64,000 nucleotides of DNA, taken from the NCBI GenBank assembly GCA_016926735.1, contig JAFGOA010000215.1:20578-84577 (forward strand), in the 5' to 3' direction. The notes beneath the pieces are model-generated. The model ran no database searches, had not been told where the DNA came from, and saw only the letters and a program-made list of their open reading frames with translations. How positions within the stretch are numbered: position 1 is the first letter of the stretch; every line of letters begins with the position of its first letter. Positions 1-64,000 of the stretch are shown one piece after another. The position numbers and the translations under genes are program-made. This DNA is from Promethearchaeota archaeon (GTDB lineage Archaea > Asgardarchaeota > Lokiarchaeia > Sigyniarchaeales > SOKP01).

Positions 1-1
1 C

Positions 2-1780
2 ATCAATATAGATACCATTGAGACTATTATTTCTTATTGTATTGTTATATATTATATAATATGTCCCTGATTTGATATTTATTCCTTCTTCTTTATTATT
101 CTCTATAAAATTTCTTTCTATTAATGTAGAATTTCCAGATGACCATGAAGCGATTCCATCTTGGGAATTGAAAGAGAGTGTATTATTGATAATTCTGCAT
201 TTATATTCTGATGAAGCTCCAAATCTAAAAATCGCGCTTTTATAATTATAGCTTAGGTTACAATTCATTATTGTTATATTATTGCAGTAAAATATTGAAA
301 TAGCATCTGAACTATTAGAGATCTCTAGGTCAGTAATAATTGTATTATTACAATTAACTAAAATAATCTGGCCAGGAGCACCGTTTATATTGAAATCAGA
401 AAAACCTAGATTAGTTGTATTATAATAATAATAAATTGCTTTCTCATTAACTCTATTTGATATATCAATATTAAATGAAGTGAGAAGAACTAAATCAATG
501 GTTTGTCTTATTAAAATCCCACAATTAGTCATATTATTATTCTTTATAATATAATTTTGACCATATGTATAGAAATAAATCCCATAACCATTATTCATTA
601 TATTATTGTTAGATATATTACAGAATTTTGATTTGGCATTTAGTACAATTCCCCATCCACAATTAGATACAATATTATTAAAAATTGTACTATTATCAGA
701 AGAGATTTCAATTCCATAATATTCAACTCCTTCTATGGTATTTTCTTCAATAAAACATTTATTACCACTAGAAACTCTAATTCCCCTATCTGTAATATTG
801 TATAAATAATTATTTTTAATTGTAATATTGAAACCATTGGAAACAGAAATACCATTATCATTCACCCAACTTATATTATTATTTTCTATTTCCATATCTT
901 TCCCTTCTAATACTAATCCTCTTTTAACATCATGGATTTCATTATTTCTGATATTTGTATAATTACTTGGTTTAAATATACAAATTCCATCTATATGTGA
1001 TGAATAAATAGTACGTATTGTATAATTATTAATTATTTTATTATTGAAAATACTAGTATTAAGACAAGATATTAGTTCAACTCCATCATCAGCATTGAAG
1101 TTTAAATTATTTTTATCTATATCAATTTTATTACAATATACCGAATGGATACTATCACCATCATCAGTATTAAAATCAAAAAAATTCCCATTATTGGTTA
1201 TATTATTATATTTTAAAGATATATCTTGACTTTCCTCCAAGTAAACCCCGTGATATTCATTATTTTTTATATTATTACTCTCTATAGTTATATTTAGACA
1301 GGTCTTAATATATAATCCATAATAACCATTTTCATTCATTGTTGAATTCTTAATCAATATATTACTACTATCATTTATTTTCACACCCGCATTTCCTTCA
1401 ATAGAACCTGATAAAGAAACACTACAATTTTCAATAATCAAATAAGCATTAGAGTTTACAATTGTTATACAACTTCCTAGACTATCTCCATCTATTATAA
1501 TATCTAAGATTTTATATGGATTACCAACTGTACCTTCTCCAGAACACCACGATTGAGTTTTTGCCCATGTCCAATTTTGAGCTCCTATTCCTGTTGCTGT
1601 ACCATTTATAAATATGGGAGTTTCAAGTATTATTGAGGAGTTTAAATTACTATAATCCCGTTGTTCTCTTTGTATTTCCTTATTTGGGATCATATAAGAT
1701 GTATATGATAATAAAAAGAGAATTATTATAAGAATTGTATATTCCTTATTCCTATTTTTTCTATTTGGAATTATGTTCAT
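2..1780 (-). CDS. Secreted/surface right-handed parallel beta-helix (NosD/CASH-like) repeat protein, 3'-truncated by the window edge
   Basis: Not in the ORF track because it runs off the left edge. ATG at 1780; MNIIPNRKNRNKEYTILIIILFLLSY (signal/anchor), then WAKTQSWCSGEGTVGNPYKI and many N-x-I-x-N...GIYL-type beta-helix turns; still in frame at the edge (..TIRNNSLNGIYID). Confidence 0.8.
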   Translation of the reverse strand, partial: MNIIPNRKNRNKEYTILIIILFLLSYTSYMIPNKEIQREQRDYSNLNSSIILETPIFINGTATGIGAQNWTWAKTQSWCSGEGTVGNPYKILDIIIDGDSLGSCITIVNSNAYLIIENCSVSLSGSIEGNAGVKINDSSNILIKNSTMNENGYYGLYIKTCLNITIESNNIKNNEYHGVYLEESQDISLKYNNITNNGNFFDFNTDDGDSIHSVYCNKIDIDKNNLNFNADDGVELISCLNTSIFNNKIINNYTIRTIYSSHIDGICIFKPSNYTNIRNNEIHDVKRGLVLEGKDMEIENNNISWVNDNGISVSNGFNITIKNNYLYNITDRGIRVSSGNKCFIEENTIEGVEYYGIEISSDNSTIFNNIVSNCGWGIVLNAKSKFCNISNNNIMNNGYGIYFYTYGQNYIIKNNNMTNCGILIRQTIDLVLLTSFNIDISNRVNEKAIYYYYNTTNLGFSDFNINGAPGQIILVNCNNTIITDLEISNSSDAISIFYCNNITIMNCNLSYNYKSAIFRFGASSEYKCRIINNTLSFNSQDGIASWSSGNSTLIERNFIENNKEEGINIKSGTYYIIYNNTIRNNSLNGIYID

Positions 1781-1797
1781 TTTAATCTAACCTCTTT

Positions 1798-2205
1798 TTA
1801 TTCTTTTTTACAAATATAATATAGAATTTTATTATTCACATCTAATTTTTTTAAATATTGATATTTTTTTAAAATGGTAAGATGCCAGATAATTTTGCTT
1901 TTTTTTATTTTAAAATAGTTAGTTAATTCTTCAATTGATTTACCAGGATTCTTTTCTAAATATTTTAGTATCTTTAATCTTAGAGATAAATCGATAATCT
2001 CATGATTTCTTAATATTGGTGCCACAGTAAATATATTTTCCTTAATCATTTGTTTAAATAAACGTTCTATTTCATTTTTATTTATATTTTTTATTATTTC
2101 TTCGTCATTATATATTTCTTTAATTATTTGTTGCATTTTTGTTTTTTTTTTTAATCTTATTATTGTATCGATTTTATTTCTTATTTCTTTTTCAATTGGA
2201 ATCAA
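1798..2205 (-). CDS. Winged helix-turn-helix protein
   Basis: ILKYLEKNPGKSIEELTNYF..IIWHLTILKKYQYL; same wHTH family as 2355, 24641 and the C-termini of 42922/45264. Confidence 0.75.
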   Translation of the reverse strand: MIPIEKEIRNKIDTIIRLKKKTKMQQIIKEIYNDEEIIKNINKNEIERLFKQMIKENIFTVAPILRNHEIIDLSLRLKILKYLEKNPGKSIEELTNYFKIKKSKIIWHLTILKKYQYLKKLDVNNKILYYICKKE

Positions 2206-2354
2206 TACAATTCACTTAATTTAGATCTTTAAAATATATTTGATATAACTATAATAACAATAAATTTAATAGAATTTAAAGAGCCTTGGACTAAAAGTGA
2301 AATTATTAATATTGATTTAAATTATTTTTTCCTCCCTAATCATTTTTATTTATC

Positions 2355-3005
2355 CTAAAAAGGATCTTTGTAAAATTTATATCTTTTTTTTTTTTCCCCA
2401 TTAACCTTCTTTATTAAATTCAATTCTACTAATTGATTTAAATATTTTTTTAATGTAGAATAATGAATCGATAATAATTCTGATAAAACTGTTGGTCTTA
2501 AGGGTGTACCTTTATTTTTTAATAAATTAATAATAGACCTTATTTTCTCATTTTTTAGGATTATATATAAAATATCATCCTTTGGAGTAGATTCAAATCT
2601 AAATATGTTTTTTTGACTTTGATACTTTACAATACGAATAAATTGAAAATGTTCCATAATTTTTAGGTGCCAGAAAATACTATTACTCCCAATACTGAAT
2701 TCTTTTTTGATATCATTAATATTAGCTCCTGGATTATTTTTTATATATTCATAAATATTTCTTCGAATGGGTAATTCTAATACATCGTCCTTTACTAATC
2801 TAATTCCTATGACTATTTTTTTTTTTTTTACCAGATTTTTTACAATTATTTCAATTTTGTTTCTATTAAAATTATCATTTGATTTTAAACGATAAGTTAT
2901 AAAATTAATTATATCAATCAAGTTGTTAATTGTTTTTTTTTTAATATATTCCTTTATAATTTTATAAACAATTTGTTCGTCTTTATCAAATAACTCTTTT
3001 TTCAT
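2355..3005 (-). CDS. Double winged-helix transcriptional regulator
   Basis: RRNIYEYIKNNPGANINDI..IFWHLKIME plus a second HTH RPTVLSELLSIHYSTLKKYLNQLVELNLI. Confidence 0.8.
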   Translation of the reverse strand: MKKELFDKDEQIVYKIIKEYIKKKTINNLIDIINFITYRLKSNDNFNRNKIEIIVKNLVKKKKIVIGIRLVKDDVLELPIRRNIYEYIKNNPGANINDIKKEFSIGSNSIFWHLKIMEHFQFIRIVKYQSQKNIFRFESTPKDDILYIILKNEKIRSIINLLKNKGTPLRPTVLSELLSIHYSTLKKYLNQLVELNLIKKVNGEKKKRYKFYKDPF

Positions 3006-3192
3006 TTTATAAAAAAATTTAACTTTAGTTTATTGAGTTTTATCTATCTAAATTATTATTTTTTAAAAATATTCTATATTAATTTTTATTAAATTAAAGT
3101 AAAAATCTATTAAGTTTTTTTAATTAGATACAATCATAAATAGGATTATAATTACAAATAGAAATTTCTAAATATTAAATAATTTTTCAAAA

Positions 3193-3975
3193 ATGCATCT
3201 AATTTCAATAAAATTACCTCTAATCAAACAAAATGATCTTTTATTAGATATTTTGGTTAAAAATTTAAAAAAAGATAATGAATCAATCAATGAAGGAGAT
3301 GTTCTTGTAATTTCTGAGAAAGTTGTAGCTACTTCTCAAGGTAGAATTATGACTCTTTCTAAGGTTAATAAAATTTCTGAAAAAGCGAAGATTTTATCAA
3401 AAAAATATGATATGGATGAACGTTTTGTTGAGTTGATACTTCAAGAATCTAAAATGATACTGGGAGGTATGGAGCATGTTATTTTGACAAAAGTTGATGA
3501 TTTCCTTATAGCTAATTCTGGAATAGATCAATCAAATGCAGGAGAAGGAAATGTTGTATTGTTGCCAAAAAATTTAAAAGAAACAACATGGAATTTATAT
3601 GAAGAAATTAAAAAATTGTTTAAAATCAATAATTTTGGCATAATCATTGCAGATTCAAGAGTCCAACCATTAAGAAAAGGGACAATTGGAATAGCAATAT
3701 CATCAGCTGGATTTGAACCTATAGAAGATATGAGAGGAAAACCCGATCTTTTTGGAAGACCATTACAAATCACATTAAGAGCTGTAGCAGATGATTTAGC
3801 AAGCGCAGCTCAATTTATGCTGAATGAAGGAAATCAACAAACCCCTGTAGTAATAATAAGAGGAGCTAATCTTAAGTTTACGGAAAATCCAAAATCCTCT
3901 CCTAAATTAGAACCGGAAAAATGTTTGTATATGAATATTTTCTCTAAATATCTTCTAAAGAAAAAAAAAGAATAA
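3193..3975 (+). CDS. cofE: Coenzyme F420-0:L-glutamate ligase
   Basis: LPLIK..DL, GDVLVISEKVVATSQGR, ANSGIDQSN, IIADS..PLRKG, DLFGRPL, ADDLASAA, TPVVIIRG motifs. Confidence 0.93.
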   Translation: MHLISIKLPLIKQNDLLLDILVKNLKKDNESINEGDVLVISEKVVATSQGRIMTLSKVNKISEKAKILSKKYDMDERFVELILQESKMILGGMEHVILTKVDDFLIANSGIDQSNAGEGNVVLLPKNLKETTWNLYEEIKKLFKINNFGIIIADSRVQPLRKGTIGIAISSAGFEPIEDMRGKPDLFGRPLQITLRAVADDLASAAQFMLNEGNQQTPVVIIRGANLKFTENPKSSPKLEPEKCLYMNIFSKYLLKKKKE

Positions 3976-4001
3976 TATAAAGTATAACACATAATTTTGA
4001 A

Positions 4002-4889
4002 TTATTTAATATGATAAATTTTATTAAGTTCAGTAATAAATCTATTAGATGGTTTATATCTTTCCAAGCCTTTTATTAATTTTTCTTTCCAATCAATTAA
4101 ATTAATTTTTATATTCATTGTTCCTAAAAAAGAATTAATATATAAAGGGTTTTTAAGAATTGCTTTACCAATCATAATTCCTAATATTGTATTTTTCCAT
4201 TTTTTAATTTCAATATTTTGAAATTGAGATTGAATCTTATAAACATCATCAATAGTACTTATTCCTCCATTAATAATTATTTTATATTCACAATTTAGGA
4301 TATCTTCTAAATATTCCCAATGAGGTCTAGAATCTGAATTTTGGCGGGCATGTCGAAAATGAATGATTGTTGGTGCTATCCTATCATCATCTAATTTTTC
4401 AATTTCTTCTAATAACTGTAGTACTTTTTTATATTTCATTTCTTGTTGATTTATACCTAATCGCATTTTACAGCTGATTTTAATAAAATCTATATTTGAG
4501 GAGTTTAAAAAGGTATTAAATAAATTTATAAGTCTTTTTGTTCGCTTTATTAAGGCCGCTCCATCGCCTGCTCTAATTATATCTGGTTCTGGGCAACAAG
4601 CATTTATATTTACACCATATATAAATTTTCTTTTAGGATAATTATAACAAAAGTCTACAATGAATTTAGGTAATGCTTTCATATCCGAAAGACTATGAGT
4701 TAAAATTTGTAACCATTGATTTTGATTGGGAATTTCATATGTATCTATTAATTCTAATGCCTTTTCTTTTTGATATAGCAAAGAATTAAGATTTAGCATT
4801 TCTGTATAACTATCTGAGATATAACTAAAGGAATTCCTAAAAGCCCAACATGTAATATTTTTCATTGGCGCTAAGTAAATATGTTGCAT
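4002..4889 (-). CDS. tRNA-dihydrouridine synthase (Dus)-family flavoprotein
   Basis: LAPM..IT..AFR, YTEM, NINACCP (catalytic Cys), GDGAAL, KMRLG, IINGGI, GIMIGKA..NP. Confidence 0.85.
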   Translation of the reverse strand: MQHIYLAPMKNITCWAFRNSFSYISDSYTEMLNLNSLLYQKEKALELIDTYEIPNQNQWLQILTHSLSDMKALPKFIVDFCYNYPKRKFIYGVNINACCPEPDIIRAGDGAALIKRTKRLINLFNTFLNSSNIDFIKISCKMRLGINQQEMKYKKVLQLLEEIEKLDDDRIAPTIIHFRHARQNSDSRPHWEYLEDILNCEYKIIINGGISTIDDVYKIQSQFQNIEIKKWKNTILGIMIGKAILKNPLYINSFLGTMNIKINLIDWKEKLIKGLERYKPSNRFITELNKIYHIK

Positions 4890-5056
4890 ACAAACTCTCT
4901 AATATAGTTTCCTCTTTAGTTTTAAATGTGAAAATTCCTAAAAATATTATCTTTTATTTTTAAAAAAGAAATAGTATTATGTATACAAAGTTTTATAGAT
5001 TTTTAAAAATTAGAAAATTTAAAGAAATTTAAAAAACCTTTTTTAGATTTAAAACA

Positions 5057-6532
5057 ATGAAAATCACGGATTTCATGGCTTATGAGCTAATAGAACAAAT
5101 AAAAAACAAGGAATTAAAAATAATCGATATTATCCAACAAACTTATGAAAATATTGAGAAAGTTGAAAATTCTGTCCATTCTTTTGTTAGTTTATCGAAA
5201 GAAAAAGCAATTGAAAAAGCTAAAAATTTAGATAAACAAATTGAAAATAAAAAGCTAAAAGGAAAATTATTTGGTTTACCAATTGCAATTAAAGATTTAA
5301 TCTGTATTAAGGATAGTCCTACAACTTGCTGTTCTAAAATTCTTAAAGATTTTAAACCCCCTTATAATGCAACAATAATAGAAAGACTGTTAAATAATGA
5401 AAATGCTATTTGTGTTGGAAGGACCAATATGGATGAATTTGCTATGGGTAGTTCAACTGAAAATAGTTGTTATGGCCCCAGTTATAATCCATGGGATCTT
5501 GTAAGAGTTCCTGGAGGTTCTAGCGGAGGATCTGCTACCTCCGTTTCTTCCGGTCAGGTATTGTTTTCAATAGGTACAGATACCGGAGGAAGTATTAGAT
5601 GTCCTGCTTCTTATTGTGGAGTTGTTGGTCTGAAACCTACATATGGAAGAGTCTCTCGTTATGGTCTAATTTCCTATGCGAATTCTCTGGATGTAATTGG
5701 ACCTATAACTCATTGTGTTAAAGATACCGCTTTATTATTAGAAGTAATTGCTGGTAAAGATCCTCTAGATTCTACCTCTTTTGATATAAAAGTTGATGAT
5801 TATTCTCAAAATCTTGATCAATCAATCGAAAATAAAATACTTGGTGTTCCTAAAGAATTTTTCGGAGATGGAATTCAACCAAATGTAAAAAATAAGATTA
5901 ATGATACTATTAAATTGTCAGAGAAACTAGGAGCGGAAATAAAAGAGATAACTCTTCCTCATTTAGAATATACGATTCCCACCTATTATTTAATAGCGAT
6001 GAGTGAAGCTAGCTCGAATTTGGCTCGATTTGATGGATTGAGATATGGAGAAATGTATGATAATCCACAAAATGATGTTTTTGAAATTTTTAGTAAAACT
6101 AGAGGAGAAAAATTTGGAGAAGAAGTAAGACGTAGAATTATTTTAGGGACGTATACCTTATCCGCTGGATATTATGATATGTTTTATATAAAAGCTCTTA
6201 AAATAAGAACATTAATTAAACAAGATTTCAAAAATGCTTTTACTCAATGTGATGCAATTGTCTGTCCTACTATGCCAACAACAGCTTTCAAAATTGGAGA
6301 ATTAATAGATGATCCATTACAAATGTATTTAATGGATACTCTAACATGTCCTGTTAATTTGGCGGGATTGCCTGCATTATCTATACCATGTGGTTTTGAT
6401 AATAATAATTTACCAATTGGATTTCAGATCATTGGAAATTATTTTGATGAAAAGATGATTTTAAATATTGGATATTTAATTGAGAAAAAGTTAGATATTT
6501 ATAGAAAAATACCTCCATTATTAAAAAAATAG
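5057..6532 (+). CDS. gatA: Asp/Glu-tRNA amidotransferase subunit A
   Basis: GLPIAIKD, TNMDEFAMGSS, PGGSSGGSA, GTDTGGSIR amidase signature; SSNLARFDG, RRRIILGTY. Confidence 0.97.
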   Translation: MKITDFMAYELIEQIKNKELKIIDIIQQTYENIEKVENSVHSFVSLSKEKAIEKAKNLDKQIENKKLKGKLFGLPIAIKDLICIKDSPTTCCSKILKDFKPPYNATIIERLLNNENAICVGRTNMDEFAMGSSTENSCYGPSYNPWDLVRVPGGSSGGSATSVSSGQVLFSIGTDTGGSIRCPASYCGVVGLKPTYGRVSRYGLISYANSLDVIGPITHCVKDTALLLEVIAGKDPLDSTSFDIKVDDYSQNLDQSIENKILGVPKEFFGDGIQPNVKNKINDTIKLSEKLGAEIKEITLPHLEYTIPTYYLIAMSEASSNLARFDGLRYGEMYDNPQNDVFEIFSKTRGEKFGEEVRRRIILGTYTLSAGYYDMFYIKALKIRTLIKQDFKNAFTQCDAIVCPTMPTTAFKIGELIDDPLQMYLMDTLTCPVNLAGLPALSIPCGFDNNNLPIGFQIIGNYFDEKMILNIGYLIEKKLDIYRKIPPLLKK

Positions 6533-6568
6533 ACTTTAGTGATAATAGAATTCACGAGATAATTATTT

Positions 6569-6901
6569 TTAACAGCAACATTTTTTATCAGTATTTTTTC
6601 TCTTATTACTAGCTCTTTGTCTTGCATCCCATAAACAACCACATCCTTTTTCTTCAACTAACAGTATTGCTTGTTCAGGACAATTTCTTTCACAAGCACT
6701 ACATTGTATACACAACTCAGGTTTATATATTTCATATTTATTGTTTAAATTGATTTTTGGAAGTCCAAATGGGCATATATCAGCACATAAACCGCAACCA
6801 ATACATTTAGATTGATTAATTGTTATTTTTATATTTATTAAATTTAAAATTTGTTTAGTTGTATTGGAATTACAACATGATGATTTTTCAGTCTCAGACA
6901 T
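6569..6901 (-). CDS. hgcB: HgcB-like 2[4Fe-4S] ferredoxin with C-terminal Cys cluster
   Basis: CIGCGLCADICP and CIQCSACERNCP, then KGCGC and terminal KKCCC; directly downstream of the hgcA-like gene. Confidence 0.82.
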   Translation of the reverse strand: MSETEKSSCCNSNTTKQILNLINIKITINQSKCIGCGLCADICPFGLPKINLNNKYEIYKPELCIQCSACERNCPEQAILLVEEKGCGCLWDARQRASNKRKNTDKKCCC

Positions 6902-6931
6902 TATTATTGTTTACCTCATATAATATAATGA

Positions 6932-8587
6932 TTAATAGTAAAATAAACTTATAGATGATAAAATTAAGGTAATTATCATAAGAATAATATTGATTTTTTT
7001 AAATATAGGATATTCAGATTGAATTTCTTTAGGATTTGTAGACATTGTGGATCCACTAAATGACATTGTAGAAAAGAAAGATATCCAGAAAAAAAGAGGA
7101 AGATTGAATAAAAGAAACTCTAAGGAGTTATGCATATAAAATATTAAAAATATCATTAAAATCATATTAATTAATCCAAAAAAAATACCTTTTATGATGA
7201 AATTTCGAGTAAATTCTGATAACGGATAAATTAGAATTAGTAATAAATTAGATAACACTAATGCACTAATAAAATCGATTATTAATAGTATCATGCTAAA
7301 ACCTAATAAGATACTAGTAATTAAATTCAAGAATAATAATCCAATTATTGGCAAAATAAATATCTTCCTCATCAAGAAAGATATATGCGATAAACCAGCT
7401 CTTATGCGATGATATAAAGTAAATTTAATTCTCTTCATTTTTTCTGTCTTTTTTTTTTCCATTAAGTATTGTTTTAAATATTTAGACCATATAGGTCCGT
7501 ATTTAACTTTATATGGAAATGTTTCTGAATTTTTAGGTAATTTAGGTAAAGCAATACCACCAGCAGATAATTGAGGAAGGATTAATTCTTTAGTTTTAAC
7601 ATAATTATGAAGTCCAGTTGCTTCCAGTGCCTCTAAGAGTTGTTTATTTTCAAAATCATCTCCTCGAGCAGCACACCAAACATTAATTCCATTTGAATCA
7701 ATACATAAAACCCATGCGTCAATACCTTTTAAATCTCGCATTAATTTTATATATGTAAATTCATAATTTCCTGTTACAATTATAGGTGAGTTTTCATTTG
7801 GCTCTCCCGATTTATATAAACCAGGTTCTTTTGGAACTTTATCCATTTGACCTGTGAATATACAACGATAGATCCTTAATTGAGCTCTAATACCCTTGAA
7901 GTTTTTTTGAGATGGTCTATAAAACCCAGGCAAATTTTCTTTTATATTTATTTTTTTTAGTTCAATAACTTGAATTGATCCATGATTCCATACTTTTTTT
8001 TCTATTATTTTGAATCCAATTGGTTCGAGATATTTAAAAAAATGTTTTAATATATAGGTTCCTTTCAATCTCAAACGTTTTAATTTTTTCTTAAACCACC
8101 ATCTGTTTAATTTAAATAATACATTCCAAAATCCTTTTGGTTGAAATTCCGCAGCTATCAAAATTCTCCCATTATTTTTCAATAAATCCCAACAATTTTT
8201 TAAGAAAATTTGTTGTTCAAATGGACGTAATTCTGATAACATAAAAGTACTAACAATAACATCCTGAGAATTAGGATCTATTGATAGTTGATTATATGTT
8301 CCCAGCCTATATTTTAAATTTTCATATTGATTGGGATTATAATTATTTTTAGCATATTCAATCATTTTTGGATTAATATCATATGCTATTATATTATTTG
8401 CTTTATTTGCTATTTTTCTTGCTAGTGTTCCAGGTCCACATCCTATCTCTATGATATTATCTTGAGGTTTTATTCTTTTTAAAATCCAATTGTAAATTTC
8501 AATGTTGACTTGTTTTGTTAATTTAGTAAAATTTCTTTCATATTCTCTGGGTTCTTCTTCTAATTTCTTCATATAAGTTACAGCCAA
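6932..8587 (-). CDS. hgcA: Fusion of class I SAM methyltransferase and HgcA-like corrinoid/membrane protein
   Basis: N-terminal ~210 aa has IIEIGCGPG and DINPKM. Then PGLYKSG.P..SPIIVTGNY, cap helix GINVWCAARG (nt 7661-7684), LILPQL..GG, YGP, 4-5 TM helices and FSGST near the C-terminus. TTG start. Confidence 0.85.
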   Translation of the reverse strand: MAVTYMKKLEEEPREYERNFTKLTKQVNIEIYNWILKRIKPQDNIIEIGCGPGTLARKIANKANNIIAYDINPKMIEYAKNNYNPNQYENLKYRLGTYNQLSIDPNSQDVIVSTFMLSELRPFEQQIFLKNCWDLLKNNGRILIAAEFQPKGFWNVLFKLNRWWFKKKLKRLRLKGTYILKHFFKYLEPIGFKIIEKKVWNHGSIQVIELKKINIKENLPGFYRPSQKNFKGIRAQLRIYRCIFTGQMDKVPKEPGLYKSGEPNENSPIIVTGNYEFTYIKLMRDLKGIDAWVLCIDSNGINVWCAARGDDFENKQLLEALEATGLHNYVKTKELILPQLSAGGIALPKLPKNSETFPYKVKYGPIWSKYLKQYLMEKKKTEKMKRIKFTLYHRIRAGLSHISFLMRKIFILPIIGLLFLNLITSILLGFSMILLIIDFISALVLSNLLLILIYPLSEFTRNFIIKGIFFGLINMILMIFLIFYMHNSLEFLLFNLPLFFWISFFSTMSFSGSTMSTNPKEIQSEYPIFKKINIILMIITLILSSISLFYY

Positions 8588-8646
8588 ATCTTATAAAACC
8601 TCTTATCAATTTCTAATAAATATTTTTTTTGAAATAAAAAAAAGTA

Positions 8647-8676
8647 TATTCAAATAAAAATATTTGGATTTGAATA
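8647..8676. promoter_or_regulatory. Candidate ArsR operator in the divergent hgcA-like/arsR promoter
   Basis: Perfect 9-bp inverted repeat TATTCAAAT-N12-ATTTGAATA overlapping an imperfect ATTCAAATA-N4-TATTTGGAT. Confidence 0.5.
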
Positions 8677-8723
8677 AATCTTTTTAAATTAAAGTAAATT
8701 ATTATGAATATAGAAATAATTAA

Positions 8724-9146
8724 ATGGTATATCTGATATTCATGAACACTCCTCGTCAAGAAAAAATTAAGGATATGATTTGTAATATAGAGCAATGTAA
8801 AGATATAGATAATTTCTTTGATAATTTAAGAATCTTAGGAAAAAAACTAAAAACTAATGAATTTATTAATAATCAAATTAAAATATTGAATATTTTTGCC
8901 AATAAAGAGAGATTAATGATTATCTATTCATTAATGGAGAAAGATCGTTGTGTCTGTGAACTAGAAGCAATATTGGATAAATCTCAACCTTCGATTTCGC
9001 ATCATCTAAAGAGGTTAGAGGATGTAAATCTTATTAGAGGTTGGAAGAAAAGTAAATTTACATATTACAGTCTTAATAAATCTCAATTAAAATCTTATAT
9101 TAATGATTATATATCATTTTTTGATTATGGTAAGGTAATACTTTAA
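8724..9146 (+). CDS. arsR: ArsR/SmtB metalloregulator (start may be ATG 8742)
   Basis: FANKERLMI, DRCVCELE (alpha3 Cys metal site), SQPSISHHLKRL, YYSL; extra N-terminal Cys pair. Confidence 0.9.
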   Translation: MVYLIFMNTPRQEKIKDMICNIEQCKDIDNFFDNLRILGKKLKTNEFINNQIKILNIFANKERLMIIYSLMEKDRCVCELEAILDKSQPSISHHLKRLEDVNLIRGWKKSKFTYYSLNKSQLKSYINDYISFFDYGKVIL

Positions 9147-9261
9147 GATTTTTTATAATTCTATTTAAAAAATCCACAAAATATACTTTTTTACAACTAG
9201 GTATTAAATTTAAATACAATGTAAATTTCTTTTGAGATTAAATATGTATGAGTAGATCAGA

Positions 9262-10704
9262 ATATTAGTAAGTAACATACTTCTATTAATTTGTTTTATT
9301 TCTGTTATTTTATTAATTTTAACTGAAAAATTAAATAGAGCAGTCGCAGCTTTAATGGGTGCGGTGATAGCTTATTTTATTTTAATTTTTATTGAAGGTT
9401 ATGATTTTTCAGTTATAGTTGATTTAATGTTTAGCACTAATGAAAATTATGTAAATTTACATTCGCTTATTTTAATAATTAGCATGATGATAATTGTGCA
9501 AATATCACATGAAGCAGGATTGTTTCAATTTATATCTATATATTTGATTAAATTTTCAAAAGGAAAACCAATTCCATTAATGATTATATTATGTTGTGTG
9601 ACTGTCTTAATTTCAGCGATTCTTAATAATATTTTAACAGTAATAATTCTAATCCCCCTTACTATAACTATATCAAGAATTCTTAATATAAATCCTACAC
9701 CTTATATTCTTACCCAAGCTATTTTGGTAAATGTTGGAGGTACATTATTTTCGATATCTTCAATTCCAAATATTTTAATAGTAACATATGCAGGAATAAG
9801 TTTTTTGGATTTTTTAATTAATGTAGGATTACTATCTTTATTGGTTTTTAGTCTTACTTTAGGATTTTTCATAATTTTATATAAAAAAGAAATGAAAATT
9901 CCAGAAGGATCTTTGAATGTTTTAAAGGAGTATAATGTTTGGAATGTTGTTCAAAGTAAAAAACTCTTATATCTCTCAATGATATCTTTATTATCATTAT
10001 TTTTTCTATTCATAGTTGTACCTTCAGATATAATATCCCCTGATATTATAGCTTTAACCTTAGGAGTTTTAATGATAATATTAAGTAAATTAGAACCAAA
10101 AGAAATATTCTCTAAAATTGACATTGAATTAATCCTTTATTTAATAGGAATCTTTGTTATTGCAGGCTCTCTAGAACTACTTAATGTTTTAGATATTGTA
10201 GGAGAATTTATTTCTCAAGTTGGAGGAGGAGATACATATGTTTTATTATTACTTGTTTTATGGATATCTGCTTTTTTGAGCTCTTCCATTGATAATATTC
10301 CTATAACAAAAGTGCTTATTCCTGTAATCGGTGAAATTCCAGGAATAACATCTGAAACAATAAGAAAAAGATTATATTATTCTCTCGCATTAGGTGCAAA
10401 TTGGGGGGACAATCTTACACCTCTTGGTGATAATATCCTTGTTGTAAATATTGCAGAACAGAATAAAAGGCCAATTTCATTCAAACAATTTATGAAGTTA
10501 GGATTTGTAACAACTATTTATCAATTGTTAATAATAACAATATATTTTACCCTTATTTTTAAATTTATAACAGGTATTATAATTTTATTTGTAATTATTG
10601 TTATAATTATTCTTATTTACTTTTTTATGAAAAAAGGTCCAAAAAAGATAAGAAATAAAACAATAAATACTCTATCTAATCTTAGACATTATATAATTAG
10701 GTGA
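9262..10704 (+). CDS. ArsB/NhaD (SLC13/P-protein-like) ion transporter; N-terminus extends upstream of ATG 9355
   Basis: SAILNN, NVGG..SI..IPNIL, SSSIDNIP, ALGANWGDNLTPLG, ~12 TMs. In-frame upstream sequence ILVSNILLLICFISVILLILTEKLNRAVAAL encodes TM1 and runs back to a TAG at 9253 with no ATG/GTG/TTG. Confidence 0.8.
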   Translation: MLVSNILLLICFISVILLILTEKLNRAVAALMGAVIAYFILIFIEGYDFSVIVDLMFSTNENYVNLHSLILIISMMIIVQISHEAGLFQFISIYLIKFSKGKPIPLMIILCCVTVLISAILNNILTVIILIPLTITISRILNINPTPYILTQAILVNVGGTLFSISSIPNILIVTYAGISFLDFLINVGLLSLLVFSLTLGFFIILYKKEMKIPEGSLNVLKEYNVWNVVQSKKLLYLSMISLLSLFFLFIVVPSDIISPDIIALTLGVLMIILSKLEPKEIFSKIDIELILYLIGIFVIAGSLELLNVLDIVGEFISQVGGGDTYVLLLLVLWISAFLSSSIDNIPITKVLIPVIGEIPGITSETIRKRLYYSLALGANWGDNLTPLGDNILVVNIAEQNKRPISFKQFMKLGFVTTIYQLLIITIYFTLIFKFITGIIILFVIIVIIILIYFFMKKGPKKIRNKTINTLSNLRHYIIR

Positions 10705-10710
10705 TAATAA

Positions 10711-11346
10711 ATAGTATTCAAAAGTATTGAAAGAATTAAAAACTCTTTACCCGAAATAGTACATATTGTAATGTTTTACAATAATGGTATAGTATTCCAA
10801 ACAACATTCTCTCACGATGAGATAAATATTCCTAAATTGGGAGAACATATTTCTGAATTATTAAATCAAATTCGGGCTGTTTATACTATCTGTAATATCG
10901 AAATACAGAATTATAATAAATTAATATTTGAAACCGAAAATATTTCAACAATTGTTCTCAAACTTGGAGAAGATAGTAATATTGCTCTTTTTTTTAAGAA
11001 TGAGGATACTAAAGAACTTAAAATTAAATCAATTCAACGATATCTTAATCGAATTGAAGAACTTATTGATATGGATGCCAAAGAACTGATCCTTCAAGAA
11101 ATCTTAGTCGAGGAAAATAACATTAAAGATCTTCAGATTATTTTAGATTCAAAATATAATGAAATAAAAGAAATTAAATCCGAATTGGGTAATATATCAG
11201 AAGAAGAGAATCTTCAAAATTTGGATACTAAGGTAAGTAAAGAATACGAACAACTTGAAAAAGATTGTAAGAATATAGAAAAAGAAATTTTAAATAAAAA
11301 GGAAAAGATTCAAAGTCTGAAAAAAAAGATGAATGAAGAGAATTAA
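10711..11346 (+). CDS. Roadblock/LC7-like domain plus C-terminal coiled coil; probable ATA start
   Basis: AGGTGA at 10699-10704, ATA at 10711 directly after in-frame TAA; IERIKNSLPEIVHIVMFYNNG..KLIFETENISTIVLKL fits a Roadblock-like pattern; E/K-rich heptad tail. Confidence 0.6.
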   Translation: MVFKSIERIKNSLPEIVHIVMFYNNGIVFQTTFSHDEINIPKLGEHISELLNQIRAVYTICNIEIQNYNKLIFETENISTIVLKLGEDSNIALFFKNEDTKELKIKSIQRYLNRIEELIDMDAKELILQEILVEENNIKDLQIILDSKYNEIKEIKSELGNISEEENLQNLDTKVSKEYEQLEKDCKNIEKEILNKKEKIQSLKKKMNEEN

Positions 11347-11374
11347 AATCTAGAATTTAAAAATCTTATATCTA

Positions 11375-12601
11375 TTATTTAAGATAATTTCGAATAGATG
11401 ATAACGTGAAAATTATAATTGAGCATCCCATTATTATAAAAGTTATTTTAATATTATATAAAAAAATTAATCCAAACATGGGTATAATAATACCTGGTAT
11501 CATTTTTATCATATTTAGTACACTAAAACTTAAGGCTCTATTCTCTCCATCAAGTTCCTTATTAAATTGATTTAAAAAAAAGATATATCTAGAGAATCCT
11601 AATCCAAGAATAATGATAATTATAATAAGATTCAATGGAATAGAGGAAATGATTCCTAATATAACAAAAAGAATTCCTAAGAAAAGAGTTACCAATAAAA
11701 GTGCATGTTTTGAATTAATTATCTTTTTTTTAGATATTATGTACGTAAAAAATACCTCTGAGAAAATAATCATAGCTTCTATAAAACCATAGTATATCAA
11801 TGATATCTTTAATTCTATTAAAAGATAAAATTGATAATTTATATATAATGAAAAAATAATAATTTCAATTATTAATATCTCTTTTAATAATATTTTTATA
11901 ATGTTACTCTTTCCAAGAATCTTTAAACCTAATTTAATTTGTTTAATGAAATTTTTTCTATTTTTAATCTTCAAAGGTTTTAGCTTTTCCTTTATTGTAA
12001 ATGCTATTATTAAACTGATAAAATAAGGAAGACTCATTAATATTACAACAGCTTGTAATGAAATAAGGGAACCTATTAATGACCCTATAGGTGAAGAAAT
12101 AATTATTCCTATAAGAAAAATATTACTTGATTTCCCTATTGTTTTTGAAAATTCCTTCTCTAGTCTTTGATATTTCATTGAATCATGCAATAATGCTTCT
12201 GTAGATCCAGATATAAGAGCGGTTCCTAATGCAAAAAATGTTTCACCAATATAAAAAAAATAAATATTAATAAGTAATCCATATATCAATGCCCCAATTG
12301 TGCTAAAGAAGCTTGCTAATATAAGACTCTTTCTTTTACCAAAATAATCCGCAATCATTCCACAAGGAATTTCAAGAATAAATATCAATAAATAATGATA
12401 ACTTTGTAAGATATTATAGTCTATCAAAGTGAATTTTGCATAATTTAAATAAAAGGGTACAATTACTCCTGAGAGAAAATAAAATCCAATAAAAAATTGA
12501 AATATAAAGATTTTCCTTATATTTATAATATATAATTTACTAATTTTTTTTGTTTGCTCTGAAATTATATGTTGATTTTCTAAATCTTCTAAAACAATCA
12601 A
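11375..12601 (-). CDS. Major facilitator superfamily transporter
   Basis: LEIPCGMIADYFGKRKS (motif A), SGSTEALLHDS, ~12 TMs. Confidence 0.9.
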   Translation of the reverse strand: MIVLEDLENQHIISEQTKKISKLYIINIRKIFIFQFFIGFYFLSGVIVPFYLNYAKFTLIDYNILQSYHYLLIFILEIPCGMIADYFGKRKSLILASFFSTIGALIYGLLINIYFFYIGETFFALGTALISGSTEALLHDSMKYQRLEKEFSKTIGKSSNIFLIGIIISSPIGSLIGSLISLQAVVILMSLPYFISLIIAFTIKEKLKPLKIKNRKNFIKQIKLGLKILGKSNIIKILLKEILIIEIIIFSLYINYQFYLLIELKISLIYYGFIEAMIIFSEVFFTYIISKKKIINSKHALLLVTLFLGILFVILGIISSIPLNLIIIIIILGLGFSRYIFFLNQFNKELDGENRALSFSVLNMIKMIPGIIIPMFGLIFLYNIKITFIIMGCSIIIFTLSSIRNYLK

Positions 12602-13080
12602 ATATATCCCCTGCTTAAGGTTATTCTTAATTAAAATAATTGATTATGAAAAAATATGAGATGATTTCCCTTTTATCTTCCTAATTTTAGTAGAATATTC
12701 AAAATTAACTAAATAATTAAATGAAGATTTTAATAGATGCTAGAAGAACAAATTAAATATGATCTACTAGCTTTAATTTTAAGTAATGTATAATGTCAAG
12801 TACTTATTATAAAACAATAGTATTTATTCTTCATAAGAAATTACACTTAATAATGATCTTTAGTGATTGAGTGAAAATGTTGTTTCTATTCTCAATATTT
12901 ATAGAAATAATTAATATATATAATTATTTGCTTTTCTTCTCTAATTTAAAACAATAGTTTTCAAAGATATTCTATGATTTCAAAGATATTATTGTTTAAT
13001 TTTAATTTTTTCATTAAAAAAAGTTTTATAATTAAAAATTAAAGATAAAAAAAATTTATGTTGATGATATCAATCAGTTC

Positions 13081-13944
13081 TTATTCAGATGATTTAGTTT
13101 TATTATTTTTTAAAATAAAATATAATGCCCCTAATTCTCCATTAATTTCAGATAACTCACTAACAGATTCATAGTTTTGATTGTAAATACCTATTAAAGA
13201 AAATCCTCCTAATGAAGTCAATTGTTTGAAATCTTCAAATGTCCATAATCTCAAGTTATGAATTTCTTTTATTTCTTTTTTTTTGCCATTTTCTCTAATA
13301 GTCATCTGAAAATCAATTTCTCGGATTTTTTTTTCTATATCATATCTTTTAATAATCCATTGAGCTTTTATATCTATATTATCTTCTTTAATATACCATA
13401 TATCATCTTTTTTGATTTCATTTTGAATATTTTCACATTTGCAACTAATCTCGGCGATATAAATTCCCCCATCTCTTAAGGATTTATTCATGGTTTTAAA
13501 ATGAGAAATAATATCTTCGTCTGTTCTTAAATATCCCAAACTATTAATGCAAATAAATGCTGCGTCTGATTCTTTTTTAAATATTTTATTTCTCATATCT
13601 CCAGTTATGACTTTATAATTATTCCTTATTTCGATGTTTTTTTGTAATCTTTGATCACAATATTTTATCATTTTCTTACTAATATCATATCCTTTTATAT
13701 AATAACCATGATTTGCAAATTTTTCTATAAATATCCCAGAACCACACGCAGGTTCTATAATCCTTTTAACATCAAAATTACAATATAATCTAAATATAGA
13801 TCTGAAAAATTCAAAATCATTATCAATATTTCTTTTAAACACCAAATCATAATATTTTGGTAATTCATAGAACCTATATTGTTCACTATTTCCTAATTTA
13901 TTATTTTCTAAACTTACATTACTTTTTGTTTCTGTAATACTCAA
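13081..13944 (-). CDS. Class I SAM-dependent methyltransferase
   Basis: YYD, IIEPACGSG, GYDIS..M, GDMR, NSLGYL, LRDGGIY. Confidence 0.9.
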   Translation of the reverse strand: MSITETKSNVSLENNKLGNSEQYRFYELPKYYDLVFKRNIDNDFEFFRSIFRLYCNFDVKRIIEPACGSGIFIEKFANHGYYIKGYDISKKMIKYCDQRLQKNIEIRNNYKVITGDMRNKIFKKESDAAFICINSLGYLRTDEDIISHFKTMNKSLRDGGIYIAEISCKCENIQNEIKKDDIWYIKEDNIDIKAQWIIKRYDIEKKIREIDFQMTIRENGKKKEIKEIHNLRLWTFEDFKQLTSLGGFSLIGIYNQNYESVSELSEINGELGALYFILKNNKTKSSE

Positions 13945-13962
13945 AAACCTCTAAAATTTATC

Positions 13963-14523
13963 CTATTTAATATTAATTATCTTTTTCTCTTTCTTTGGAA
14001 TTTCTTTTTTAGGTATTATAATCTTTAAAATACCTTTCTCTAAGGTAGCATCTACATTTTCTTCATCAATCTCATTAGGTAGGCTGAAACAACGATAATA
14101 TTTTGCAGAACGATATTCTTTTCTTACTATATCTCCCTTATCTTCTTGGTTTTTTATTTCCTTTATTTCTCCTTTTATTTCAAGATTTCCATCTATTAAA
14201 GATATTTCAATATCTTCCTTATCTAATCCAGGTAATTCGGCTGTTAAATTAAAATTTTTATCATCTTCTATAATATTGGCTAGGGGGGTCCGAAATATTG
14301 GTAGATTATTATGTAATTGGAGTTGTAATGTAGGAGAGATATTTCTGTTAAAGGGATAAAACCATTCATTAAAAAAATTTCGATGAAGGTTATCAAAAAG
14401 TTGATCCATATTTTGAAATAAAGAAAAAGGATTTGCTCTTCTGATAAAAAACTCTTTTTTTTCTTTTGTATCTTCTTGAGAGTTTGAGCTATCTTTCTTT
14501 ATCTTTATCTTTTTTTCATCCAT
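13963..14523 (-). CDS. hsp20: Small heat-shock protein (Hsp20/alpha-crystallin)
   Basis: AELPGLDKEDIEI, LEIKGE, YRCFSLP, ATLEKGILKIIIPK. Confidence 0.95.
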   Translation of the reverse strand: MDEKKIKIKKDSSNSQEDTKEKKEFFIRRANPFSLFQNMDQLFDNLHRNFFNEWFYPFNRNISPTLQLQLHNNLPIFRTPLANIIEDDKNFNLTAELPGLDKEDIEISLIDGNLEIKGEIKEIKNQEDKGDIVRKEYRSAKYYRCFSLPNEIDEENVDATLEKGILKIIIPKKEIPKKEKKIINIK

Positions 14524-14686
14524 TTTAATTCTCTTTATTTTTTACTTTAAATTATCTGAATTATAATTATTATTGATCTAAACAAAGTATTTAAACGTTG
14601 TCATATGAAAACTTATGATCAGATCGATACATTTTTAAACTTTATTAATATTTAATTATACTATAGAAAATATATTTTTCATTTAG

Positions 14687-15271
14687 GTGAATGTAATAAC
14701 AGAAAAGAAACTAAAGAATAAGACTAATTTTTTAGGTTTTAGGCTCTCTGAAAAGTTATTATTAAAATTAGATATTATTGCTAATCAAGAAAATAAAACT
14801 CGAGGATTAATTGCAAAAGAAGCTGTAAAACAATGGATCAATATCAAACAATATGAGGCCGGTAATGAAATGATTACAATCCCGAAAAAATTATTTTTAG
14901 ATTTAATTGAATCTCATAGTGAAGAATCATTAGATAATATAACTGGGAAGATGGTTGTTTTATTATCTGATTTTATCAAATTCATATTTAATAAACCTTT
15001 AAATATAAAAACATTAGAAGATTATGCTGTTTTTTCATCTAATTTTTTTGGGAAAAAAGGACTAAGATGGTTCAATAATATCGATGTAAAAATAGAGAAT
15101 GGTTTTTATATCTTTAGAGGATTGCATGATTTAGGAGAAAATTTTTCATTCTTTTTTGTGAAAATTTACAGAAAATTACTATCTGAACATTTTAATTTCG
15201 ATTTTATTACAAAAATAGAAGAATCATCACCATTTCTTATTAATCTAAAATTTAAATACAAAAATGATTAA
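14687..15271 (+). CDS. Ribbon-helix-helix (CopG-like) regulator with C-terminal ligand-binding-like domain
   Basis: FLGFRLSEKLLLKLDIIANQENKTRGLIAKEAVKQW RHH pattern; divergent from hsp20. Confidence 0.6.
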   Translation: MNVITEKKLKNKTNFLGFRLSEKLLLKLDIIANQENKTRGLIAKEAVKQWINIKQYEAGNEMITIPKKLFLDLIESHSEESLDNITGKMVVLLSDFIKFIFNKPLNIKTLEDYAVFSSNFFGKKGLRWFNNIDVKIENGFYIFRGLHDLGENFSFFFVKIYRKLLSEHFNFDFITKIEESSPFLINLKFKYKND

Positions 15272-15303
15272 AAATATTATTCAATAAAAAAAAATCGTTA
15301 AGG

Positions 15304-16485
15304 GTGTTAAGAATTAGTTTAAGAGGTTTATTTTTCTTTAGGTTTGATCAAAGAATTGGACCTTCTATAATTTTTAAATTACCAATAGATTTCGATAATA
15401 CAGTTATTTCAAAACTACTATCATTAATGGATTTAGAGGAAGAAAACATCTTTATTCATTCATTTGAAAATTATAAAAGTATCAACTTAATATTTAATAT
15501 AGAGAGCAAATATACAAGAGGAAATAAAGAGACACTTCAAATTTCATTAGTAATTGATAGAGATTCTAAAATAGATGAGAGCTTCTTAGAAAAACTCCTT
15601 GTGAAATTTATCAGATCAATTAAAGAAATAACAGATTTGGATAACTTCTTCTTTTCTATTTCTACTGAACATGAAAAACACTTTCAAATACAAGAACAAT
15701 TGATTTTATTATTTCAAACATTTTATCAATCTACTAAAACAACAATAGATATTTTAATTGAGAAAGAACATGAATATCAAACTTTATTTGAAAACGCTAG
15801 AGATGCTATAATACTGTTTGATATTAATTCATTTGAAATAATAGATATGAATAGTTATACTGAAACAATATTTGATCTACCAAAAAATAAAATCTTAGAA
15901 CAAAAAATTACTGAACTTTTAAAAATCAAAGAACATGAAATATTTAAAAATAAATTACTTAAATTAAGTTCAGAAGAATTTTCTGAATTTATTGAATTAA
16001 ACTTCAAAAATAATAGAGGACGAGAAATCTTTCTTGAAATAAATGCTAATAGTATAGGTGAGAAAAAAAAAAATATAATCCAAATTGTAATTAGAGATAT
16101 AACTAAAAGAACACTTCTTCAAATTGCGTTAAATGAACGTTTAAAAGAACTAAACGCATTATATAAACTTTCAAAATTGATGGACAAAAAGAATTATTCA
16201 ATACATCAAATCTTGGATAAATGCTTGATCATTATACAAAATGCTATGAAATTTCCTCATATTGCGCGTGTTAGAATTCTATTTAATAAGGAAGTATGGA
16301 TTAGTAATGATTTTAAAGAAACTGAGTGGAAAATATCTACTCATATTAAAATATACAATAAATTATTAGATCTCGAAGTTTTTTATATTGAAGAAAAAGA
16401 ATTTTTAGAAGAAAAATTGACTTTTTTATTTGAATTTGCTCATAGATTAAGATTATCCATATTAAATAAGATTGGAGTCCTCTAG
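15304..16485 (+). CDS. Longin/uDENN-like domain + PAS + GAF-like sensor protein
   Basis: N-terminal FFFRFDQRIGPSI..FIHSF..TRG; PAS YQTLFENARDAI..RDITKR; ERLKELNALY..FP GAF-like tail; no kinase domain. Confidence 0.65.
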   Translation: MLRISLRGLFFFRFDQRIGPSIIFKLPIDFDNTVISKLLSLMDLEEENIFIHSFENYKSINLIFNIESKYTRGNKETLQISLVIDRDSKIDESFLEKLLVKFIRSIKEITDLDNFFFSISTEHEKHFQIQEQLILLFQTFYQSTKTTIDILIEKEHEYQTLFENARDAIILFDINSFEIIDMNSYTETIFDLPKNKILEQKITELLKIKEHEIFKNKLLKLSSEEFSEFIELNFKNNRGREIFLEINANSIGEKKKNIIQIVIRDITKRTLLQIALNERLKELNALYKLSKLMDKKNYSIHQILDKCLIIIQNAMKFPHIARVRILFNKEVWISNDFKETEWKISTHIKIYNKLLDLEVFYIEEKEFLEEKLTFLFEFAHRLRLSILNKIGVL

Positions 16486-16623
16486 AAAAGATTTTATATA
16501 ATAAAAATTTGATATTAAGCTAATCTAATTAATCCTATTGTCTTTTAATAATAAATTTTAAACTAAATTTTTATAAGGATATCTAATATTAAATATATTT
16601 ATTCTATAGAAAATGAAAAAATT

Positions 16624-17553
16624 ATGAAAAAACAATATTTAATTTCTGTAAGTATAATTATTACAATTATTATTATATTAGGAATCATATATTACAATGA
16701 TATATTAACCTTTTTTAATATTACTAGTGAATTAAATAAACTAAAAGTTAATTTAATTATCATTAATTTATTGGTTTATGTTATAAGAACATTATTAATA
16801 AAACTAATCAATATTTTGTTAAAATATAAAATGTTGAGATTTTTAATTACTTTTCTCTTGAATATTATATGGATTGGATTTCTATTTTGGCTAATTTTTA
16901 TCCTATCTCCTGAGTTAGGTATAGCAATTGTGTCTTTTCTAATTGTATCGATATCTCTAACATTTAAAGATAGAATTAGTAACATAACATCTAGCATAAT
17001 GATATTAGTATCAAAATCTATAGATATTGGTGATTTAATTGAAACAAATAATTATCAAGGAATTGTGTCTAAAATAACATTAAATTATACAAAATTGGTA
17101 GATTTTTCAGGAATTGAAATATTTTTACCTAATATAAATATATACAATGCATCTATTAAGAGATTCACTCAAAATATATCACGATTATCTGAAGAAAAAG
17201 ATTATGAATTGCATGACTATATTAAAATCTTTCAAGATCTTATAACATTTAAAGAGGAAAAATTCACTCGATATATTAAGACTGTAGAAATTCCTTACAG
17301 TTTCATAAACAAGGAATTAAATGAACAATTAACGATTCCTTTTGATAAATATACACAATTGCTAGGAATCAGACCATTTGCTTATGCAAATTATACAAAT
17401 TTTAACCGTCTTAATTTTACTTTACAACTATTATCTAAAGATCCTAATATGATAATAACATATAAAAATCAATTTATGAAAGACATATTATATGAATTGG
17501 CATCAGAAAAAATAATGTTTAATTCCAATTTAAATAATTTGGAGGAAGAATAA
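16624..17553 (+). CDS. MscS-family mechanosensitive channel
   Basis: FKDRISNITS, IGDLIE..GIVSKITLNYT, FLPN. Confidence 0.85.
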   Translation: MKKQYLISVSIIITIIIILGIIYYNDILTFFNITSELNKLKVNLIIINLLVYVIRTLLIKLINILLKYKMLRFLITFLLNIIWIGFLFWLIFILSPELGIAIVSFLIVSISLTFKDRISNITSSIMILVSKSIDIGDLIETNNYQGIVSKITLNYTKLVDFSGIEIFLPNINIYNASIKRFTQNISRLSEEKDYELHDYIKIFQDLITFKEEKFTRYIKTVEIPYSFINKELNEQLTIPFDKYTQLLGIRPFAYANYTNFNRLNFTLQLLSKDPNMIITYKNQFMKDILYELASEKIMFNSNLNNLEEE

Positions 17554-18429
17554 ATGGCATATTTTAGCACTGATTTAGAAGCATTTATTGTTATAATTAT
17601 TATAGTTATAATATATTATATAATTGGTAAAGTATTATCCAGTTTAATAAATAAACTTGATAGGTTAAATAGACGACAAAAAGTTATTCCCCCCTTTATA
17701 TATAATTTATTGTCATTGATTCTGATCCTTTTTTTAGTTTTTAATGGATTTCCTATATTTGAGTCAATTGATCAACAATATTTGGGTGTTTTAATTGCTT
17801 CAGTTAGTACAGCAATAGCATTTGCTACAAGTGGAGTATTTTCAAATCTTATTTCCGGATTAGTATTATTATTAATTCATCCTTTTGATCTAGGAGATTT
17901 CATTGGGATAAAAGGAGATATTGGAATAGTTAGATCTATTCAACTTACTAGAACGATAATAGAAACAACAGATAATATTTTAATTGAAAAATCTAATAAT
18001 GAACTTATTTCTTCTAATATAACTAATTATTCTATTGGACTAAAAAAAGTAAAAAAAATGAATATTTTAAGACAAGATATTTTGAATAAAGGTTCAACTG
18101 TCTTAGATATAAAAGATAATACAATAGAAGAAGACAAATCTATTCAAAATAAGATAAATTCATGGATAAAGACAGTCAGATCTAAGAAAATTCATAATTA
18201 TTTTTTTAATATGCATTTTCCATATATAGGTTTTGATGAAAAAATTAAAAAAGTAAATGATATAGCCATATTATATAAATCAGAATTTGAATTTCAACCT
18301 ACTTATTTTATTTTTACTTTTGATGCTTTTATAACTGTTCGATTTAGAATATTAACTGATGATGCTGAAAAGATCCTTGAATTTCAACCGAAATTTGCAG
18401 AAGAGATTGCACGAATTATCGCTGAATAA
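17554..18429 (+). CDS. MscS-family mechanosensitive channel
   Basis: AIAFA..FSNLISG, PFDLGDFI, GIVRSIQLTRT, ITNYS; abuts the upstream gene (TAAATG). Confidence 0.88.
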   Translation: MAYFSTDLEAFIVIIIIVIIYYIIGKVLSSLINKLDRLNRRQKVIPPFIYNLLSLILILFLVFNGFPIFESIDQQYLGVLIASVSTAIAFATSGVFSNLISGLVLLLIHPFDLGDFIGIKGDIGIVRSIQLTRTIIETTDNILIEKSNNELISSNITNYSIGLKKVKKMNILRQDILNKGSTVLDIKDNTIEEDKSIQNKINSWIKTVRSKKIHNYFFNMHFPYIGFDEKIKKVNDIAILYKSEFEFQPTYFIFTFDAFITVRFRILTDDAEKILEFQPKFAEEIARIIAE

Positions 18430-18596
18430 TTTTTTTTCTTTTCTTTTTTTTAGCATAATACATAATTTATAGATTATAGATTTTTTTAAAGAATTCAAAT
18501 TATTGATATAAAGTGAATAAAAATTAATTAAAATTTATAATACAAATTATTTTATAGATTGTAAAACATAATACTTAGATTGTTATTAAATTAAAG

Positions 18597-19160
18597 GTGA
18601 TAAAAATAACAGAAAAAATACAAAAAACAAACTACAGAACTACAAATTTACTAGTAGGACTAATATTGGTATTTATAGCAATAATTGCGTTGTTTTATCC
18701 TGATATTACTAATCAAATTGTAATAGTTATTCTTTCAATGGGTTTATTATTCATTGGTACAGCAAGAGTAGTGAATGCAGTATCAAAAGGAGAATTTAAA
18801 AATATTGACGTAGAGGCACGATTTCTTTCAGGAGTAATAGCAATAATAGTTGGAATCACTGCAATAATAACGATTATCCGGGATACCGGATTAGCTCTTG
18901 ATATTTGGTATTATTTATTAGCTACTGCTCTTTTAATTATCGGATTATCCAGGATAATTGTTGGATTAAAAATGAAAGAAGAAGTTGAAAAATGGTTTAA
19001 ATATTATACTTTATTTACAGGCATAGCAACTATCATATTTTCGATTATAGTTTATATAATTCCAGAAGCTGGTGGTATATATATTGTTGTATTAATATCA
19101 TTATCATTATTGCTGAATGGAGTCCATAAGATAATTCTTAGTATTATAGGTCCAAAATAA
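18597..19160 (+). CDS. HdeD/DUF308-like membrane protein
   Basis: Six TMs arranged as three repeated hairpins (G..I..A..P...L..G..RI). Confidence 0.65.
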   Translation: MIKITEKIQKTNYRTTNLLVGLILVFIAIIALFYPDITNQIVIVILSMGLLFIGTARVVNAVSKGEFKNIDVEARFLSGVIAIIVGITAIITIIRDTGLALDIWYYLLATALLIIGLSRIIVGLKMKEEVEKWFKYYTLFTGIATIIFSIIVYIIPEAGGIYIVVLISLSLLLNGVHKIILSIIGPK

Positions 19161-19166
19161 TTATTT

Positions 19167-20246
19167 TTACAACCATTTTTTTTTTTTAAAATATAAAATC
19201 ATTATAATAGCAATAAGAATCATCAATAATATTAAAATTGGATATCCAAATGGAGATTTTAATTCAGGCATATCAAGGAAATTCATTCCATAAAATCCTG
19301 CAAGAAATGATAAGGGTATAAATACTGTAGATATAATAGTAAGTACTTTCATGATATCATTCATTTTGTTGCTTACACTTGATAAATACAGATCTAACAT
19401 TCCGGTAATGATATCTCTACTGTTTTGTAATGAATCATTTATAAGATAAATATGATCATAGATATCCCTTAGATAAAATTGCATTTTTTCACTAGTTAAT
19501 ATTTGATCTTCACGTTGAAATTTATTAATTATTTCTCTTACAGGCCATATCGATTTTCTAATTTCAATAATATTTCTTTTTAATTTATATATAGAATGTA
19601 ATATTTCTATATGAGGTTCTTCTATTAATTTATCTTCTATAAGTTCTATAGTTTCATTAATCGTTTCTTGTATAATTATATAATCATCAATAATAATATC
19701 TAAAAGTGTATATAGTAAATAATCTGCGCCCATCTCTCGAACTCTCCCTTTTGGTATCATAATTCTATCAAATATTGGATTAAAAATATCAGATTCTTGT
19801 TCTCGAAAGGTAATTACATACTTTTTCCCTAAAATTAGACTAATCTGTTCTGTACCAAATACCTTGTCTTCATTATTCCAAATCACTTTTTTTAAAACAA
19901 TAAAAGTAAACTCTCCATAATGTTCATATTTTGGCGCTTGATTTGTATTTAAGATATCCTCTAAGACTAGAGGATGAAAACCAAATAAAAAACCTAAATC
20001 TTCAATTACGTTTATATCTGTTATTCCATCAATAATTATCCATCTAATTTTTAATGAATCTATTTCACTAATTTCTTTTTCTATTTTAAGATATTCTTTT
20101 ATTATATATTCATTTTTATCATAATCTATTACTTTGATCTTTGTATGCTCCATTTTTTTTTCTGCTGTAACTATTAAACTCCCTGGAGGTAAACCAGCCT
20201 TCTTCCTTGATTTTTTTAAGTTTTTTTTTTTACTTATTTTAAAAAT
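19167..20246 (-). CDS. corA: CorA Mg2+/Co2+ transporter; probable ATT start upstream of the annotated ATG 20153
   Basis: FHPLVLEDI, QAPKYE, YLRDIYDH, MKVLTI, GFYGMNF..MPEL. Upstream in-frame KKAGLPPGSL (CorA N-terminal motif) lies between ATG 20153 and an in-frame TGA at 20255. Confidence 0.92.
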   Translation of the reverse strand: MFKISKKKNLKKSRKKAGLPPGSLIVTAEKKMEHTKIKVIDYDKNEYIIKEYLKIEKEISEIDSLKIRWIIIDGITDINVIEDLGFLFGFHPLVLEDILNTNQAPKYEHYGEFTFIVLKKVIWNNEDKVFGTEQISLILGKKYVITFREQESDIFNPIFDRIMIPKGRVREMGADYLLYTLLDIIIDDYIIIQETINETIELIEDKLIEEPHIEILHSIYKLKRNIIEIRKSIWPVREIINKFQREDQILTSEKMQFYLRDIYDHIYLINDSLQNSRDIITGMLDLYLSSVSNKMNDIMKVLTIISTVFIPLSFLAGFYGMNFLDMPELKSPFGYPILILLMILIAIIMILYFKKKKWL

Positions 20247-20394
20247 ATTTTTTCACCAGATTTTATTCTTTTAATGAATTAGATTCTTGATTATGATTTA
20301 TACTAATTTTTTTGTAATATTTAAAATTAATTTTTATTTTAGTTGGTTAAAATAATATCTATATAATAATATTAATTAGAAAAAGAGTCTTTTT

Positions 20395-20799
20395 TTAATA
20401 AGATTCTTTTCGAGTAAGTAGATAAAAATAGAACCCTATCACACCCATTATATAAAATATAAAAACCATTATAATATTATAAATAGCCAGCTGTCCCACA
20501 TATATCATTGATCCAAAATTAAAGGTACCTATAATAAATGAAAAGAAGACCATAATTATCACTAGAAATTTTAAGATTTCTTTATTATTCAAAATTAAAG
20601 CATATATAATGACAAAAATAAGAGTGATATTGTAGATAGTGAGGTATAATGCCCATCCAGAGGGAGCCCAAATAAATGAATCTGAGCTTAATTCTGATAA
20701 TGAAAATTGTATTAATATAGTAAGCGTTATGATTATTATCCATATGAATAAATATAATCTAAAAATATTATCTTTAGAAATTTTTATTTGAATGCTCAT
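20395..20799 (-). CDS. Hypothetical 4-TM membrane protein
   Basis: Four hydrophobic segments; fills the gap between corA and gatB. Confidence 0.6.
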   Translation of the reverse strand: MSIQIKISKDNIFRLYLFIWIIIITLTILIQFSLSELSSDSFIWAPSGWALYLTIYNITLIFVIIYALILNNKEILKFLVIIMVFFSFIIGTFNFGSMIYVGQLAIYNIIMVFIFYIMGVIGFYFYLLTRKESY

Positions 20800-20917
20800 A
20801 TTATTGATTTATTTTTATAAGTATATAAATTTTGTACTATAATAATAAAAATTTTATTTTAAAACCAATTAATTATTTCAAACTATTTGATTTTTTAATT
20901 AATACTATAATATCAAT

Positions 20918-22372
20918 TTGATTTTGATGTCTGAAACTAAAGTTATTATTGGTCTTGAAGTACATATTCAATTGACAAATCTTAATACAAAACTATTCTG
21001 TGGTTGTAATAGTGATTATCGGGGAAAAGAACAAAATACATTAGTTTGTCCAATTTGTTTAGGATTACCAGGTTCACTACCAGTTCTAAATGAAAAGGCA
21101 ATAGAATTTGCAACGAGGTTAGCTCTTGCTTTAAATTGTAAGATAAATGAAGAATTTTGGTTTTTTAGAAAGAATTATTTCTATCCAGATCTTCCTAAAG
21201 CATTTCAAATAAGTCAATATAATAAAGCTGGAGGAAAAGCTTTTGGAGATGGTGGAACTATAAAAATTCGATTAGACGGAGAAAAAAAAGAGATTAACCT
21301 AGATAGAATTCATTTAGAAGAGGATCCTGCAAAATTAGTCCATAAAGGAAGTATTGCGTCATCACCATATACACTTGTGGATTATAATCGTTCTGGAATT
21401 TCACTTATAGAAATAGTATCTCAACCAGTAATGAAATCTCCAGAAGAAGCAAGAGAGTTTTTAAATCAATTAAAATCTATTATACAATATACTGAAATTG
21501 CAGATTTGAATTTGGAAGGATCAGTAAGAGTGGATGCTAATATTTCAATTGAAGGTAATCCTCGTTCAGAGGTTAAGAATATAAATAGTTTTAAAGAAGT
21601 TGAGCGAGCATTAAAATGGGAGATACAAAGGCAACGAAATGCAATAAAACGAGGGAAAGAACTCATTCAAGAAACAAGACATTGGGATGATAAAAGAAGA
21701 ATTACTATTGGATTAAGAACAAAAGAATTTGAGAAAGATTATCGATACTTTCCTGAACAAGATCTAGTTCCAATCAATATAGATGGAAAATATGTGGAAA
21801 ATATAAAAAAGAACCTTCCAGAAATGCCTGATCAACGAATGAAAAGAATTCAGGAACAATATGGATTATCTGAATTTGATTCTGAAATATTAGTTCTTGA
21901 TAAAAATATAGCAGATTTTTTTGAAGAAGGAGTAAAAGAAATTGAAGTATTAGGCCAAGAAGGATTTAAATTATTTTGTAATTGGTTAATGGGAGATATT
22001 TCTCGATGGTTAAATGAAAATAATAAAAATATTAATGAAACACAATTACAACCACATCAAATATCTAAATTAATAGAATATATAGATAAAGGGAAAATAA
22101 CGGGAAAGATTGCAAAAAGCTTTATTAATGATATGATGAAAGGTATTCCTGTAGAGGAAATATTAGAGAAAACAGGTAAACAAAGGATAGCAGATGAAAA
22201 AACGCTCTCTAAAATTATAGATGATGTATTTCAAGAAAACCCCGAAATAGTTAAAGATTATAAAAGAAATCCACGAGCATTAGAAGCATTAATAGGTAAA
22301 TGTATGCAAAAAACTAGAGGACAAGCTGATCCAAATATTACACGCAATTTAATTTTAGAAAAAATTAAATAA
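20918..22372 (+). CDS. gatB: Asp/Glu-tRNA amidotransferase subunit B (likely start ATG 20927)
   Basis: IGLEVH, CPICLGLPGSLP, RKNYFYPDLPK, HLEED, RVDANIS, EVKNINS, QETR, DYRYFPE. Confidence 0.97.
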   Translation: MILMSETKVIIGLEVHIQLTNLNTKLFCGCNSDYRGKEQNTLVCPICLGLPGSLPVLNEKAIEFATRLALALNCKINEEFWFFRKNYFYPDLPKAFQISQYNKAGGKAFGDGGTIKIRLDGEKKEINLDRIHLEEDPAKLVHKGSIASSPYTLVDYNRSGISLIEIVSQPVMKSPEEAREFLNQLKSIIQYTEIADLNLEGSVRVDANISIEGNPRSEVKNINSFKEVERALKWEIQRQRNAIKRGKELIQETRHWDDKRRITIGLRTKEFEKDYRYFPEQDLVPINIDGKYVENIKKNLPEMPDQRMKRIQEQYGLSEFDSEILVLDKNIADFFEEGVKEIEVLGQEGFKLFCNWLMGDISRWLNENNKNINETQLQPHQISKLIEYIDKGKITGKIAKSFINDMMKGIPVEEILEKTGKQRIADEKTLSKIIDDVFQENPEIVKDYKRNPRALEALIGKCMQKTRGQADPNITRNLILEKIK

Positions 22373-22406
22373 ATTTAAAAAAAAAATTATTTATTATTTA
22401 AAATTT

Positions 22407-23153
22407 CTATTGTACAACCGTAATCCACTTATTTTGTGGATAGAGTATATTTGCTATCATCAGTGCGTGAAAAGCATTAGTATAAAAGATTGGATCTAAA
22501 TTAACGGATATGTAATCATAATTATCTATATTATTTTTATATGAATGATCTAGATACATATATACACATGGAAAAGGTAATATTTGAACACCAATTCCGA
22601 ATTTTGCATCCCTATTTCCTCTACAATTTATATGGTATATCCATAATAATATAGTTAACACAATAGCAACTATTATGACTACAGTCACAGCTGCAGCTAT
22701 AGCAACAGTAGTAAGAGAAACTGAAGAAGCGATTAGGCTTATTAAGGGGACGACTATTGTACTGAACGCAGAATGGCCTGAGGCCACACCAATTGCAAAA
22801 TTGAGTAGACTTAATCCAGATAAGGCCATATTTACTGCAGAAATTCCTGTGGAAATAATTGCATTTGCAAGATTTAAATCTAAATTAAACCATAATACAT
22901 ATAAGCTATACATAAAAGATGTTAATACATAATGTTTAAATGCAAAACTATGTTCCGATTCTGATACTGATTGAGATGTCTTAAGAGCAGAGCTAAAATC
23001 ATCTAATTCTGATATATTCTCTTCAGATTGAGTACTTGTTAGCGAGGTTATAAGTACACCACTTATAGAAGATATTAGAATTATTGATACTAAAAGACTA
23101 ATTTTTATTGCACTTCTTCTTTCAATTAATTTCTCATTTATTTTAAAATTCAT
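22407..23153 (-). CDS. Hypothetical exported/membrane protein with long Ala/Ser/Val-rich hydrophobic core
   Basis: ERRSAIK + hydrophobic N-terminal segment, acidic linker, ~80-aa nearly uncharged stretch. Confidence 0.6.
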   Translation of the reverse strand: MNFKINEKLIERRSAIKISLLVSIILISSISGVLITSLTSTQSEENISELDDFSSALKTSQSVSESEHSFAFKHYVLTSFMYSLYVLWFNLDLNLANAIISTGISAVNMALSGLSLLNFAIGVASGHSAFSTIVVPLISLIASSVSLTTVAIAAAVTVVIIVAIVLTILLWIYHINCRGNRDAKFGIGVQILPFPCVYMYLDHSYKNNIDNYDYISVNLDPIFYTNAFHALMIANILYPQNKWITVVQ

Positions 23154-23295
23154 ATTTTTTCGCCTATTTATTATATTAGTTAATTTTTAGAACGTTATTA
23201 TAAATTCATTGATATCGTTATATAAATCGATCAGGTCTAGGTTTTTCCAAAAATTTAGAATAAGTATTTATGAGGTTTTTTTTATTCAAATAGAC

Positions 23296-24603
23296 TTAGC
23301 TAAGCTTATTTTTATCTTTTTGACTTCTATATTTAGAATCTATTTTATCTACTTTATCTTTCAGTTCATTATATAAATCAAGAAACTCAGAAGAGACACA
23401 GATAGGAGTTTTTCCTAATTCATCAATTATCAAATTATACTCTTTTTCATTAGTAAAAATATTCTTAAATTTATTTTCTATTTGCTGAGGAACTTTCCCA
23501 TATTCAGATGATAAAATATATTCACTCTCATCTCTGATAAATTCAGAAGGTATGTGAGCAAAATATTTTTTTATTAAATTATATGCTTCCTTATATTCGT
23601 TCATATCTATGCATGATTTTTTTAATAGTCTTTTGAATTCTTTTTCAAAATCATTTGAAAAATTAACTAAGCATTCTCTTAATATTTTTGATGTTTTTGA
23701 GGCAATTAAACCTACTGTAATATATTCTGTTCTATTTAATGTGAGTATACCATTAAAAAGATTAATATCTATTAGACCTCCTCTTCTCATTATTTCTTCG
23801 CTCATTACCTCTACTGCATTAAGAAATCCTGTGAACATTATCTCATTTATATCTGAATCAGACCAATCAAAATCAAATAATGGATTTCCATCATGATCTC
23901 TTACAATAATTCTAAAAACTTTATAACGCAATACAAAGAGAAGTTTTGGCTCCTGATAAAGCCTTAAGACTCCAATTGAAAATCCAATTACTAATGGAAT
24001 ATTTAAAAATGTATAAAAATATGGTTCAATATAATGTATAAAAATAATTAAGATAGCTCCAATTGTTGCAATATTTGTACCCATAAAAATTTGAAAGCCT
24101 TTTTTTTTTATTGGAAGAGGTGCACTCATCCAAGTTTTAAATCCCCAAAAGAAAACATAACAAGCAATAAAAATATGATAAAGCAAAATTATAATTAAAA
24201 ATAATCCCATCCATGACGTTCTTAAATACCCATATATGCTTGTTATTTGAACTGCTTCAGGTTGTATTCCTAAATATATAAGAAGTATACCTAGACTACA
24301 TATAATTACAAAATAACTGGAAAAAATCGTTTCTTTCATTGTATAATTAACAAAAATAGCAACAAAAAATGCAAGAGGAAACCATAATATTCCACTTATA
24401 CGGGCAAAGATATTATTTTCAAATAATAAGGAAAATATATTGAATAAATTCATAATACCAAATAATCCCGCAACTATACTATAATAAAGAATAGAAGGTA
24501 TTTTCAAAGATCTTGATCTAATTTGAAATAAAATTGTTGCTAAAATTGAAAGAGTAGCCATTAAAATTCCGTTAATAATTTCCAATATAAATAATATTTC
24601 CAT
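23296..24603 (-). CDS. 7TM membrane protein fused to a cytoplasmic longin-like domain
   Basis: ~7 TMs in aa 1-215, then RIIVRDHDGNPLF..MFTGFLNAVEVMSEEI..LIDINL..TVGLIAS..LVNFSNDFEKEF. Confidence 0.65.
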   Translation of the reverse strand: MEILFILEIINGILMATLSILATILFQIRSRSLKIPSILYYSIVAGLFGIMNLFNIFSLLFENNIFARISGILWFPLAFFVAIFVNYTMKETIFSSYFVIICSLGILLIYLGIQPEAVQITSIYGYLRTSWMGLFLIIILLYHIFIACYVFFWGFKTWMSAPLPIKKKGFQIFMGTNIATIGAILIIFIHYIEPYFYTFLNIPLVIGFSIGVLRLYQEPKLLFVLRYKVFRIIVRDHDGNPLFDFDWSDSDINEIMFTGFLNAVEVMSEEIMRRGGLIDINLFNGILTLNRTEYITVGLIASKTSKILRECLVNFSNDFEKEFKRLLKKSCIDMNEYKEAYNLIKKYFAHIPSEFIRDESEYILSSEYGKVPQQIENKFKNIFTNEKEYNLIIDELGKTPICVSSEFLDLYNELKDKVDKIDSKYRSQKDKNKLS

Positions 24604-24640
24604 TTTTAAACTCCTTTATTTTGTTATATCATCTAAAATT

Positions 24641-25360
24641 TTACTTTTTTACTAAATTTTCATTCAAATTTTCTCTTAATTTTGGAGAAAGCATGATCAA
24701 TTTTTCAGGTTTATCGAAAAATTGGATTATATCTTGGTTTAAGAAATTTTTAATTCTATAATTGACATTTTCCCTTTTTTCATTTATCATTTTATAAATA
24801 TTTGGTTTCTTTAGATGTGCATGATTGAGTAATAGTCTAATAATTTTCCTATTGAGCTCATCTTTCATAAGGAAATTCAATATACATAAGTTTTTATCTA
24901 ATTCTTCTGGAATAAAGAGGGTATGATTTCCAATTTTAACTTTTTTAATATAATTAAATTTAAGTAACATCTCTAGATGCCATATAAGTTGGCCTCCACT
25001 ACCAGACTTGCTTGTAAATACATTTTCTCTAATATATGTAAATGTAGCACCTTGATTTTTATATATTACTTTAACAATCTTTTTTCTATAGAGATTTGAT
25101 AAGATTGTTTCTTTTGTATGCTTAGAACCATTTATCAAAATTTTATTATTAATTAAGAATTGAATGATTTCTAAAATACGTGTTCCTCGTAATTCTAATT
25201 GTTTTACAGCGATATCATAAAGATTTTTGATTTTGAGCACTCTATTTTTGCTTATCATTTCTTGAGCAATTGTAATAACCTTCTGTACATGGGAATGGTC
25301 TAAAGCTAATGAACCACTTCTATTATTCTGTTTGGTTTCAATTCTATTAAAGTTCATCAT
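24641..25360 (-). CDS. Double winged-helix regulator
   Basis: RKKIVKVIYKNQG..GQLIWHLEMLLKFNYI; second HTH RKIIRLLL..NVNYRIK. Confidence 0.75.
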   Translation of the reverse strand: MMNFNRIETKQNNRSGSLALDHSHVQKVITIAQEMISKNRVLKIKNLYDIAVKQLELRGTRILEIIQFLINNKILINGSKHTKETILSNLYRKKIVKVIYKNQGATFTYIRENVFTSKSGSGGQLIWHLEMLLKFNYIKKVKIGNHTLFIPEELDKNLCILNFLMKDELNRKIIRLLLNHAHLKKPNIYKMINEKRENVNYRIKNFLNQDIIQFFDKPEKLIMLSPKLRENLNENLVKK

Positions 25361-25573
25361 CTCTTACGTATAGGTATTATTAGAACATTTGATTTATAAA
25401 ATTTTTGGATATATAGTCTTGAAACTTAATATTGATAATTGTAATTTAATATATGGAAAAATATTCCTTTAAATATAAATTTGAGAAATCTTAAGTTTAA
25501 ACTTTTATTTTAGATAATGATAAATCATCATAATCTATACTATTTGAGAAAATAATAAAGATAAAAAGAAATT

Positions 25574-25924
25574 TTAAAGTTTTGCTTCCAAAGATTTAGT
25601 AGCAGAATGTAATTTTAGATTGATAATTCCTAATTTAGCATCAACGGTAGTGATGATACAAAGAATATTACCTTTTACTTCCGAAAACAATATTTTACCA
25701 TTTTCACTTTCGATAATTGCATTATTAAATTTTCCTTGTTCTAATTCTTTAGTTGCTCTCTGACTTGCTTTAAGAATAAGGGTTACCATTGCTGCTACAG
25801 CATCCGGATCAATCCATCCGGGTACTGCACTACCTTTAATTAAACCAAATTTTTCAATTAAAGCTGCTCCATGAACACCTTTTATTGATTTTAAACTCTC
25901 AAGAACTGCTCCTATTTCACTCAT
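25574..25924 (-). CDS. Roadblock/LC7 (MglB-like) domain protein
   Basis: LESLKSIKGVHGAALI..G, AVAAM, ELEQG, IIESENGKI, KLGIINL. Confidence 0.9.
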   Translation of the reverse strand: MSEIGAVLESLKSIKGVHGAALIEKFGLIKGSAVPGWIDPDAVAAMVTLILKASQRATKELEQGKFNNAIIESENGKILFSEVKGNILCIITTVDAKLGIINLKLHSATKSLEAKL

Positions 25925-26205
25925 TTATCTCAATTTTACTAATCTATATTAATTTATATATTTCAATTAATTGTTATGTTTTATATTCTTTTCTATCTTT
26001 ATTTCTTTTTTTAATTATTATATAAATGTTAGAGAATTTTTAAAATTATAATTAATTACATATTATTATTTAGTATTTCTTTTTTAACCCCATATTGTAT
26101 ATTGGATAAAATATTTAAAGAATTCCATAGGAAATAAAGAAACCTTTTATATTATTTATTCCTAAATTTATATATTTAACTTTGTCAAAGAGTAAATAGA
26201 TTATA

Positions 26206-26841
26206 ATGAAAAAGAAAACTATTCGAAATATTGAGGAAGTATCTAATGAATATTATATAGAATTCATGAAAGGTGCAAAACTAATGCATCAATTATGTAT
26301 AGACTTTACAAAACAGAAATTAAATAAAAATAATTTGAATACGGTAATAGAATGTGAAAGTCATTGTGATAGAATAAAGGAAGAATATATAGAAATTCTT
26401 TTTAAAAGTAAAAGAGCATTACCCTTTTTAGTCGAAGATCGTTATAAGATTATTACATATGTTGACCAGGTTTTAGGAAGAATTGAATACTTTTCACGAT
26501 TTTTAAAAATATATCCTTTTAATTTAGATAAAGATTATATCAAACAATTTAAGGAACTTTCAGACATAATACTAACAATAATAGAAGAATTGGTTAAAAC
26601 CTTACATCTTATAGAAAATAATTTCGATGAAGCTTTCAAAAAGACCTATACAATTCAAACCCAACGTCGAGATGCAAGAAAGATAAGATTTTCATTGTTA
26701 GAAAATATTTATAAAAATTCTGATGCAAATAAATTATTTTTAACATCTGAATTAGTTAATAATCTGTATCATATTGCGGGATTTATAGAGGATATTGCGG
26801 ATTATTTAAGAGGATTAATTATAAAATACCCTAGTAGATAA
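26206..26841 (+). CDS. DUF47/PhoU-like phosphate transport regulator
   Basis: ESHCDRIK, LPFLVEDR, IEDIAD; directly upstream of a PiT transporter. Confidence 0.85.
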   Translation: MKKKTIRNIEEVSNEYYIEFMKGAKLMHQLCIDFTKQKLNKNNLNTVIECESHCDRIKEEYIEILFKSKRALPFLVEDRYKIITYVDQVLGRIEYFSRFLKIYPFNLDKDYIKQFKELSDIILTIIEELVKTLHLIENNFDEAFKKTYTIQTQRRDARKIRFSLLENIYKNSDANKLFLTSELVNNLYHIAGFIEDIADYLRGLIIKYPSR

Positions 26842-26857
26842 TATAGGAGGTTTTTTA

Positions 26858-27838
26858 ATGAATACATTTTCTATTCTCTCTATTTTTATTTTAATTTCAA
26901 TTTTGATTTCTTTTGCTATAGGTGCAAATGATGAAACATTTTCAACAGTTCATGGATCTAAAACATTAACTATGAGAGAGATTCTAATTTTTGCTACGAT
27001 ATTAGCAATTTTAGGTACATTCTTGTTAGGAAGAGCAGTAAGCGATACAGTAGGAAATAAATTATTTGGATCTGGAATTTCAGATATTACAGAAAATATG
27101 GTTTTAACAGTACTTATTTCCACTTCAATATGGTTAATAATTTCTTCTTATTTGGGAGCTCCTATATCTACAACGCATTCAACAATAGGTAGTATTATGG
27201 GTGTTGGCATTTTAATTGGTGGATTAAATGGTGTTGCTTGGTTAAAGATCCTTGAAATGAGTTTTTGGTGGGTATTATCTCCTATTATAGGATTTGCAGT
27301 TACTTATATCGTATATAAACTCCTCCATAAATATATTATTAATAGATTAAAAGGATTCAAGGATTTTGAAAAAACAGAAAGAATTTTTGCTTATATTTTG
27401 CTAATTACTATTGGTTTGACAGCATTTTCCCGAGCTGGTAATGATTGTTCTAATGCTGTTGGAATAGTTATAGGTTTAGATACAGATATTAGCATAGACT
27501 TAATATTATTCATCACAGGAATTAGTCTTTCTTTAGGAATTATTATGTTAGGAAGAACTGTTATTAAAAGCGTAGGGAATTTAACAGAATTGGTTCCGAG
27601 TTCTGCATTCGCTAGCGAAGTACCTACAGCAGGTATTTTATTTATTGGAACATTTCTAGGAATACCTTTATCTGGTTCTCATATGTTGGTTGCTTCATTG
27701 GTTGGATTATCTAAAGCAAGGAAAGCACCAAGAAAAGGAGGTTTGATCAAAATCATAATAATTTGGATTCTTACATTTCCTATGGCAGCTTTATTAGCAA
27801 TTGGATTATATTATCCTATTAGTTTAATCTCTTTTTAA
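26858..27838 (+). CDS. PiT-family inorganic phosphate transporter
   Basis: GANDE and AGNDCSNA signatures, PISTTHS, GIPLSGSH. Confidence 0.92.
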   Translation: MNTFSILSIFILISILISFAIGANDETFSTVHGSKTLTMREILIFATILAILGTFLLGRAVSDTVGNKLFGSGISDITENMVLTVLISTSIWLIISSYLGAPISTTHSTIGSIMGVGILIGGLNGVAWLKILEMSFWWVLSPIIGFAVTYIVYKLLHKYIINRLKGFKDFEKTERIFAYILLITIGLTAFSRAGNDCSNAVGIVIGLDTDISIDLILFITGISLSLGIIMLGRTVIKSVGNLTELVPSSAFASEVPTAGILFIGTFLGIPLSGSHMLVASLVGLSKARKAPRKGGLIKIIIIWILTFPMAALLAIGLYYPISLISF

Positions 27839-27918
27839 TCATGAAAAATTTAGTATAAAGTTATAAATCTTCTTCCTTTTTAATTAGTATATTCTATTTA
27901 TTAGTATAGGTCTTTAAA

Positions 27919-28251
27919 ATGAGTACGAGATCTCAAAACCCTGACATCGAAAAGATAGTCTATATTTTAGCTTTACTAGGAAGTATTATTGCCATACTTG
28001 AGGCAGCAATTGGACTTTCTCATATTAATCTTCCAAATCTAGATTATAATCTTGTTGCTTATATTGTTGCAATAATTATTGCTATTCTTGCTCTTTTTAG
28101 TACATTGAAACCTAATGATCCGATTCCCTATCATTGGATTGTATTATTTATATTTTCAATTTTACTGATAATTCTAGGAAGTATTATTGGTGGAATTATG
28201 ATTTTAATTGCTGCAATATTAGCTTTATTAGCAGAAAATAAAGTTATCTAA
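27919..28251 (+). CDS. Small membrane protein
   Basis: 3-4 TMs, GGIMILIAAIL C-terminal motif. Confidence 0.65.
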   Translation: MSTRSQNPDIEKIVYILALLGSIIAILEAAIGLSHINLPNLDYNLVAYIVAIIIAILALFSTLKPNDPIPYHWIVLFIFSILLIILGSIIGGIMILIAAILALLAENKVI

Positions 28252-28258
28252 ATTTTTT

Positions 28259-28696
28259 CTAGTTATTTTTATTATTTTTTAAAAATATTTGTCTTAAAAA
28301 GTTATCACTCTTTATTATCGATTTCCTACAATAAAATAAATGACTTTTACACTTGCAATCAGAGCTACCGAAATTTAATATATAACATTCAGAAGATTTA
28401 TTCAAATCTTTTGCTATTAAACATTCTAATTTTGTCTTGGAAGGGATTAAATATATTTTTCTCAAACATACATTATTATTCTTTAATAAATAATCTATAT
28501 GCCAATGTATCTTTTTTAATTCTGAATCTTTTATATGTCTTTTTACTCTATTCATTAAAGTGGAGGATCCTTTATTCCCCATAGCTGATCCAACATATAT
28601 ATAATATCCAGATTCAAAATTAATATTGCCAAGAGAACCTATTTTTATATTTGAATTACACCTAATAAATAAAATTAGGAGATATGTACCCTTCAT
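28259..28696 (-). CDS. DUF123 / GIY-YIG (Uri superfamily) endonuclease
   Basis: KGTY, GYYIYVGSA, RVKRH, HWHIDYLL, FGSSDCKCKSHL. Confidence 0.9.
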   Translation of the reverse strand: MKGTYLLILFIRCNSNIKIGSLGNINFESGYYIYVGSAMGNKGSSTLMNRVKRHIKDSELKKIHWHIDYLLKNNNVCLRKIYLIPSKTKLECLIAKDLNKSSECYILNFGSSDCKCKSHLFYCRKSIIKSDNFLRQIFLKNNKNN

Positions 28697-28854
28697 CTCA
28701 AAATATTAATGCAAATATACTATTACAATTTATTGAAAAGTTGAAATAATATAAAATTAAGTCTAAAAATAGTTTTTTCTATACTTAATAAACATTAATT
28801 TAATAAATTTTCGAGCATATATATAAATGATAACCAAAAAAAGGTGATATAACT

Positions 28855-29049
28855 ATTAGAGTTAGAGCCTGTAATAAATGTAAAGAATATATATCAATTG
28901 ATGTAGAAGATCTCACAGGACAGGAAATGGTACAAGAATTTGATGGAGCTCATCGTAATCATACTGTTGTAACTGTGAATCTTAAAGAAGTTGAAAAAGA
29001 TTTCGAAAATGTAGAAGAGAAAATAAGATCAGCTTTTATTGAAATTTAA
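28855..29049 (+). CDS. Unannotated 64-aa CxxC..HxxH zinc-finger-like protein; probable ATT start
   Basis: AGGTGA at 28842-28847, ATT at 28855: (M)RVRACNKCKEYISIDVEDLTGQEMVQEFDGAHRNHTVVTVNLKEVEKDFENVEEKIRSAFIEI*; in-frame stop at 28831. Confidence 0.7.
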   Translation: MRVRACNKCKEYISIDVEDLTGQEMVQEFDGAHRNHTVVTVNLKEVEKDFENVEEKIRSAFIEI

Positions 29050-29111
29050 AAAAATATAGATCTTCTATTATCTTTATTTTATCTTTTTAAAAAGTAATAA
29101 TATATACTTAT

Positions 29112-29639
29112 TTATAGCATTTTATTTTTAATTTCTCTTACCATCTTTAACCCATCACTATTAATTTCAGATAATAATTCACGGAGGATATCATTTATTT
29201 CAATGCCTTTCAACTCACATGAAATATAGAGGAGGGATAGAATCTCACGCGAAAGTATTCTTAGATTTTTAATATCCTCTATAGGAATGCGAATACCTAA
29301 AGATTTTAGATCATTATGAGTTTCTTTTTCCTGTTGTCTTATTGTAATTAAAAAATCATTCTTACGACCTTTCCATTCTTCTGAAATTCCTCTTATAGAT
29401 AAAATATATCTTTTTGTAGGGCTCCCAATTCCCATAACGTCTTTTGCGAACTCTAAAGGTACAGAATTATTTAAAGATTTTAATCCAAAAGATCTATTGA
29501 TTTTATTACTTTTATCTAATTTTTCTTTTAATTGACTTACTTCATTAGTTAATTTTTCAACAGTTAGAGATAATTTTTCAAATTTTTTCAATAATATTTC
29601 TTCAATACTTTTTTTGTTTAAAGTATTCAAATACAACAC
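29112..29639 (-). CDS. Hypothetical protein (N-terminal coiled coil, possible PC4/Pur-like domain)
   Basis: Heptads KFEKLSLTVEKLTNEVSQLKEKL; FLITIRQ..LGIRIPIEDI. Confidence 0.55.
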   Translation of the reverse strand: MLYLNTLNKKSIEEILLKKFEKLSLTVEKLTNEVSQLKEKLDKSNKINRSFGLKSLNNSVPLEFAKDVMGIGSPTKRYILSIRGISEEWKGRKNDFLITIRQQEKETHNDLKSLGIRIPIEDIKNLRILSREILSLLYISCELKGIEINDILRELLSEINSDGLKMVREIKNKML

Positions 29640-29755
29640 TTAAATTTTTTATTTGATAGTAATTAGAAATAACAATTAAAAAAGCTTGTTAATATTATAT
29701 TAATCTGTGCTAAATTAATAATTTATAAAACTAACAAAAAATGATGTGATTTCAG

Positions 29756-31300
29756 ATTTCTTCAGAAGAAGATTTTAATGATATAGAAGCTTTAAAAGAT
29801 TCCGAAAGTACTTCGACCAAAAAACATGATTTATTAAATTTTGAGACAAAAATTGATTATAAATATACTCTTAAAAAAAAAAAACAAAATAAAGAGTCAT
29901 ATTTGGTTGATGCTTTTTTTTTTATTCCTAAATCACTTCAAATAAATAAAGGTACATATAATAAAGAACAATTTTTTTATGATTTGCATAATCGTATTCG
30001 ATTTAAGACTCCTAAAATGTTTATAAAAGATATATTAGATGATGATAATATATTATCTCCTCTCAGTATAATTAAAAAGGCTCTTAATCAATCTGTGAAT
30101 AAAACTCATATTGATAATTTAATACAAAGGGAATTAAGAATATTAGCTAGTATTATAAAGACTTCATTAAAAGATAAATTACACTTTTTTCTAAGAAATT
30201 ATAAATTACAGAAGAAAATAAGTTTTTTATTAAATATCTTAGAAGAATATATATTAATTATAAGAGAATTTAAGGATCAACTAATAAATCTAAAGATATT
30301 AATAATAAACTATAATCCAAGTGAGGAATTAAATGATACAATAAAATATTCTGAGGAATATATAAGTTTGCAGATTGAAATGTTTTTTACTAAAATATTG
30401 ACAAAATTAGGTGAATCTTTATATGAATCTCAAAAAAATTTATTAATACAATCTATAGAAAATGAACAATCTTATAGAATAGAACAAAAAAGCAGATTAA
30501 TCATTGATGAAAGAAGTGATAATGAAGCTTTTATTTATCATGAAGGAATAATGAAAAAATATGTTCAAGGTGTTCTTTATTTGAAAAAAAAAGAGAAAAA
30601 ACCACAAGAAACCTCTTTAGAATTGTTTTATTCTATAGGTGCGGGATTAGCTATGTTTATTTCTCTTTTTTTTGGAATTTTTTTATATTCACATTTAGAG
30701 GAATATTCACTTCCTTTTATTGGTTTAGCTGTTGTAGTTTATACTTTAAGAGATAGAATTAAAGATCATATTCGAAAATTTTCTCAAAAAGCAATTATAT
30801 TATATCTTCCTGATAAAAAGACAGACATTATGGATGGATTTTATAATGAGAAAATAGGTATTTGTAGGGAGAAAATGTATTTCCCAGAAATTAATAAAAT
30901 TCCTAAAGAGATTTTAGATATACGAAAGTTAAGTAATAAATCTTCTATAGAAACTGAAGGAAAACCAGAGGTATGCTTAGCTTATAGAAAAAAAATAACA
31001 CTCTCAAGTAAGAAGATTAATAAAATGCATACAAGACATAAGGATATTTTGGATATTACTAAATTTAATATTCATTATTTTTTACATTATGCTGATGATC
31101 CTTATCATAATATCGTTTCTTGGCGTTCTACAGATAAAAAATTAGAGAAATATTCAATGTCTAAGGTTTATCATTTAAATATAATCTTTAAATTAACAAG
31201 TTTTGGAAATAATAATGTTAAAGAAGTATTATATCAGAAATATAGAATAATATTAAACCAAAATGGTATTAAAAAAGTATTAGCTGTAATTATCAACTAA
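29756..31300 (+). CDS. Hypothetical protein with central 2-TM hairpin; probable ATT start upstream of TTG 29903
   Basis: Frame open upstream to TGA 29747, encoding KKHDLLNFETKIDY; FFFIPKSL; two TMs (IGAGLAMFISL, FIGLAVVVYTLRDRIKD). Confidence 0.65.
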   Translation: MSSEEDFNDIEALKDSESTSTKKHDLLNFETKIDYKYTLKKKKQNKESYLVDAFFFIPKSLQINKGTYNKEQFFYDLHNRIRFKTPKMFIKDILDDDNILSPLSIIKKALNQSVNKTHIDNLIQRELRILASIIKTSLKDKLHFFLRNYKLQKKISFLLNILEEYILIIREFKDQLINLKILIINYNPSEELNDTIKYSEEYISLQIEMFFTKILTKLGESLYESQKNLLIQSIENEQSYRIEQKSRLIIDERSDNEAFIYHEGIMKKYVQGVLYLKKKEKKPQETSLELFYSIGAGLAMFISLFFGIFLYSHLEEYSLPFIGLAVVVYTLRDRIKDHIRKFSQKAIILYLPDKKTDIMDGFYNEKIGICREKMYFPEINKIPKEILDIRKLSNKSSIETEGKPEVCLAYRKKITLSSKKINKMHTRHKDILDITKFNIHYFLHYADDPYHNIVSWRSTDKKLEKYSMSKVYHLNIIFKLTSFGNNNVKEVLYQKYRIILNQNGIKKVLAVIIN

Positions 31301-31405
31301 AAAAACTAAAGCTCTTTTTATAATTAAGATTATGAAATTTAATATTCATTAAAATTTGAATATCTCATACAATTAAATTGAAGATAATTAAATTCCAAAA
31401 TAATA

Positions 31406-32509
31406 ATGATAAGTATAAATTGGGAAGGTAAAGATAAATTTATTAGTAATATAGAAAAAAGAAAACAATATTTTAGTAATATATTTAAAAATATCACTTC
31501 TTGTTTAGATAATAGTATAACAAATGAACGTTATACAAAATGTAGTATTAAAAATTGGAATAGAAAATTATTTTGGGGAAATAATATTGAAATAATATAT
31601 TATCTTTTAAATTTTCTAAAAGATAAAATTGATTTAGTATATATAGATCCTCCCTTTTTTACAAGATCAAATTATAAAATCCAAATAAACGAGGATAAAA
31701 ATCTTTATGAAGATATTGCATATTACGATACTTGGAATAAAGATATTAATTCTTATTTACAAATGCTCTATAAGAGACTGTTCCTTATAAAATCTCTTCT
31801 TTCTGAAAAGGGACTTATATTTGTTCATTTAGATTGGCATGCTAATCATTATGTAAAGATAATTTTAGATGAAATTTTTGGAACTGAAAATTTTATTAAT
31901 TCAATTGTTTGGTATTATTATAATAAATATAGTGCTGGAAAAATGCAATTACCAAGAGCTCATGATGATATTTTAGTATATTCTAAAACCAAACATTATT
32001 CTCTTAATGAAATTAGAGTTTTAAGAAAAAAACCCATAAAACAATTAAAAAGAATAAATGTAAATGGGACCCTTAAGAATCTTAAAGATAGATATGGGAA
32101 GGTAATATATAGAACTGTTAAAGATAAAAAAATAGACGATGTGTGGAAAATTCCTTGCCTACAACCGGCATCAAAACACTGGTTGGGGTATCCTACTCAA
32201 AAACATCCTAAGTTGTTAGAAAGAATTATTAAATTAGGTTCTAATGAAAATGATCTTATCGCAGATTTTTTTTGTGGTTCAGGAACAACCTTAATTACAG
32301 CTGAAAGGTTAGGAAGAAAATGGATAGGATCAGATATATCAAAATACGCTATATATTTAACAAGAAAAATGCTCTTAAATCACTATGAAGAATTTGAGAA
32401 TTTAAATAATAAAAATTTAGAATTATGGGCTCATTTGGATGAAGAGAAGAAGAAAATTATTAATTCAAATTTTTTTAAGAAAGAATTAAAAATACAGAGG
32501 ATAAAATAA
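31406..32509 (+). CDS. N6/N4 DNA methyltransferase, beta class (type III Mod-like), orphan
   Basis: YIDPPF, FVHLDWH, DDVW, YPTQK, DFFCGSGTT; no restriction subunit adjacent. Confidence 0.9.
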   Translation: MISINWEGKDKFISNIEKRKQYFSNIFKNITSCLDNSITNERYTKCSIKNWNRKLFWGNNIEIIYYLLNFLKDKIDLVYIDPPFFTRSNYKIQINEDKNLYEDIAYYDTWNKDINSYLQMLYKRLFLIKSLLSEKGLIFVHLDWHANHYVKIILDEIFGTENFINSIVWYYYNKYSAGKMQLPRAHDDILVYSKTKHYSLNEIRVLRKKPIKQLKRINVNGTLKNLKDRYGKVIYRTVKDKKIDDVWKIPCLQPASKHWLGYPTQKHPKLLERIIKLGSNENDLIADFFCGSGTTLITAERLGRKWIGSDISKYAIYLTRKMLLNHYEEFENLNNKNLELWAHLDEEKKKIINSNFFKKELKIQRIK

Positions 32510-32661
32510 TCCACAAATAAATTATCAAGAATAGAGATTAGGATTTTTAAAGATAATAAAAAATGGATAACTCAATTAATATTTCTATATCCCTTTTTAT
32601 AGAATATCAAATAGAAAAAGTTTAAAGAATTGTAAAATTAAAATAATAAAAATATAGAAAT

Positions 32662-33336
32662 ATGAATGAGTCATTTAATACAATTCTTTTAAGATTAAAT
32701 ATGACGGATGAAGATTCTAGTAAAAGTAAAGATAAACAAGAGAATTCAAATATTTCCACCTCATTGGAGAAAAAAGAACAATATAATGATTTATCTGAAG
32801 AAAAATTGATCGAAAAATTATTAGATACTGATAAAAAATTATCATTAGCTAAAAAAGAATTAATTCAATCAAAAGAAGAAAAAAAAAATTGGCAAGAAAA
32901 ATATACTCGACTTCAAGCAGAATTTGAAAACACTCAAAAGAGATGGGAAAAATCAAAAGATCAACTTAAAAATCAATCAAAAGGAAATATCATAAAAAAT
33001 TTTCTTCCTTTATATGATTCATTTAAACATGCATTAAAAAATGAAGCAGAACATCACATCTTAGAACAATTTTTTAAACAATTTATGAATATTTTAAAAA
33101 ATTTAGGTGTAGAGATAATGATTATAAATGAAAAAGAGATATTTGATTATAATAAACATGAAGCCATAACAACTATGCAGAACAATGACCTTCCTAATAA
33201 TACAATTATTGAGGTTATTCAAGATGGTATTAAATTAGATAAAGATATTCTAAGATATGCAAAAGTGATTGTCAGTCAAAAACAAAAACTTAACAATAAT
33301 AATGAATCCTCTAAAGAGGAGCAACTTAAAGAATAA
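32662..33336 (+). CDS. grpE: Nucleotide exchange factor GrpE (start may be ATG 32701)
   Basis: RLQAEFEN..KR, FLPLYDSF, FDYNKHEA, EVIQDG..LRYAKVIV. Confidence 0.93.
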   Translation: MNESFNTILLRLNMTDEDSSKSKDKQENSNISTSLEKKEQYNDLSEEKLIEKLLDTDKKLSLAKKELIQSKEEKKNWQEKYTRLQAEFENTQKRWEKSKDQLKNQSKGNIIKNFLPLYDSFKHALKNEAEHHILEQFFKQFMNILKNLGVEIMIINEKEIFDYNKHEAITTMQNNDLPNNTIIEVIQDGIKLDKDILRYAKVIVSQKQKLNNNNESSKEEQLKE

Positions 33337-33385
33337 AAAATACTATATTTAACATTAAGATCGTTTAAAATCGTAAATTTCTTTA

Positions 33386-35581
33386 TTATTTTATAAAATA
33401 TTGATCACAAATTTTATCTAATTCTATTTTAGTCATATTAGACATTTCTACATAATTATTAGCTAACATTTGTAATTCTTGAAAAATTTGTTTATTATCT
33501 GTTATTTTAAAGAGTAATTTTTCTAATTTTGCCATTGCTGAATATGAATGCCCTTTGAAAACATATCCAAAGAGCAAATTCTCTTTTGATTGGAAAATTA
33601 TTAAATATTCCCCATGTCTTATTCTATCTATTGACCCTGATGATGAGAATGCTTCCTTTCCAAATATGTTAATTGCTGAAATAAACCCTGCAATTAAGTC
33701 ACTATCCTTAAAATGTATATCTTCAAATGATTTACTATACAAGCAATGACCATCTATTACTTTTAAAATAACAAGATAAATTGGATCATCAGCATTATTT
33801 GGTATATCATCTATTTTAGAACGTATCATTTTGGAAAATAAGAATTCATGTTTTGATTCATTAATTCTTTCTTGTAGGGGCATATTCATGGCCATTCTTT
33901 CTTCCCAGAGATCAATATTTGCTAATATTGAATCATGTTCATTAGAAATTTTATTAGCTAATAATTTTAACTCATGTTGATTTGCTATTTTTTGAGCCTT
34001 GGTTAGTAGTGCACGAGCCTCATCTATTTCTAATTTAATTAAGGCGATTTTTGCTTTTAAAAAATATGTTTCTGTTAATAAATTATATAAATATTGAGAT
34101 TGAGCGATTTTAAGAATTTGATTGGAGAGATCTTCAATTTCAGTAAGAATAGTTAGATCTCCGGTCAATTCTAATTCATATATTAATACTTCACATAAAT
34201 TGACCATTGCTTCTATAGATATTTCGTGTTCAATAATATTTTCTTTACTAATATCTTTAAAAATCAAAGCAGCTTGCATTTTATCTCGTAAACGTTCTTT
34301 GGATTTTAGAATAATTCCTTTAGTTAATCTGTATATTTGGTCTATTTGCTTATTATCAGAATTTTTTAAATTGATTTCATATAACTTCTCTAAATAATTC
34401 TCTAAGTTTTTTGAATCATCATTCTCAATTGATAAATGGATAAGATAATAATATGCTTTAGCTATTGAGATATTGAATCTATGAGTCCGCAATATTACAA
34501 TTTCTTCTTTATGTAATAATTCTAATGCTTCTAATAGATTTTTCTTAGCAATTTCGAATTCTCCTAGTTCTCCATATATTTTACCTATCGCAACCAAATA
34601 AATAGGTCTTAATCTCGCTTTATCATCAATTCCTATAGTATCCAGACTTTTTGTATATAATTCTAGACTCTTTTTTAATTCTCCCTTCTGATCATAAACC
34701 ATTCCCATAGAAAAATATGCATGGGCAATTTGATTAATAGAATTATTTTGTTCGTTTATTTTTAAAGTGTTTTTAAAAGATTCTAAAGCCTTTTCGAATT
34801 CTCCTTTTGTTAAATAATAATATCCAAGTAAATAATAACAATTTGCTTCTATATGTTTATAATTATTCTTTTTGGCGATTTTAAGAATATCATGTGCTTT
34901 TTTTTTTGTAAATTCTAAATCTCCTTCATGATATTTAACCCATCCCAAATTAATAGTATTCCAAATTATTCCGACTAAATTTTTTTTTTCTCTAGCTAAT
35001 TCTAGACTTTCTAAAGTATAATTTTGAGAAGCTTTAAAATCCCCTATATAGTACGTTAAAGTACCTAAGTTATATAATGTCCAAATTAATCCATAAGTAT
35101 CCTTAAGATCTAGTCTTATTTTATAACTTTTTTTAAAATATTCAATTGACTCACGTATTTTGTTCATATCATAGTAAATACGACCTTTTAAATAATAAAA
35201 ATATGCTTCTCTATATTTTATTTGTACTAAAGGCATATAATCTATATTATTTAATAATAATTCACCTTGACTTATCAGATCAAGGCATTCATTTATTATT
35301 GATAATTGAGAACCATTCTCTACGCATGCTATAATTGCATCAATTTCTCTTAGTAAATTAAAGCTTTCTTGAGCAAGTTTCATCATTTCCTGGGCCATTT
35401 TATAACCTTCTCTAAATTCACCATTATCTAAACAAATGAAACTTTGAACATATTTTTTAATCAATATATCATCATCAGAAAGTCCACTCTTTTTTTCTAT
35501 TGAATTAAGTAATTCAAGAGCCTCTTTAAATTGTCCATTAATTAAATTGTTTTCTAATTGTTCAATTTTAGAGTAAAACAT
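33386..35581 (-). CDS. TPR-repeat protein with C-terminal longin-like domain
   Basis: Multiple TPRs (LG..Y...G.F.KALE.F.K.L); C-terminal GHCLYSKSF..LIAGFISAINIFGKEAF..IDRIRHGEY. Confidence 0.8.
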   Translation of the reverse strand: MFYSKIEQLENNLINGQFKEALELLNSIEKKSGLSDDDILIKKYVQSFICLDNGEFREGYKMAQEMMKLAQESFNLLREIDAIIACVENGSQLSIINECLDLISQGELLLNNIDYMPLVQIKYREAYFYYLKGRIYYDMNKIRESIEYFKKSYKIRLDLKDTYGLIWTLYNLGTLTYYIGDFKASQNYTLESLELAREKKNLVGIIWNTINLGWVKYHEGDLEFTKKKAHDILKIAKKNNYKHIEANCYYLLGYYYLTKGEFEKALESFKNTLKINEQNNSINQIAHAYFSMGMVYDQKGELKKSLELYTKSLDTIGIDDKARLRPIYLVAIGKIYGELGEFEIAKKNLLEALELLHKEEIVILRTHRFNISIAKAYYYLIHLSIENDDSKNLENYLEKLYEINLKNSDNKQIDQIYRLTKGIILKSKERLRDKMQAALIFKDISKENIIEHEISIEAMVNLCEVLIYELELTGDLTILTEIEDLSNQILKIAQSQYLYNLLTETYFLKAKIALIKLEIDEARALLTKAQKIANQHELKLLANKISNEHDSILANIDLWEERMAMNMPLQERINESKHEFLFSKMIRSKIDDIPNNADDPIYLVILKVIDGHCLYSKSFEDIHFKDSDLIAGFISAINIFGKEAFSSSGSIDRIRHGEYLIIFQSKENLLFGYVFKGHSYSAMAKLEKLLFKITDNKQIFQELQMLANNYVEMSNMTKIELDKICDQYFIK

Positions 35582-35789
35582 GATTTAGCTAGATTGATTA
35601 TAAGATTAAAAATGATTTAATATATTCTTTTTACTGTAAAAATAATCTAAAATTCACCATAAAAAATTTTGCATTTTAATATTAAAAAATTAATTATACC
35701 GCTTATACCTATGAAAAAAATGATTTTCTATTTTTTTTATATTTTATTTAAATCTTATACTTATTAATAATATAATTTCTTCTGGCTTA

Positions 35790-36324
35790 TGCAACAATAA
35801 AAATATTAATCTTAAAACCTTTTATATATATAAATTGATATATTAGCTAGGTAAAATAAATGAGCGAAGGTCCTGATCTTCCTCCAATTCCCAGTATTGG
35901 AGAAGTACTAGGTAGGAAAGAACATTTTATACAAAAAGTAACAACTGTGATCAGATGCAAACAATGTGAGGGAAAGTACACAAGAATTTTTCAAAATGGA
36001 GATTATACTTTTAAAAAATTAGATAATGAAAATTGTCCAGAATGTAAAAAAAAAACACCCTCAATAATTGTAGAAATCTATTCAGAATGGATAAACCCTA
36101 AAAAAGAAAAATAAAATTTGTTGAAAACAGCAATGTATAATATTGGATTAGAAAAATAAATTGATCAAGCAGTCGCTAGAGACTTTAAGATACATAAAAT
36201 TAATAATGAAGATAAAAAAAACGATTCTTATAAAGCATTAGAATTTACGCTATCATTTAATAATATTGAAATAAAATATAAAAGAAAAGTAGAGAGTGAA
36301 AAATATCCAATAGTTCCGAAATTT
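35790..36324 (+). repeat. Copy 1 of a diverged ~0.53-kb direct duplication
   Basis: Aligns with ~37323-37857 (e.g. aggtcctgatcttcctccaattcccagtattggagaagtactaggtaggaaagaacattttatacaaaaagta is identical); left boundary approximate. Confidence 0.9.
35860..36114 (+). CDS. Small zinc-ribbon protein
   Basis: CKQC...CPEC; R.FQ.GDY.FK; IVEIY. Confidence 0.8.
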   Translation: MSEGPDLPPIPSIGEVLGRKEHFIQKVTTVIRCKQCEGKYTRIFQNGDYTFKKLDNENCPECKKKTPSIIVEIYSEWINPKKEK

Positions 36325-36330
36325 AAATAA
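36133..36330 (+). pseudogene. Truncated, nonsense-disrupted copy of the 37666-38139 gene
   Basis: MYNIGLEK then TAA at 36157 (TTA in the intact copy); homology ends after KYPIVP. Confidence 0.85.
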
Positions 36331-36413
36331 ATTTCATATAATTCCTACTATCATTCTTAAAATTTATTTCATGTAGTTTCTTCACATCAAAATAAAATTT
36401 AAAAGTCTTTTCT

Positions 36414-36707
36414 TTACAAAAATGATGAAAGTATTAAGATACATATATAAAAAGCGAAAAAATTCAACAATATTCCCCATATACCAGAGCCTTTCTTTTT
36501 AAAACATAATATGATAATCCCAAATATAAATCCTATAATTGATAACATAATTGGAATAAATATTAAATTTGGGAGTAAATACATTCCCATATTATGTGCT
36601 AGCAATATATCAATAAAAGGTAGATATAGAGATATAAAAGCTAGCAATATTGTCAATTTCTTATCCGCACGATTCATATTAGGAGTTTTATTTTTATTTA
36701 TATCCAT
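36414..36707 (-). CDS. Small 3-TM membrane protein
   Basis: Three hydrophobic segments; lies between the duplicated copies. Confidence 0.55.
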   Translation of the reverse strand: MDINKNKTPNMNRADKKLTILLAFISLYLPFIDILLAHNMGMYLLPNLIFIPIMLSIIGFIFGIIILCFKKKGSGIWGILLNFFAFYICILILSSFL

Positions 36708-36748
36708 ATTTATCCTCTTTTTTTTTTGATTTTAATTCCATATATAAT

Positions 36749-37261
36749 CTAGGTATACCCTGCAGGTGTTATTATAAATGAAAAAATAAATATAAAAATG
36801 TTAAGAATCCAAGAGGAATAAATAAAATAAGTAATAATTGACTCATCTGATGGGATTATAGATGAAAGAATTAAAAATGCTATTCCTATTAAAGATAGTA
36901 TAGTAATTGGTATTCTTTGATCTGAAATATTGTTAATATTGTAATACTGAAGGAGTGTAATCATCATAACATTTAGAGGAAAGATTAATGATATTATTAG
37001 GCATCTCCATCTTATATCAAGATTATTATTAACATATTTATCAACTTTTTCTTCTTTCTCTTCGTAGTTTTTCTTAAAAAGATTTATAGGAATTATAAAA
37101 CAATAGATTAGAATTAAGCCTATAGGGATACCTATTAAAGGAATAATTGGAGTGAAATAAAAAATGAAATAAATTAATATGATAGAAGAAATAACTATTA
37201 ATATTTCAGTAATTAATAGCATTATAATATGATTACTTCTTTTATTCTTTCCTTTTATCAC
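36749..37261 (-). CDS. Hypothetical membrane protein (~5 TMs)
   Basis: Hydrophobic segments separated by a charged loop. Confidence 0.55.
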   Translation of the reverse strand: MIKGKNKRSNHIIMLLITEILIVISSIILIYFIFYFTPIIPLIGIPIGLILIYCFIIPINLFKKNYEEKEEKVDKYVNNNLDIRWRCLIISLIFPLNVMMITLLQYYNINNISDQRIPITILSLIGIAFLILSSIIPSDESIITYFIYSSWILNIFIFIFSFIITPAGYT

Positions 37262-37322
37262 ATAAAAGATTATATTTAATCCTTAATAAATATGTTTGGA
37301 GGAAATATATTTTCTAGAAATT

Positions 37323-37857
37323 TACAACGATAAAAATATTAGCTTAAAAATTTTTAATATATATAAATTGAGATAATAGTAAGGAAAATAAAATTAGTAA
37401 AGGTCCTGATCTTCCTCCAATTCCCAGTATTGGAGAAGTACTAGGTAGGAAAGAACATTTTATACAAAAAGTATCCACTGTGGTTAGATGCAAACAATGT
37501 GAAAGAAAATACACAAGAAAATTCCAAAAAGGAGATTATACATTTAAAAAACTAAATAATGTTGAATGTCCTGATTGTAAAGAAAATCCATCATCGATAA
37601 TTGTAGAAATCTATTAAGAATGGATAAACCCTAAAAAGGAAAAATATAATTTGTTGATATAAATTATGTATAATATTGGATTAGAAAAATTAATTGATCA
37701 AGCAGTAGCAAGGGATTTTAAAATTCATAAAATTACTAATGAAGATAAAAAAAATGATTCTTATAAAGCATTAGAGTTTACATTGTCATTTAATAATATT
37801 GAAATAAAATATAAAAGAAAAGTAGAGAGTGAAAAATACCCAATAGTTCCGAGATTT
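37323..37857 (+). repeat. Copy 2 of the direct duplication
   Basis: Offset 1533 bp from copy 1; includes the promoter-like tatatataaattga. Confidence 0.9.
37393..37617 (+). pseudogene. Degenerate (or ATT-initiated, C-truncated) copy of the zinc-ribbon gene
   Basis: ATG->ATT at 37393; TCA->TAA at 37615 removes the last 10 aa; all four Cys retained (CKQC, CPDC). Confidence 0.75.
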
Positions 37858-38139
37858 CAATATTTATTTGGATTTTATCCTAAAGAGGGTTTATGTTTGT
37901 TTGTTAAAAAAAAAGAACATAAATTGGCTTTATGTGAAGGGCCGTTAGAAGAAATTAATAAAACATGTTCATTAATTCATTCATTAATGTATCTTTTAGT
38001 CCCAGCAGATAGATTTGAAGTTTATTCATACCTTCCGGGATGTTGTGAAATTAATTGTCCTAATAGTCCTAATCAATATAAATTACGAATTAATCTCTAT
38101 ACAGCTAAAGATGAAGAATTAAAAACAACTAAATCCTAA
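37666..38139 (+). CDS. Hypothetical protein with Cys-rich C-terminus
   Basis: 157-aa ORF with CCEINCPNSP; its 5' part is duplicated at 36133. Confidence 0.7.
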   Translation: MYNIGLEKLIDQAVARDFKIHKITNEDKKNDSYKALEFTLSFNNIEIKYKRKVESEKYPIVPRFQYLFGFYPKEGLCLFVKKKEHKLALCEGPLEEINKTCSLIHSLMYLLVPADRFEVYSYLPGCCEINCPNSPNQYKLRINLYTAKDEELKTTKS

Positions 38140-38542
38140 ATTTTCTCTTTAAATTACTTTTAACAAAATCAACAATGGTTTTAATATTTGTTCCAGGTCC
38201 ATGAAACCCTTTTAATCCTTGTTCTTCTAAAAATTTTTTGTCTTCATCAGGGATGATTCCTCCAACAGCAACTAATACATCATCTATATTATTTTCCCGG
38301 AGTTTTTCCATAATTTTAGAGCATAATGCATTATGAGCTCCACTAAGTATACTTAAGAGAACAGCATCAGGATCTTCTTGAATTATTGAATTAAGAACAT
38401 CATCTGGAGTTTGATGAATACCTGTATATATAACTTCCATTCCAGCATCTCGTAAACCTCGTGCTATTACTTTTGCACCCCGATCATGTCCATCAAGACC
38501 AGGTTTCGCAACTATAACTTTAATTTTTCTTTCTTTAGACAT
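38129..38542 (-). CDS. Methylmalonyl-CoA mutase family, cobalamin-binding small subunit
   Basis: AKPGLDGHDRGAKV (DxHxxG), SILSGAH, VGGIIP. Confidence 0.96.
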   Translation of the reverse strand: MSKERKIKVIVAKPGLDGHDRGAKVIARGLRDAGMEVIYTGIHQTPDDVLNSIIQEDPDAVLLSILSGAHNALCSKIMEKLRENNIDDVLVAVGGIIPDEDKKFLEEQGLKGFHGPGTNIKTIVDFVKSNLKRKFRI

Positions 38543-38554
38543 ATTCTAAACTCC

Positions 38555-40195
38555 TTAAAATATCGATTCTTCAACATATATTCCAAAAATTTCCTTCAAA
38601 ACAGTAATTATTTCACCTATGGATGCATATTCTTTAACAGCATCTATAATATAAGGCATCAAATTTTCTGTTCCTTTAGCTGCTTTTTTTAATTTTTTTA
38701 AAGCATTTTCTACAACTTTATTATTTCTTGTTCTTTTGATCTTTTCCAAATTTTTTATTTGATTTTCAGAAACTTTTTCATCAATTCTTAAAATTTCAGG
38801 ATTACGACAAGATTTTGGTTGAAATTTATTAACCGCAACAACAATTCTTTCTTTATTATCTACTTCCTTTTGATATTTGTATGATGCATTGGCTATTTCT
38901 CTTTGGAAGAAGTTCTTTTTTATTGCAGGAATAACTCCTCCTAAATCTTCAATTTTCTTAAAATATATTTCAGCTTCCTCTTCCATTTTATTAGTTAACC
39001 ATTCTAAATAATATGATCCTGCTAATGGATCAACTGTATCGGCAATGCCCGATTCATTTGCAATAATTTGCTGAGTTCTCAGCGCTATTCTAACTGACTT
39101 CTCTGTAGGTAAACATAAAGCTTCATCATAAGAATTAGTATGTAATGATTGAGTACCTCCTAAGACTCCAGCTAAAGCTTGAAGCGTAACTCTTACGATA
39201 TTATTTTCTGATTCTTGAGCTGTTAAAGATACACCTGCAGTTTGAGTATGGAATCTTAATCTCATAGATTCTGGTTTTTTAGCTCCATATTTATTTTTTA
39301 ATTTTTTTGCCCAAATTCTTCTTGCTGCTCTATATTTTGCAATTTCTTCAAAAAAATTATTATGAGCGTTAAAGAAGAAAGATAATCTGTGAGCAAAATC
39401 ATCTATATTAAGACCTCTTTTAATAGCTTCTTCTACATAAGCAAAACCATCTGCAAGAGTAAATGCCAATTCTTGTACTGCAGTTGATCCAGCTTCTCTG
39501 ATATGATACCCACTAATACTAATTGTATACCATTGAGGGACATTTTTAGAACAATATTCTATTGTATCAACTATTAATCTCATAGAAGGTTCTGGTGGAA
39601 AAATCCATGATTTCTGAGCAATATATTCTTTTAAAATATCATTTTGAATTGTTCCTCTTAATTGTTCAGGTTTTAATCCTTTCTTTTCTCCAACAACTAT
39701 ATACATAGCTAATAATATTGAAGCAGGACCATTAATTGTCATTGAAGTAGATATTTTAGACAAGTCAATTCCATCAAATAGTACTTCCATATCATCTAAT
39801 GTATCTATAGCAACACCTACTTTTCCAATTTCTCCTAAAGATTTTTCATCACTTGATTCATATCCATATAATGTTGGAAAATGGAATGCTACACTCAATC
39901 CAGTTTGACCGTGTGCAATTAGAAATTTAAATCTTTCATTTGTCTGTTTAGCGGTCCCAAAACCAGCAAATTGGCGCATGGTCCAAAACCTTCCTCGATA
40001 CATATTATCGTATACTCCTCTTGTAAAAGGAAATTGACCGGGCTCTCCAAGATCTTTATTATAGTCAAAAGTCTCAACATCTTTTGGACTATATAAACGT
40101 TTAATTTCTATATTTGAAAGATTTTTAAAATTTCTTTTAATTGTATTTTTTTTATTTTCAATTTCTTTATCCTTCTTACTTTCAGATTCAATCAT
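38555..40195 (-). CDS. Methylmalonyl-CoA mutase family, large (substrate-binding) subunit
   Basis: PFTRG, WTMRQFAGFG, GTIQNDILKE, SISGYHIREAG, HTQTAG, QSLHTNSYDEA, DPLAGSY. Confidence 0.96.
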   Translation of the reverse strand: MIESESKKDKEIENKKNTIKRNFKNLSNIEIKRLYSPKDVETFDYNKDLGEPGQFPFTRGVYDNMYRGRFWTMRQFAGFGTAKQTNERFKFLIAHGQTGLSVAFHFPTLYGYESSDEKSLGEIGKVGVAIDTLDDMEVLFDGIDLSKISTSMTINGPASILLAMYIVVGEKKGLKPEQLRGTIQNDILKEYIAQKSWIFPPEPSMRLIVDTIEYCSKNVPQWYTISISGYHIREAGSTAVQELAFTLADGFAYVEEAIKRGLNIDDFAHRLSFFFNAHNNFFEEIAKYRAARRIWAKKLKNKYGAKKPESMRLRFHTQTAGVSLTAQESENNIVRVTLQALAGVLGGTQSLHTNSYDEALCLPTEKSVRIALRTQQIIANESGIADTVDPLAGSYYLEWLTNKMEEEAEIYFKKIEDLGGVIPAIKKNFFQREIANASYKYQKEVDNKERIVVAVNKFQPKSCRNPEILRIDEKVSENQIKNLEKIKRTRNNKVVENALKKLKKAAKGTENLMPYIIDAVKEYASIGEIITVLKEIFGIYVEESIF

Positions 40196-40348
40196 TTGTC
40201 ATCATATTATTCAAATTACGTACTATTTACTATTCTATCTTAATTAAATTAAAAATTTGAAAGATTATTAATTTTTTTAAACTAAATCCATATTATAGAT
40301 TAATTTATATAAGAAATCCATCTGATTTATTTTAGAATTATATTTATA

Positions 40349-41479
40349 TTAAATCGCTTTATACGCTTCATTAATAGCAGAACATCCTCCACATCTTACG
40401 CATCCAGCTTTATGTTCAAGAGGATTAACTCCCAATTCTCTCATAAATTTCCCACTATTATAATATAATTCTAATAATGATTTATACGTCATAGATAATT
40501 GTAGATCTAACTTGTTTGGCATTACCCTCACAGGAGTTATAAAAGGAATTACTCCTATTATAACTAATTCTTGTATACTCTTAGTTAATGTTATGATATC
40601 TTCTCCTAATCCAACAAGAATATAGGATTCTACTTGATTTTTACCAAAAATGTCTATAGCATTTTTCCAATTATCTCTATAGAGTTGATAAGAAATGTGA
40701 GATTTTCCTGGTGTTATATATTTTCTGATATTTTCATCTAATATTTCTATATGAATACCTATAGTATCTGCTCCACTATCCTTAAGTTGATTAAGATAAT
40801 CTGGGTTATAAACAGGCTCTAATTGAATGTGAATAGGTATTTTTGGATGATCTTCTTTTAGTTTTTTTAAAATATTGATATAGCGAAATACTACATTTTT
40901 TTCATTATGTTCAGAACCTGTAGTAAGAGTAATATGAGAACATCTATTTTCCCTTTTCGCTTCAGTTATAACTTCAGATATTTGTTCAGGAGATTTTTCC
41001 AATATTGTACTTTTATTATTTAAACTTATTTCAATACCACAGAATTTACAAGCGGTTCCACATTGCCAATAATCACATTTTTGATAAATTGTTGATGCTA
41101 AACAATCAAATCCATGGACTAAAGCAATTTTACTCATTAAGATATTATCTGATGTTCTTAAATTATCTAAACAATATCGAGGTGATTCAATGAGTCGAAA
41201 TACTCCCAAGGAGGATTTATTTTCTCTATTAAATACTTCAAATAAAGATTTATTTTTATATTTTAAAGATAATTCACTTTTAATGGAATTTTTCCAGAGA
41301 GCTACATTTACTAATGTTTTATTGTCTTCAAAAACAAAATATCTACCTCCATAAGGTCCAGCGCCTCCTTTTCTTCCAAAATTAGATTTAAAATAAAAGT
41401 CAAATTTCTTTTTATCAATATATATACCTTTATAGAGTAATTTAGTTTTATTAGCAAGAATTTTATGGATATTTGGCAT
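40349..41479 (-). CDS. Radical SAM protein (MSMEG_0568-like)
   Basis: GRKGGAGP, IALVHG..CLASTI.Q.C..W....CKFC, terminal KAGCVRCGGCS. Confidence 0.85.
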   Translation of the reverse strand: MPNIHKILANKTKLLYKGIYIDKKKFDFYFKSNFGRKGGAGPYGGRYFVFEDNKTLVNVALWKNSIKSELSLKYKNKSLFEVFNRENKSSLGVFRLIESPRYCLDNLRTSDNILMSKIALVHGFDCLASTIYQKCDYWQCGTACKFCGIEISLNNKSTILEKSPEQISEVITEAKRENRCSHITLTTGSEHNEKNVVFRYINILKKLKEDHPKIPIHIQLEPVYNPDYLNQLKDSGADTIGIHIEILDENIRKYITPGKSHISYQLYRDNWKNAIDIFGKNQVESYILVGLGEDIITLTKSIQELVIIGVIPFITPVRVMPNKLDLQLSMTYKSLLELYYNSGKFMRELGVNPLEHKAGCVRCGGCSAINEAYKAI

Positions 41480-41689
41480 ATCGTAAGAATAAATCTATTG
41501 TATATTCTTGAATATTATAGAGAAAATCTCATTTTCTATTATATTTATCAAATAAATTATAATTTTTATAACTAATTATGATAATTTAACACTCTTTATA
41601 TTAAAAATATAGAAAAAAAATATAATTGAATCTTAATAAAATATTTTAATTTAAATATTAGAAGGATTAAAAAAAAAAGAGAATTATAT

Positions 41690-41812
41690 AAACACCATTT
41701 CAAACTACCTTGAGGAGATACATTCACAGAGAAATCTTAAATAAGAGAAGATTTTGATATCTTTGAAGAAATTAGAATAAATATAAGGGTTGGCTCAAGG
41801 AAGGGAGTGTTT
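41690..41812 (+). ncRNA. Candidate structured RNA / IS200-IS605 right-end (omegaRNA-like) remnant
   Basis: Four nested stems: AAACAC/GTGTTT, CTACCTTGAG/CTCAAGGAAG, GAGATA/TATCTT, AAATCTT/AAGATTT; higher GC than flanks. Confidence 0.35.
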
Positions 41813-41936
41813 AATATAAATTGTTGCAAGAATGTCCAAGGAATATTCACGTAAATTTTTAATCGTTTAAAAAAAGAATATAAAAGGTTATTAAATTAAA
41901 AATATATGAAATTTTATATATGATAATTTTCTCTAT

Positions 41937-42506
41937 TTGAGAATGTCAGAAATAATTGTTCCTTTAGATTATTCAAACTTACAAAGTGTTATCCCAAAAG
42001 AGGATGAAATTATCTATAGTGGGATATCGAACATGATGGCCATGAATATAACATTTTATGGCGTTCATGTAATAATATCCTCAAAGAACTTTTCTTACAT
42101 TAGACAATATCCCAATAAAAAGCTAGATATCTATCCTAAAATAGAATTCAATTATGGAAAGAATTTAAAAAAGCGTGGTTATTTACAGCTACTTCCTTTA
42201 TATGAGATTGATTCTTGTTATTTTGATAATGGTTGGAAATTACCAAAAATTACGTTATCTAAAGCATTAGGGTTTGCTAATTTCGCTATATTGCAATGTA
42301 AAGACTATGAATCAAAAGAAGATTTTAAAAAAAGAAAGAAAAATTTTCATCTTAAAATCTTACCATATGTGATTTCTTCCAAAAAAGAACATTTAAATGA
42401 GTTAGAATCCCATCCAGATGATTTTAAGTCAAAAGAAATCAATAAATTAAAAAAAACAATTAAAAAATGGACTGAAGCTTTAGAAAAAGAGGGTATATTA
42501 ATTTAG
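41937..42506 (+). CDS. Hypothetical protein
   Basis: 189-aa ORF with genome-typical composition; no motif recognised. Confidence 0.6.
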   Translation: MRMSEIIVPLDYSNLQSVIPKEDEIIYSGISNMMAMNITFYGVHVIISSKNFSYIRQYPNKKLDIYPKIEFNYGKNLKKRGYLQLLPLYEIDSCYFDNGWKLPKITLSKALGFANFAILQCKDYESKEDFKKRKKNFHLKILPYVISSKKEHLNELESHPDDFKSKEINKLKKTIKKWTEALEKEGILI

Positions 42507-42921
42507 ATTAAATATGACCTTATGAAATTGCCTCAATAATAATTAAGTATAATATCTAAAAGGAAGTAAGCTCATTTTTTATATGTTCTACTTTTATTAT
42601 TAGTAGTGGGTTTAGTAATAAAGAATTTAACGATATGGATTAAGAAAATTATATAAATTCCTCTTTTTTTTCATTTAAATGTCATGAATCAAGATCGTGA
42701 AAGACTGGTTTCACGTATAATTATCTATATCAATATATTAAATTGATATCTATCTTATTTTTTTATAAATAAATATTGATCTGACAAAATCGATTAATGT
42801 CATTTTCTAATTTTCAAAATTATAAAAAGATAAATATTTCAATAACGAATATAGATTAAAAATATATATTGACTTTCTTTTATATTAATTAAGAGAACTC
42901 ACTGTTAAAGAAAAATATCAT

Positions 42922-45171
42922 ATGAAAATTCGAAGATTCAATCAATTCATTTTCTTTTTTTTGATAATTTTTTTTGTAACAATTATCAATTTTGATAGTT
43001 CACAAATTAAAGAAAAAACAATTAAGAATTCTTATTTAAATATTCCTAAAGAAACTCTTGAAGTCGGTTGGAATAATGGTACGAGTGCAACTCCTAGAAC
43101 ATATGTTGATTATTTAGGAGTGATACATGCAGTTTGGGAGGATAATACAAAAGGTCCTTGGGGTACTGATTATGAAATTATGTATTCTTCAAATTCCGGT
43201 TCAGGGTGGTCAAATCCAATAGTTATTTCAGATGGATATAATGGAAATTATTGGAACAATGAAGCAAGTGTTTTACCTGATATTACAATAGATTTAGATG
43301 GGAATATTTATGTTGTTTGGCAGGATGATACAGATGGTCCTTGGGGTATTGATTATGAAATTATGTATGTTAATTATATACAAGGAATAGGATGGTCAAA
43401 TGTAACTGTTATTTCAGATGGATATAATGGAACTTATTGGAATAATAATGCAAGTAATCGACCAAGCATTGCAGTTGATCAAAATGGAAAAGTACACGTT
43501 GTATGGTATGATTATACAGATGGTCCTTGGGGAAATGATATTGAAATTATGTATGCTTCAAATTCCGGTTCAGGGTGGTCAAACGCAACTGTTATTTCCG
43601 ATGATGAGACACTATGGAATGATGGATTTAGTAGGAGGCCTAATATTGCTATAGAAACCTCTGGAACTATTCATGTTGTTTGGGAAGATGATACCGATGG
43701 AGTTTGGGGAAATAATTCTGAAATTATGTATGTATCCTCTTTAGATGGAATTACTTTTTCAAACATTACAGTGATATCAGATGGATATAATGGAACTTAT
43801 TGGAACGATGGAATATGTTGTGAAAATGAAATAGTTATTGATAATTTAGATAATATCCATATTGTTTTTGATTGCTATGTTGGTGGAATTTATGGTACTG
43901 ATCTAGAAATTTTATATGTATCATCTTCAGATGGAATTACTTGGTCGAATATTACAGTGATATCAGATGGATATGGGGGATATTTTTGGAATAATGATTC
44001 AAGTGTTCGACCTGATATTGCAATAGATTTAGATGGGAATATTCATGTAGTATGGCATGATGATACAAACGGGCCATGGGGTGTTGATAGGGAAATTATA
44101 TATGCAATCTATTCTGAATCAGTTGGGTGGTCTAATGTAACTGTTATTTCTGATGATTTAACCAATTGGAATAATGGTGATAGTTTTGATCCTAATATTG
44201 CTATAGACTCCTCTGGAATTATTCATGTTGCTTGGAATGATGATACCGATGGTGCTTGGGGAAATGATACTGAAATTATGTATGCAACCTATTCTGAATC
44301 AATTGGGTGGTCTAATGTAACTGTTGTTTCAGATAGATTAATTCCTTTTTTTATTATTCCTACGTATCAAAATTATTTTTATATTAATTTGGTTTTATCT
44401 TTAATTTCTCTTGGTATTTTATGGGTATTGATATTAATTAATAAGAAAATCCAAACTGGTAATTATTCAATAAAAACTAAACAATTGACTAATCTATCCA
44501 TTATAACTGGTGCATCTTTATTAATTGTTCCTCAAGTAACACAAATACAATATAATTCTTCTATTAATTTGGGAGAAAATTTATTGGATTCATTTATATT
44601 TGTATTTCCCTGGATTATATTAATAATATGTATACTTATCATATTAATTTCGTTATTTTCATTACTTATTACATTAGATGAATATAAATCGTATGTAAGG
44701 AAAAAAACTATTTATTCAAAACCTTTTCATAATATCTCTTTTGAAGATATATTTGAAAATGAAAATAGAAGAAAAATTATTAGATATATCTTAGCTGAAC
44801 CTGGTATCCACTATAATGATTTACAAAGAAAATGTTTTTTAACACCTGGTCAAATTAGATGGCATCTTAATATATTATTGGAATATAATATTATAAAAAA
44901 AGATAGATTAGGACAATATATAGTTTTTAGTCCAAATATTATTGATTTAGAATATGAGAATTATAATAAAAAGGTTATAAGATCAAAAACAAGTCTTGAT
45001 ATTTTAGATATGATTGAAGAAAATCCTGGAGTAATTCCTTCAGATTTAGCAAATAATTTAGATTTAAAAAAAAGTACTATATCATACCATATTAATAAGT
45101 TAAAAAAGAAGGGTTTTATATATTCTAAAAAAGAAGGTCGAGAACTTAGAATTTTTCTCTTTGAAAAATAA
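42922..45171 (+). CDS. Signal peptide + 7-repeat beta-propeller-like ectodomain + 3 TMs + double wHTH
   Basis: Seven ~60-62-aa repeats (WN..S..P.I.ID..G.IHVVW.D.T.G.WG.D.EIMY....G..WSN.TVISD); TMs; then FENENRRKII..EPGIHYNDL..WHL and ENPG..PSDLA..KSTISYHINKL. Confidence 0.85.
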   Translation: MKIRRFNQFIFFFLIIFFVTIINFDSSQIKEKTIKNSYLNIPKETLEVGWNNGTSATPRTYVDYLGVIHAVWEDNTKGPWGTDYEIMYSSNSGSGWSNPIVISDGYNGNYWNNEASVLPDITIDLDGNIYVVWQDDTDGPWGIDYEIMYVNYIQGIGWSNVTVISDGYNGTYWNNNASNRPSIAVDQNGKVHVVWYDYTDGPWGNDIEIMYASNSGSGWSNATVISDDETLWNDGFSRRPNIAIETSGTIHVVWEDDTDGVWGNNSEIMYVSSLDGITFSNITVISDGYNGTYWNDGICCENEIVIDNLDNIHIVFDCYVGGIYGTDLEILYVSSSDGITWSNITVISDGYGGYFWNNDSSVRPDIAIDLDGNIHVVWHDDTNGPWGVDREIIYAIYSESVGWSNVTVISDDLTNWNNGDSFDPNIAIDSSGIIHVAWNDDTDGAWGNDTEIMYATYSESIGWSNVTVVSDRLIPFFIIPTYQNYFYINLVLSLISLGILWVLILINKKIQTGNYSIKTKQLTNLSIITGASLLIVPQVTQIQYNSSINLGENLLDSFIFVFPWIILIICILIILISLFSLLITLDEYKSYVRKKTIYSKPFHNISFEDIFENENRRKIIRYILAEPGIHYNDLQRKCFLTPGQIRWHLNILLEYNIIKKDRLGQYIVFSPNIIDLEYENYNKKVIRSKTSLDILDMIEENPGVIPSDLANNLDLKKSTISYHINKLKKKGFIYSKKEGRELRIFLFEK

Positions 45172-45263
45172 TGGTCCAAAAAGTACACCTCAAAACTTTA
45201 AAAAAATCCTAGCTTTTTATATTTATGAAATCATTTATTCAGATAATATTTAACTTTTAAAAT

Positions 45264-47570
45264 ATGAGAAAAGTAATCCCTTTACTAATATTTATTTTAA
45301 TTTTATTTTCTCTATATTCATTTTTTCCATTTTATAATAATTATATAAATAAAAGTAAATCGTTAAAATCATCATTAGTTAATCTTCCTGATAATAATCT
45401 TGAAATAAATTGGAATAATGGAACAAGTTCTTATCCCGATTTTGTTATTGATAATAACAATAATATTCATATAGTATGGTCGGATACTACTGAGGGTATA
45501 TGGGGTGATGATTCTGAAATAATGTACCAATTGCTAATTGATCAACCAAGTGGAGAAAATACAAGAATTATATCAGATGGGTTTGGAGGATGGTATGGTA
45601 ATGAAGGGAATAGTGTTGTACCTAAAATTGCTATTGATCATAATGAAAAACTCCATGCTGTTTGGGAAGATAATTCTGAGGGTCTTTGGGGTACGGATTA
45701 TGAAATAATGTATGCATCATCTGAAGATGGAATCTCATGGTCAAATACTACTGTAATATCAGATGGATATGGGGGATATTTTTGGAATAATGGATCTAGC
45801 TATAGTCCTTCAATTACTATAGATAATAATAATAAAATTCATGTCGTTTGGTATGATTATACTGAGGGTCCCTGGGGAGGGGATTATTCTGATTCAGAAA
45901 TAATGTATGTATCATCTGAAGATGGGATCTCATGGTCAAATGCTACTGTAATATCAGATGGATATGGGGGATATTATTGGAATACTGGATGGAGTGAAAG
46001 CCCTGTAATAGCTAATGATAACAATAATAAGATTTATATAATATGGAGTGATTATACTGAGGGAATTTGGGGTTATGATCAAGATATAGTATACGTTTCA
46101 TCAATAGATGGAATTTCATGGTCAAATGTTTCTCTAATTTCTGATGATTTAACAGATTGGAATAATCGAGATAGTATCTCTCCAGATATAATGATAGATA
46201 ATACGAATACTCTCCATGTTGTATGGAGTGATGATACAGATGGAATTTGGGGTACTGATAGAGAAATAATGTATGCATCATCAATAGATGGAATTTTATG
46301 GTCAAATGCTACAGTTATTTCAGATGGATATAGTGGATATTATTGGAATAATAACAATAGTTATAGTCCTAGTCTTTCTTTAGATAATATTAATACTCCT
46401 CATGTTGTGTGGAGTGATGATACAGATGGAATTTGGGGTACTGATAGAGAAATTATGCATGTTTCTTTGGTTATTGGAATTTTATGGTCAAATGCTACAG
46501 TTATTTCAGATGGATATAATGGATATTATTGGAACGATGGGGCAAGTAATAGTGCCAAAATTGCATTTGATAATGATAATAACATCCATATTATATGGAG
46601 TGATGATACAGATGGAAATTGGGGTATTGATAGAGAAATTATGCATGTTTTTTCCTCTGATGGATTGACTTGGACAAATATCACCATTTTATCTGATCAA
46701 TTGAGCTCACTTAATTATAATTCTAACAATATATACGAATTCTTTTTTCAATTTAATCTTATATTTTCTTCAATTTTACTAGGATTACTTATATTAATAT
46801 CATTATTACGGAAAAAATTAAAAAAGAACCAGAAATCAATTCAAAATTTAGCTATTGTAGACATTTCATCTATTACTCTATCTACAACAATAGCTATACC
46901 GCAAGTACTTCAAATTCAATATAATTCTTCTTTAATTGTTGGAAATAATTTAATTAATCTTCTGATTCTTATATTTCCATATTTTATCTTAATTTTATGT
47001 CTAATTATAATCATCTTATCAATAATTTCTTTAGTTATATCTTTAGATGAATATAGTAGATATATAAAAAAAAAACAAATTTATATCAAAAATCACCCTA
47101 ATCTTGATTTTGAAGATATTTTTGAGAACTATAATAGAAGGAAAATTATTAAATTAATTCTTGCAGAACCAGGAATTCATTATAATGACTTATTAAGAAA
47201 ATGTGATTTATACCCTGGTCAATTACAATGGCATTTGAATGTTCTATTAGAATTTTGTATTATTAAAAAAGATAAAATTAGTAATTTTACAATATTTCTA
47301 CCTAATATACAAGATTTATCTATTGATGATTATGGAAGCAAATTAGTTAAATCTAAAACTAGTTTAGACATATTAGATTTGATTGAGAAAAACCCTGGTA
47401 TTATTTCATCAACTTTAGCTGAAAATTTGGACCTAAAGAAAAATACTATTTCATATCATATTAATAAGTTGAAAAAGAAGAAAATAATTAGATCTGTCAA
47501 AAGAGGAAGAGAATTAAAAATATTTTTAAATGAAGATAGTTCGAAAAATGAACCTCAAATCTTTATATAG
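45264..47570 (+). CDS. Paralogue: 7-repeat ectodomain + 3 TMs + double wHTH
   Basis: Same architecture; wHTH region highly similar to 42922. Confidence 0.85.
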   Translation: MRKVIPLLIFILILFSLYSFFPFYNNYINKSKSLKSSLVNLPDNNLEINWNNGTSSYPDFVIDNNNNIHIVWSDTTEGIWGDDSEIMYQLLIDQPSGENTRIISDGFGGWYGNEGNSVVPKIAIDHNEKLHAVWEDNSEGLWGTDYEIMYASSEDGISWSNTTVISDGYGGYFWNNGSSYSPSITIDNNNKIHVVWYDYTEGPWGGDYSDSEIMYVSSEDGISWSNATVISDGYGGYYWNTGWSESPVIANDNNNKIYIIWSDYTEGIWGYDQDIVYVSSIDGISWSNVSLISDDLTDWNNRDSISPDIMIDNTNTLHVVWSDDTDGIWGTDREIMYASSIDGILWSNATVISDGYSGYYWNNNNSYSPSLSLDNINTPHVVWSDDTDGIWGTDREIMHVSLVIGILWSNATVISDGYNGYYWNDGASNSAKIAFDNDNNIHIIWSDDTDGNWGIDREIMHVFSSDGLTWTNITILSDQLSSLNYNSNNIYEFFFQFNLIFSSILLGLLILISLLRKKLKKNQKSIQNLAIVDISSITLSTTIAIPQVLQIQYNSSLIVGNNLINLLILIFPYFILILCLIIIILSIISLVISLDEYSRYIKKKQIYIKNHPNLDFEDIFENYNRRKIIKLILAEPGIHYNDLLRKCDLYPGQLQWHLNVLLEFCIIKKDKISNFTIFLPNIQDLSIDDYGSKLVKSKTSLDILDLIEKNPGIISSTLAENLDLKKNTISYHINKLKKKKIIRSVKRGRELKIFLNEDSSKNEPQIFI
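46215..46535 (+). repeat. Near-identical 186-bp-period intragenic repeats (repeats 5 and 6)
   Basis: catgttgt(a/g)tggagtgatgatacagatggaatttggggtactgatagagaaat at 46215 and 46401. Confidence 0.85.
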
Positions 47571-47645
47571 AAAAAAAATTTGTTTTTTTATGAATAGAAT
47601 TTTAGAATTTAGATTTAATTTATTGAATATAAAAGAGGGAAATGA

Positions 47646-49982
47646 ATGACAATGCAGAAAAGGATGTACAAGTTAAGATTAATATTGTTATTATTGATAA
47701 TTGGAATAACAAGTTTAGCTTTTATTTCAAATACAATTCTTTCAAATCATAAGATAGATAATATTGAAAATATTGTAGAATTAAGACAAAATATACTTGA
47801 GCGTACTAATTATACTGTCATTTCTGATGGATATGGAGGGGTATATTGGAATCGTCGTTCTTGCGATACTCCTTCAATGGCAATTGATAATGAAGGAAAA
47901 CTTCATGCTGTCTGGGATTGTTATATGGAGGAACAATGGGGTACTGATTATGAAATATTATATGCAAGCTCAATTGATGGAACTTCATGGTCTAATGTCA
48001 CCGTTATTTCGGACGATTATACATTATGGAACACAGGTTCTAGTACAGATCCAGAAATTGTAGCAGATCATAATAATAATCTTCATGTAATATGGCAAGA
48101 TACAACTCATGGACCTTGGGGTGATTATTATGAAATTATGTATGCAAATTATACCCAAGGGATAGGATGGTCTAATGCAACTGTTATTTCTGATGGATAT
48201 GAAGGATATTATTGGCATAATAGTATTGCATATGGTAAAGACATTACAGTGGATTCTAATAATAATCTACATGTAGTTTGGGGTGATGAAACAGAAGGTA
48301 TATGGGGAGATGATGGAGAAATTATGTATGTAAATTATATTCAAGGAATCGGTTGGTCAAATATAACGATTATTTCTGATGATGAGACTCATTGGAATAA
48401 CGGTACTAGTAACGACCCCACAATTGCAATTGATTCTTTTGATAAAATACATGTAATGTGGAATGATTATACGCATGGATCTTGGGGAGAAAGTGGGGTA
48501 GTAATGTATGCTTCCTCATCAAATGGAAGCTCTTGGTCAGATGTAACTGTAATGTATGATTTAGGTCTTGAATACACTACTGGTGCTGCACCTGATATGT
48601 GTGCTGATGAAAAGGGAAATATTCATATTGCTTTGATGGGTGGTTATGGATTTGATAGTAATCTATATTATATTTCTCACAATGAAATAGAAGGCTGGAG
48701 CGCCCCCGTTTGTTTTACAGAGGATTCTAGTGATTGGATTACGTCCAGTTCAGATTTCCAACCATCTATATCTGTCGATAATTTTGGAACTGTTCATCTT
48801 GCATTTACTTATGCCACATTTGAGAGTGCGTATGATAATGATTTAGAGATTCGATATCGTGCATATAATGAAGATTTTGGATTAACACCTTCTCAATTAC
48901 TCTCTGATGGTTTTGGTGGAGATTATTATTCTAGTTCAAGGGATTCATATCCATCACTTGTTACTGATACTGATGGTAAAGCTCATGTGATATGGGTTGG
49001 TAGAAGACCCGGAGTTTGGATGGAAGCGTATGAATACGAAATCTTCTATTGCAATATTGTTGATCTACCTAATTTAGACTCTCCTGAAGATATTACTTAT
49101 GAACAAGATATGACGGGTTATTCAATAACATGGAATCCCTCCGGAATTAATCCAAATAATTATACAATTAAAGAAGGAGATACTATTGTTCAGACTGGAA
49201 ATTGGAATAATAGTTCACCGATTAATGTACCTATTGACGGATTAAGCTATGGTTCCTATAGTTATACAATTAACATCACTAATATGCCAGGTAAATATAA
49301 TACAGATACAATTACTGTAAATGTTTTGGAACCTCTTAATCCAGAAATATCTGAACCTTTAGATCTTACATTTGAAGAGGGCGAAACTGATCGTTCTATA
49401 TTTTGGACAGCAACAGATCTAAATGCAAATAATTATACAATATCAAATGGGACTGATATAATTAAGATAGGAAATTGGATATCTGGCATTTTAATTGAAT
49501 TTGAACTTGGAGCAATAGAAGAAGGTAGTTACAATTATGATATAATTGTTTATGATAAAGGTGGTCATTCATCTTCAGATTCTGTGTCTGTAAATGTTTT
49601 AGAACCTCATGATCCAACAATATCTCATCCTGATGATTTTAGTTATACTCAATATACCAAAGGAAATACAATTTCTTGGACTGCATCTGATCAATTTCCA
49701 GATAATTACAGACTCACCAGAAATGGGAGTAATATTGAAAGTCATAGCTGGATTTCAGATGTCCCAATTATAATTAATATTGATAACCTTCCAGATGGAT
49801 TATACTTATATCAGATATATGTTTATGATAAAGCAGGTCATTCAACTATGGATTCTGTATATGTTCTTGTTAATGCATCTGATAAACCCAATACAATATC
49901 ATTAGGTTTTCTTCCAATAGGTATAACTTTAGTTGGAATAATCGTTTTTATAGCTTATATGAAACGTAAAATTAAAATTTAA
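47646..49982 (+). CDS. Surface protein: 7-repeat propeller-like domain + 3 Ig-like repeats + C-terminal TM anchor
   Basis: Same repeat family; three ~90-aa repeats (SP.D.TYE.G..G.SI.W.A.D..P.NY.I...W...I.ID.L..G.Y.Y.I.VYD..G..S.D.V.VNV); C-terminal TM followed by KRKIKI. Confidence 0.85.
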   Translation: MTMQKRMYKLRLILLLLIIGITSLAFISNTILSNHKIDNIENIVELRQNILERTNYTVISDGYGGVYWNRRSCDTPSMAIDNEGKLHAVWDCYMEEQWGTDYEILYASSIDGTSWSNVTVISDDYTLWNTGSSTDPEIVADHNNNLHVIWQDTTHGPWGDYYEIMYANYTQGIGWSNATVISDGYEGYYWHNSIAYGKDITVDSNNNLHVVWGDETEGIWGDDGEIMYVNYIQGIGWSNITIISDDETHWNNGTSNDPTIAIDSFDKIHVMWNDYTHGSWGESGVVMYASSSNGSSWSDVTVMYDLGLEYTTGAAPDMCADEKGNIHIALMGGYGFDSNLYYISHNEIEGWSAPVCFTEDSSDWITSSSDFQPSISVDNFGTVHLAFTYATFESAYDNDLEIRYRAYNEDFGLTPSQLLSDGFGGDYYSSSRDSYPSLVTDTDGKAHVIWVGRRPGVWMEAYEYEIFYCNIVDLPNLDSPEDITYEQDMTGYSITWNPSGINPNNYTIKEGDTIVQTGNWNNSSPINVPIDGLSYGSYSYTINITNMPGKYNTDTITVNVLEPLNPEISEPLDLTFEEGETDRSIFWTATDLNANNYTISNGTDIIKIGNWISGILIEFELGAIEEGSYNYDIIVYDKGGHSSSDSVSVNVLEPHDPTISHPDDFSYTQYTKGNTISWTASDQFPDNYRLTRNGSNIESHSWISDVPIIINIDNLPDGLYLYQIYVYDKAGHSTMDSVYVLVNASDKPNTISLGFLPIGITLVGIIVFIAYMKRKIKI

Positions 49983-49992
49983 TAACTTTCTT

Positions 49993-50370
49993 TTAATTTT
50001 CTTTTTTTATTTTCAATTCTTTAAAATTAATAATAAGTTTTTCTATATTTAGTTTCCAGATTTTTTCAGGAGCCTTTCCTTGTTCACTTGCTCTATATCC
50101 TTCTAATTTAATTATATTTACCGATTCTAATTCTCTTAAATGATAATATAAAGAACATTTCTTTAATCTTTTTTCATCTCGACCATCACATAGATTTTGG
50201 GATATATTTTCCTTTTCTTTATTATCTTTTATAATTTTATTCAATCTCAGAAGAATCTCTATTGAGCTTAATGGACCTTCCCTCAATATCTTAATTATAA
50301 TCCATTTAATCGAGTAATGTAATGCTTTCATATATTCATAAGTTTCATCTATTCCAATTTCTTTAATCAT
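49993..50370 (-). CDS. ArsR-like winged-helix regulator
   Basis: KALHYSIKWIIIKILREGP..SLYYHLRELESVNII..GKAPEKIW. Confidence 0.75.
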   Translation of the reverse strand: MIKEIGIDETYEYMKALHYSIKWIIIKILREGPLSSIEILLRLNKIIKDNKEKENISQNLCDGRDEKRLKKCSLYYHLRELESVNIIKLEGYRASEQGKAPEKIWKLNIEKLIINFKELKIKKEN

Positions 50371-50504
50371 TTTCTTCTCATTAATCTCTTAATATTCGCT
50401 ATACAAAAAAAAAAGAAATATTTAAATAAAAACTTTCACTTGTTAAAAATAATATTTAACTAATGAAAACTTATATTTAATAAATAAAGAAATTAAATTC
50501 TGCT

Positions 50505-51527
50505 ATGAAAATAATTGAATTAGAACATTTATCAAAACATTTTAAAGTATTAGAAAGGAGAGAAGGATTAAAAGGAATAGTAAAGGATCTTTTTAAACCG
50601 AGACACAAAATCGTTAAAGCTGTTAATGGTATTTCTATGGATATTAATCAAGGAGAAATAGTTGGATTTGTAGGCCCTAATGGAGCAGGAAAATCAACAA
50701 CGATTAAAATGTTGTCAGGAGTTCTTAAACCCACTTCGGGTAATTTGTTAATTAATAATTATTTACCATATAAGCAAAGAAAGGATTATGTAAAAAACAT
50801 TGGAGTAGTTATTGGAAATAGGACAATGTTATGGTGGGATTTAGCTGTAATTGAATCTTTTAAACTTTTGAAAGAGATTTATCAGATTAGTGATGAGGTT
50901 TATAAGGAAAATTTAGAACTATACAACAAATTCTTTAATTTAAATGCATTATATTCTACTCCTGTGAGAAAACTTTCATTGGGTCAAAAAATGCTATGTG
51001 AAATTGCTGCATCTTTTTTACACAACCCTAAATTAATATTTTTGGATGAACCTACAATAGGGTTAGATGTTGCTGTCAAAGAAAAAGTTAGAAAATTGAT
51101 TATTAGCCTTAATAAAATAAAAAAAACAACAATTATCCTCACTACTCATGATATTGGAGATATCGAAGAATTATGTCAAAGAATCATTTTAATTGACCAC
51201 GGTAAACTCATTTATGATGGTAGCATAAGAAAATTTAATCAAATTTTCGGTGCATATAGAACACTAACATTAGAATTAGGAAATATCGATGAAATTTCTA
51301 TAGAAAATATAAATAAAGAAATCGATGAGGTATTCAAACCAAAAGAACCAATTATTCTTAAAAAGAAAGAGAATATTTGGTTAACTCTCACTATTAACCA
51401 AGATGATATTAAATTAATGGATATATTTAATTTTTTGATGAAGAAATTTCCTGTAAAAGATATAAAAATAGAAGAAATAGAACTAGAGCGAGTAATCAAG
51501 GAAGTTTACGAAGGAGGATTAAAATAA
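50505..51527 (+). CDS. ABC exporter ATP-binding subunit
   Basis: GPNGAGKST, LSLGQ, IFLDEPT, LTTHD. Confidence 0.95.
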   Translation: MKIIELEHLSKHFKVLERREGLKGIVKDLFKPRHKIVKAVNGISMDINQGEIVGFVGPNGAGKSTTIKMLSGVLKPTSGNLLINNYLPYKQRKDYVKNIGVVIGNRTMLWWDLAVIESFKLLKEIYQISDEVYKENLELYNKFFNLNALYSTPVRKLSLGQKMLCEIAASFLHNPKLIFLDEPTIGLDVAVKEKVRKLIISLNKIKKTTIILTTHDIGDIEELCQRIILIDHGKLIYDGSIRKFNQIFGAYRTLTLELGNIDEISIENINKEIDEVFKPKEPIILKKKENIWLTLTINQDDIKLMDIFNFLMKKFPVKDIKIEEIELERVIKEVYEGGLK

Positions 51528-52337
51528 ATGCTAAATAAATATAAAAAATATTTTTTAATAACAAAAAATAGTATACTCACTACTGCTACTTATCGCTTTC
51601 ATTTTTTCTTTTCTATAATTAGTTCAATTCTTTATTTTATTATATATTATTTTTTATGGTATTCGATTTATAATAGCTCGGGTAATACAATTCTTAATGG
51701 AATGACTTTTTCTCAAGTAATTGTTTATATTTGTTTAGCATATTCTATTTTTATTTTATTTAAGACTTGGACTGAATGGGGTATATCTAGAAATATTATT
51801 TCAGGACAAATAATGATGGATCTAGTAAAACCTTATAATTTTCATCAAGCAAACTTAGCTAACGCTCTAGGATTTGTATTATTTAATTTTATTTGTATCA
51901 CAATTCCAGTTTTTTTAATTATTTTTACGATGTTTAATTCAACTATAATTTTTGGTATAAATTTAATATTTTTTGCTATCTCCCTCTGTTTTGCATTTTT
52001 AATTAGTTTTAGTATTGATTATTCAATAGGATTGACGTCTTTTTATACTGAATCTATCTGGGGAATAAGTATAACCAAGGAAGTTGTTATAATGGCTTTA
52101 TCTGGAACATTAATACCTTTATCTTTTTTTCCAGATTCTATAGAATTAATATTAAAATTCCTACCTTTCGCTGCAATGTATCACATACCAGTAAACATAG
52201 TAATAAATTCAACATTAAGTATACTAGATTATTTTATTATGTTCTCTATACAACTTTTCTGGATTATATTTTTAATTATTTTGAATAAATATTTTTTTAA
52301 ACACGCAATTAAGGTTGTAACTATAAATGGAGGATGA
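51528..52337 (+). CDS. ABC-2 type permease (DUF990-like)
   Basis: YRFHF, G.IMMDLVKP, SGTLIPLSFFP, terminal INGG; 6 TMs. Confidence 0.9.
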   Translation: MLNKYKKYFLITKNSILTTATYRFHFFFSIISSILYFIIYYFLWYSIYNSSGNTILNGMTFSQVIVYICLAYSIFILFKTWTEWGISRNIISGQIMMDLVKPYNFHQANLANALGFVLFNFICITIPVFLIIFTMFNSTIIFGINLIFFAISLCFAFLISFSIDYSIGLTSFYTESIWGISITKEVVIMALSGTLIPLSFFPDSIELILKFLPFAAMYHIPVNIVINSTLSILDYFIMFSIQLFWIIFLIILNKYFFKHAIKVVTINGG

Positions 52338-52341
52338 GTGA

Positions 52342-53142
52342 ATGCTTAGAAATCTTATATTTTATTTAAAATTATATTTTAAAATAACAGGCCAATACAT
52401 AAAAGCACGTATGCAATATAGAACAGACTTTCTTATAAGTATCATTGGAATAATTTTTACTAATATAATCGGTATTCTATTCCTATGGGTTTTATCTCTT
52501 TCAATACCAAGTATCGGTAAATGGAAAATTGATCATCTTATGTTCTTGTATGGATTTTCTCTATTAGCCGTGACTCCTTTGCAATTATTTTTTGATCATA
52601 TATGGATGTTAAGATATCGATTGCAGGAAGGAGAATTTATAAAATACTATCTAAAACCACTAAATTCTATGTTCTATTATATTTCAGAAGTTTTTGATCT
52701 TAAAGGATTGGGGCAATTAGGATTTTCAATAGGAATTTTAATATATTCTTCCATTAAAATAGGATTTGAATGGACATTTCTGATTGTTATTATCTTTATC
52801 TTATTATTATTCAGTGCTTCTCTGATAATGATTTCTCTAATGATTATTGCTGCTTCCACAGCATTTTGGATTACAAATTCATATTCTGTTCTAGCTTTCG
52901 TGTTCAATTTTAAAGATTTTTCAAAATATCCGTTATCTATATTTAATACAATCTTTAGATATTTTTTTACATTTGTAATTCCTATTGGATTTGTAGCCTT
53001 TTATCCAACAACCCTTTTGGTATTTCCCGAAGATATAAATGCGACTATCATTTTATCACCCTTTATTGGAATTGCATTATTTATTTTAGCTTATTCAATT
53101 TGGAAAAAAGGAATGAATAATTGGTCAGGGACGGGGACATAA
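52342..53142 (+). CDS. ABC-2 type permease (DUF990-like)
   Basis: MQYRTDF, GEFIKYYLKP, KYPLSIF, terminal SGTGT; 6 TMs. Confidence 0.9.
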   Translation: MLRNLIFYLKLYFKITGQYIKARMQYRTDFLISIIGIIFTNIIGILFLWVLSLSIPSIGKWKIDHLMFLYGFSLLAVTPLQLFFDHIWMLRYRLQEGEFIKYYLKPLNSMFYYISEVFDLKGLGQLGFSIGILIYSSIKIGFEWTFLIVIIFILLLFSASLIMISLMIIAASTAFWITNSYSVLAFVFNFKDFSKYPLSIFNTIFRYFFTFVIPIGFVAFYPTTLLVFPEDINATIILSPFIGIALFILAYSIWKKGMNNWSGTGT

Positions 53143-53216
53143 CCAACTCTAATAATTAAAAATTTAAAAAATTATTATCTAATATATTTTTTGATTTAAT
53201 TTGATGAATATAATAA

Positions 53217-53618
53217 TTGAAAAAAAAAAAGAATAAATTATTATTTTGGATTAATATTATCCTTTCTTTATTTATAATTGGAGAAGTTTTAGCTCTAACA
53301 ATAGGAATGCATTTATCATTTAAAGAAAATAGTAATTGGTTTACTTTTAAAAATTACTTAATTTTATCTATAGACATAATTATGGGATTTATTTTAATTA
53401 TATACACTCTTAAAGACAGTGATAATAATTATTTAATCTATATCATTGTTGTTTCTTTAATTATAATAATATCACATTTATATCGTGATATAGAGTATTT
53501 TTATAACATTTCAGATAAATTTTATTTCAATATACAATTACTTATTGTTAATAATTTAAAATTTATACTTTCAATTATCTGTCTGAGCTCAGCGATATTT
53601 ATTCATATGAATAATTAA
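53217..53618 (+). CDS. Hypothetical 4-TM membrane protein
   Basis: Four hydrophobic segments; GEVLAL, SHLYRDIEY. Confidence 0.6.
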   Translation: MKKKKNKLLFWINIILSLFIIGEVLALTIGMHLSFKENSNWFTFKNYLILSIDIIMGFILIIYTLKDSDNNYLIYIIVVSLIIIISHLYRDIEYFYNISDKFYFNIQLLIVNNLKFILSIICLSSAIFIHMNN

Positions 53619-53744
53619 GTTCTTAGATATAATAAAAGACTGAAAAGATTAAACTTTTAAGAAATTAAATATTTTTCGAAGTAAGTAAAATAAATTTTAA
53701 GCTTAGTTTTAAGTTTATTATTATTTCAAAGAAGTGAATAAATT

Positions 53745-54377
53745 ATGGCTCATAAACGACCTTGGCAATGTTATCGAAAATGGAATAGAAGGCCTTTTCA
53801 GCATAAACGTTCTTCTAATCACAGAAGGGAATACGCTCGTGGAGGTACACAAGCTAAAATACAAAGATATTGGGGAGGAAATAAAGATATTTCTTGGGAA
53901 GACTGGGAAATCATTGTTGGTCTTAAATGTGAAGAAAAAGTGCAAATTTCTAGTAATGCTTTAGAAGCAATAAGGATTGCCGTTAATAGTGCCTTAGAGA
54001 AGAAGATTGGCAGGCAACAATTTAGATTCCGTGTAAGATCTAAACCACATCAGAAATATAGAGAAAATAGGATGTTAGCTTTTGCTGGAGCAGATAGAGT
54101 TCAATCTGGTATGAGAAATTCTTTTGGACGTTCAACTGGAGTATGCGCTCGAGTTAGAGCTGGACAAATAATTTTAGACGTAGGTGTCAATTTAAAAAAC
54201 TTACCAATAGTTAAAGATCGTTTAAGAGTTGCTTCTATGAAAGTACCTTGTGGTTGTCAGACCGTACTTTTACATTATAAAGCCCCTGAATTCTTAAAAA
54301 GATCTGGACTTCCTTTATACAATGATAAAAAACGTCAAGAAATATCACTTTATAGTTTAGCCTCAAATGAAAGCTAA
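53745..54377 (+). CDS. rpl10e: 50S ribosomal protein uL16 (L10e)
   Basis: RPWQCYR, ALEAIRI, PHQKYRENRMLAFAGADRVQSGMRNSFG, ASMKVP. Confidence 0.97.
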   Translation: MAHKRPWQCYRKWNRRPFQHKRSSNHRREYARGGTQAKIQRYWGGNKDISWEDWEIIVGLKCEEKVQISSNALEAIRIAVNSALEKKIGRQQFRFRVRSKPHQKYRENRMLAFAGADRVQSGMRNSFGRSTGVCARVRAGQIILDVGVNLKNLPIVKDRLRVASMKVPCGCQTVLLHYKAPEFLKRSGLPLYNDKKRQEISLYSLASNES

Positions 54378-54535
54378 ATTAAGAAATTTTTTTTATTTTT
54401 AATATTAATTCTATTAACTCTTAAAAGAACTAGTTTCTTTGCGAATTATTTATTAGTTAAGTATATTATATAATTAGACTTATTATAAATATAAATAATT
54501 AATTTAAAAAGCTAATTTTTCCATTTTATAAGATA

Positions 54536-55888
54536 TTGAAAAACCTCAAACCATTTTTTAATCCAAAAAGTATACTAATTATTGGTGTTTCAAGAAAAAC
54601 ATATACATTTAGTTATACACTTTTAAAAAATTTATTAGAGATATTTTATGAAGGAAATATTTATATAATTAATCCTAATGCTACAGATATTTTAGGAATT
54701 AAGTCTTATCATAACTATGACGATTTACCTGAAATACCAGAGTTAGCCGTCATTGTTCTTGGGAGTAATATTATTGAAAATATCGAAAAATTGGGTAAAA
54801 TAGGTGTTAAATATATTTCAATTCAATCTGAAATTCAAAATAGGATTGATGATAGAGAATTATTTTATCAATTAAACCAATTATCTAAAAAATATAATAT
54901 TACATACTTAGGACCCTCTATGATAGGGATTATGAATTTTAAAGATAAATTTACAAATTCAGTAATTCCTGTAAGACCACATATTATGAGAGCTAATAAA
55001 AAGATCGATTATGGTTTAGGAGTTATTGCTCAATCAGGCGGTTTAGCAGGGGCCTTAGGATGGTGGTCTCCTTTTCAAAAAATACCAATATCTAAAGTAA
55101 TTCATTTAGGAAGAAGTTATGACATTAATGAAACTGATATTCTAAAATATTTTTGTAAAGATGAAACAATAAAAGTGATCTCTCTTTTTTTAAGGGAAAT
55201 AACTGATGATTTGATAAAAACAGTAGAAAAGATTACACCTAAAAAACCTATTTTAATATTTTATGTTGGAAAAGAGATAAAAAAAGAAGAAGAATTACGA
55301 AAAGCTGGAGGTATTTTTATACTTAATTATATAGAACTTTATGAAATTGCAAAATTGTTTTTATGGTGTCCTGAACCAAAAGGATCAAATCTTGGTATAA
55401 TTGGACCAAGTTCAGGAGCTATTTATGTAATTGCAAAAGAAATGAGAAACCAAAACCTTTCAATAGCAAAATTGAATGATGATTCAAAAAATAAGATTTT
55501 AAATGATGTTGGTGGATCGACATGTAAATTTGGAAATCCTGTTGATTTTTGGCCACCTGATAAATTTATTGGAACAAAAATCTGTGGAATTTATAATAAA
55601 GCTTCTCATATACTTCTTAGAGATGAATCTGTTAATGCGCTTATTTTGGCTTTAGAATTTTTCACTGAGATTGAATTTGATTTCAAAATATTTAAAAAAA
55701 TAAAAGATTTATATCCTGAAAAACCTATAATCACTATTTTGATCCATGCAGAATCAGAAGGTGCGAAAAGAGTAATAAAAATTGCCACAGAACTAAAAAT
55801 CCCTGTGTTTGTCAATGAAATTGAAAGATCAATAAGAGGATATAAACTGTTATACGATTATTATTCAAAAATTAAAAAAAAGAAATAG
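54536..55888 (+). CDS. NDP-forming acyl-CoA synthetase alpha-subunit homologue lacking the catalytic His loop
   Basis: FFNPKSILIIGVS, INP, LGPSMIG, AQSGG, GNPVD; the usual AAxSHTG segment is absent. Confidence 0.8.
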   Translation: MKNLKPFFNPKSILIIGVSRKTYTFSYTLLKNLLEIFYEGNIYIINPNATDILGIKSYHNYDDLPEIPELAVIVLGSNIIENIEKLGKIGVKYISIQSEIQNRIDDRELFYQLNQLSKKYNITYLGPSMIGIMNFKDKFTNSVIPVRPHIMRANKKIDYGLGVIAQSGGLAGALGWWSPFQKIPISKVIHLGRSYDINETDILKYFCKDETIKVISLFLREITDDLIKTVEKITPKKPILIFYVGKEIKKEEELRKAGGIFILNYIELYEIAKLFLWCPEPKGSNLGIIGPSSGAIYVIAKEMRNQNLSIAKLNDDSKNKILNDVGGSTCKFGNPVDFWPPDKFIGTKICGIYNKASHILLRDESVNALILALEFFTEIEFDFKIFKKIKDLYPEKPIITILIHAESEGAKRVIKIATELKIPVFVNEIERSIRGYKLLYDYYSKIKKKK

Positions 55889-55898
55889 AAATATTAGC

Positions 55899-57146
55899 CT
55901 AGTTTAAAAATATTTTTTCAAATTCTTGTGGTATTTCATCATTTTCATTTATTAATGAAATAGCATAAACTTTTTCTCCACATTTACAAGTTTTACCTTC
56001 GAATAAATAAAATTTGAATTTTTTCATCCAAGTACAATTTTGTATACTATTAATTTCCATATATTCGCCACATTTACAATATATCCCTTTTTCTGGTGAA
56101 TAATCAAGGAGGATGTCATTTATCTCTTGGGAGACTTTTTCAAATTTACATTTATTTAGTAGATTATTTATATCTTTTGCCAAATCCTCTTTAAAAGTAG
56201 GAATGAATTCATTGATTATACCATTTTTTGATTTTATATTTTTTAATATAATAAAATTCTCTTCTAATTTATTATCAGATTCTTGCATTGAAGCTGATAA
56301 GCTTTCTGGTATTGGAAATGGGTCAATACCTGGAGGATATTCAAAAGATAAAAAGTATTGTGTAGTTCCTCTTTGTGTTCTAGAATCAAGCACTTTGATA
56401 TTTTGATAATCATTACCATATAAGACAAATTTTATTAATTGAAGTGGAACCTTGGAATCTAAGAGTCTCGTTCTCACATTCTCTAATGCTTCTCCTATAA
56501 AAGCTTTTAGAATAGTTATTTCTTCTTTATTATCTTCATAGAAATCTAATTTATTTTCTTCTTTAAATATATTCCATTTTTTACTGAAATACCTTCTTGG
56601 ATATGATGATACTGTACAAAAGACACATAATATAGGAAATAAAGCGTAAAATGCCCATTCAGTTTGAATAAATGAAAATAATAAAACTAAAACAATTAGA
56701 GGAATAGTCATAATTAAAGAATAATTTCTGGTTTTTTTGTCAATAGATTGATTAAAACCTTTTTTCATAGCAAATTTTTCAGCATTATTTTTCGTTTGAT
56801 CTAGTATCGAAAAAATTTGTTTACTCTCAAAACTTTGTTTTAGTAAAATATCTTCTTCATATTCCTTACTCATTGATTCAATTATTTCTTGAACTTGTTC
56901 CTTATATTTTAGATAATGTTTATCTCTATAGATAAAATCTAAAGTTTCAGATGCAAAATAATCCATAAATCGAGCAATAAATAGTCTTTTTTCGATTTTT
57001 GTTATAAATCCTTCCTCTAATCCTAATACTTCTTCAAGGATCTGACCTTGGGATCTTTTTCCTTTTTTCTTATTCTTGTCTTTATTATCATTAGTATTAT
57101 TATCAGAAGTATCAATATCTCTGTTTTTTTCATTACTTTCTTTCAT
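55899..57146 (-). CDS. Hypothetical protein with 2 TMs and C-terminal Cys (zinc-binding-like) domain
   Basis: TM hairpin near aa 140-180; YCKCGE..CTW..CKCGE. Confidence 0.65.
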   Translation of the reverse strand: MKESNEKNRDIDTSDNNTNDNKDKNKKKGKRSQGQILEEVLGLEEGFITKIEKRLFIARFMDYFASETLDFIYRDKHYLKYKEQVQEIIESMSKEYEEDILLKQSFESKQIFSILDQTKNNAEKFAMKKGFNQSIDKKTRNYSLIMTIPLIVLVLLFSFIQTEWAFYALFPILCVFCTVSSYPRRYFSKKWNIFKEENKLDFYEDNKEEITILKAFIGEALENVRTRLLDSKVPLQLIKFVLYGNDYQNIKVLDSRTQRGTTQYFLSFEYPPGIDPFPIPESLSASMQESDNKLEENFIILKNIKSKNGIINEFIPTFKEDLAKDINNLLNKCKFEKVSQEINDILLDYSPEKGIYCKCGEYMEINSIQNCTWMKKFKFYLFEGKTCKCGEKVYAISLINENDEIPQEFEKIFLN

Positions 57147-57219
57147 TACAGTTACAATTTTTTGATTATACTTTGACTATATAAATTAAAATAATTTAAT
57201 TAAGTTTATCATTACTAAT

Positions 57220-57258
57220 ACGAGAAAATCCATTTCGCTTAAGGAAGGGATGAATCGC
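57220..57258 (+). mobile_element. Solo IS200/IS605-like end hairpin
   Basis: ACGAGAAA-ATCCATTTC-GCTTAAG-GAAGGGAT-GAATCGC; shares GCT(T/C)AAGGAAGGGA with 41793-41806. Confidence 0.4.
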
Positions 57259-57677
57259 ACATATTATTTCTATAACTTATGATATTATCTCAATTTAAAC
57301 TTAAATAGTCTTATTCCTAACAATAATTGTTTTTTAAAATCTAAATATTTAGAATAGGAAAAAGATTTGACTTTAAGTAATAGTAAAACTCATTGGATAA
57401 TAAATTTAATGAAATAAGAAATCTCAAATGCATTGAAAAATTAAACATTATTAAAGGTATAGATTTTTAATTGAAATGATTAAGATGTTTATTTTAAATG
57501 ATATATTTTATCAATATTTAAGATTATTACATATAATTAAGAACACGTAAAAATTAATAAGCATAACTTAAGAAAATGATATTCTTACAACTCTAATTAC
57601 TAAATTAAATTAATATATTTTAATATGGGAAAAGATACCAGTTAAAATAAAAAGGATTATTTTTATTAAAAATTAAT

Positions 57678-59555
57678 ATGGAAATAAGAAAAATTCGAAT
57701 TAGAAATTTCCGATCTATACAAAATTCAAGTGAATGGGAATTTCATAAAGATCATATTCAAGTTTTAATAGGAAAAAATGCTTCAGGTAAAACTTCTATT
57801 TTAGATGCATTAGAATATCTGAATTTCAATATTCATAATATTAAAGAAGAAGACAGGCCCTTAAATAATCTTTATACAAATACAGAACTTATAATGGAAC
57901 TAGATTTATCAGAAAATGAAATTAATCATTCTACTTTCTTAGACATAAAATCTAAAGAAGTATTTAGAAATAATACTCTTAAAATTACTAAAGTTTTTAC
58001 AAATTATAATGGATTTAACTATAAATTAAATGATATCTCTCTACACGAATTTATTGAAGATGATATTAACGAAATTATTAATTTACTTGAAAAAAATGGA
58101 ATTGAATTTGATTCGAAAGAGCAATATTTCTTACAAATCTATAATTATTATCATAATTTAGATAAAATGAAGGAATCTCTTATAAAATTAAAGGATTATA
58201 TAGTAAGCTCTAAATTAATCACATTAGAAGAAGATTTCGCAAAAATAATTAACTTTATTAATAATATAGATAATAAAATCTCATTTTTTCGAAATTTAAT
58301 ATATGATAATTGTCCATTTTTTATTAAGTTCAATTATAAATTATATGATCATTTTGGTAATGATTTATGGTATTCAAAAGAAAATTTTAAAGCAAATAAA
58401 CTAGTACAATTAATTTTTAATTGTATGGGTCTAAAAACCCAAGATTTTATAAAAAACTCTAATAATAGTAATGTTATTCATCAATTAATAGAAAAAAGAG
58501 ATTTGGGTTTAGAAAAATTTCTAAATACTAATTGGTTAAGAAATAATGTTGTTTTTATAATGAATTTTTATCCTAATCGATTTGAATGTTCTATTAAAGA
58601 ACAAGAAGAGATTAAAAATATTTCTCAATTAAGTGAAGGTGAATTATGGTTTTTTATATTTTTAGTATATATTTATAATAAAGTAGATTTAAAAAAAAAA
58701 ACAATTATATTAATAGATGAACCCAGTATAAATCTACATCCAAATGCTCAGAGAAATATTTTAATTTTAATGGAAAAATTTCTCAAAAATAATCCAAATT
58801 TATCAATTATATATACTACTCATTCACCTTATTTAGTTCCTCCTGATCATTTAGATAGAATATTATTGGTTATAAAGACTAATGAAAGAGGTACATATAT
58901 AAAACAACTAAATTATGAAAATTTATGTGAATTAAAAACTAAAAGATTAAAAAAAAAATGTAAGCCAGAAAATATCAAAGCAAGATTATTACAAATGTTA
59001 ACTGTTTCAATTAGAGAAGGATTTTTTGGAAATATAGTAGTATTATGTGAAGGTCCTACAGAATTTCTGAGTATACCAATATGGGCAAGTATAATAGAAA
59101 AGAATCTTGATGAAAAAGGAATAGTTCTAATTCAAACTGCTGGAAAATATATTATGATTGACTATGCAGAATTATTTTCAATTTTTGATATACCTGTTTT
59201 TCTTATTTTTGATAATGATAGATATTCAACAGATAGAAAAGGTCATAAGAGATTAAATAAATGGTTATTAAAATTTTGTGGAGCTGATCTTAGTGATTAT
59301 CCCGATTATTCTGGAGAAAATTATTTTGTTTTTGATCCTTATTATGAAAAACATTTGAGAAAAGAAGATCCTAAATATATAGAAATTGAACAATACATTG
59401 GTTATAAATATGGTTTAGGAAAGAAAAAAGGATTAAGGGCTAGATATGTAGCAATGAGATATTTAGAACTTAATATAGAGCCTCCAACTTCTATAAAAAA
59501 ACTAATTAATTCTATTTTCAAATATCAAGAAAAATATCTCACAAAAACATTCTAA
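57678..59555 (+). CDS. OLD-family ATP-dependent nuclease (ABC ATPase + TOPRIM)
   Basis: IRNFRSI, GKNASGKT, LSEGE, ILIDEP..LHP.AQ, TTHSP, CEGPTE, FDND. Confidence 0.9.
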   Translation: MEIRKIRIRNFRSIQNSSEWEFHKDHIQVLIGKNASGKTSILDALEYLNFNIHNIKEEDRPLNNLYTNTELIMELDLSENEINHSTFLDIKSKEVFRNNTLKITKVFTNYNGFNYKLNDISLHEFIEDDINEIINLLEKNGIEFDSKEQYFLQIYNYYHNLDKMKESLIKLKDYIVSSKLITLEEDFAKIINFINNIDNKISFFRNLIYDNCPFFIKFNYKLYDHFGNDLWYSKENFKANKLVQLIFNCMGLKTQDFIKNSNNSNVIHQLIEKRDLGLEKFLNTNWLRNNVVFIMNFYPNRFECSIKEQEEIKNISQLSEGELWFFIFLVYIYNKVDLKKKTIILIDEPSINLHPNAQRNILILMEKFLKNNPNLSIIYTTHSPYLVPPDHLDRILLVIKTNERGTYIKQLNYENLCELKTKRLKKKCKPENIKARLLQMLTVSIREGFFGNIVVLCEGPTEFLSIPIWASIIEKNLDEKGIVLIQTAGKYIMIDYAELFSIFDIPVFLIFDNDRYSTDRKGHKRLNKWLLKFCGADLSDYPDYSGENYFVFDPYYEKHLRKEDPKYIEIEQYIGYKYGLGKKKGLRARYVAMRYLELNIEPPTSIKKLINSIFKYQEKYLTKTF

Positions 59556-59667
59556 AATAGAAATTTGGGGTTTAAAAGAATTTTAGAAATAAACGAATAA
59601 AAAATTATATACTAAATTAATAAATACAATAGCTTTTTGTTTATTATAATTAATATATTATCAGAAA

Positions 59668-59898
59668 TTAAGGAATATTTTCTACAGATTTGATATCTGG
59701 AACAAATTGTTTAATAGCACGTTCTATTCCATATTTCAATGTCTCTTGAGCATGCATACAACCCGCACAATGACCTTGAAGTCTAACTTTGACTATACCA
59801 TCATCAGTTATCTCGAGAAGTTCAACATCTCCCCCATCCATTTGAAGTTGAGGTCGTATTTTATCTAATACATCTATTATTTTTCGTTTATCTACCAT
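59668..59898 (-). CDS. NifU C-terminal (Nfu-type) Fe-S carrier
   Basis: IRPQLQMDGGDVEL, RLQGHCAGC, TLKYGIE. Confidence 0.93.
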   Translation of the reverse strand: MVDKRKIIDVLDKIRPQLQMDGGDVELLEITDDGIVKVRLQGHCAGCMHAQETLKYGIERAIKQFVPDIKSVENIP

Positions 59899-60167
59899 AT
59901 TATTTTACACATATAATTTTAATATAACAAATTAATTAATTCTTTAAAGGCTTTGGCTTATAAAATATGCTAATTATTATAAAAAAAATTCTTATCACTA
60001 AACCAAATAGAATTATTTCTAATAATATTAAAAGTCTAATGAAATAATACAATTTAAAATAAATTTAAAAATAAAATTATTAAAAACTGGTCTCTTAAAA
60101 CAATAATAATTATAATAATATAATCATAATTATACAAATATTATAAAAAAAAATTAAAAAAAAAAGG

Positions 60168-60761
60168 TTGAAAATTATGGATGATGAAACTCTCTCCGAC
60201 ATTAGTTTTTTCAGTTTTATGGTAAAGAAATATTGGAAAATAGCACTTTTACTAGTCATTGGAATAGTGGTAGCTATAATTGCAGCCATTTTTACTCTAT
60301 TTTATATATTTTATCATCTAGATATTGGAGCTTATGGTACATGGAGTATTGGACAATTTTCAGTTGGTGATGTAATTTTAGGATTTCTCTGGGTAATATT
60401 GCTTGAATTATTAATTGTTGGACTTCCCACGTTAGCATATCTAGGTACTATTTTTGGAATATGGTGGTATAAACTAATTTCTCCAGAAGATAAAGAAGAA
60501 TTAAAAAAAAGAGAAAAACAATCTAATAAAAAGATAAAGCGATATGGTGGTGGTGCTGGAGCATTTGGATTTTTCGTTTTTATATTCTTCTTAATTATTC
60601 TACAAATTGATGGAAATATCTTTACAGATTTTAATACATTACCATATGTATATTGGATAGAAACTTGGCTTTGGGCTGTTTTATGGACTTTTGTTATTAT
60701 AGGAGTACCTTGCATTATATTAGGACTATGGTATTTAAAAAAAAAGCTTTATAAACTTTAA
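60168..60761 (+). CDS. Hypothetical 4-TM membrane protein
   Basis: Four TMs, charged loop with GGGAG. Confidence 0.7.
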   Translation: MKIMDDETLSDISFFSFMVKKYWKIALLLVIGIVVAIIAAIFTLFYIFYHLDIGAYGTWSIGQFSVGDVILGFLWVILLELLIVGLPTLAYLGTIFGIWWYKLISPEDKEELKKREKQSNKKIKRYGGGAGAFGFFVFIFFLIILQIDGNIFTDFNTLPYVYWIETWLWAVLWTFVIIGVPCIILGLWYLKKKLYKL

Positions 60762-60914
60762 TTTTTTTTTTCTATTTTTAATAACATGAAATAAATGAAA
60801 TAAAGAAGATCAATATCTTGATAAAAAATTTGTCAAACTGAAAATTCATTATGTAATATTCTTGTCATTTTTATAATTAAATTACAAGATATTGATAAAT
60901 AATATTTATTTTAA

Positions 60915-61514
60915 ATGATAATCAATCAATTACAAAAAATAATTCATCTTAAAATCGTTTATTTTGGACCAGCTCTTTCAGGTAAAACTACTTCATTGAA
61001 ATCATTATTTAATCATTTTGGAAAAAAAGAAGATGTAAAAAGTATAGAAAGTAGTATTTCTCGAACTTTATTTTTTGATTATGGTATAATTATGTTTCAA
61101 AATGAACAATGGCAGCTTAAAATAAATATTTATTCTACAACTGGACAAGATTTTTATGTAATAACAAGACCAACTGTATTAAAAGGAACTGATGGTATCA
61201 TTTTTGTAGCAGATTCAAATATAGAATCTTTCAAAAGAAATATAATATCATGGAAAGAATTAGAAAATTATTATCCAAAAAATATTTTTAATGATTTTGC
61301 TAAAATAATCTGTCTGAATAAACAGGATCTCGTAAATAAATTCAAAGTAAATGATTTTTTAAAGGAAATTTGGTATCAAAGTTATAAAAATATAAAACTA
61401 AAATATACAATAGCTCTAAATGGGGAAGGTATTCTTGAATCTTTTGAACAATTAATAGCTATGATTTTTAATAAAATATACAAATATGAAATGCCATTAA
61501 AATTTAACAATTGA
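60915..61514 (+). CDS. MglA-like small GTPase
   Basis: KIVYFGPALSGKTT (G1), RTLFFD (G2), STTGQ (MglA-type G3), GIIFVADS, NKQD (G4). Confidence 0.88.
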   Translation: MIINQLQKIIHLKIVYFGPALSGKTTSLKSLFNHFGKKEDVKSIESSISRTLFFDYGIIMFQNEQWQLKINIYSTTGQDFYVITRPTVLKGTDGIIFVADSNIESFKRNIISWKELENYYPKNIFNDFAKIICLNKQDLVNKFKVNDFLKEIWYQSYKNIKLKYTIALNGEGILESFEQLIAMIFNKIYKYEMPLKFNN

Positions 61515-61622
61515 AATTCAAAATATTATTATTATAATCATAAATAAAGATAAAACCTATTTTCTTCTTTTTTTTATAACAGTATTTAAGGATTTATTTT
61601 TTTTCTATTAATATGTAATGGT

Positions 61623-63112
61623 CAGTAATCCGACAGAATTCAATCTTTAACTACTCACCTCTCCTGATTTTTTCTCCATAGAAAGAAATCTCTCTTTCAA
61701 AAAATCATGATTTTGATGGAGAGTCCATACTGATTTCCCTTGAGGTTTTTTTATATGTTTTTCGATTAAAGCTCTATTCATTTTCCATGAGTTATAAAGA
61801 AGGAAGCGAGCTAACATATCTAAGTATCTTACATTATCGTGGTTTGATTTCCATCTATAATTAATTCGATTTAAGTCGGAGAATCCTGTCTCGATTAACC
61901 ATCGTCACCGATAAAAAGAGGATGTGCGGGATGCCCAAGAACTTGTATTACATCTAGGACGCTCTTTCGTCATAATGACAAATAATCTCTTCTGAGCCTC
62001 CTTTAGAGATATTTTCTTATTTTGAAAATCTCTCTTGATTGATTGAAGAGAAAAACCTTGCTTTGCTCTAATTATTAGAGAAACAATGATTGAAAAATGC
62101 CGTTTTGCTTCTGTAGCTGTTGAGAACACGTATCTGCGAACCCGATTTCTCTTCCCTTTTAAATAATTCTCTATAAAGAGTTTTATTTTCTTATAAAATT
62201 TTGCTGGAATTAATACATTACCGCCTCTTTTTCTAACAGCATCCAGGAGTTCAGCTCTATAGAATTCACGATCCATAAGTATATATTTCAGCTCGAATCC
62301 TAAATCAAGTAAATGATCAAGAAATTGGATGATAATGGGAATCTTAGATTTCCCCTGAGGTACATGCTCTAATCCTGCATAAAGATGGATATTACGAGAT
62401 AGAACTGAAAATCCTAAGTAATGACGCATTTTTTTCGTCCCCTTCTGCCGAGTTGTTCCTTTTATCATTGGATCGTTTCGCTTTCCATAATAAGGATGCT
62501 CTGTAAAATCAATTAGAATATTAATCTTTTTTGAAATGATTTTTTGTTCTAAGGCTTCCTTTAGTTGCGCATCAAGACATTCTTGTAATATTTTCCGAGC
62601 AAAATTCAATCCTATTTTACGTAAATATTTGTTAACCTCAGTTTGATGTGGTATTTCTCGTTTTTTTCGACCATCTGTATATATCTTCCGTCTTCCTTTT
62701 CTTTTAGTTAAATAATACTCATTGAGCATTTCGCTCGTATTATGGATGGATCTACCAATGATTTCAGAGAAAAAAACACCCTTAAATGGTCAATATCATC
62801 ATATCGTCTGTTTTTCCCCTTTTTAAACTTCCATGTTCGAGATATGATTATATTGCAAAACTTTTTAAAAAATGCCAGCATATTATGATTAGAAAGAAGT
62901 GATTTAATTCCAGAATTCAGAAATGAATTAGGAAGTGATTTATTTATGGGCATAAATAAATTAAATCATTTCTTTCTTATAAATATTGACTAAAGATTCT
63001 ATAATACATATTTTTAGAAATTTAATTATTTAGATATGTAAATAAGAACGAAATAAACGAATATTAAAATAGTGTTCAATGGGATTTATGATATTTACTT
63101 CCTTTGATACTG
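61623..63112 (-). mobile_element. Decayed ISH3-like (IS4 superfamily) insertion sequence
   Basis: Higher GC; DDE transposase; both putative ends begin CAGTA (61623 on +, 63112 on -) but the TIRs are imperfect and no target duplication is evident. Confidence 0.65.
61647..62953 (-). pseudogene. DDE transposase with frameshift and internal stop
   Basis: IDFTEHPYYG, LMDREFY, YR*RWLIETGF (TGA at 61905-61907; frame continues to TAA 61647); frameshift at the T7 run 62770-62776. Confidence 0.85.
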
Positions 63113-63233
63113 TTTATAAAAAAAGATACAAAACTTTAATAATAATCTAATTGTATTTAAATATGTTTTTTCATTAAATAGATTATATATTTTTGTTAAA
63201 ACCCAATTAAAATTAAAGTTATCAAATATAAAA

Positions 63234-64000
63234 ATGTCAATAACTTTCATTTTAAAAAAATCAAAAAAAGTATTAGTAGATCGATTCCACAATTCAAACT
63301 TTGTTGAAAAAGCTGTAAAATTTTCAATTTTCACATATGTAGGAACATTTTTAATATGCAATTTTCTCTCTATGGCCTTTGGGAATAAAAAATATACTCC
63401 TTTTTTTAATGTTATTAGTGATCTAGGTTTAAATAGATATAACCCCATACCGATAATATTTGATATAGCATGTGTAGCAACGGGTCTTTCTTTAATTCCC
63501 TTTAGTTTTTATTTACTTTATATTTTGAGAAAAGAAATTGAAGATAATCGACTTATAAGAAATGTTAGATTAGTAAGAATTTGTAATCATATTGCTTTTA
63601 TCTCATCTATGGCAGCAAATATTGGATTTATAGGAGTAGGGATTTTTAGTCTTGAAAGGAATTATCTAGGTATTCATGATTATTCAGCTGGAACTATTTT
63701 ATTGGGATTTTCATTTTTGACTTTTTCTATGGGATTATTAATTATGAGATATAAAGTCATAATACCTTCCTTATTTGGTATTTGTGGATTTTTAACAGCT
63801 TTTATTATGCTTTTGATTTATATGATTTTTAGATATACAAATTTTCAAATTGCCCCAATTTATGAATGGATATGGCTATTTTCTGTTATATTTTGGACTT
63901 GGGCCTTTATATTTTATATCTTAAAAAAATCCAAGTTTTTTACTAATCAATATTTTATTCACACATATATTATCCCACGACAATTTATAAAAAAAAATAA
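63234..64000 (+). CDS. DUF998-like multi-TM membrane protein, open at the right edge
   Basis: Not in the ORF track. ATG 63234; NVISDLG, GVGIF, IHD, YEW; ~6 TMs; no stop before the window end. Confidence 0.75.
   Translation, partial: MSITFILKKSKKVLVDRFHNSNFVEKAVKFSIFTYVGTFLICNFLSMAFGNKKYTPFFNVISDLGLNRYNPIPIIFDIACVATGLSLIPFSFYLLYILRKEIEDNRLIRNVRLVRICNHIAFISSMAANIGFIGVGIFSLERNYLGIHDYSAGTILLGFSFLTFSMGLLIMRYKVIIPSLFGICGFLTAFIMLLIYMIFRYTNFQIAPIYEWIWLFSVIFWTWAFIFYILKKSKFFTNQYFIHTYIIPRQFIKKN

Follow-up and report, generated by a model that had tools for sequence, protein, structure and literature searches.

A CpaM-type methyltransferase fused to an HgcA-like corrinoid protein in Asgard archaea: a candidate arsenic-linked branch of the HgcAB superfamily

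Within a 64,000-nucleotide stretch of a Promethearchaeota archaeon genome (hereafter the window), we find a single open reading frame in which a CpaM-type class I SAM methyltransferase is followed by an HgcA-like corrinoid domain and then by five transmembrane (TM) helices. In a tree of corrinoid domains, the fusion falls outside both canonical HgcA and the CpaM-associated "HgcAB-like" clade and forms a third lineage. Our preferred reading, to which we give a probability of about 0.45, is that the fusion and the ferredoxin encoded next to it form a methyl-transfer machine within the HgcAB superfamily, three parts on two polypeptides, that is controlled by ArsR and acts on an As(III)-type substrate. 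The features of the region are as follows:

6569..6901 (-): HgcB-like 2x[4Fe-4S] ferredoxin, 110 aa, directly downstream of the fusion gene
6932..8587 (-): CpaM::HgcA-like fusion protein, single ORF, 551 aa, TTG start
6935..7417 (-): five-helix TM domain of the fusion, aa 391-551, helices from the AF2 model
7418..7882 (-): HgcA-like corrinoid-binding domain, aa 236-390, PF03599
7673-7675 (-): codon of Cys305 in the cap helix N302-V303-W304-C305, within the corrinoid domain
7943..8587 (-): CpaM-type class I SAM methyltransferase domain, aa 1-215, NF043040 match
8429-8443 (-): GxGxG motif, G49/G51/G53, SAM-binding motif of the CpaM domain
8649..8674 (no strand): candidate ArsR operator TTCAAAT-N12-ATTTGAA, palindrome in the divergent intergenic region
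8724..9146 (+): ArsR/SmtB metalloregulator, divergent upstream of the fusion, NF033788
9355..10704 (+): SLC13/CitMHS-type permease, adjoining the module but outside its conserved part

Architecture and conservation of the fusion and its ferredoxin

The initial annotation had read a methyltransferase, an HgcA-like corrinoid domain, and a TM region in one ORF, and profile matches for each part of the 551-aa protein confirm this architecture. Residues 4-211 match the NCBIfam CpaM model NF043040 over positions 3-215 of 216 (134.9 bits, E 2.5e-39), some 85 bits above the next-best methyltransferase family (50 bits); the likeness to corrinoid-protein-associated methyltransferases proposed earlier for the N-terminus is correct, CpaM being its specific top match. 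The score stays below the CpaM cut-off of 180 bits despite near-full coverage of the model, and a relative of the same architecture (P0139) exceeds that cut-off with 230.6 bits. On the ArsM model, whose cut-off is 263, the same domain reaches no more than 45.8 bits, and fold searches return generic Rossmann methyltransferase matches. As is fitting for a CpaM, the SAM-binding motifs are intact and the domain is covalently fused to an HgcA-type corrinoid protein; the N-terminal MAVxYM is kept in homologues. Further along the protein, Pfam CdhD (PF03599) covers aa 237-342 (58.8 bits), and aa 250-544 align to positions 31-319 of 325 in the HgcA model NF040863 (185.6 bits) and to the HgcAB_like model NF043039 (181.9 bits). 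The corrinoid domain also aligns to the C-terminal domain of CFeSP gamma (PDB 2h9a_A, E 2.2e-07), fold searches with it rank the HgcAB model 9a0b_A first, and its cap helix, GINVWCAARGDDF, contains Cys305. The AF2 model of the whole protein (pLDDT 91.5, pTM 0.88) is consistent with a single compact multi-domain body, with TM helices at residues 391-428, 433-459, 463-486, 489-513, and 519-550, so that a CFeSP-type corrinoid domain is combined with a C-terminal five-helix TM domain as in HgcA.

The next gene had been described as encoding an HgcB-like ferredoxin, and HgcB is indeed the top NCBIfam match of the product at 6569-6901(-), at 50.8 bits and below the NF040864 cut-off of 99. Two CX2CX2CX3CP motifs are followed by GCGCLW, and the C-terminal end reads KKCCC; the protein thus has the two [4Fe-4S] motifs, the extra Cys residues after cluster II, and the C-terminal Cys pair of HgcB, with CIGCGLC and CIQCSAC standing in place of C(M/I)ECGAC. 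Conservation among 32-35 orthologues extends to C33/36/39/43, C64/67/70/74, G86-C87-G88-C89, and the C-terminal CCC, and GCGC(L/I)W is invariant in the HgcB-like ferredoxins. In three sets of relatives' loci, the ferredoxin gene lies directly 3' of the fusion gene in 30/30, 35/42, and 24/24 cases. Structure prediction with the ferredoxin, one of the checks initially proposed, yields an interface with the HgcA-like part at an ipSAE of 0.64 (top control, 0.00). Of 80 solved complexes, 58 attained that level, as did 2 of 110 mismatched pairs. Contacts agree to at least 94% between runs, with a partner pLDDT of at least 73, and the modelled interface includes residues 304-310 of the cap helix and 84-94 of HgcB. 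The ferredoxin is accordingly predicted to bind the HgcA-like part.

The proposed survey over Asgard genomes shows that the module is not, as might have been supposed, confined to the source genome: the family spans the phylum, with bacterial cousins, and approximately 125 full-length colinear copies occur among 400 Asgard genomes, closed chromosomes included. More than 120 full-length protein clusters show 55-70% identity, and across 56 homologues of 24-70% identity both active sites are unvarying: G49/G51/G53 and the acidic D70 of the methyltransferase, and N302-V303-W304-C305 of the cap helix. Because uninterrupted colinear matches are conserved across so many genomes, with invariant catalytic residues and a confident full-length model, the early worry that the fusion might be an assembly artefact can be dismissed, as can a gene-calling error or a decaying pseudogene.

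Regulator, permease and arsenic gene neighbourhood

The divergent CVC-type ArsR of the initial annotation is present at 8724-9146(+), and both its score on NF033788 (73.3 bits, above the cut-off of 55) and its alpha3 metal(loid) site, DRCVCELE, which is conserved among the ArsRs of the fusion family, place it in that family of regulators. Its true start is likely the ATG at 8742, as judged by alignment; N-terminal Cys residues are present, but the middle Cys of the C.C..C motif is lost. SAH or other metals are also possible effectors of ArsR-family regulators. The candidate operator has one exact match in the 64-kb window against a chance expectation of 0.21, and a near-identical 26-nt element lies 5' of arsR in at least five other genomes.

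The linked ArsB/NhaD-type anion permease that had been counted as part of the system fared less well. The gene exists and belongs to the CitMHS/IT superfamily (PF03600, 206 bits; PF02040 ArsB, 46 bits), but it falls far below the cut-offs for ArsB orthologues (83.7 bits versus 457 on NF011980; 67.1 versus 415 on TIGR00935), and it is absent from the module's surroundings in all 41 other loci, the same genus included. Its orthologues elsewhere, named SLC13 family permease, have no ars neighbours in any of three contexts. It is a conserved housekeeping-type SLC13/CitMHS gene without a conserved tie to the module.

The arsenic connection comes instead from a neighbourhood survey of 42 loci of fusion relatives. 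ACR3 lies immediately 5' of the fusion on the same strand in 14 of them, representing seven genera in two families; ArsR is found in 21, a thioredoxin-type ArsC-like gene in 4-5, and ArsM (347 bits, cut-off 263) in 3-4, sometimes directly beside the fusion. Two separate Asgard clades that differ in gene order both have ArsR beside the pair, and in Thorarchaeota arsR is co-directional and directly 5' of the pair. Since related pairs sit in such arsenic-resistance operons, arsenic is a likelier natural substrate than mercury, and the original guess of "As rather than Hg" gains comparative support. ArsM resembles the fusion in its class I SAM methyltransferase fold and in being encoded in ArsR/ACR3 operons; however, it methylates As(III) directly and needs no corrinoid, ferredoxin, or membrane anchor. 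The occurrence of ArsM beside the fusion in some operons makes plain redundancy with As(III) methylation unlikely, and the actual substrate may be another arsenic species or another element.

At the same time, many loci lack ars genes. In one genus, MarR and an FMN reductase stand beside the fusion instead; neither ArsR nor ACR3 occurs at any of 21 bacterial fused loci, and ars genes are absent from the P0205 and P0141 contexts. In the source genome itself, an operon of the form ArsR< ACR3> c8> ArsC> lies on another contig without the fusion pair; here, the pair and the ACR3 operon have become separated. Such loci would be expected if the substrate were no metal(loid) at all but a thiol or some organic compound that dissolves in the membrane, with the ars genes reflecting shared regulation or chance operon growth. 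We regard this as a minority possibility to be taken seriously, although the recurrence of a same-strand ACR3 across genera and the retention of ArsR through changes in gene order argue against it. In the complex model, moreover, the invariant GCGC and the Cys tail of the ferredoxin touch the cap helix, and thiophilic substrate delivery therefore fits.

Proposed mechanism and source of the methyl group

We infer cobamide binding, SAM as the donor, the direction of transfer, the identity of the substrate, and control by ArsR. In the methyl-transfer machine that we favor, the N-terminal CpaM domain would bind SAM and methylate the Co(I) corrinoid of the HgcA-like domain, with Cys305 of the cap helix as the presumed lower cobalt ligand. 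The methyl group would then pass from methyl-Co(III) onto a thiophilic metal(loid), which is most likely not Hg(II) but As(III), a methylated metalloid species, or a related one. The HgcB-like ferredoxin would return the cobalt to Co(I) as a source of electrons and thiols, its GCGC and C-terminal Cys motifs presenting the substrate, while the five-helix domain would anchor the machine in the membrane and the CVC-type ArsR would control expression at the palindrome in the shared promoter. The whole would serve as one component of arsenic handling. Methylation of a protein-bound cobalt centre by a class I SAM methyltransferase has, to our knowledge, not been described.

The methyltransferase domain might alternatively serve only to prime or repair the corrinoid, remethylating inactive Co(II) reductively, with routine methyl groups coming from another donor such as a methyl-pterin via a separately encoded enzyme. 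SAM-dependent reactivation of a corrinoid enzyme is established for MetH, and flavin and FMN reductase genes adjoin the fusion pair in some genera; methyl-pterin chemistry is also available, since the genome has a Wood-Ljungdahl CFeSP (its true CdhE is encoded elsewhere: C109, 331 bits). We nonetheless consider a pure repair role improbable: the activation domain of MetH has a fold unlike that of the CpaM domain, the 42 neighbourhoods show no recurring methyltransferase of pterin or corrinoid type, and CpaM is the sole obligate partner in all three fusion states of the module. These states are CpaM with HgcAB-like as separate genes, CpaM-HgcA-HgcB triple fusions (which exceed both curated cut-offs), and CpaM-HgcA plus HgcB, as here.

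Relation to HgcA and implications

The search with HgcA, HgcB, and CpaM models that had been suggested returns those families on top, with all scores below the cut-offs. We placed the fusion using a quick tree of HgcA-type corrinoid domains, with SH-aLRT supports and CdhE as the outgroup. Grouping with CdhE had been named as an outcome that would overturn the original reading; instead, the fusion corrinoid domain clusters with HgcA-type proteins (SH-aLRT 99). There it belongs to a distinct clade of 28 rows (support 93; 99 for an inner clade of 22 rows), outside both the canonical HgcA clade (100, 32 rows) and the clade of HgcAB-like proteins and triple fusions (95, 17 rows). The protein is not a true HgcA (185.6 bits versus a cut-off of 275, where true representatives score 387-420 on NF040863), nor is it an HgcAB-like fusion protein of the NF043039 type (181.9 bits versus 285), its ferredoxin being in a separate ORF; read through two TAA codons over both genes, NF043039 scores 222.7 bits.

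With the CpaM + HgcAB-like cassette (NF043040 + NF043039; "fused HgcAB", Podar et al. 2015, e.g., Pyrococcus furiosus), the fusion system has all three modules in common, including a cap-helix Cys without GK and a 2x[4Fe-4S] ferredoxin. It differs in its fusion point, with methyltransferase and corrinoid domains sharing one chain and the ferredoxin encoded separately; its TM domain, at five helices, has the full HgcA length, and an ars-operon context is seen only for the Asgard fusion lineage. Canonical HgcA/HgcB (NF040863/NF040864) likewise comprises two genes in the same order, a CFeSP gamma-derived corrinoid domain, an N-V-W-C cap helix, five TM helices, frequent ArsR linkage, and a ferredoxin that bears additional Cys residues as well as two Cys at its C-terminus; however, its cap reads ...CAAGK rather than ...CAARG, its ferredoxin has C(M/I)ECGAC rather than CIGCGLC, and the methyltransferase domain is present only in the fusion. 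As the initial annotation had stated, canonical HgcA lacks such a domain: CpaM lies within 4 kb of canonical hgcA at 0 of 35 loci. The CpaM association is catalogued in NCBIfam, and we found no paper describing it. The CFeSP gamma subunit (CdhE/AcsC, Wood-Ljungdahl) is homologous to the fusion in the corrinoid-binding domain, but has no cap-helix Cys, TM domain, or SAM methyltransferase.

A functional mercury methylase, in which the fused methyltransferase merely gives the methyl of SAM, would account for the cap-helix Cys, the five TM helices, the Cys-tailed ferredoxin, and the top structural match to HgcAB. Arsenic links would fit it as they fit the arsenic reading: canonical hgcAB is itself under an ArsR-like, As- and SAH-responsive regulator (bioRxiv 10.1101/2022.10.17.512643) and has ACR3 nearby at 4 of 35 loci. 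We consider this reading very unlikely, given the sub-threshold HgcA score, the placement outside the canonical clade, and the lack of mer genes in the 42 contexts. The Hg-MATE cap motif N(V/I)WC(A/S)(A/G/S)GK is not matched, as NVWCAARG keeps Cys305 but has RG for GK and is not among the six accepted true-HgcA cap motifs (PMC10087281), and tested organisms bearing a non-canonical "fused HgcAB" did not form MeHg (PMC4646819, PMC10087281).

Sediment "hgcA" counts made by motif or HMM can include Asgard fusion genes, and since the N-terminal region is trimmed in published trees (PMC10087281, PMC10083202), the methyltransferase would stay hidden there. The fusion family is present in a MAG named Promethearchaeum sp. 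That genus has a cultured member, so that induction and arsenic-speciation experiments may be feasible.

Two questions have accompanied hgcAB since its discovery in 2013: what HgcAB is for, and how its cobalt receives the methyl group. The architecture of the fusion may itself offer an answer to the second question, in that one chain combines a SAM methyltransferase with the corrinoid protein, and the ArsR/ACR3/ArsM/ArsC neighbourhood points towards the first. More tentatively still, the lineage could be an uncharacterised class of membrane-bound, Cys-ligated corrinoid methyltransferases charged by SAM in cis, carrying out ArsM-independent anaerobic methylation of arsenic or another metalloid in Asgard archaea, with an arsenic-related role being ancestral and canonical HgcAB derived after loss of CpaM. 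If this were true, it would become possible to test directly what HgcAB does natively and which donor supplies its methyl group.

Organization of the locus and architecture of the fusion protein

The window (G+C about 24%) carries, between the amidotransferase genes gatA and gatB, a gene for a 551-residue protein joining a methyltransferase domain to an HgcA-like region, together with genes for an HgcB-like ferredoxin and an ArsR paralogue. The features of this region are as follows:

5057-6532, + strand: gatA, amidotransferase gene
6569-6901, - strand: ORF for the HgcB-like ferredoxin, 110 aa
6932-8587, - strand: ORF for the fusion protein, 551 aa
8588-8723: intergenic region between the fusion ORF and the ArsR-family gene
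8724-9146, + strand: ORF, ArsR-family gene
9355-10704, + strand: ORF, permease
20927-22354 (outer bounds 20918-22372): gatB, amidotransferase gene

The same three genes lie between gatA and gatB in a genome of the same genus (G158, locus L080), where they are the sole insert. An Rfam scan of the window returned zero RNA families at threshold. The stretch is present in the probable source sediment metagenome alone, with no RNA dataset listed as containing it, and next to none of its sequence words are present in metatranscriptomes of that study.

The fusion is real, a genuine single ORF as the initial annotation held and not an assembly artefact. Across 400 genomes searched in the phylum, the 150 listed matches include about 125 that are stop-free and colinear over nearly all 551 residues; they are 50-70% identical within the window's own family, 43-50% within its order, and 30-36% in families beyond its own. 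At 55-70% full-length identity the fusion also matches more than 120 protein clusters (545-578 aa), whose source names span Promethearchaeota/Lokiarchaeota and Hod-, Hermod-, Odin-, and Heimdallarchaeota. Among the named records that carry it are closed chromosomes and a MAG of Promethearchaeum sp.

In NCBIfam profile searches, residues 4-211 match the corrinoid protein-associated methyltransferase CpaM (NF043040; 134.9 bits, model positions 3-215 of 216), a score below the 180-bit cut-off yet far above every other methyltransferase family; the resemblance to such enzymes that the initial annotation had pointed to is therefore correct. Residues 250-544 score nearly alike against HgcA (185.6 bits, cut-off 275) and HgcAB-like (NF043039; 181.9 bits, cut-off 285), and Pfam places a CdhD/CFeSP corrinoid domain at residues 237-342. 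In the cap helix the sequence is GINVWCAARGDDF. Conservation covers both sets of catalytic motifs: in all 56 homologues, which are 24-70% identical, the glycines of the SAM motif (G49/G51/G53), the acidic residue D70, and N302-V303-W304-C305 of the cap do not vary. AlphaFold2 run on the 56-homologue alignment gave a confident model (pLDDT 91.5, pTM 0.88) with five transmembrane helices at 391-550. In structural comparison it comes closest to 9a0b_A, a published model of HgcAB (E 2.9e-13, TMt 0.64), and over its N-terminal part it resembles class I methyltransferases of a generic kind. A PDB sequence search returned CFeSP gamma subunits and generic methyltransferases, and nothing else.

The ferredoxin has HgcB as its top NCBIfam family (50.8 bits vs a cut-off of 99) and carries two CX2CX2CX3CP motifs, GCGCLW, and a C-terminal CCC. 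An HgcB-like gene lies directly 3' of the fusion in 30 of 30 short-flank loci, in all 24 named Asgard loci (tblastn), and, when genes are grouped by clustering, in 35 of 42 loci; in the alignment of these proteins both cluster motifs are kept, GCGC(L/I)W is invariant, and the C-terminal tail is CC, CxC, or CCC. We modelled fusion residues 236-551 in complex with the ferredoxin, and the resulting ipSAE was 0.64 (best control, 0.00). Of 80 solved complexes 58 attain this value, as do 2 of 110 pairs that are mismatched, counts that hold only roughly here since our own alignments were used for the model. With at least 94% contact agreement between runs and a partner pLDDT of at least 73, the model has an interface that takes in residues 304-310 of the cap helix and 84-94 of the ferredoxin, and supports a predicted binding of the ferredoxin to the HgcA-like part of the fusion.

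Placement among HgcA-type proteins

A census of 150 representatives distinguishes four architectures: standalone HgcA (about 330-370 aa, cap almost always NVWCAAGKGTFG), HgcA-HgcB fusions (about 362-383 aa), methyltransferase-HgcA fusions (about 520-576 aa), to which the window protein belongs, and methyltransferase-HgcA-HgcB triple fusions (582-644 aa). All three fused types lack the canonical cap's GK. NCBIfam scoring agrees with this grouping, as triple fusions clear both the CpaM and HgcAB-like cut-offs and double fusions clear HgcAB-like; one double fusion has a separate 222-aa CpaM (267.5 bits) just upstream. Three independent fusion states link the CpaM, HgcA-type, and HgcB modules, and a CpaM domain was found at 0 of 35 canonical hgcA loci, in line with the initial statement that canonical HgcA lacks a methyltransferase. 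The CpaM/HgcAB-like association is already catalogued, because NCBIfam names both families; no publication on CpaM or on a methyltransferase-HgcA fusion turned up in our literature search.

To place the corrinoid and transmembrane region, we built a tree of 92 rows and 311 columns (IQ-TREE quick search with PMSF), with CdhE C-terminal domains as outgroup. All HgcA-type proteins stand apart from CdhE (SH-aLRT 99), so the grouping with CdhD/CdhE that the initial annotation had named as evidence against an HgcA-type domain is not seen. Canonical HgcA forms one clade (100), HgcAB-like proteins and triple fusions a separate one (95), and the window protein falls in a third, made up of proteins with a fused methyltransferase (93, with a 22-row inner clade at 99); the branching order of the three lineages is not settled in this quick tree, and we claim no evolutionary direction. 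Judged by its sequence, the fusion belongs with neither canonical HgcA nor the HgcAB-like proteins. Its cap motif is likewise absent from the list that serves to call true hgcA in metagenomes (PMC10087281). Lin et al. 2023 (PMC10083202) put Asgard sequences in the fused-HgcAB subtree after removing the first 327 alignment columns, a step by which the methyltransferase would be hidden.

Methyltransferase-fused HgcA-like genes occur also in named bacterial MAGs of Anaerolineae/Chloroflexota, Poribacteria, Nitrospiria, and one deltaproteobacterium (L137-L155, L193). In some Asgard genomes the methyltransferase fusion is accompanied by another HgcA-type paralogue, a 365-aa HgcAB-like protein in one case and a standalone protein of 320-321 aa in two (G143:C1:2413112-2413468, L104; G319:C1:1075096-1075452, L113; G067:C1:2146823-2147164, L103). 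HgcA-type lineages therefore occur together, and their functions probably differ.

Arsenic operon context and regulation

We surveyed 42 fusion loci with 8-kb flanks, calling and clustering ORFs and annotating cluster representatives. The fusion lineage is recurrently embedded in arsenic operons. The commonest order, spanning seven genera and two families, is a divergent ArsR followed by DUF166 (in some loci), ACR3, ArsM (in some), the fusion, HgcB, two small unknown proteins, an ArsC-like gene (in some), and YdjM, with every gene after ArsR co-directional.

Arsenic-related genes in the 42 fusion loci
ArsR: 21/42 loci (cluster 2)
ACR3: 14/42 loci, directly upstream of the fusion on the same strand (TIGR00832, 281.9 bits in one locus; 294.5 in the window's own genome)
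ArsC-like, thioredoxin-type: 4-5/42 loci (TIGR02691, 130 bits, under the 174-bit cut-off)
ArsM: 3-4/42 loci (NF008823, 347 bits vs cut-off 263)

In Thorarchaeota, arsR abuts the fusion co-directionally, and one genus has the alternative order MarR, FMN reductase, fusion, HgcB; a reading of that reductase as ArsH is not supported, its matches being weak and WrbA-type. Apparent ArsM tblastn matches inside fusion genes were discounted as cross-matches to the CpaM domain. Neither ArsR nor ACR3 was found at any of 21 bacterial methyltransferase-fused loci (Anaerolineae, Poribacteria, others), and ACR3 lies near 4 of 35 canonical hgcA loci. The window's own genome has no ArsM above cut-off; another of its contigs (C109) carries a divergent ArsR, then ACR3, c8, and an ArsC-like gene, without the fusion/HgcB pair.

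The two small proteins (clusters c6 and c8; about 90-150 and 80-120 aa) follow HgcB in 11-12 of 42 loci (for example L052:10027-10455 and L052:10515-10832) and have zero Pfam or NCBIfam matches; a c8 homologue is kept in the own genome's separate ACR3 operon (L099:7015-7329). They may be unrecognised arsenic-related components. A DUF166 protein (PF02593, 103 bits) is a recurrent ars-operon member, flanked by ArsR and ACR3 in 9 of 42 loci (for example L049:3227-3973 and L052:6135-6917).

The window ArsR clears the ArsR/SmtB model (73.3 bits vs a cut-off of 55). ArsRs adjoining the fusion share (D/E)RCVCELE and an N-terminal C.C..C; the window protein carries DRCVCELE, and its N-terminus, MICNIEQC, has lost the middle cysteine. 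The palindrome TTCAAAT-N12-ATTTGAA at 8649-8674, in the intergenic region, is the sole exact match in the window vs a chance expectation of 0.21. G158 and four or more further genomes carry a 26-nt element nearly identical to it upstream of arsR. A relaxed pattern that allows one error per arm is frequent in this AT-rich DNA (212 of 1329 background windows) and was set aside, leaving only the extended 26-nt similarity as evidence; the element is a candidate ArsR operator.

The initial annotation had counted a linked anion permease as part of the system, a reading that synteny rejects. The protein belongs to the IT superfamily (CitMHS, 206 bits; ArsB models far under cut-off), and its orthologues, at 60-68% identity across Loki-, Thor-, Heimdall-, Hod-, and Hermodarchaeota, bear database names such as SLC13 family permease or NhaD/arsenite-permease-like. 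ArsR and the fusion are both missing from all three orthologue contexts examined, the 42-locus survey likewise speaks against a link, and gatB directly adjoins arsR in G158 vs a gap of about 11.5 kb here (permease, MFS transporter, methyltransferase, others); the permease is therefore a neighbour through local rearrangement, outside the conserved system. A gene of about 125-210 aa without a Pfam match follows the permease in the three orthologue contexts, and at 10771-11346 in the window (191 aa, Lys/Glu-rich, without a Pfam match); gene positions, rather than sequence comparison, suggest a conserved pair of permease and small partner.

Proposed reaction and substrate

We propose that the CpaM domain, with bound SAM, would methylate Co(I) of the Cys-capped corrinoid, and that a thiophilic metal(loid) would accept the methyl group from methyl-Co(III). 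Re-reduction of the cobalt would fall to the ferredoxin, whose Cys motifs would present the substrate, and expression would be gated by ArsR. From operon context, the substrate is most likely As(III) or a related species. Against this arsenic reading, some fusion contexts hold no ars genes at all, and some operons have ArsM as well as the fusion, which points to a step not redundant with ArsM or to a different species. For canonical hgcAB, an As- and SAH-responsive ArsR-like regulator exerts control, and loss leads to greater As(V) sensitivity (bioRxiv 10.1101/2022.10.17.512643); organisms with fused HgcAB produced no MeHg (PMC4646819, PMC10087281). The fusion lineage bears on the native function of HgcAB and on its methyl donor, and is of high practical interest.

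Follow-up and report, generated by a model that had tools for sequence, protein, structure and literature searches.

Known systems of near-cognate initiation

Initiation at AUA, AUU and AUC is known from mitochondria and Mollicutes (NCBI tables 2, 4 and 5), and the same codons belong to the start set of NCBI table 11. The Asgard lineage described here, that of a Lokiarchaeon, resembles these systems in that ATN plus NTG codons apparently serve as starts in AT-rich genomes, but neither the genetic code nor the initiator anticodon was seen to differ and initiation appears to be anchored by the Shine-Dalgarno (SD) sequence. In Escherichia coli, the gene infC, which encodes IF3, is described as AUU-initiated and under translational autocontrol (Butler et al. 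1987, as described in PMC4705826). As in infC, a third-position near-cognate start is found here behind an SD, and the gene for the start-codon proofreading factor itself begins at AUU in a lineage-conserved manner; in this case, however, the factor is aIF1 (of the SUI1 fold and unrelated to IF3), the host is an Asgard-type archaeon and autoregulation is only proposed. Whilst infC-type bacterial cases concern one or two genes, the starts described below would cover about one third of the strongly SD-led genes. In eukaryotes, eIF1 controls its own synthesis by means of an AUG whose Kozak context is poor (Ivanov et al. 2010, cited in PMC6237735 and PMC4705826). The factors are homologous (eIF1/aIF1) and both mRNAs carry a weak initiation site, but in aIF1 it is the codon and the 9-nt SD spacing that are weak, rather than the Kozak context, and there is no scanning. 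In a Sulfolobus system, aIF1 has been shown to reject AUU (PMC4705826).

The literature precedent found is a single-gene remark: for the tubulin AtubA of Kariarchaeaceae (Heimdall-group Asgard), an ATT start has been proposed (PMC13394414). There, as here, N-terminal sequence is recovered by starting at an ATT that follows a plausible ribosome-binding site; in the AtubA case it is a strand absent from the protein of an Asgard MAG. In contrast to that remark, in which the start was called 'rare', the pattern here is genome-wide, statistically tested and phylogenetically conserved, and includes aIF1.

Genes whose conserved N-terminal sequence precedes the first canonical codon

Within the window (the whole stretch of 64,000 nucleotides that was analysed), the original prediction had placed ATA or ATT starts behind SD sequences in five genes. 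The codons and spacings it gave are all present in the sequence, with every coordinate right, and the proposal is supported by orthologue alignments, decoy-codon enrichment and Pfam boundaries. In each of the five, conserved N-terminal residues lie upstream of the first ATG, GTG or TTG. These genes, together with two features that bear on them, are as follows.

19167..20257, minus strand: corA; SD GGTGA 20257-20253, spacer 6 nt, proposed start ATT 20246-20244, coding sequence to 19167
9262..10704, plus strand: CitMHS/ArsB-type permease; proposed start ATA 9262, degenerate SD (GAG..GA) at 9249-9256
10699..10704, plus strand: AGGTGA Shine-Dalgarno of the 10711 gene, the TGA of which is the permease stop codon
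10711..11346, plus strand: 10711 gene, conserved, 211 aa; proposed start ATA 10711, 6 nt after AGGTGA
28842..29049, plus strand: CxxC...HxxH protein, 64 aa; AGGTGA 28842-28847, spacer 7 nt, proposed start ATT 28855
29746..31300, plus strand: 29756 gene, 514 aa; GTGA 29746-29749, spacer 6 nt, proposed start ATT 29756
25574-25924: true Robl_LC7 gene, by Pfam

Alignment with orthologues, asking whether ATG and ATA/ATT occupy the same site, showed that the protein sequence of the extensions is conserved between genera and that the first codon varies: ATG, TTG, GTG, CTG, ATA, ATT and ATC interchange in related genomes, 5-7 nt after GGTGA. The GLPPG motif of corA lies upstream of its first ATG, and in six genomes of the family there is no canonical codon before GLPPG, an ATT, ATA or ATC being found 6-7 nt past GGTGA; orthologues in the remaining genomes start with ATG or TTG. 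In the open frame of the permease, the Pfam CitMHS domain begins at residue 18, ahead of the first ATG at residue 34. Its ATA 9262 is aligned to ATG or TTG in genomes G022, G016 and G023, to an ATA 6 nt after GGTGA in G010 and to an ATT 7 nt after AGGTGG in G011. Readthrough of TAG 9253 from ATG 9244 was rejected because the sister species G003 has no in-frame upstream ATG.

The reading frame of the 10711 gene opens exactly at ATA 10711. The aligned first codon of its MVFK... sequence is ATG in G003 and, in other orthologues, ATA (three), CTG (two), TTG (two), GTG (one) or ATG, often directly after a stop codon. The label 'Roadblock-like', originally attached to this gene, found no Pfam support. 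Starting the small CxxC protein at its first ATG would delete the CxxC; its homologues open with (M)R(A/V)RAC, encoded from ATT or ATA in eight genomes and from ATG or TTG elsewhere. The 29756 gene carries an (R)HDxxNFE motif, conserved order-wide, upstream of its first canonical codon, TTG 29903. Pfam searches of the 10711, CxxC-protein, 29756, 14687 and 37393 genes returned no family match, and neither Rfam nor ARAGORN gave a match over the window.

A comparison within the window itself is offered by a pair of paralogues, and rpl10e serves as a control.

37393..37617, plus strand: small zinc-ribbon-like paralogue; proposed start ATT 37393 behind AAGGA, in a frame without a canonical start
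35860..36114, plus strand: comparison paralogue with an ATG start
53734..54377, plus strand: rpl10e control; GTGA, 7 nt, ATG 53745

As had been claimed, ATT 37393 pairs with ATG 35860 of its 80% identical paralogue (ATT AGT AAA GGT CCT vs ATG AGC GAA GGT CCT), and rpl10e shows the same geometry with ATG.

Genes with GTG inside the Shine-Dalgarno sequence

In three further genes, the called GTG (14687, 15304 and 18597) lies within (A)GGTG(A), and ATA 14696, ATT 15313 and ATA 18606 follow five nt (aligned) later.

14685..15271, plus strand: 14687 gene; AGGTGA 14685-14690, probable start ATA 14696
15302..16485, plus strand: PAS-domain gene (15304); GGGTG 15302-15306, proposed start ATT 15313
18595..19160, plus strand: DUF308 membrane protein (18597 gene); AGGTGA 18595-18600, proposed start ATA 18606

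For these genes and L21e, it could be argued that the in-frame GTG (or TTG GTG) in the SD is the true start and that ATA or ATT is codon 4. GTG is an accepted archaeal start, but here it would be without an SD of its own, and the excess of ATA at +5 nt after GGTGA (22% against a background of 4.7%) would be left unexplained. The 15304 orthologue of G003, which is 87% identical, reads GTG TTA TAA ATA, with its ATA aligned to ATT 15313 and a stop in between. In the DUF308 gene, ATA 18606 is aligned exactly to the ATG of paralogues (ITEK vs MDEK, each 13 codons before SN(I/L)L), and in G003 the codon between GTG and ATA changes from I to G, while the downstream sequence is identical. The ATA of L21e is likewise aligned with ATG or TTG of homologues. 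In the 14687 gene, ATA stands at the site of ATG in several homologues, 10 codons before NFLG, and G001 has no canonical start, so that ATA 14696 is the probable start; the alignment nevertheless does not separate GTG from ATA in this gene, and for both 14687 and L21e, judged from sequence alone, the canonical codon may be the start. A GTG start in these genes is unlikely overall: the ATA or ATT that the original prediction pointed to is supported as the start for 15304 (stop in G003) and 18597 (paralogue ATG), with 14687 ambiguous.

The initiation machinery

The SD sequences are complementary to the 3' end of the 16S rRNA, ...GGAUCACCUCCU, which was read from a 3' fragment at a contig end; an rRNA model search of the genome gave no 16S match. 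The initiator tRNA and aIF1, to both of which the original prediction had pointed, were inspected. The initiator tRNA is ordinary, with anticodon CAU, A1:U72 and a GGG/CCC stem; it was missed by ARAGORN and Rfam because it contains two introns. As the sole initiator-type stem-loop found in this draft genome carries CAU, a variant initiator tRNA or an altered genetic code was rejected. Of the other CAU tRNAs that would be expected, the draft genome yielded only one.

The gene for aIF1, present as a single copy, has no canonical start and uses ATT in this genome. Indeed, in 15 of the 18 family genomes read, aIF1 starts at ATT or ATC, 9 nt after (GGTT)GTGA and with no canonical alternative; in the sister family it starts at TTG, GTG or ATA and, once, at ATG. 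Loop 1 of aIF1 is a variant in the genus of this genome, RKW-K/R-K in place of the family consensus RKW-G-K/R. The gene of a fidelity factor is thus found with a weak start that is conserved in the lineage, as in infC- and eIF1-type autoregulation.

Decoding of AUH (AUA, AUU or AUC) by another tRNA, either an elongator tRNA-Ile or a second initiator, giving N-terminal Ile, or initiation through termination-reinitiation, appears improbable. A tRNA-Ile(UAU) is present in the tRNA array of contig C157 and a second initiator tRNA may exist, but this draft genome, which is incomplete for tRNAs, yielded no initiator-like stem-loop whose anticodon is UAU, GAU or AAU. Reinitiation would suit the start of the 10711 gene, 6 nt past the permease stop, and the presence of mini-ORFs (two to three codons) before both the 29756 gene and the permease; G003, however, lacks the in-frame ATG of the permease mini-ORF. 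Coupling of this kind was rejected, since ATH starts are operon-internal less often than ATG starts: a same-strand upstream stop lies within 30 nt of 15/64 ATH starts vs 40/90 ATG starts.

Genome-wide counts and domain boundaries

When relaxed SD words were sought without context, the signal was swamped by coding occurrences, and tests were then confined to ORF openings. Enrichment was tested on ORFs of at least 100 codons, with an SD run of at least 5 nt and an aligned spacing of 5-7. In this genome, ATT was observed behind a strong SD 46 times against 19.2 expected (p=1.3e-7) and ATA 51 times against 18.4 (p=2.9e-10), whilst the AT-rich decoy codons AAT, TAT, TTT and TTA were at or below expectation. 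The count of codons after GGTGA that had been suggested with the original prediction thus bears it out, ATT and ATA both exceeding chance. In 44 ORFs the frame opens immediately behind an in-frame GGTGA; at +6 nt, ATG stands in 10 of them, TTG in 4, ATT in 13, ATA in 5 and ATC in 2, and the spacing of 5-7 nt is alike for ATG, TTG, ATT and ATA. The enrichment was repeated in G010, of another genus (ATT 8 vs 1.4 expected, ATA 5 vs 1.1), and was weaker in G032, a complete genome of the sister family (ATA 12 vs 2.9).

An ATH start is estimated for about 60 genes of this genome, roughly one third of the starts that follow a strong SD; as most genes are not SD-led, perhaps 2% of all genes are concerned. 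Around 40% of raw SD+ATH matches are expected by chance, which makes lone, uncorroborated calls unsafe. A leader-length mixture estimate (about 15% non-canonical genes) was rejected, since most ORFs with long leaders but no SD are spurious antisense frames. Compensation by a stronger SD was also rejected, as run lengths are not clearly different (mean 5.7-5.8 for ATH vs 5.6 for ATG), and so was a pure GC effect: the sister family has a smaller ATH share although it, too, is AT-rich (28-36% GC in aIF1 loci, 31% over 1.2 Mb of G032).

In 18/20 candidates, a Pfam domain begins 3-29 residues past the ATH codon, upstream of the canonical codon that follows; aIF5A, Kae1, TFB, L21e, two Ras-type GTPases, ThiD and PPAT are among them. 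This bears on the reading, followed by public annotation, that the true starts are the next downstream ATG, GTG or TTG and that ATH behind SD-like words is a coincidence of AT-rich sequence. ATT and ATA each make up some 5-6% of codons, about 19 SD+ATT and 18 SD+ATA matches being expected by chance, and the short forms do stand in public records. Downstream starts would, however, remove the P-loop of Ras GTPases, the zinc ribbon of TFB, the HxGH region of PPAT, the helix-turn-helix of TetR, most of L21e and the GLPPG of corA. This reading is already contradicted by the decoy codons and by extensions that are conserved as protein across genera and open with canonical codons in relatives, and is very improbable. 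Sequencing or assembly error, or third-base mRNA editing that restores AUG, for which no support was found and which was raised because A-to-I editing could let AUA read as AUG, is scarcely credible given identical codons in independently assembled genomes of other species, AUU being as common as AUA and, to our knowledge, no known editing that converts U to G.

Three independent lines (orthologue alignments, decoy-controlled enrichment and Pfam domain boundaries) thus support starts at ATA, ATT and ATC. On this sequence evidence, coding sequence reaches ATH codons at an SD-defined position, where they are interchangeable with the canonical starts of relatives, and it is highly likely that SD-placed initiation in this lineage occurs at AUA, AUU and AUC besides the canonical codons.

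Proposed mechanism

The SD/anti-SD duplex would set the P site some 5-7 nt past GGUGA, and initiation would then take place at AUG, UUG or GUG, at AUA, AUU or AUC and occasionally at CUG. The ordinary CAU initiator tRNA presumably pairs with AUH through one mismatch, in which case the proteins would carry an N-terminal Met. Strong AT mutation pressure (26% GC) may have converted ATG to ATA or ATT, a change that the initiation machinery would tolerate, and we infer a 'relaxed selection' of start codons. The AUU start of aIF1 and its long 9-nt spacer could provide negative feedback on start-codon stringency, as the AUU of bacterial infC does. Tentatively, by analogy, such an aIF1 loop might set stringency, with some 60-150 AUH genes acting as a translational regulon that is expressed more strongly at low aIF1 levels. 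The regulon so proposed would take in aIF5A, TFB, Kae1, L21e and small GTPases.

Implications for annotation and for Asgard biology

Gene finders limited to ATG, GTG and TTG truncate, extend or lose genes with ATH starts. The systematic mis-annotation that had been suspected is seen directly in the NCBI proteins of this contig, where corA is cut to 328 aa, the 10711 gene to 191 aa, the 29756 gene to 465 aa and the 18597 gene to 156 aa, and the permease is given a start at ATC 9256. With ATH starts in dozens of ordinary genes of this archaeon and its relatives, public gene calls would clip or shift N-termini, and because aIF1 has no callable ORF here, comparative studies of Asgard archaea can show false absences as well as clipped proteins. 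Asgard genomes are mined for eukaryote-like proteins, and structure prediction and expression work are led astray when a first strand or P-loop is absent.

This would be the first archaeal case of frequent third-position near-cognate initiation, and aIF1 offers a testable analogue of IF3 and eIF1 autoregulation in the closest relatives of eukaryotes. If true, the aIF1 loop would be the prokaryotic equivalent of the near-cognate initiation that eIF1 controls in eukaryotes, and might be its forerunner.

Start codons behind the Shine-Dalgarno motif

The window corresponds to positions 20578-84577 of contig C41 in the genome under study (G000), a draft of 3.88 Mb in 238 contigs with 26% GC. Its Ras-family GTPases, its Roadblock gene and its relatives of 3-5.5 Mb are in keeping with a Loki-type Asgard archaeon. 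The 3' terminus of its 16S rRNA reads ...GGATCACCTCCT, which makes GGTGA a proper Shine-Dalgarno (SD) core. Only ~3% of first ATGs across the whole genome are preceded by a strong SD; the majority of genes probably lack a leader or depend on a different signal. ATG/TTG starts that do have an SD frequently lie inside operons, ~45% having an upstream stop ≤30 nt away. The original prediction held that ATA and ATT act as start codons behind GGTGA, and the genome-wide count of codons following this motif bore it out, with ATA, ATT and ATC (collectively ATH) frequent at +6 nt. An in-frame GGTGA directly precedes the opening of 44 ORFs of ≥100 codons; 6 nt beyond the motif stands ATT in 13 of them, ATG in 10, ATA in 5, TTG in 4 and ATC in 2, and in most ATH cases the next canonical codon (ATG, GTG or TTG) lies 15-165 codons downstream. 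A second test considered codons ≤12 codons from the ORF opening that follow an SD run of ≥5 nt at an aligned spacing of 5-7.

Codons behind a strong SD in G000 (second test)
ATG: observed 90, expected 14.4
TTG: observed 33, expected 4.7
ATT: observed 46, expected 19.2, p=1.3e-7
ATA: observed 51, expected 18.4, p=2.9e-10
ATC: observed 5, expected 4.4

In the same test AAT, TAT, TTT and TTA were at or under expectation. The excess amounts to ~60 ATH codons against ~107 canonical starts, or about one third of strongly SD-led starts in G000. As SD-led genes are a minority (3% of first ATGs), the ATH total comes to ~2% of genes; this figure is a minimum, since weak SDs do not enter the count. A single SD-plus-ATH match that lacks orthologue or domain support has a ~40% chance of being coincidental; taken together, the sequence evidence makes it very probable that ATH codons behind an SD are translation starts in ~60 G000 genes. 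There is no clear difference in SD length between ATH and ATG starts. Translational coupling was considered as the cause of ATH starts and rejected, an upstream ORF stop being found within 30 nt in 15 of 64 ATH cases versus 40 of 90 for ATG.

Genes of the window and their public annotation

Every predicted codon and spacing was located in the window sequence. In five genes for which a missing N-terminus had been claimed, there is indeed no ATG, GTG or TTG between the upstream in-frame stop and the expected coding sequence:

Permease, ATA 9262: first helix; Pfam CitMHS from residue 18 of the open frame, first ATG at residue 34; public record 482 aa, with ATC 9256 as M
10711 gene: first helix and strand; public record 191 aa, beginning at an internal ATG
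corA, minus strand: GLPPG motif; public record 328 aa, beginning at M34
64-aa protein, ATT 28855: CxxC
29756 gene: N-terminus; public record 465 aa, beginning at TTG

Exact look-up of public records for the window contig thus agrees with the claim of mis-annotation, the proteins being shortened or shifted; the record for the 18597 gene has 156 aa. For the permease, the orthologue alignment favours ATA 9262 over ATC 9256 as the start. The label 'Roadblock-like' for the 10711 gene did not stand, a Pfam search giving no match; a genuine Roadblock/LC7 domain gene with a normal ATG start is found at window 25574-25924 (minus strand; Pfam E=3.7e-12). Two upstream mini-ORFs adjoining ATH starts were also seen: ATG TAT GAG TAG (9244-9255) precedes the permease, the in-frame ATG of this mini-ORF being missing in the sister species G003, and ATG ATG TGA (29741-29749) overlaps the GTGA of the 29756 gene and is kept in G003. 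An ORF opening LKGGVPGNK... without a start lies on G000 contig C50 (~76372). The permease and 10711 genes are conserved neighbours, with corA nearby in several genera (window 9262-11346 and 19167-20257; related genomes G010:C27:485695-488656 and G001:C10:37287-46448), which suggests a functional ion-transport cluster.

A literature search found no systematic account of such ATH starts. A 'rare ATT start codon' has been proposed for one tubulin gene in another Asgard family (PMC13394414), and ribosome profiling in Haloferax set aside near-cognate codons that made up ~30% of putative alternative start sites (PMC7261190).

Conservation of the start position

For the orthologue test, counterparts of these genes were collected in as many as 40 related genomes, and the sequence preceding each match was inspected. 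In the 10711 family, the position of the M in MVFK(S/N)I is taken by ATA in G000 and three others, by ATG in G003 (91% identical), by CTG and TTG in two genomes each, by GTG in one and by ATG in the remainder, usually 6-7 nt past GGTGA and often immediately after a stop. The two CTGs (L036 in G007, L042 in G024) stand 6 nt after (G)GGTGA; the frame in G024 opens at CTG, so this codon too seems usable as a start in the family. In corA, canonical codons are absent ahead of G(L/E/T)PPG in six family genomes, which carry ATT, ATA or ATC 6-7 nt behind GGTGA, the place of ATG or TTG in other relatives. ATA 9262 of the permease faces ATG or TTG in several genera, GGTGA+6+ATA in G010 (another genus of the same family) and AGGTGG+7+ATT in G011; readthrough from the in-frame ATG 9244 across TAG 9253 was rejected, since this pair is not conserved. 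The CxxC protein has ATT or ATA in eight genomes and ATG or TTG in the rest, and in the 29756 gene an order-wide conserved (R)HDxxNFE motif precedes the first canonical codon. A seventh family, the ribosomal protein L21e, begins with ATA or ATT in six family genomes and with ATG, TTG or GTG in others.

The GTG starts called at 14687, 15304 and 18597 all lie inside the SD itself, and the ATA/ATT start proposed just behind the GTG is supported for two genes: the G003 orthologue of 15304 reads GTG TTA TAA ATA, so that a stop parts GTG from an ATA aligned with ATT 15313, and ATA 18606 of the 18597 gene matches the ATG position of its paralogues exactly. The 14687 gene is ambiguous by alignment. 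Within the window, ATT 37393 faces ATG 35860 in a paralogue pair, as predicted.

Domain boundaries were compared for 20 ATH candidates lying ≥15 codons ahead of the next canonical codon. In 18 the Pfam domain begins 3-29 residues past the ATH codon, at profile positions 1-8 (aIF5A, ThiD, Kae1, Memo, MTHFR, TetR, two Ras GTPases, two ABC ATPases, TFB, GPN GTPase, L21e, XPD, flavodiiron protein, amino-acid kinase, PPAT and a NifX-like protein).

Initiator tRNA

The initiator tRNA, overlooked by tRNA finders, lies on G000 contig C69 (~8430-8570), with anticodon CAU, A1:U72, a GGG/CCC anticodon stem and two introns, one past position 37 and one in the T-loop. No initiator-like stem-loop with an anticodon other than CAU was found in the G000 draft. 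Contig C157 (7086-8394 and 12331-13605) holds ~21 tRNA genes within 6.5 kb, including tRNA-Ile(UAU) and the sole CAU tRNA detected by ARAGORN; this array may belong to a mobile element or a virus, or may be contamination from binning.

Spread among relatives and the aIF1 gene

As the genomes are mutually related, between-genome counts are descriptive only: in the second test, applied likewise to relatives, G010 (0.4 Mb tested) has ATT 8 (1.4 expected) and ATA 5 (1.1 expected), an ATH share of 0.37, and G032, a complete sister-family genome of 31% GC (1.2 Mb tested), has ATA 12 (2.9 expected) and ATC 5 (1.5 expected), no ATT enrichment and a share of 0.17. More distant families have canonical starts, mainly ATG, in the gene families compared.

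The single aIF1 (SUI1) gene of G000 lies outside the window, on contig C86 (~5600-5930, L162). It has no ATG, GTG or TTG ahead of its zinc knuckle and an ATT 9 nt past GTGA; a standard caller would miss it entirely. In 15 of 18 family genomes inspected ATT or ATC is the sole option, 5 codons ahead of ICPxC and 9 nt behind a conserved AAAGGTTGTGA, replaced by CCGTGA in the genus of G000. The aIF1 start in the sister family is TTG, GTG or ATA, with one ATG, and in a GC-rich family ATG. Own-genus proteins (G000, G002) have RKW-K/R-K rather than the RKW-G-K/R of other family members in basic loop 1, which in Pyrococcus aIF1 is the R31/Y32/K34 region (PMC6237735); GAGGT replaces CASGGT, and their SUI1 HMM scores are among the lowest. 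Sulfolobus aIF1 rejects AUU, and the AUU start of infC and the poor start context of eIF1 serve autocontrol (PMC4705826, PMC6237735); on these grounds it is reasonable to infer that the ATT/ATC start of aIF1 may have a feedback role.
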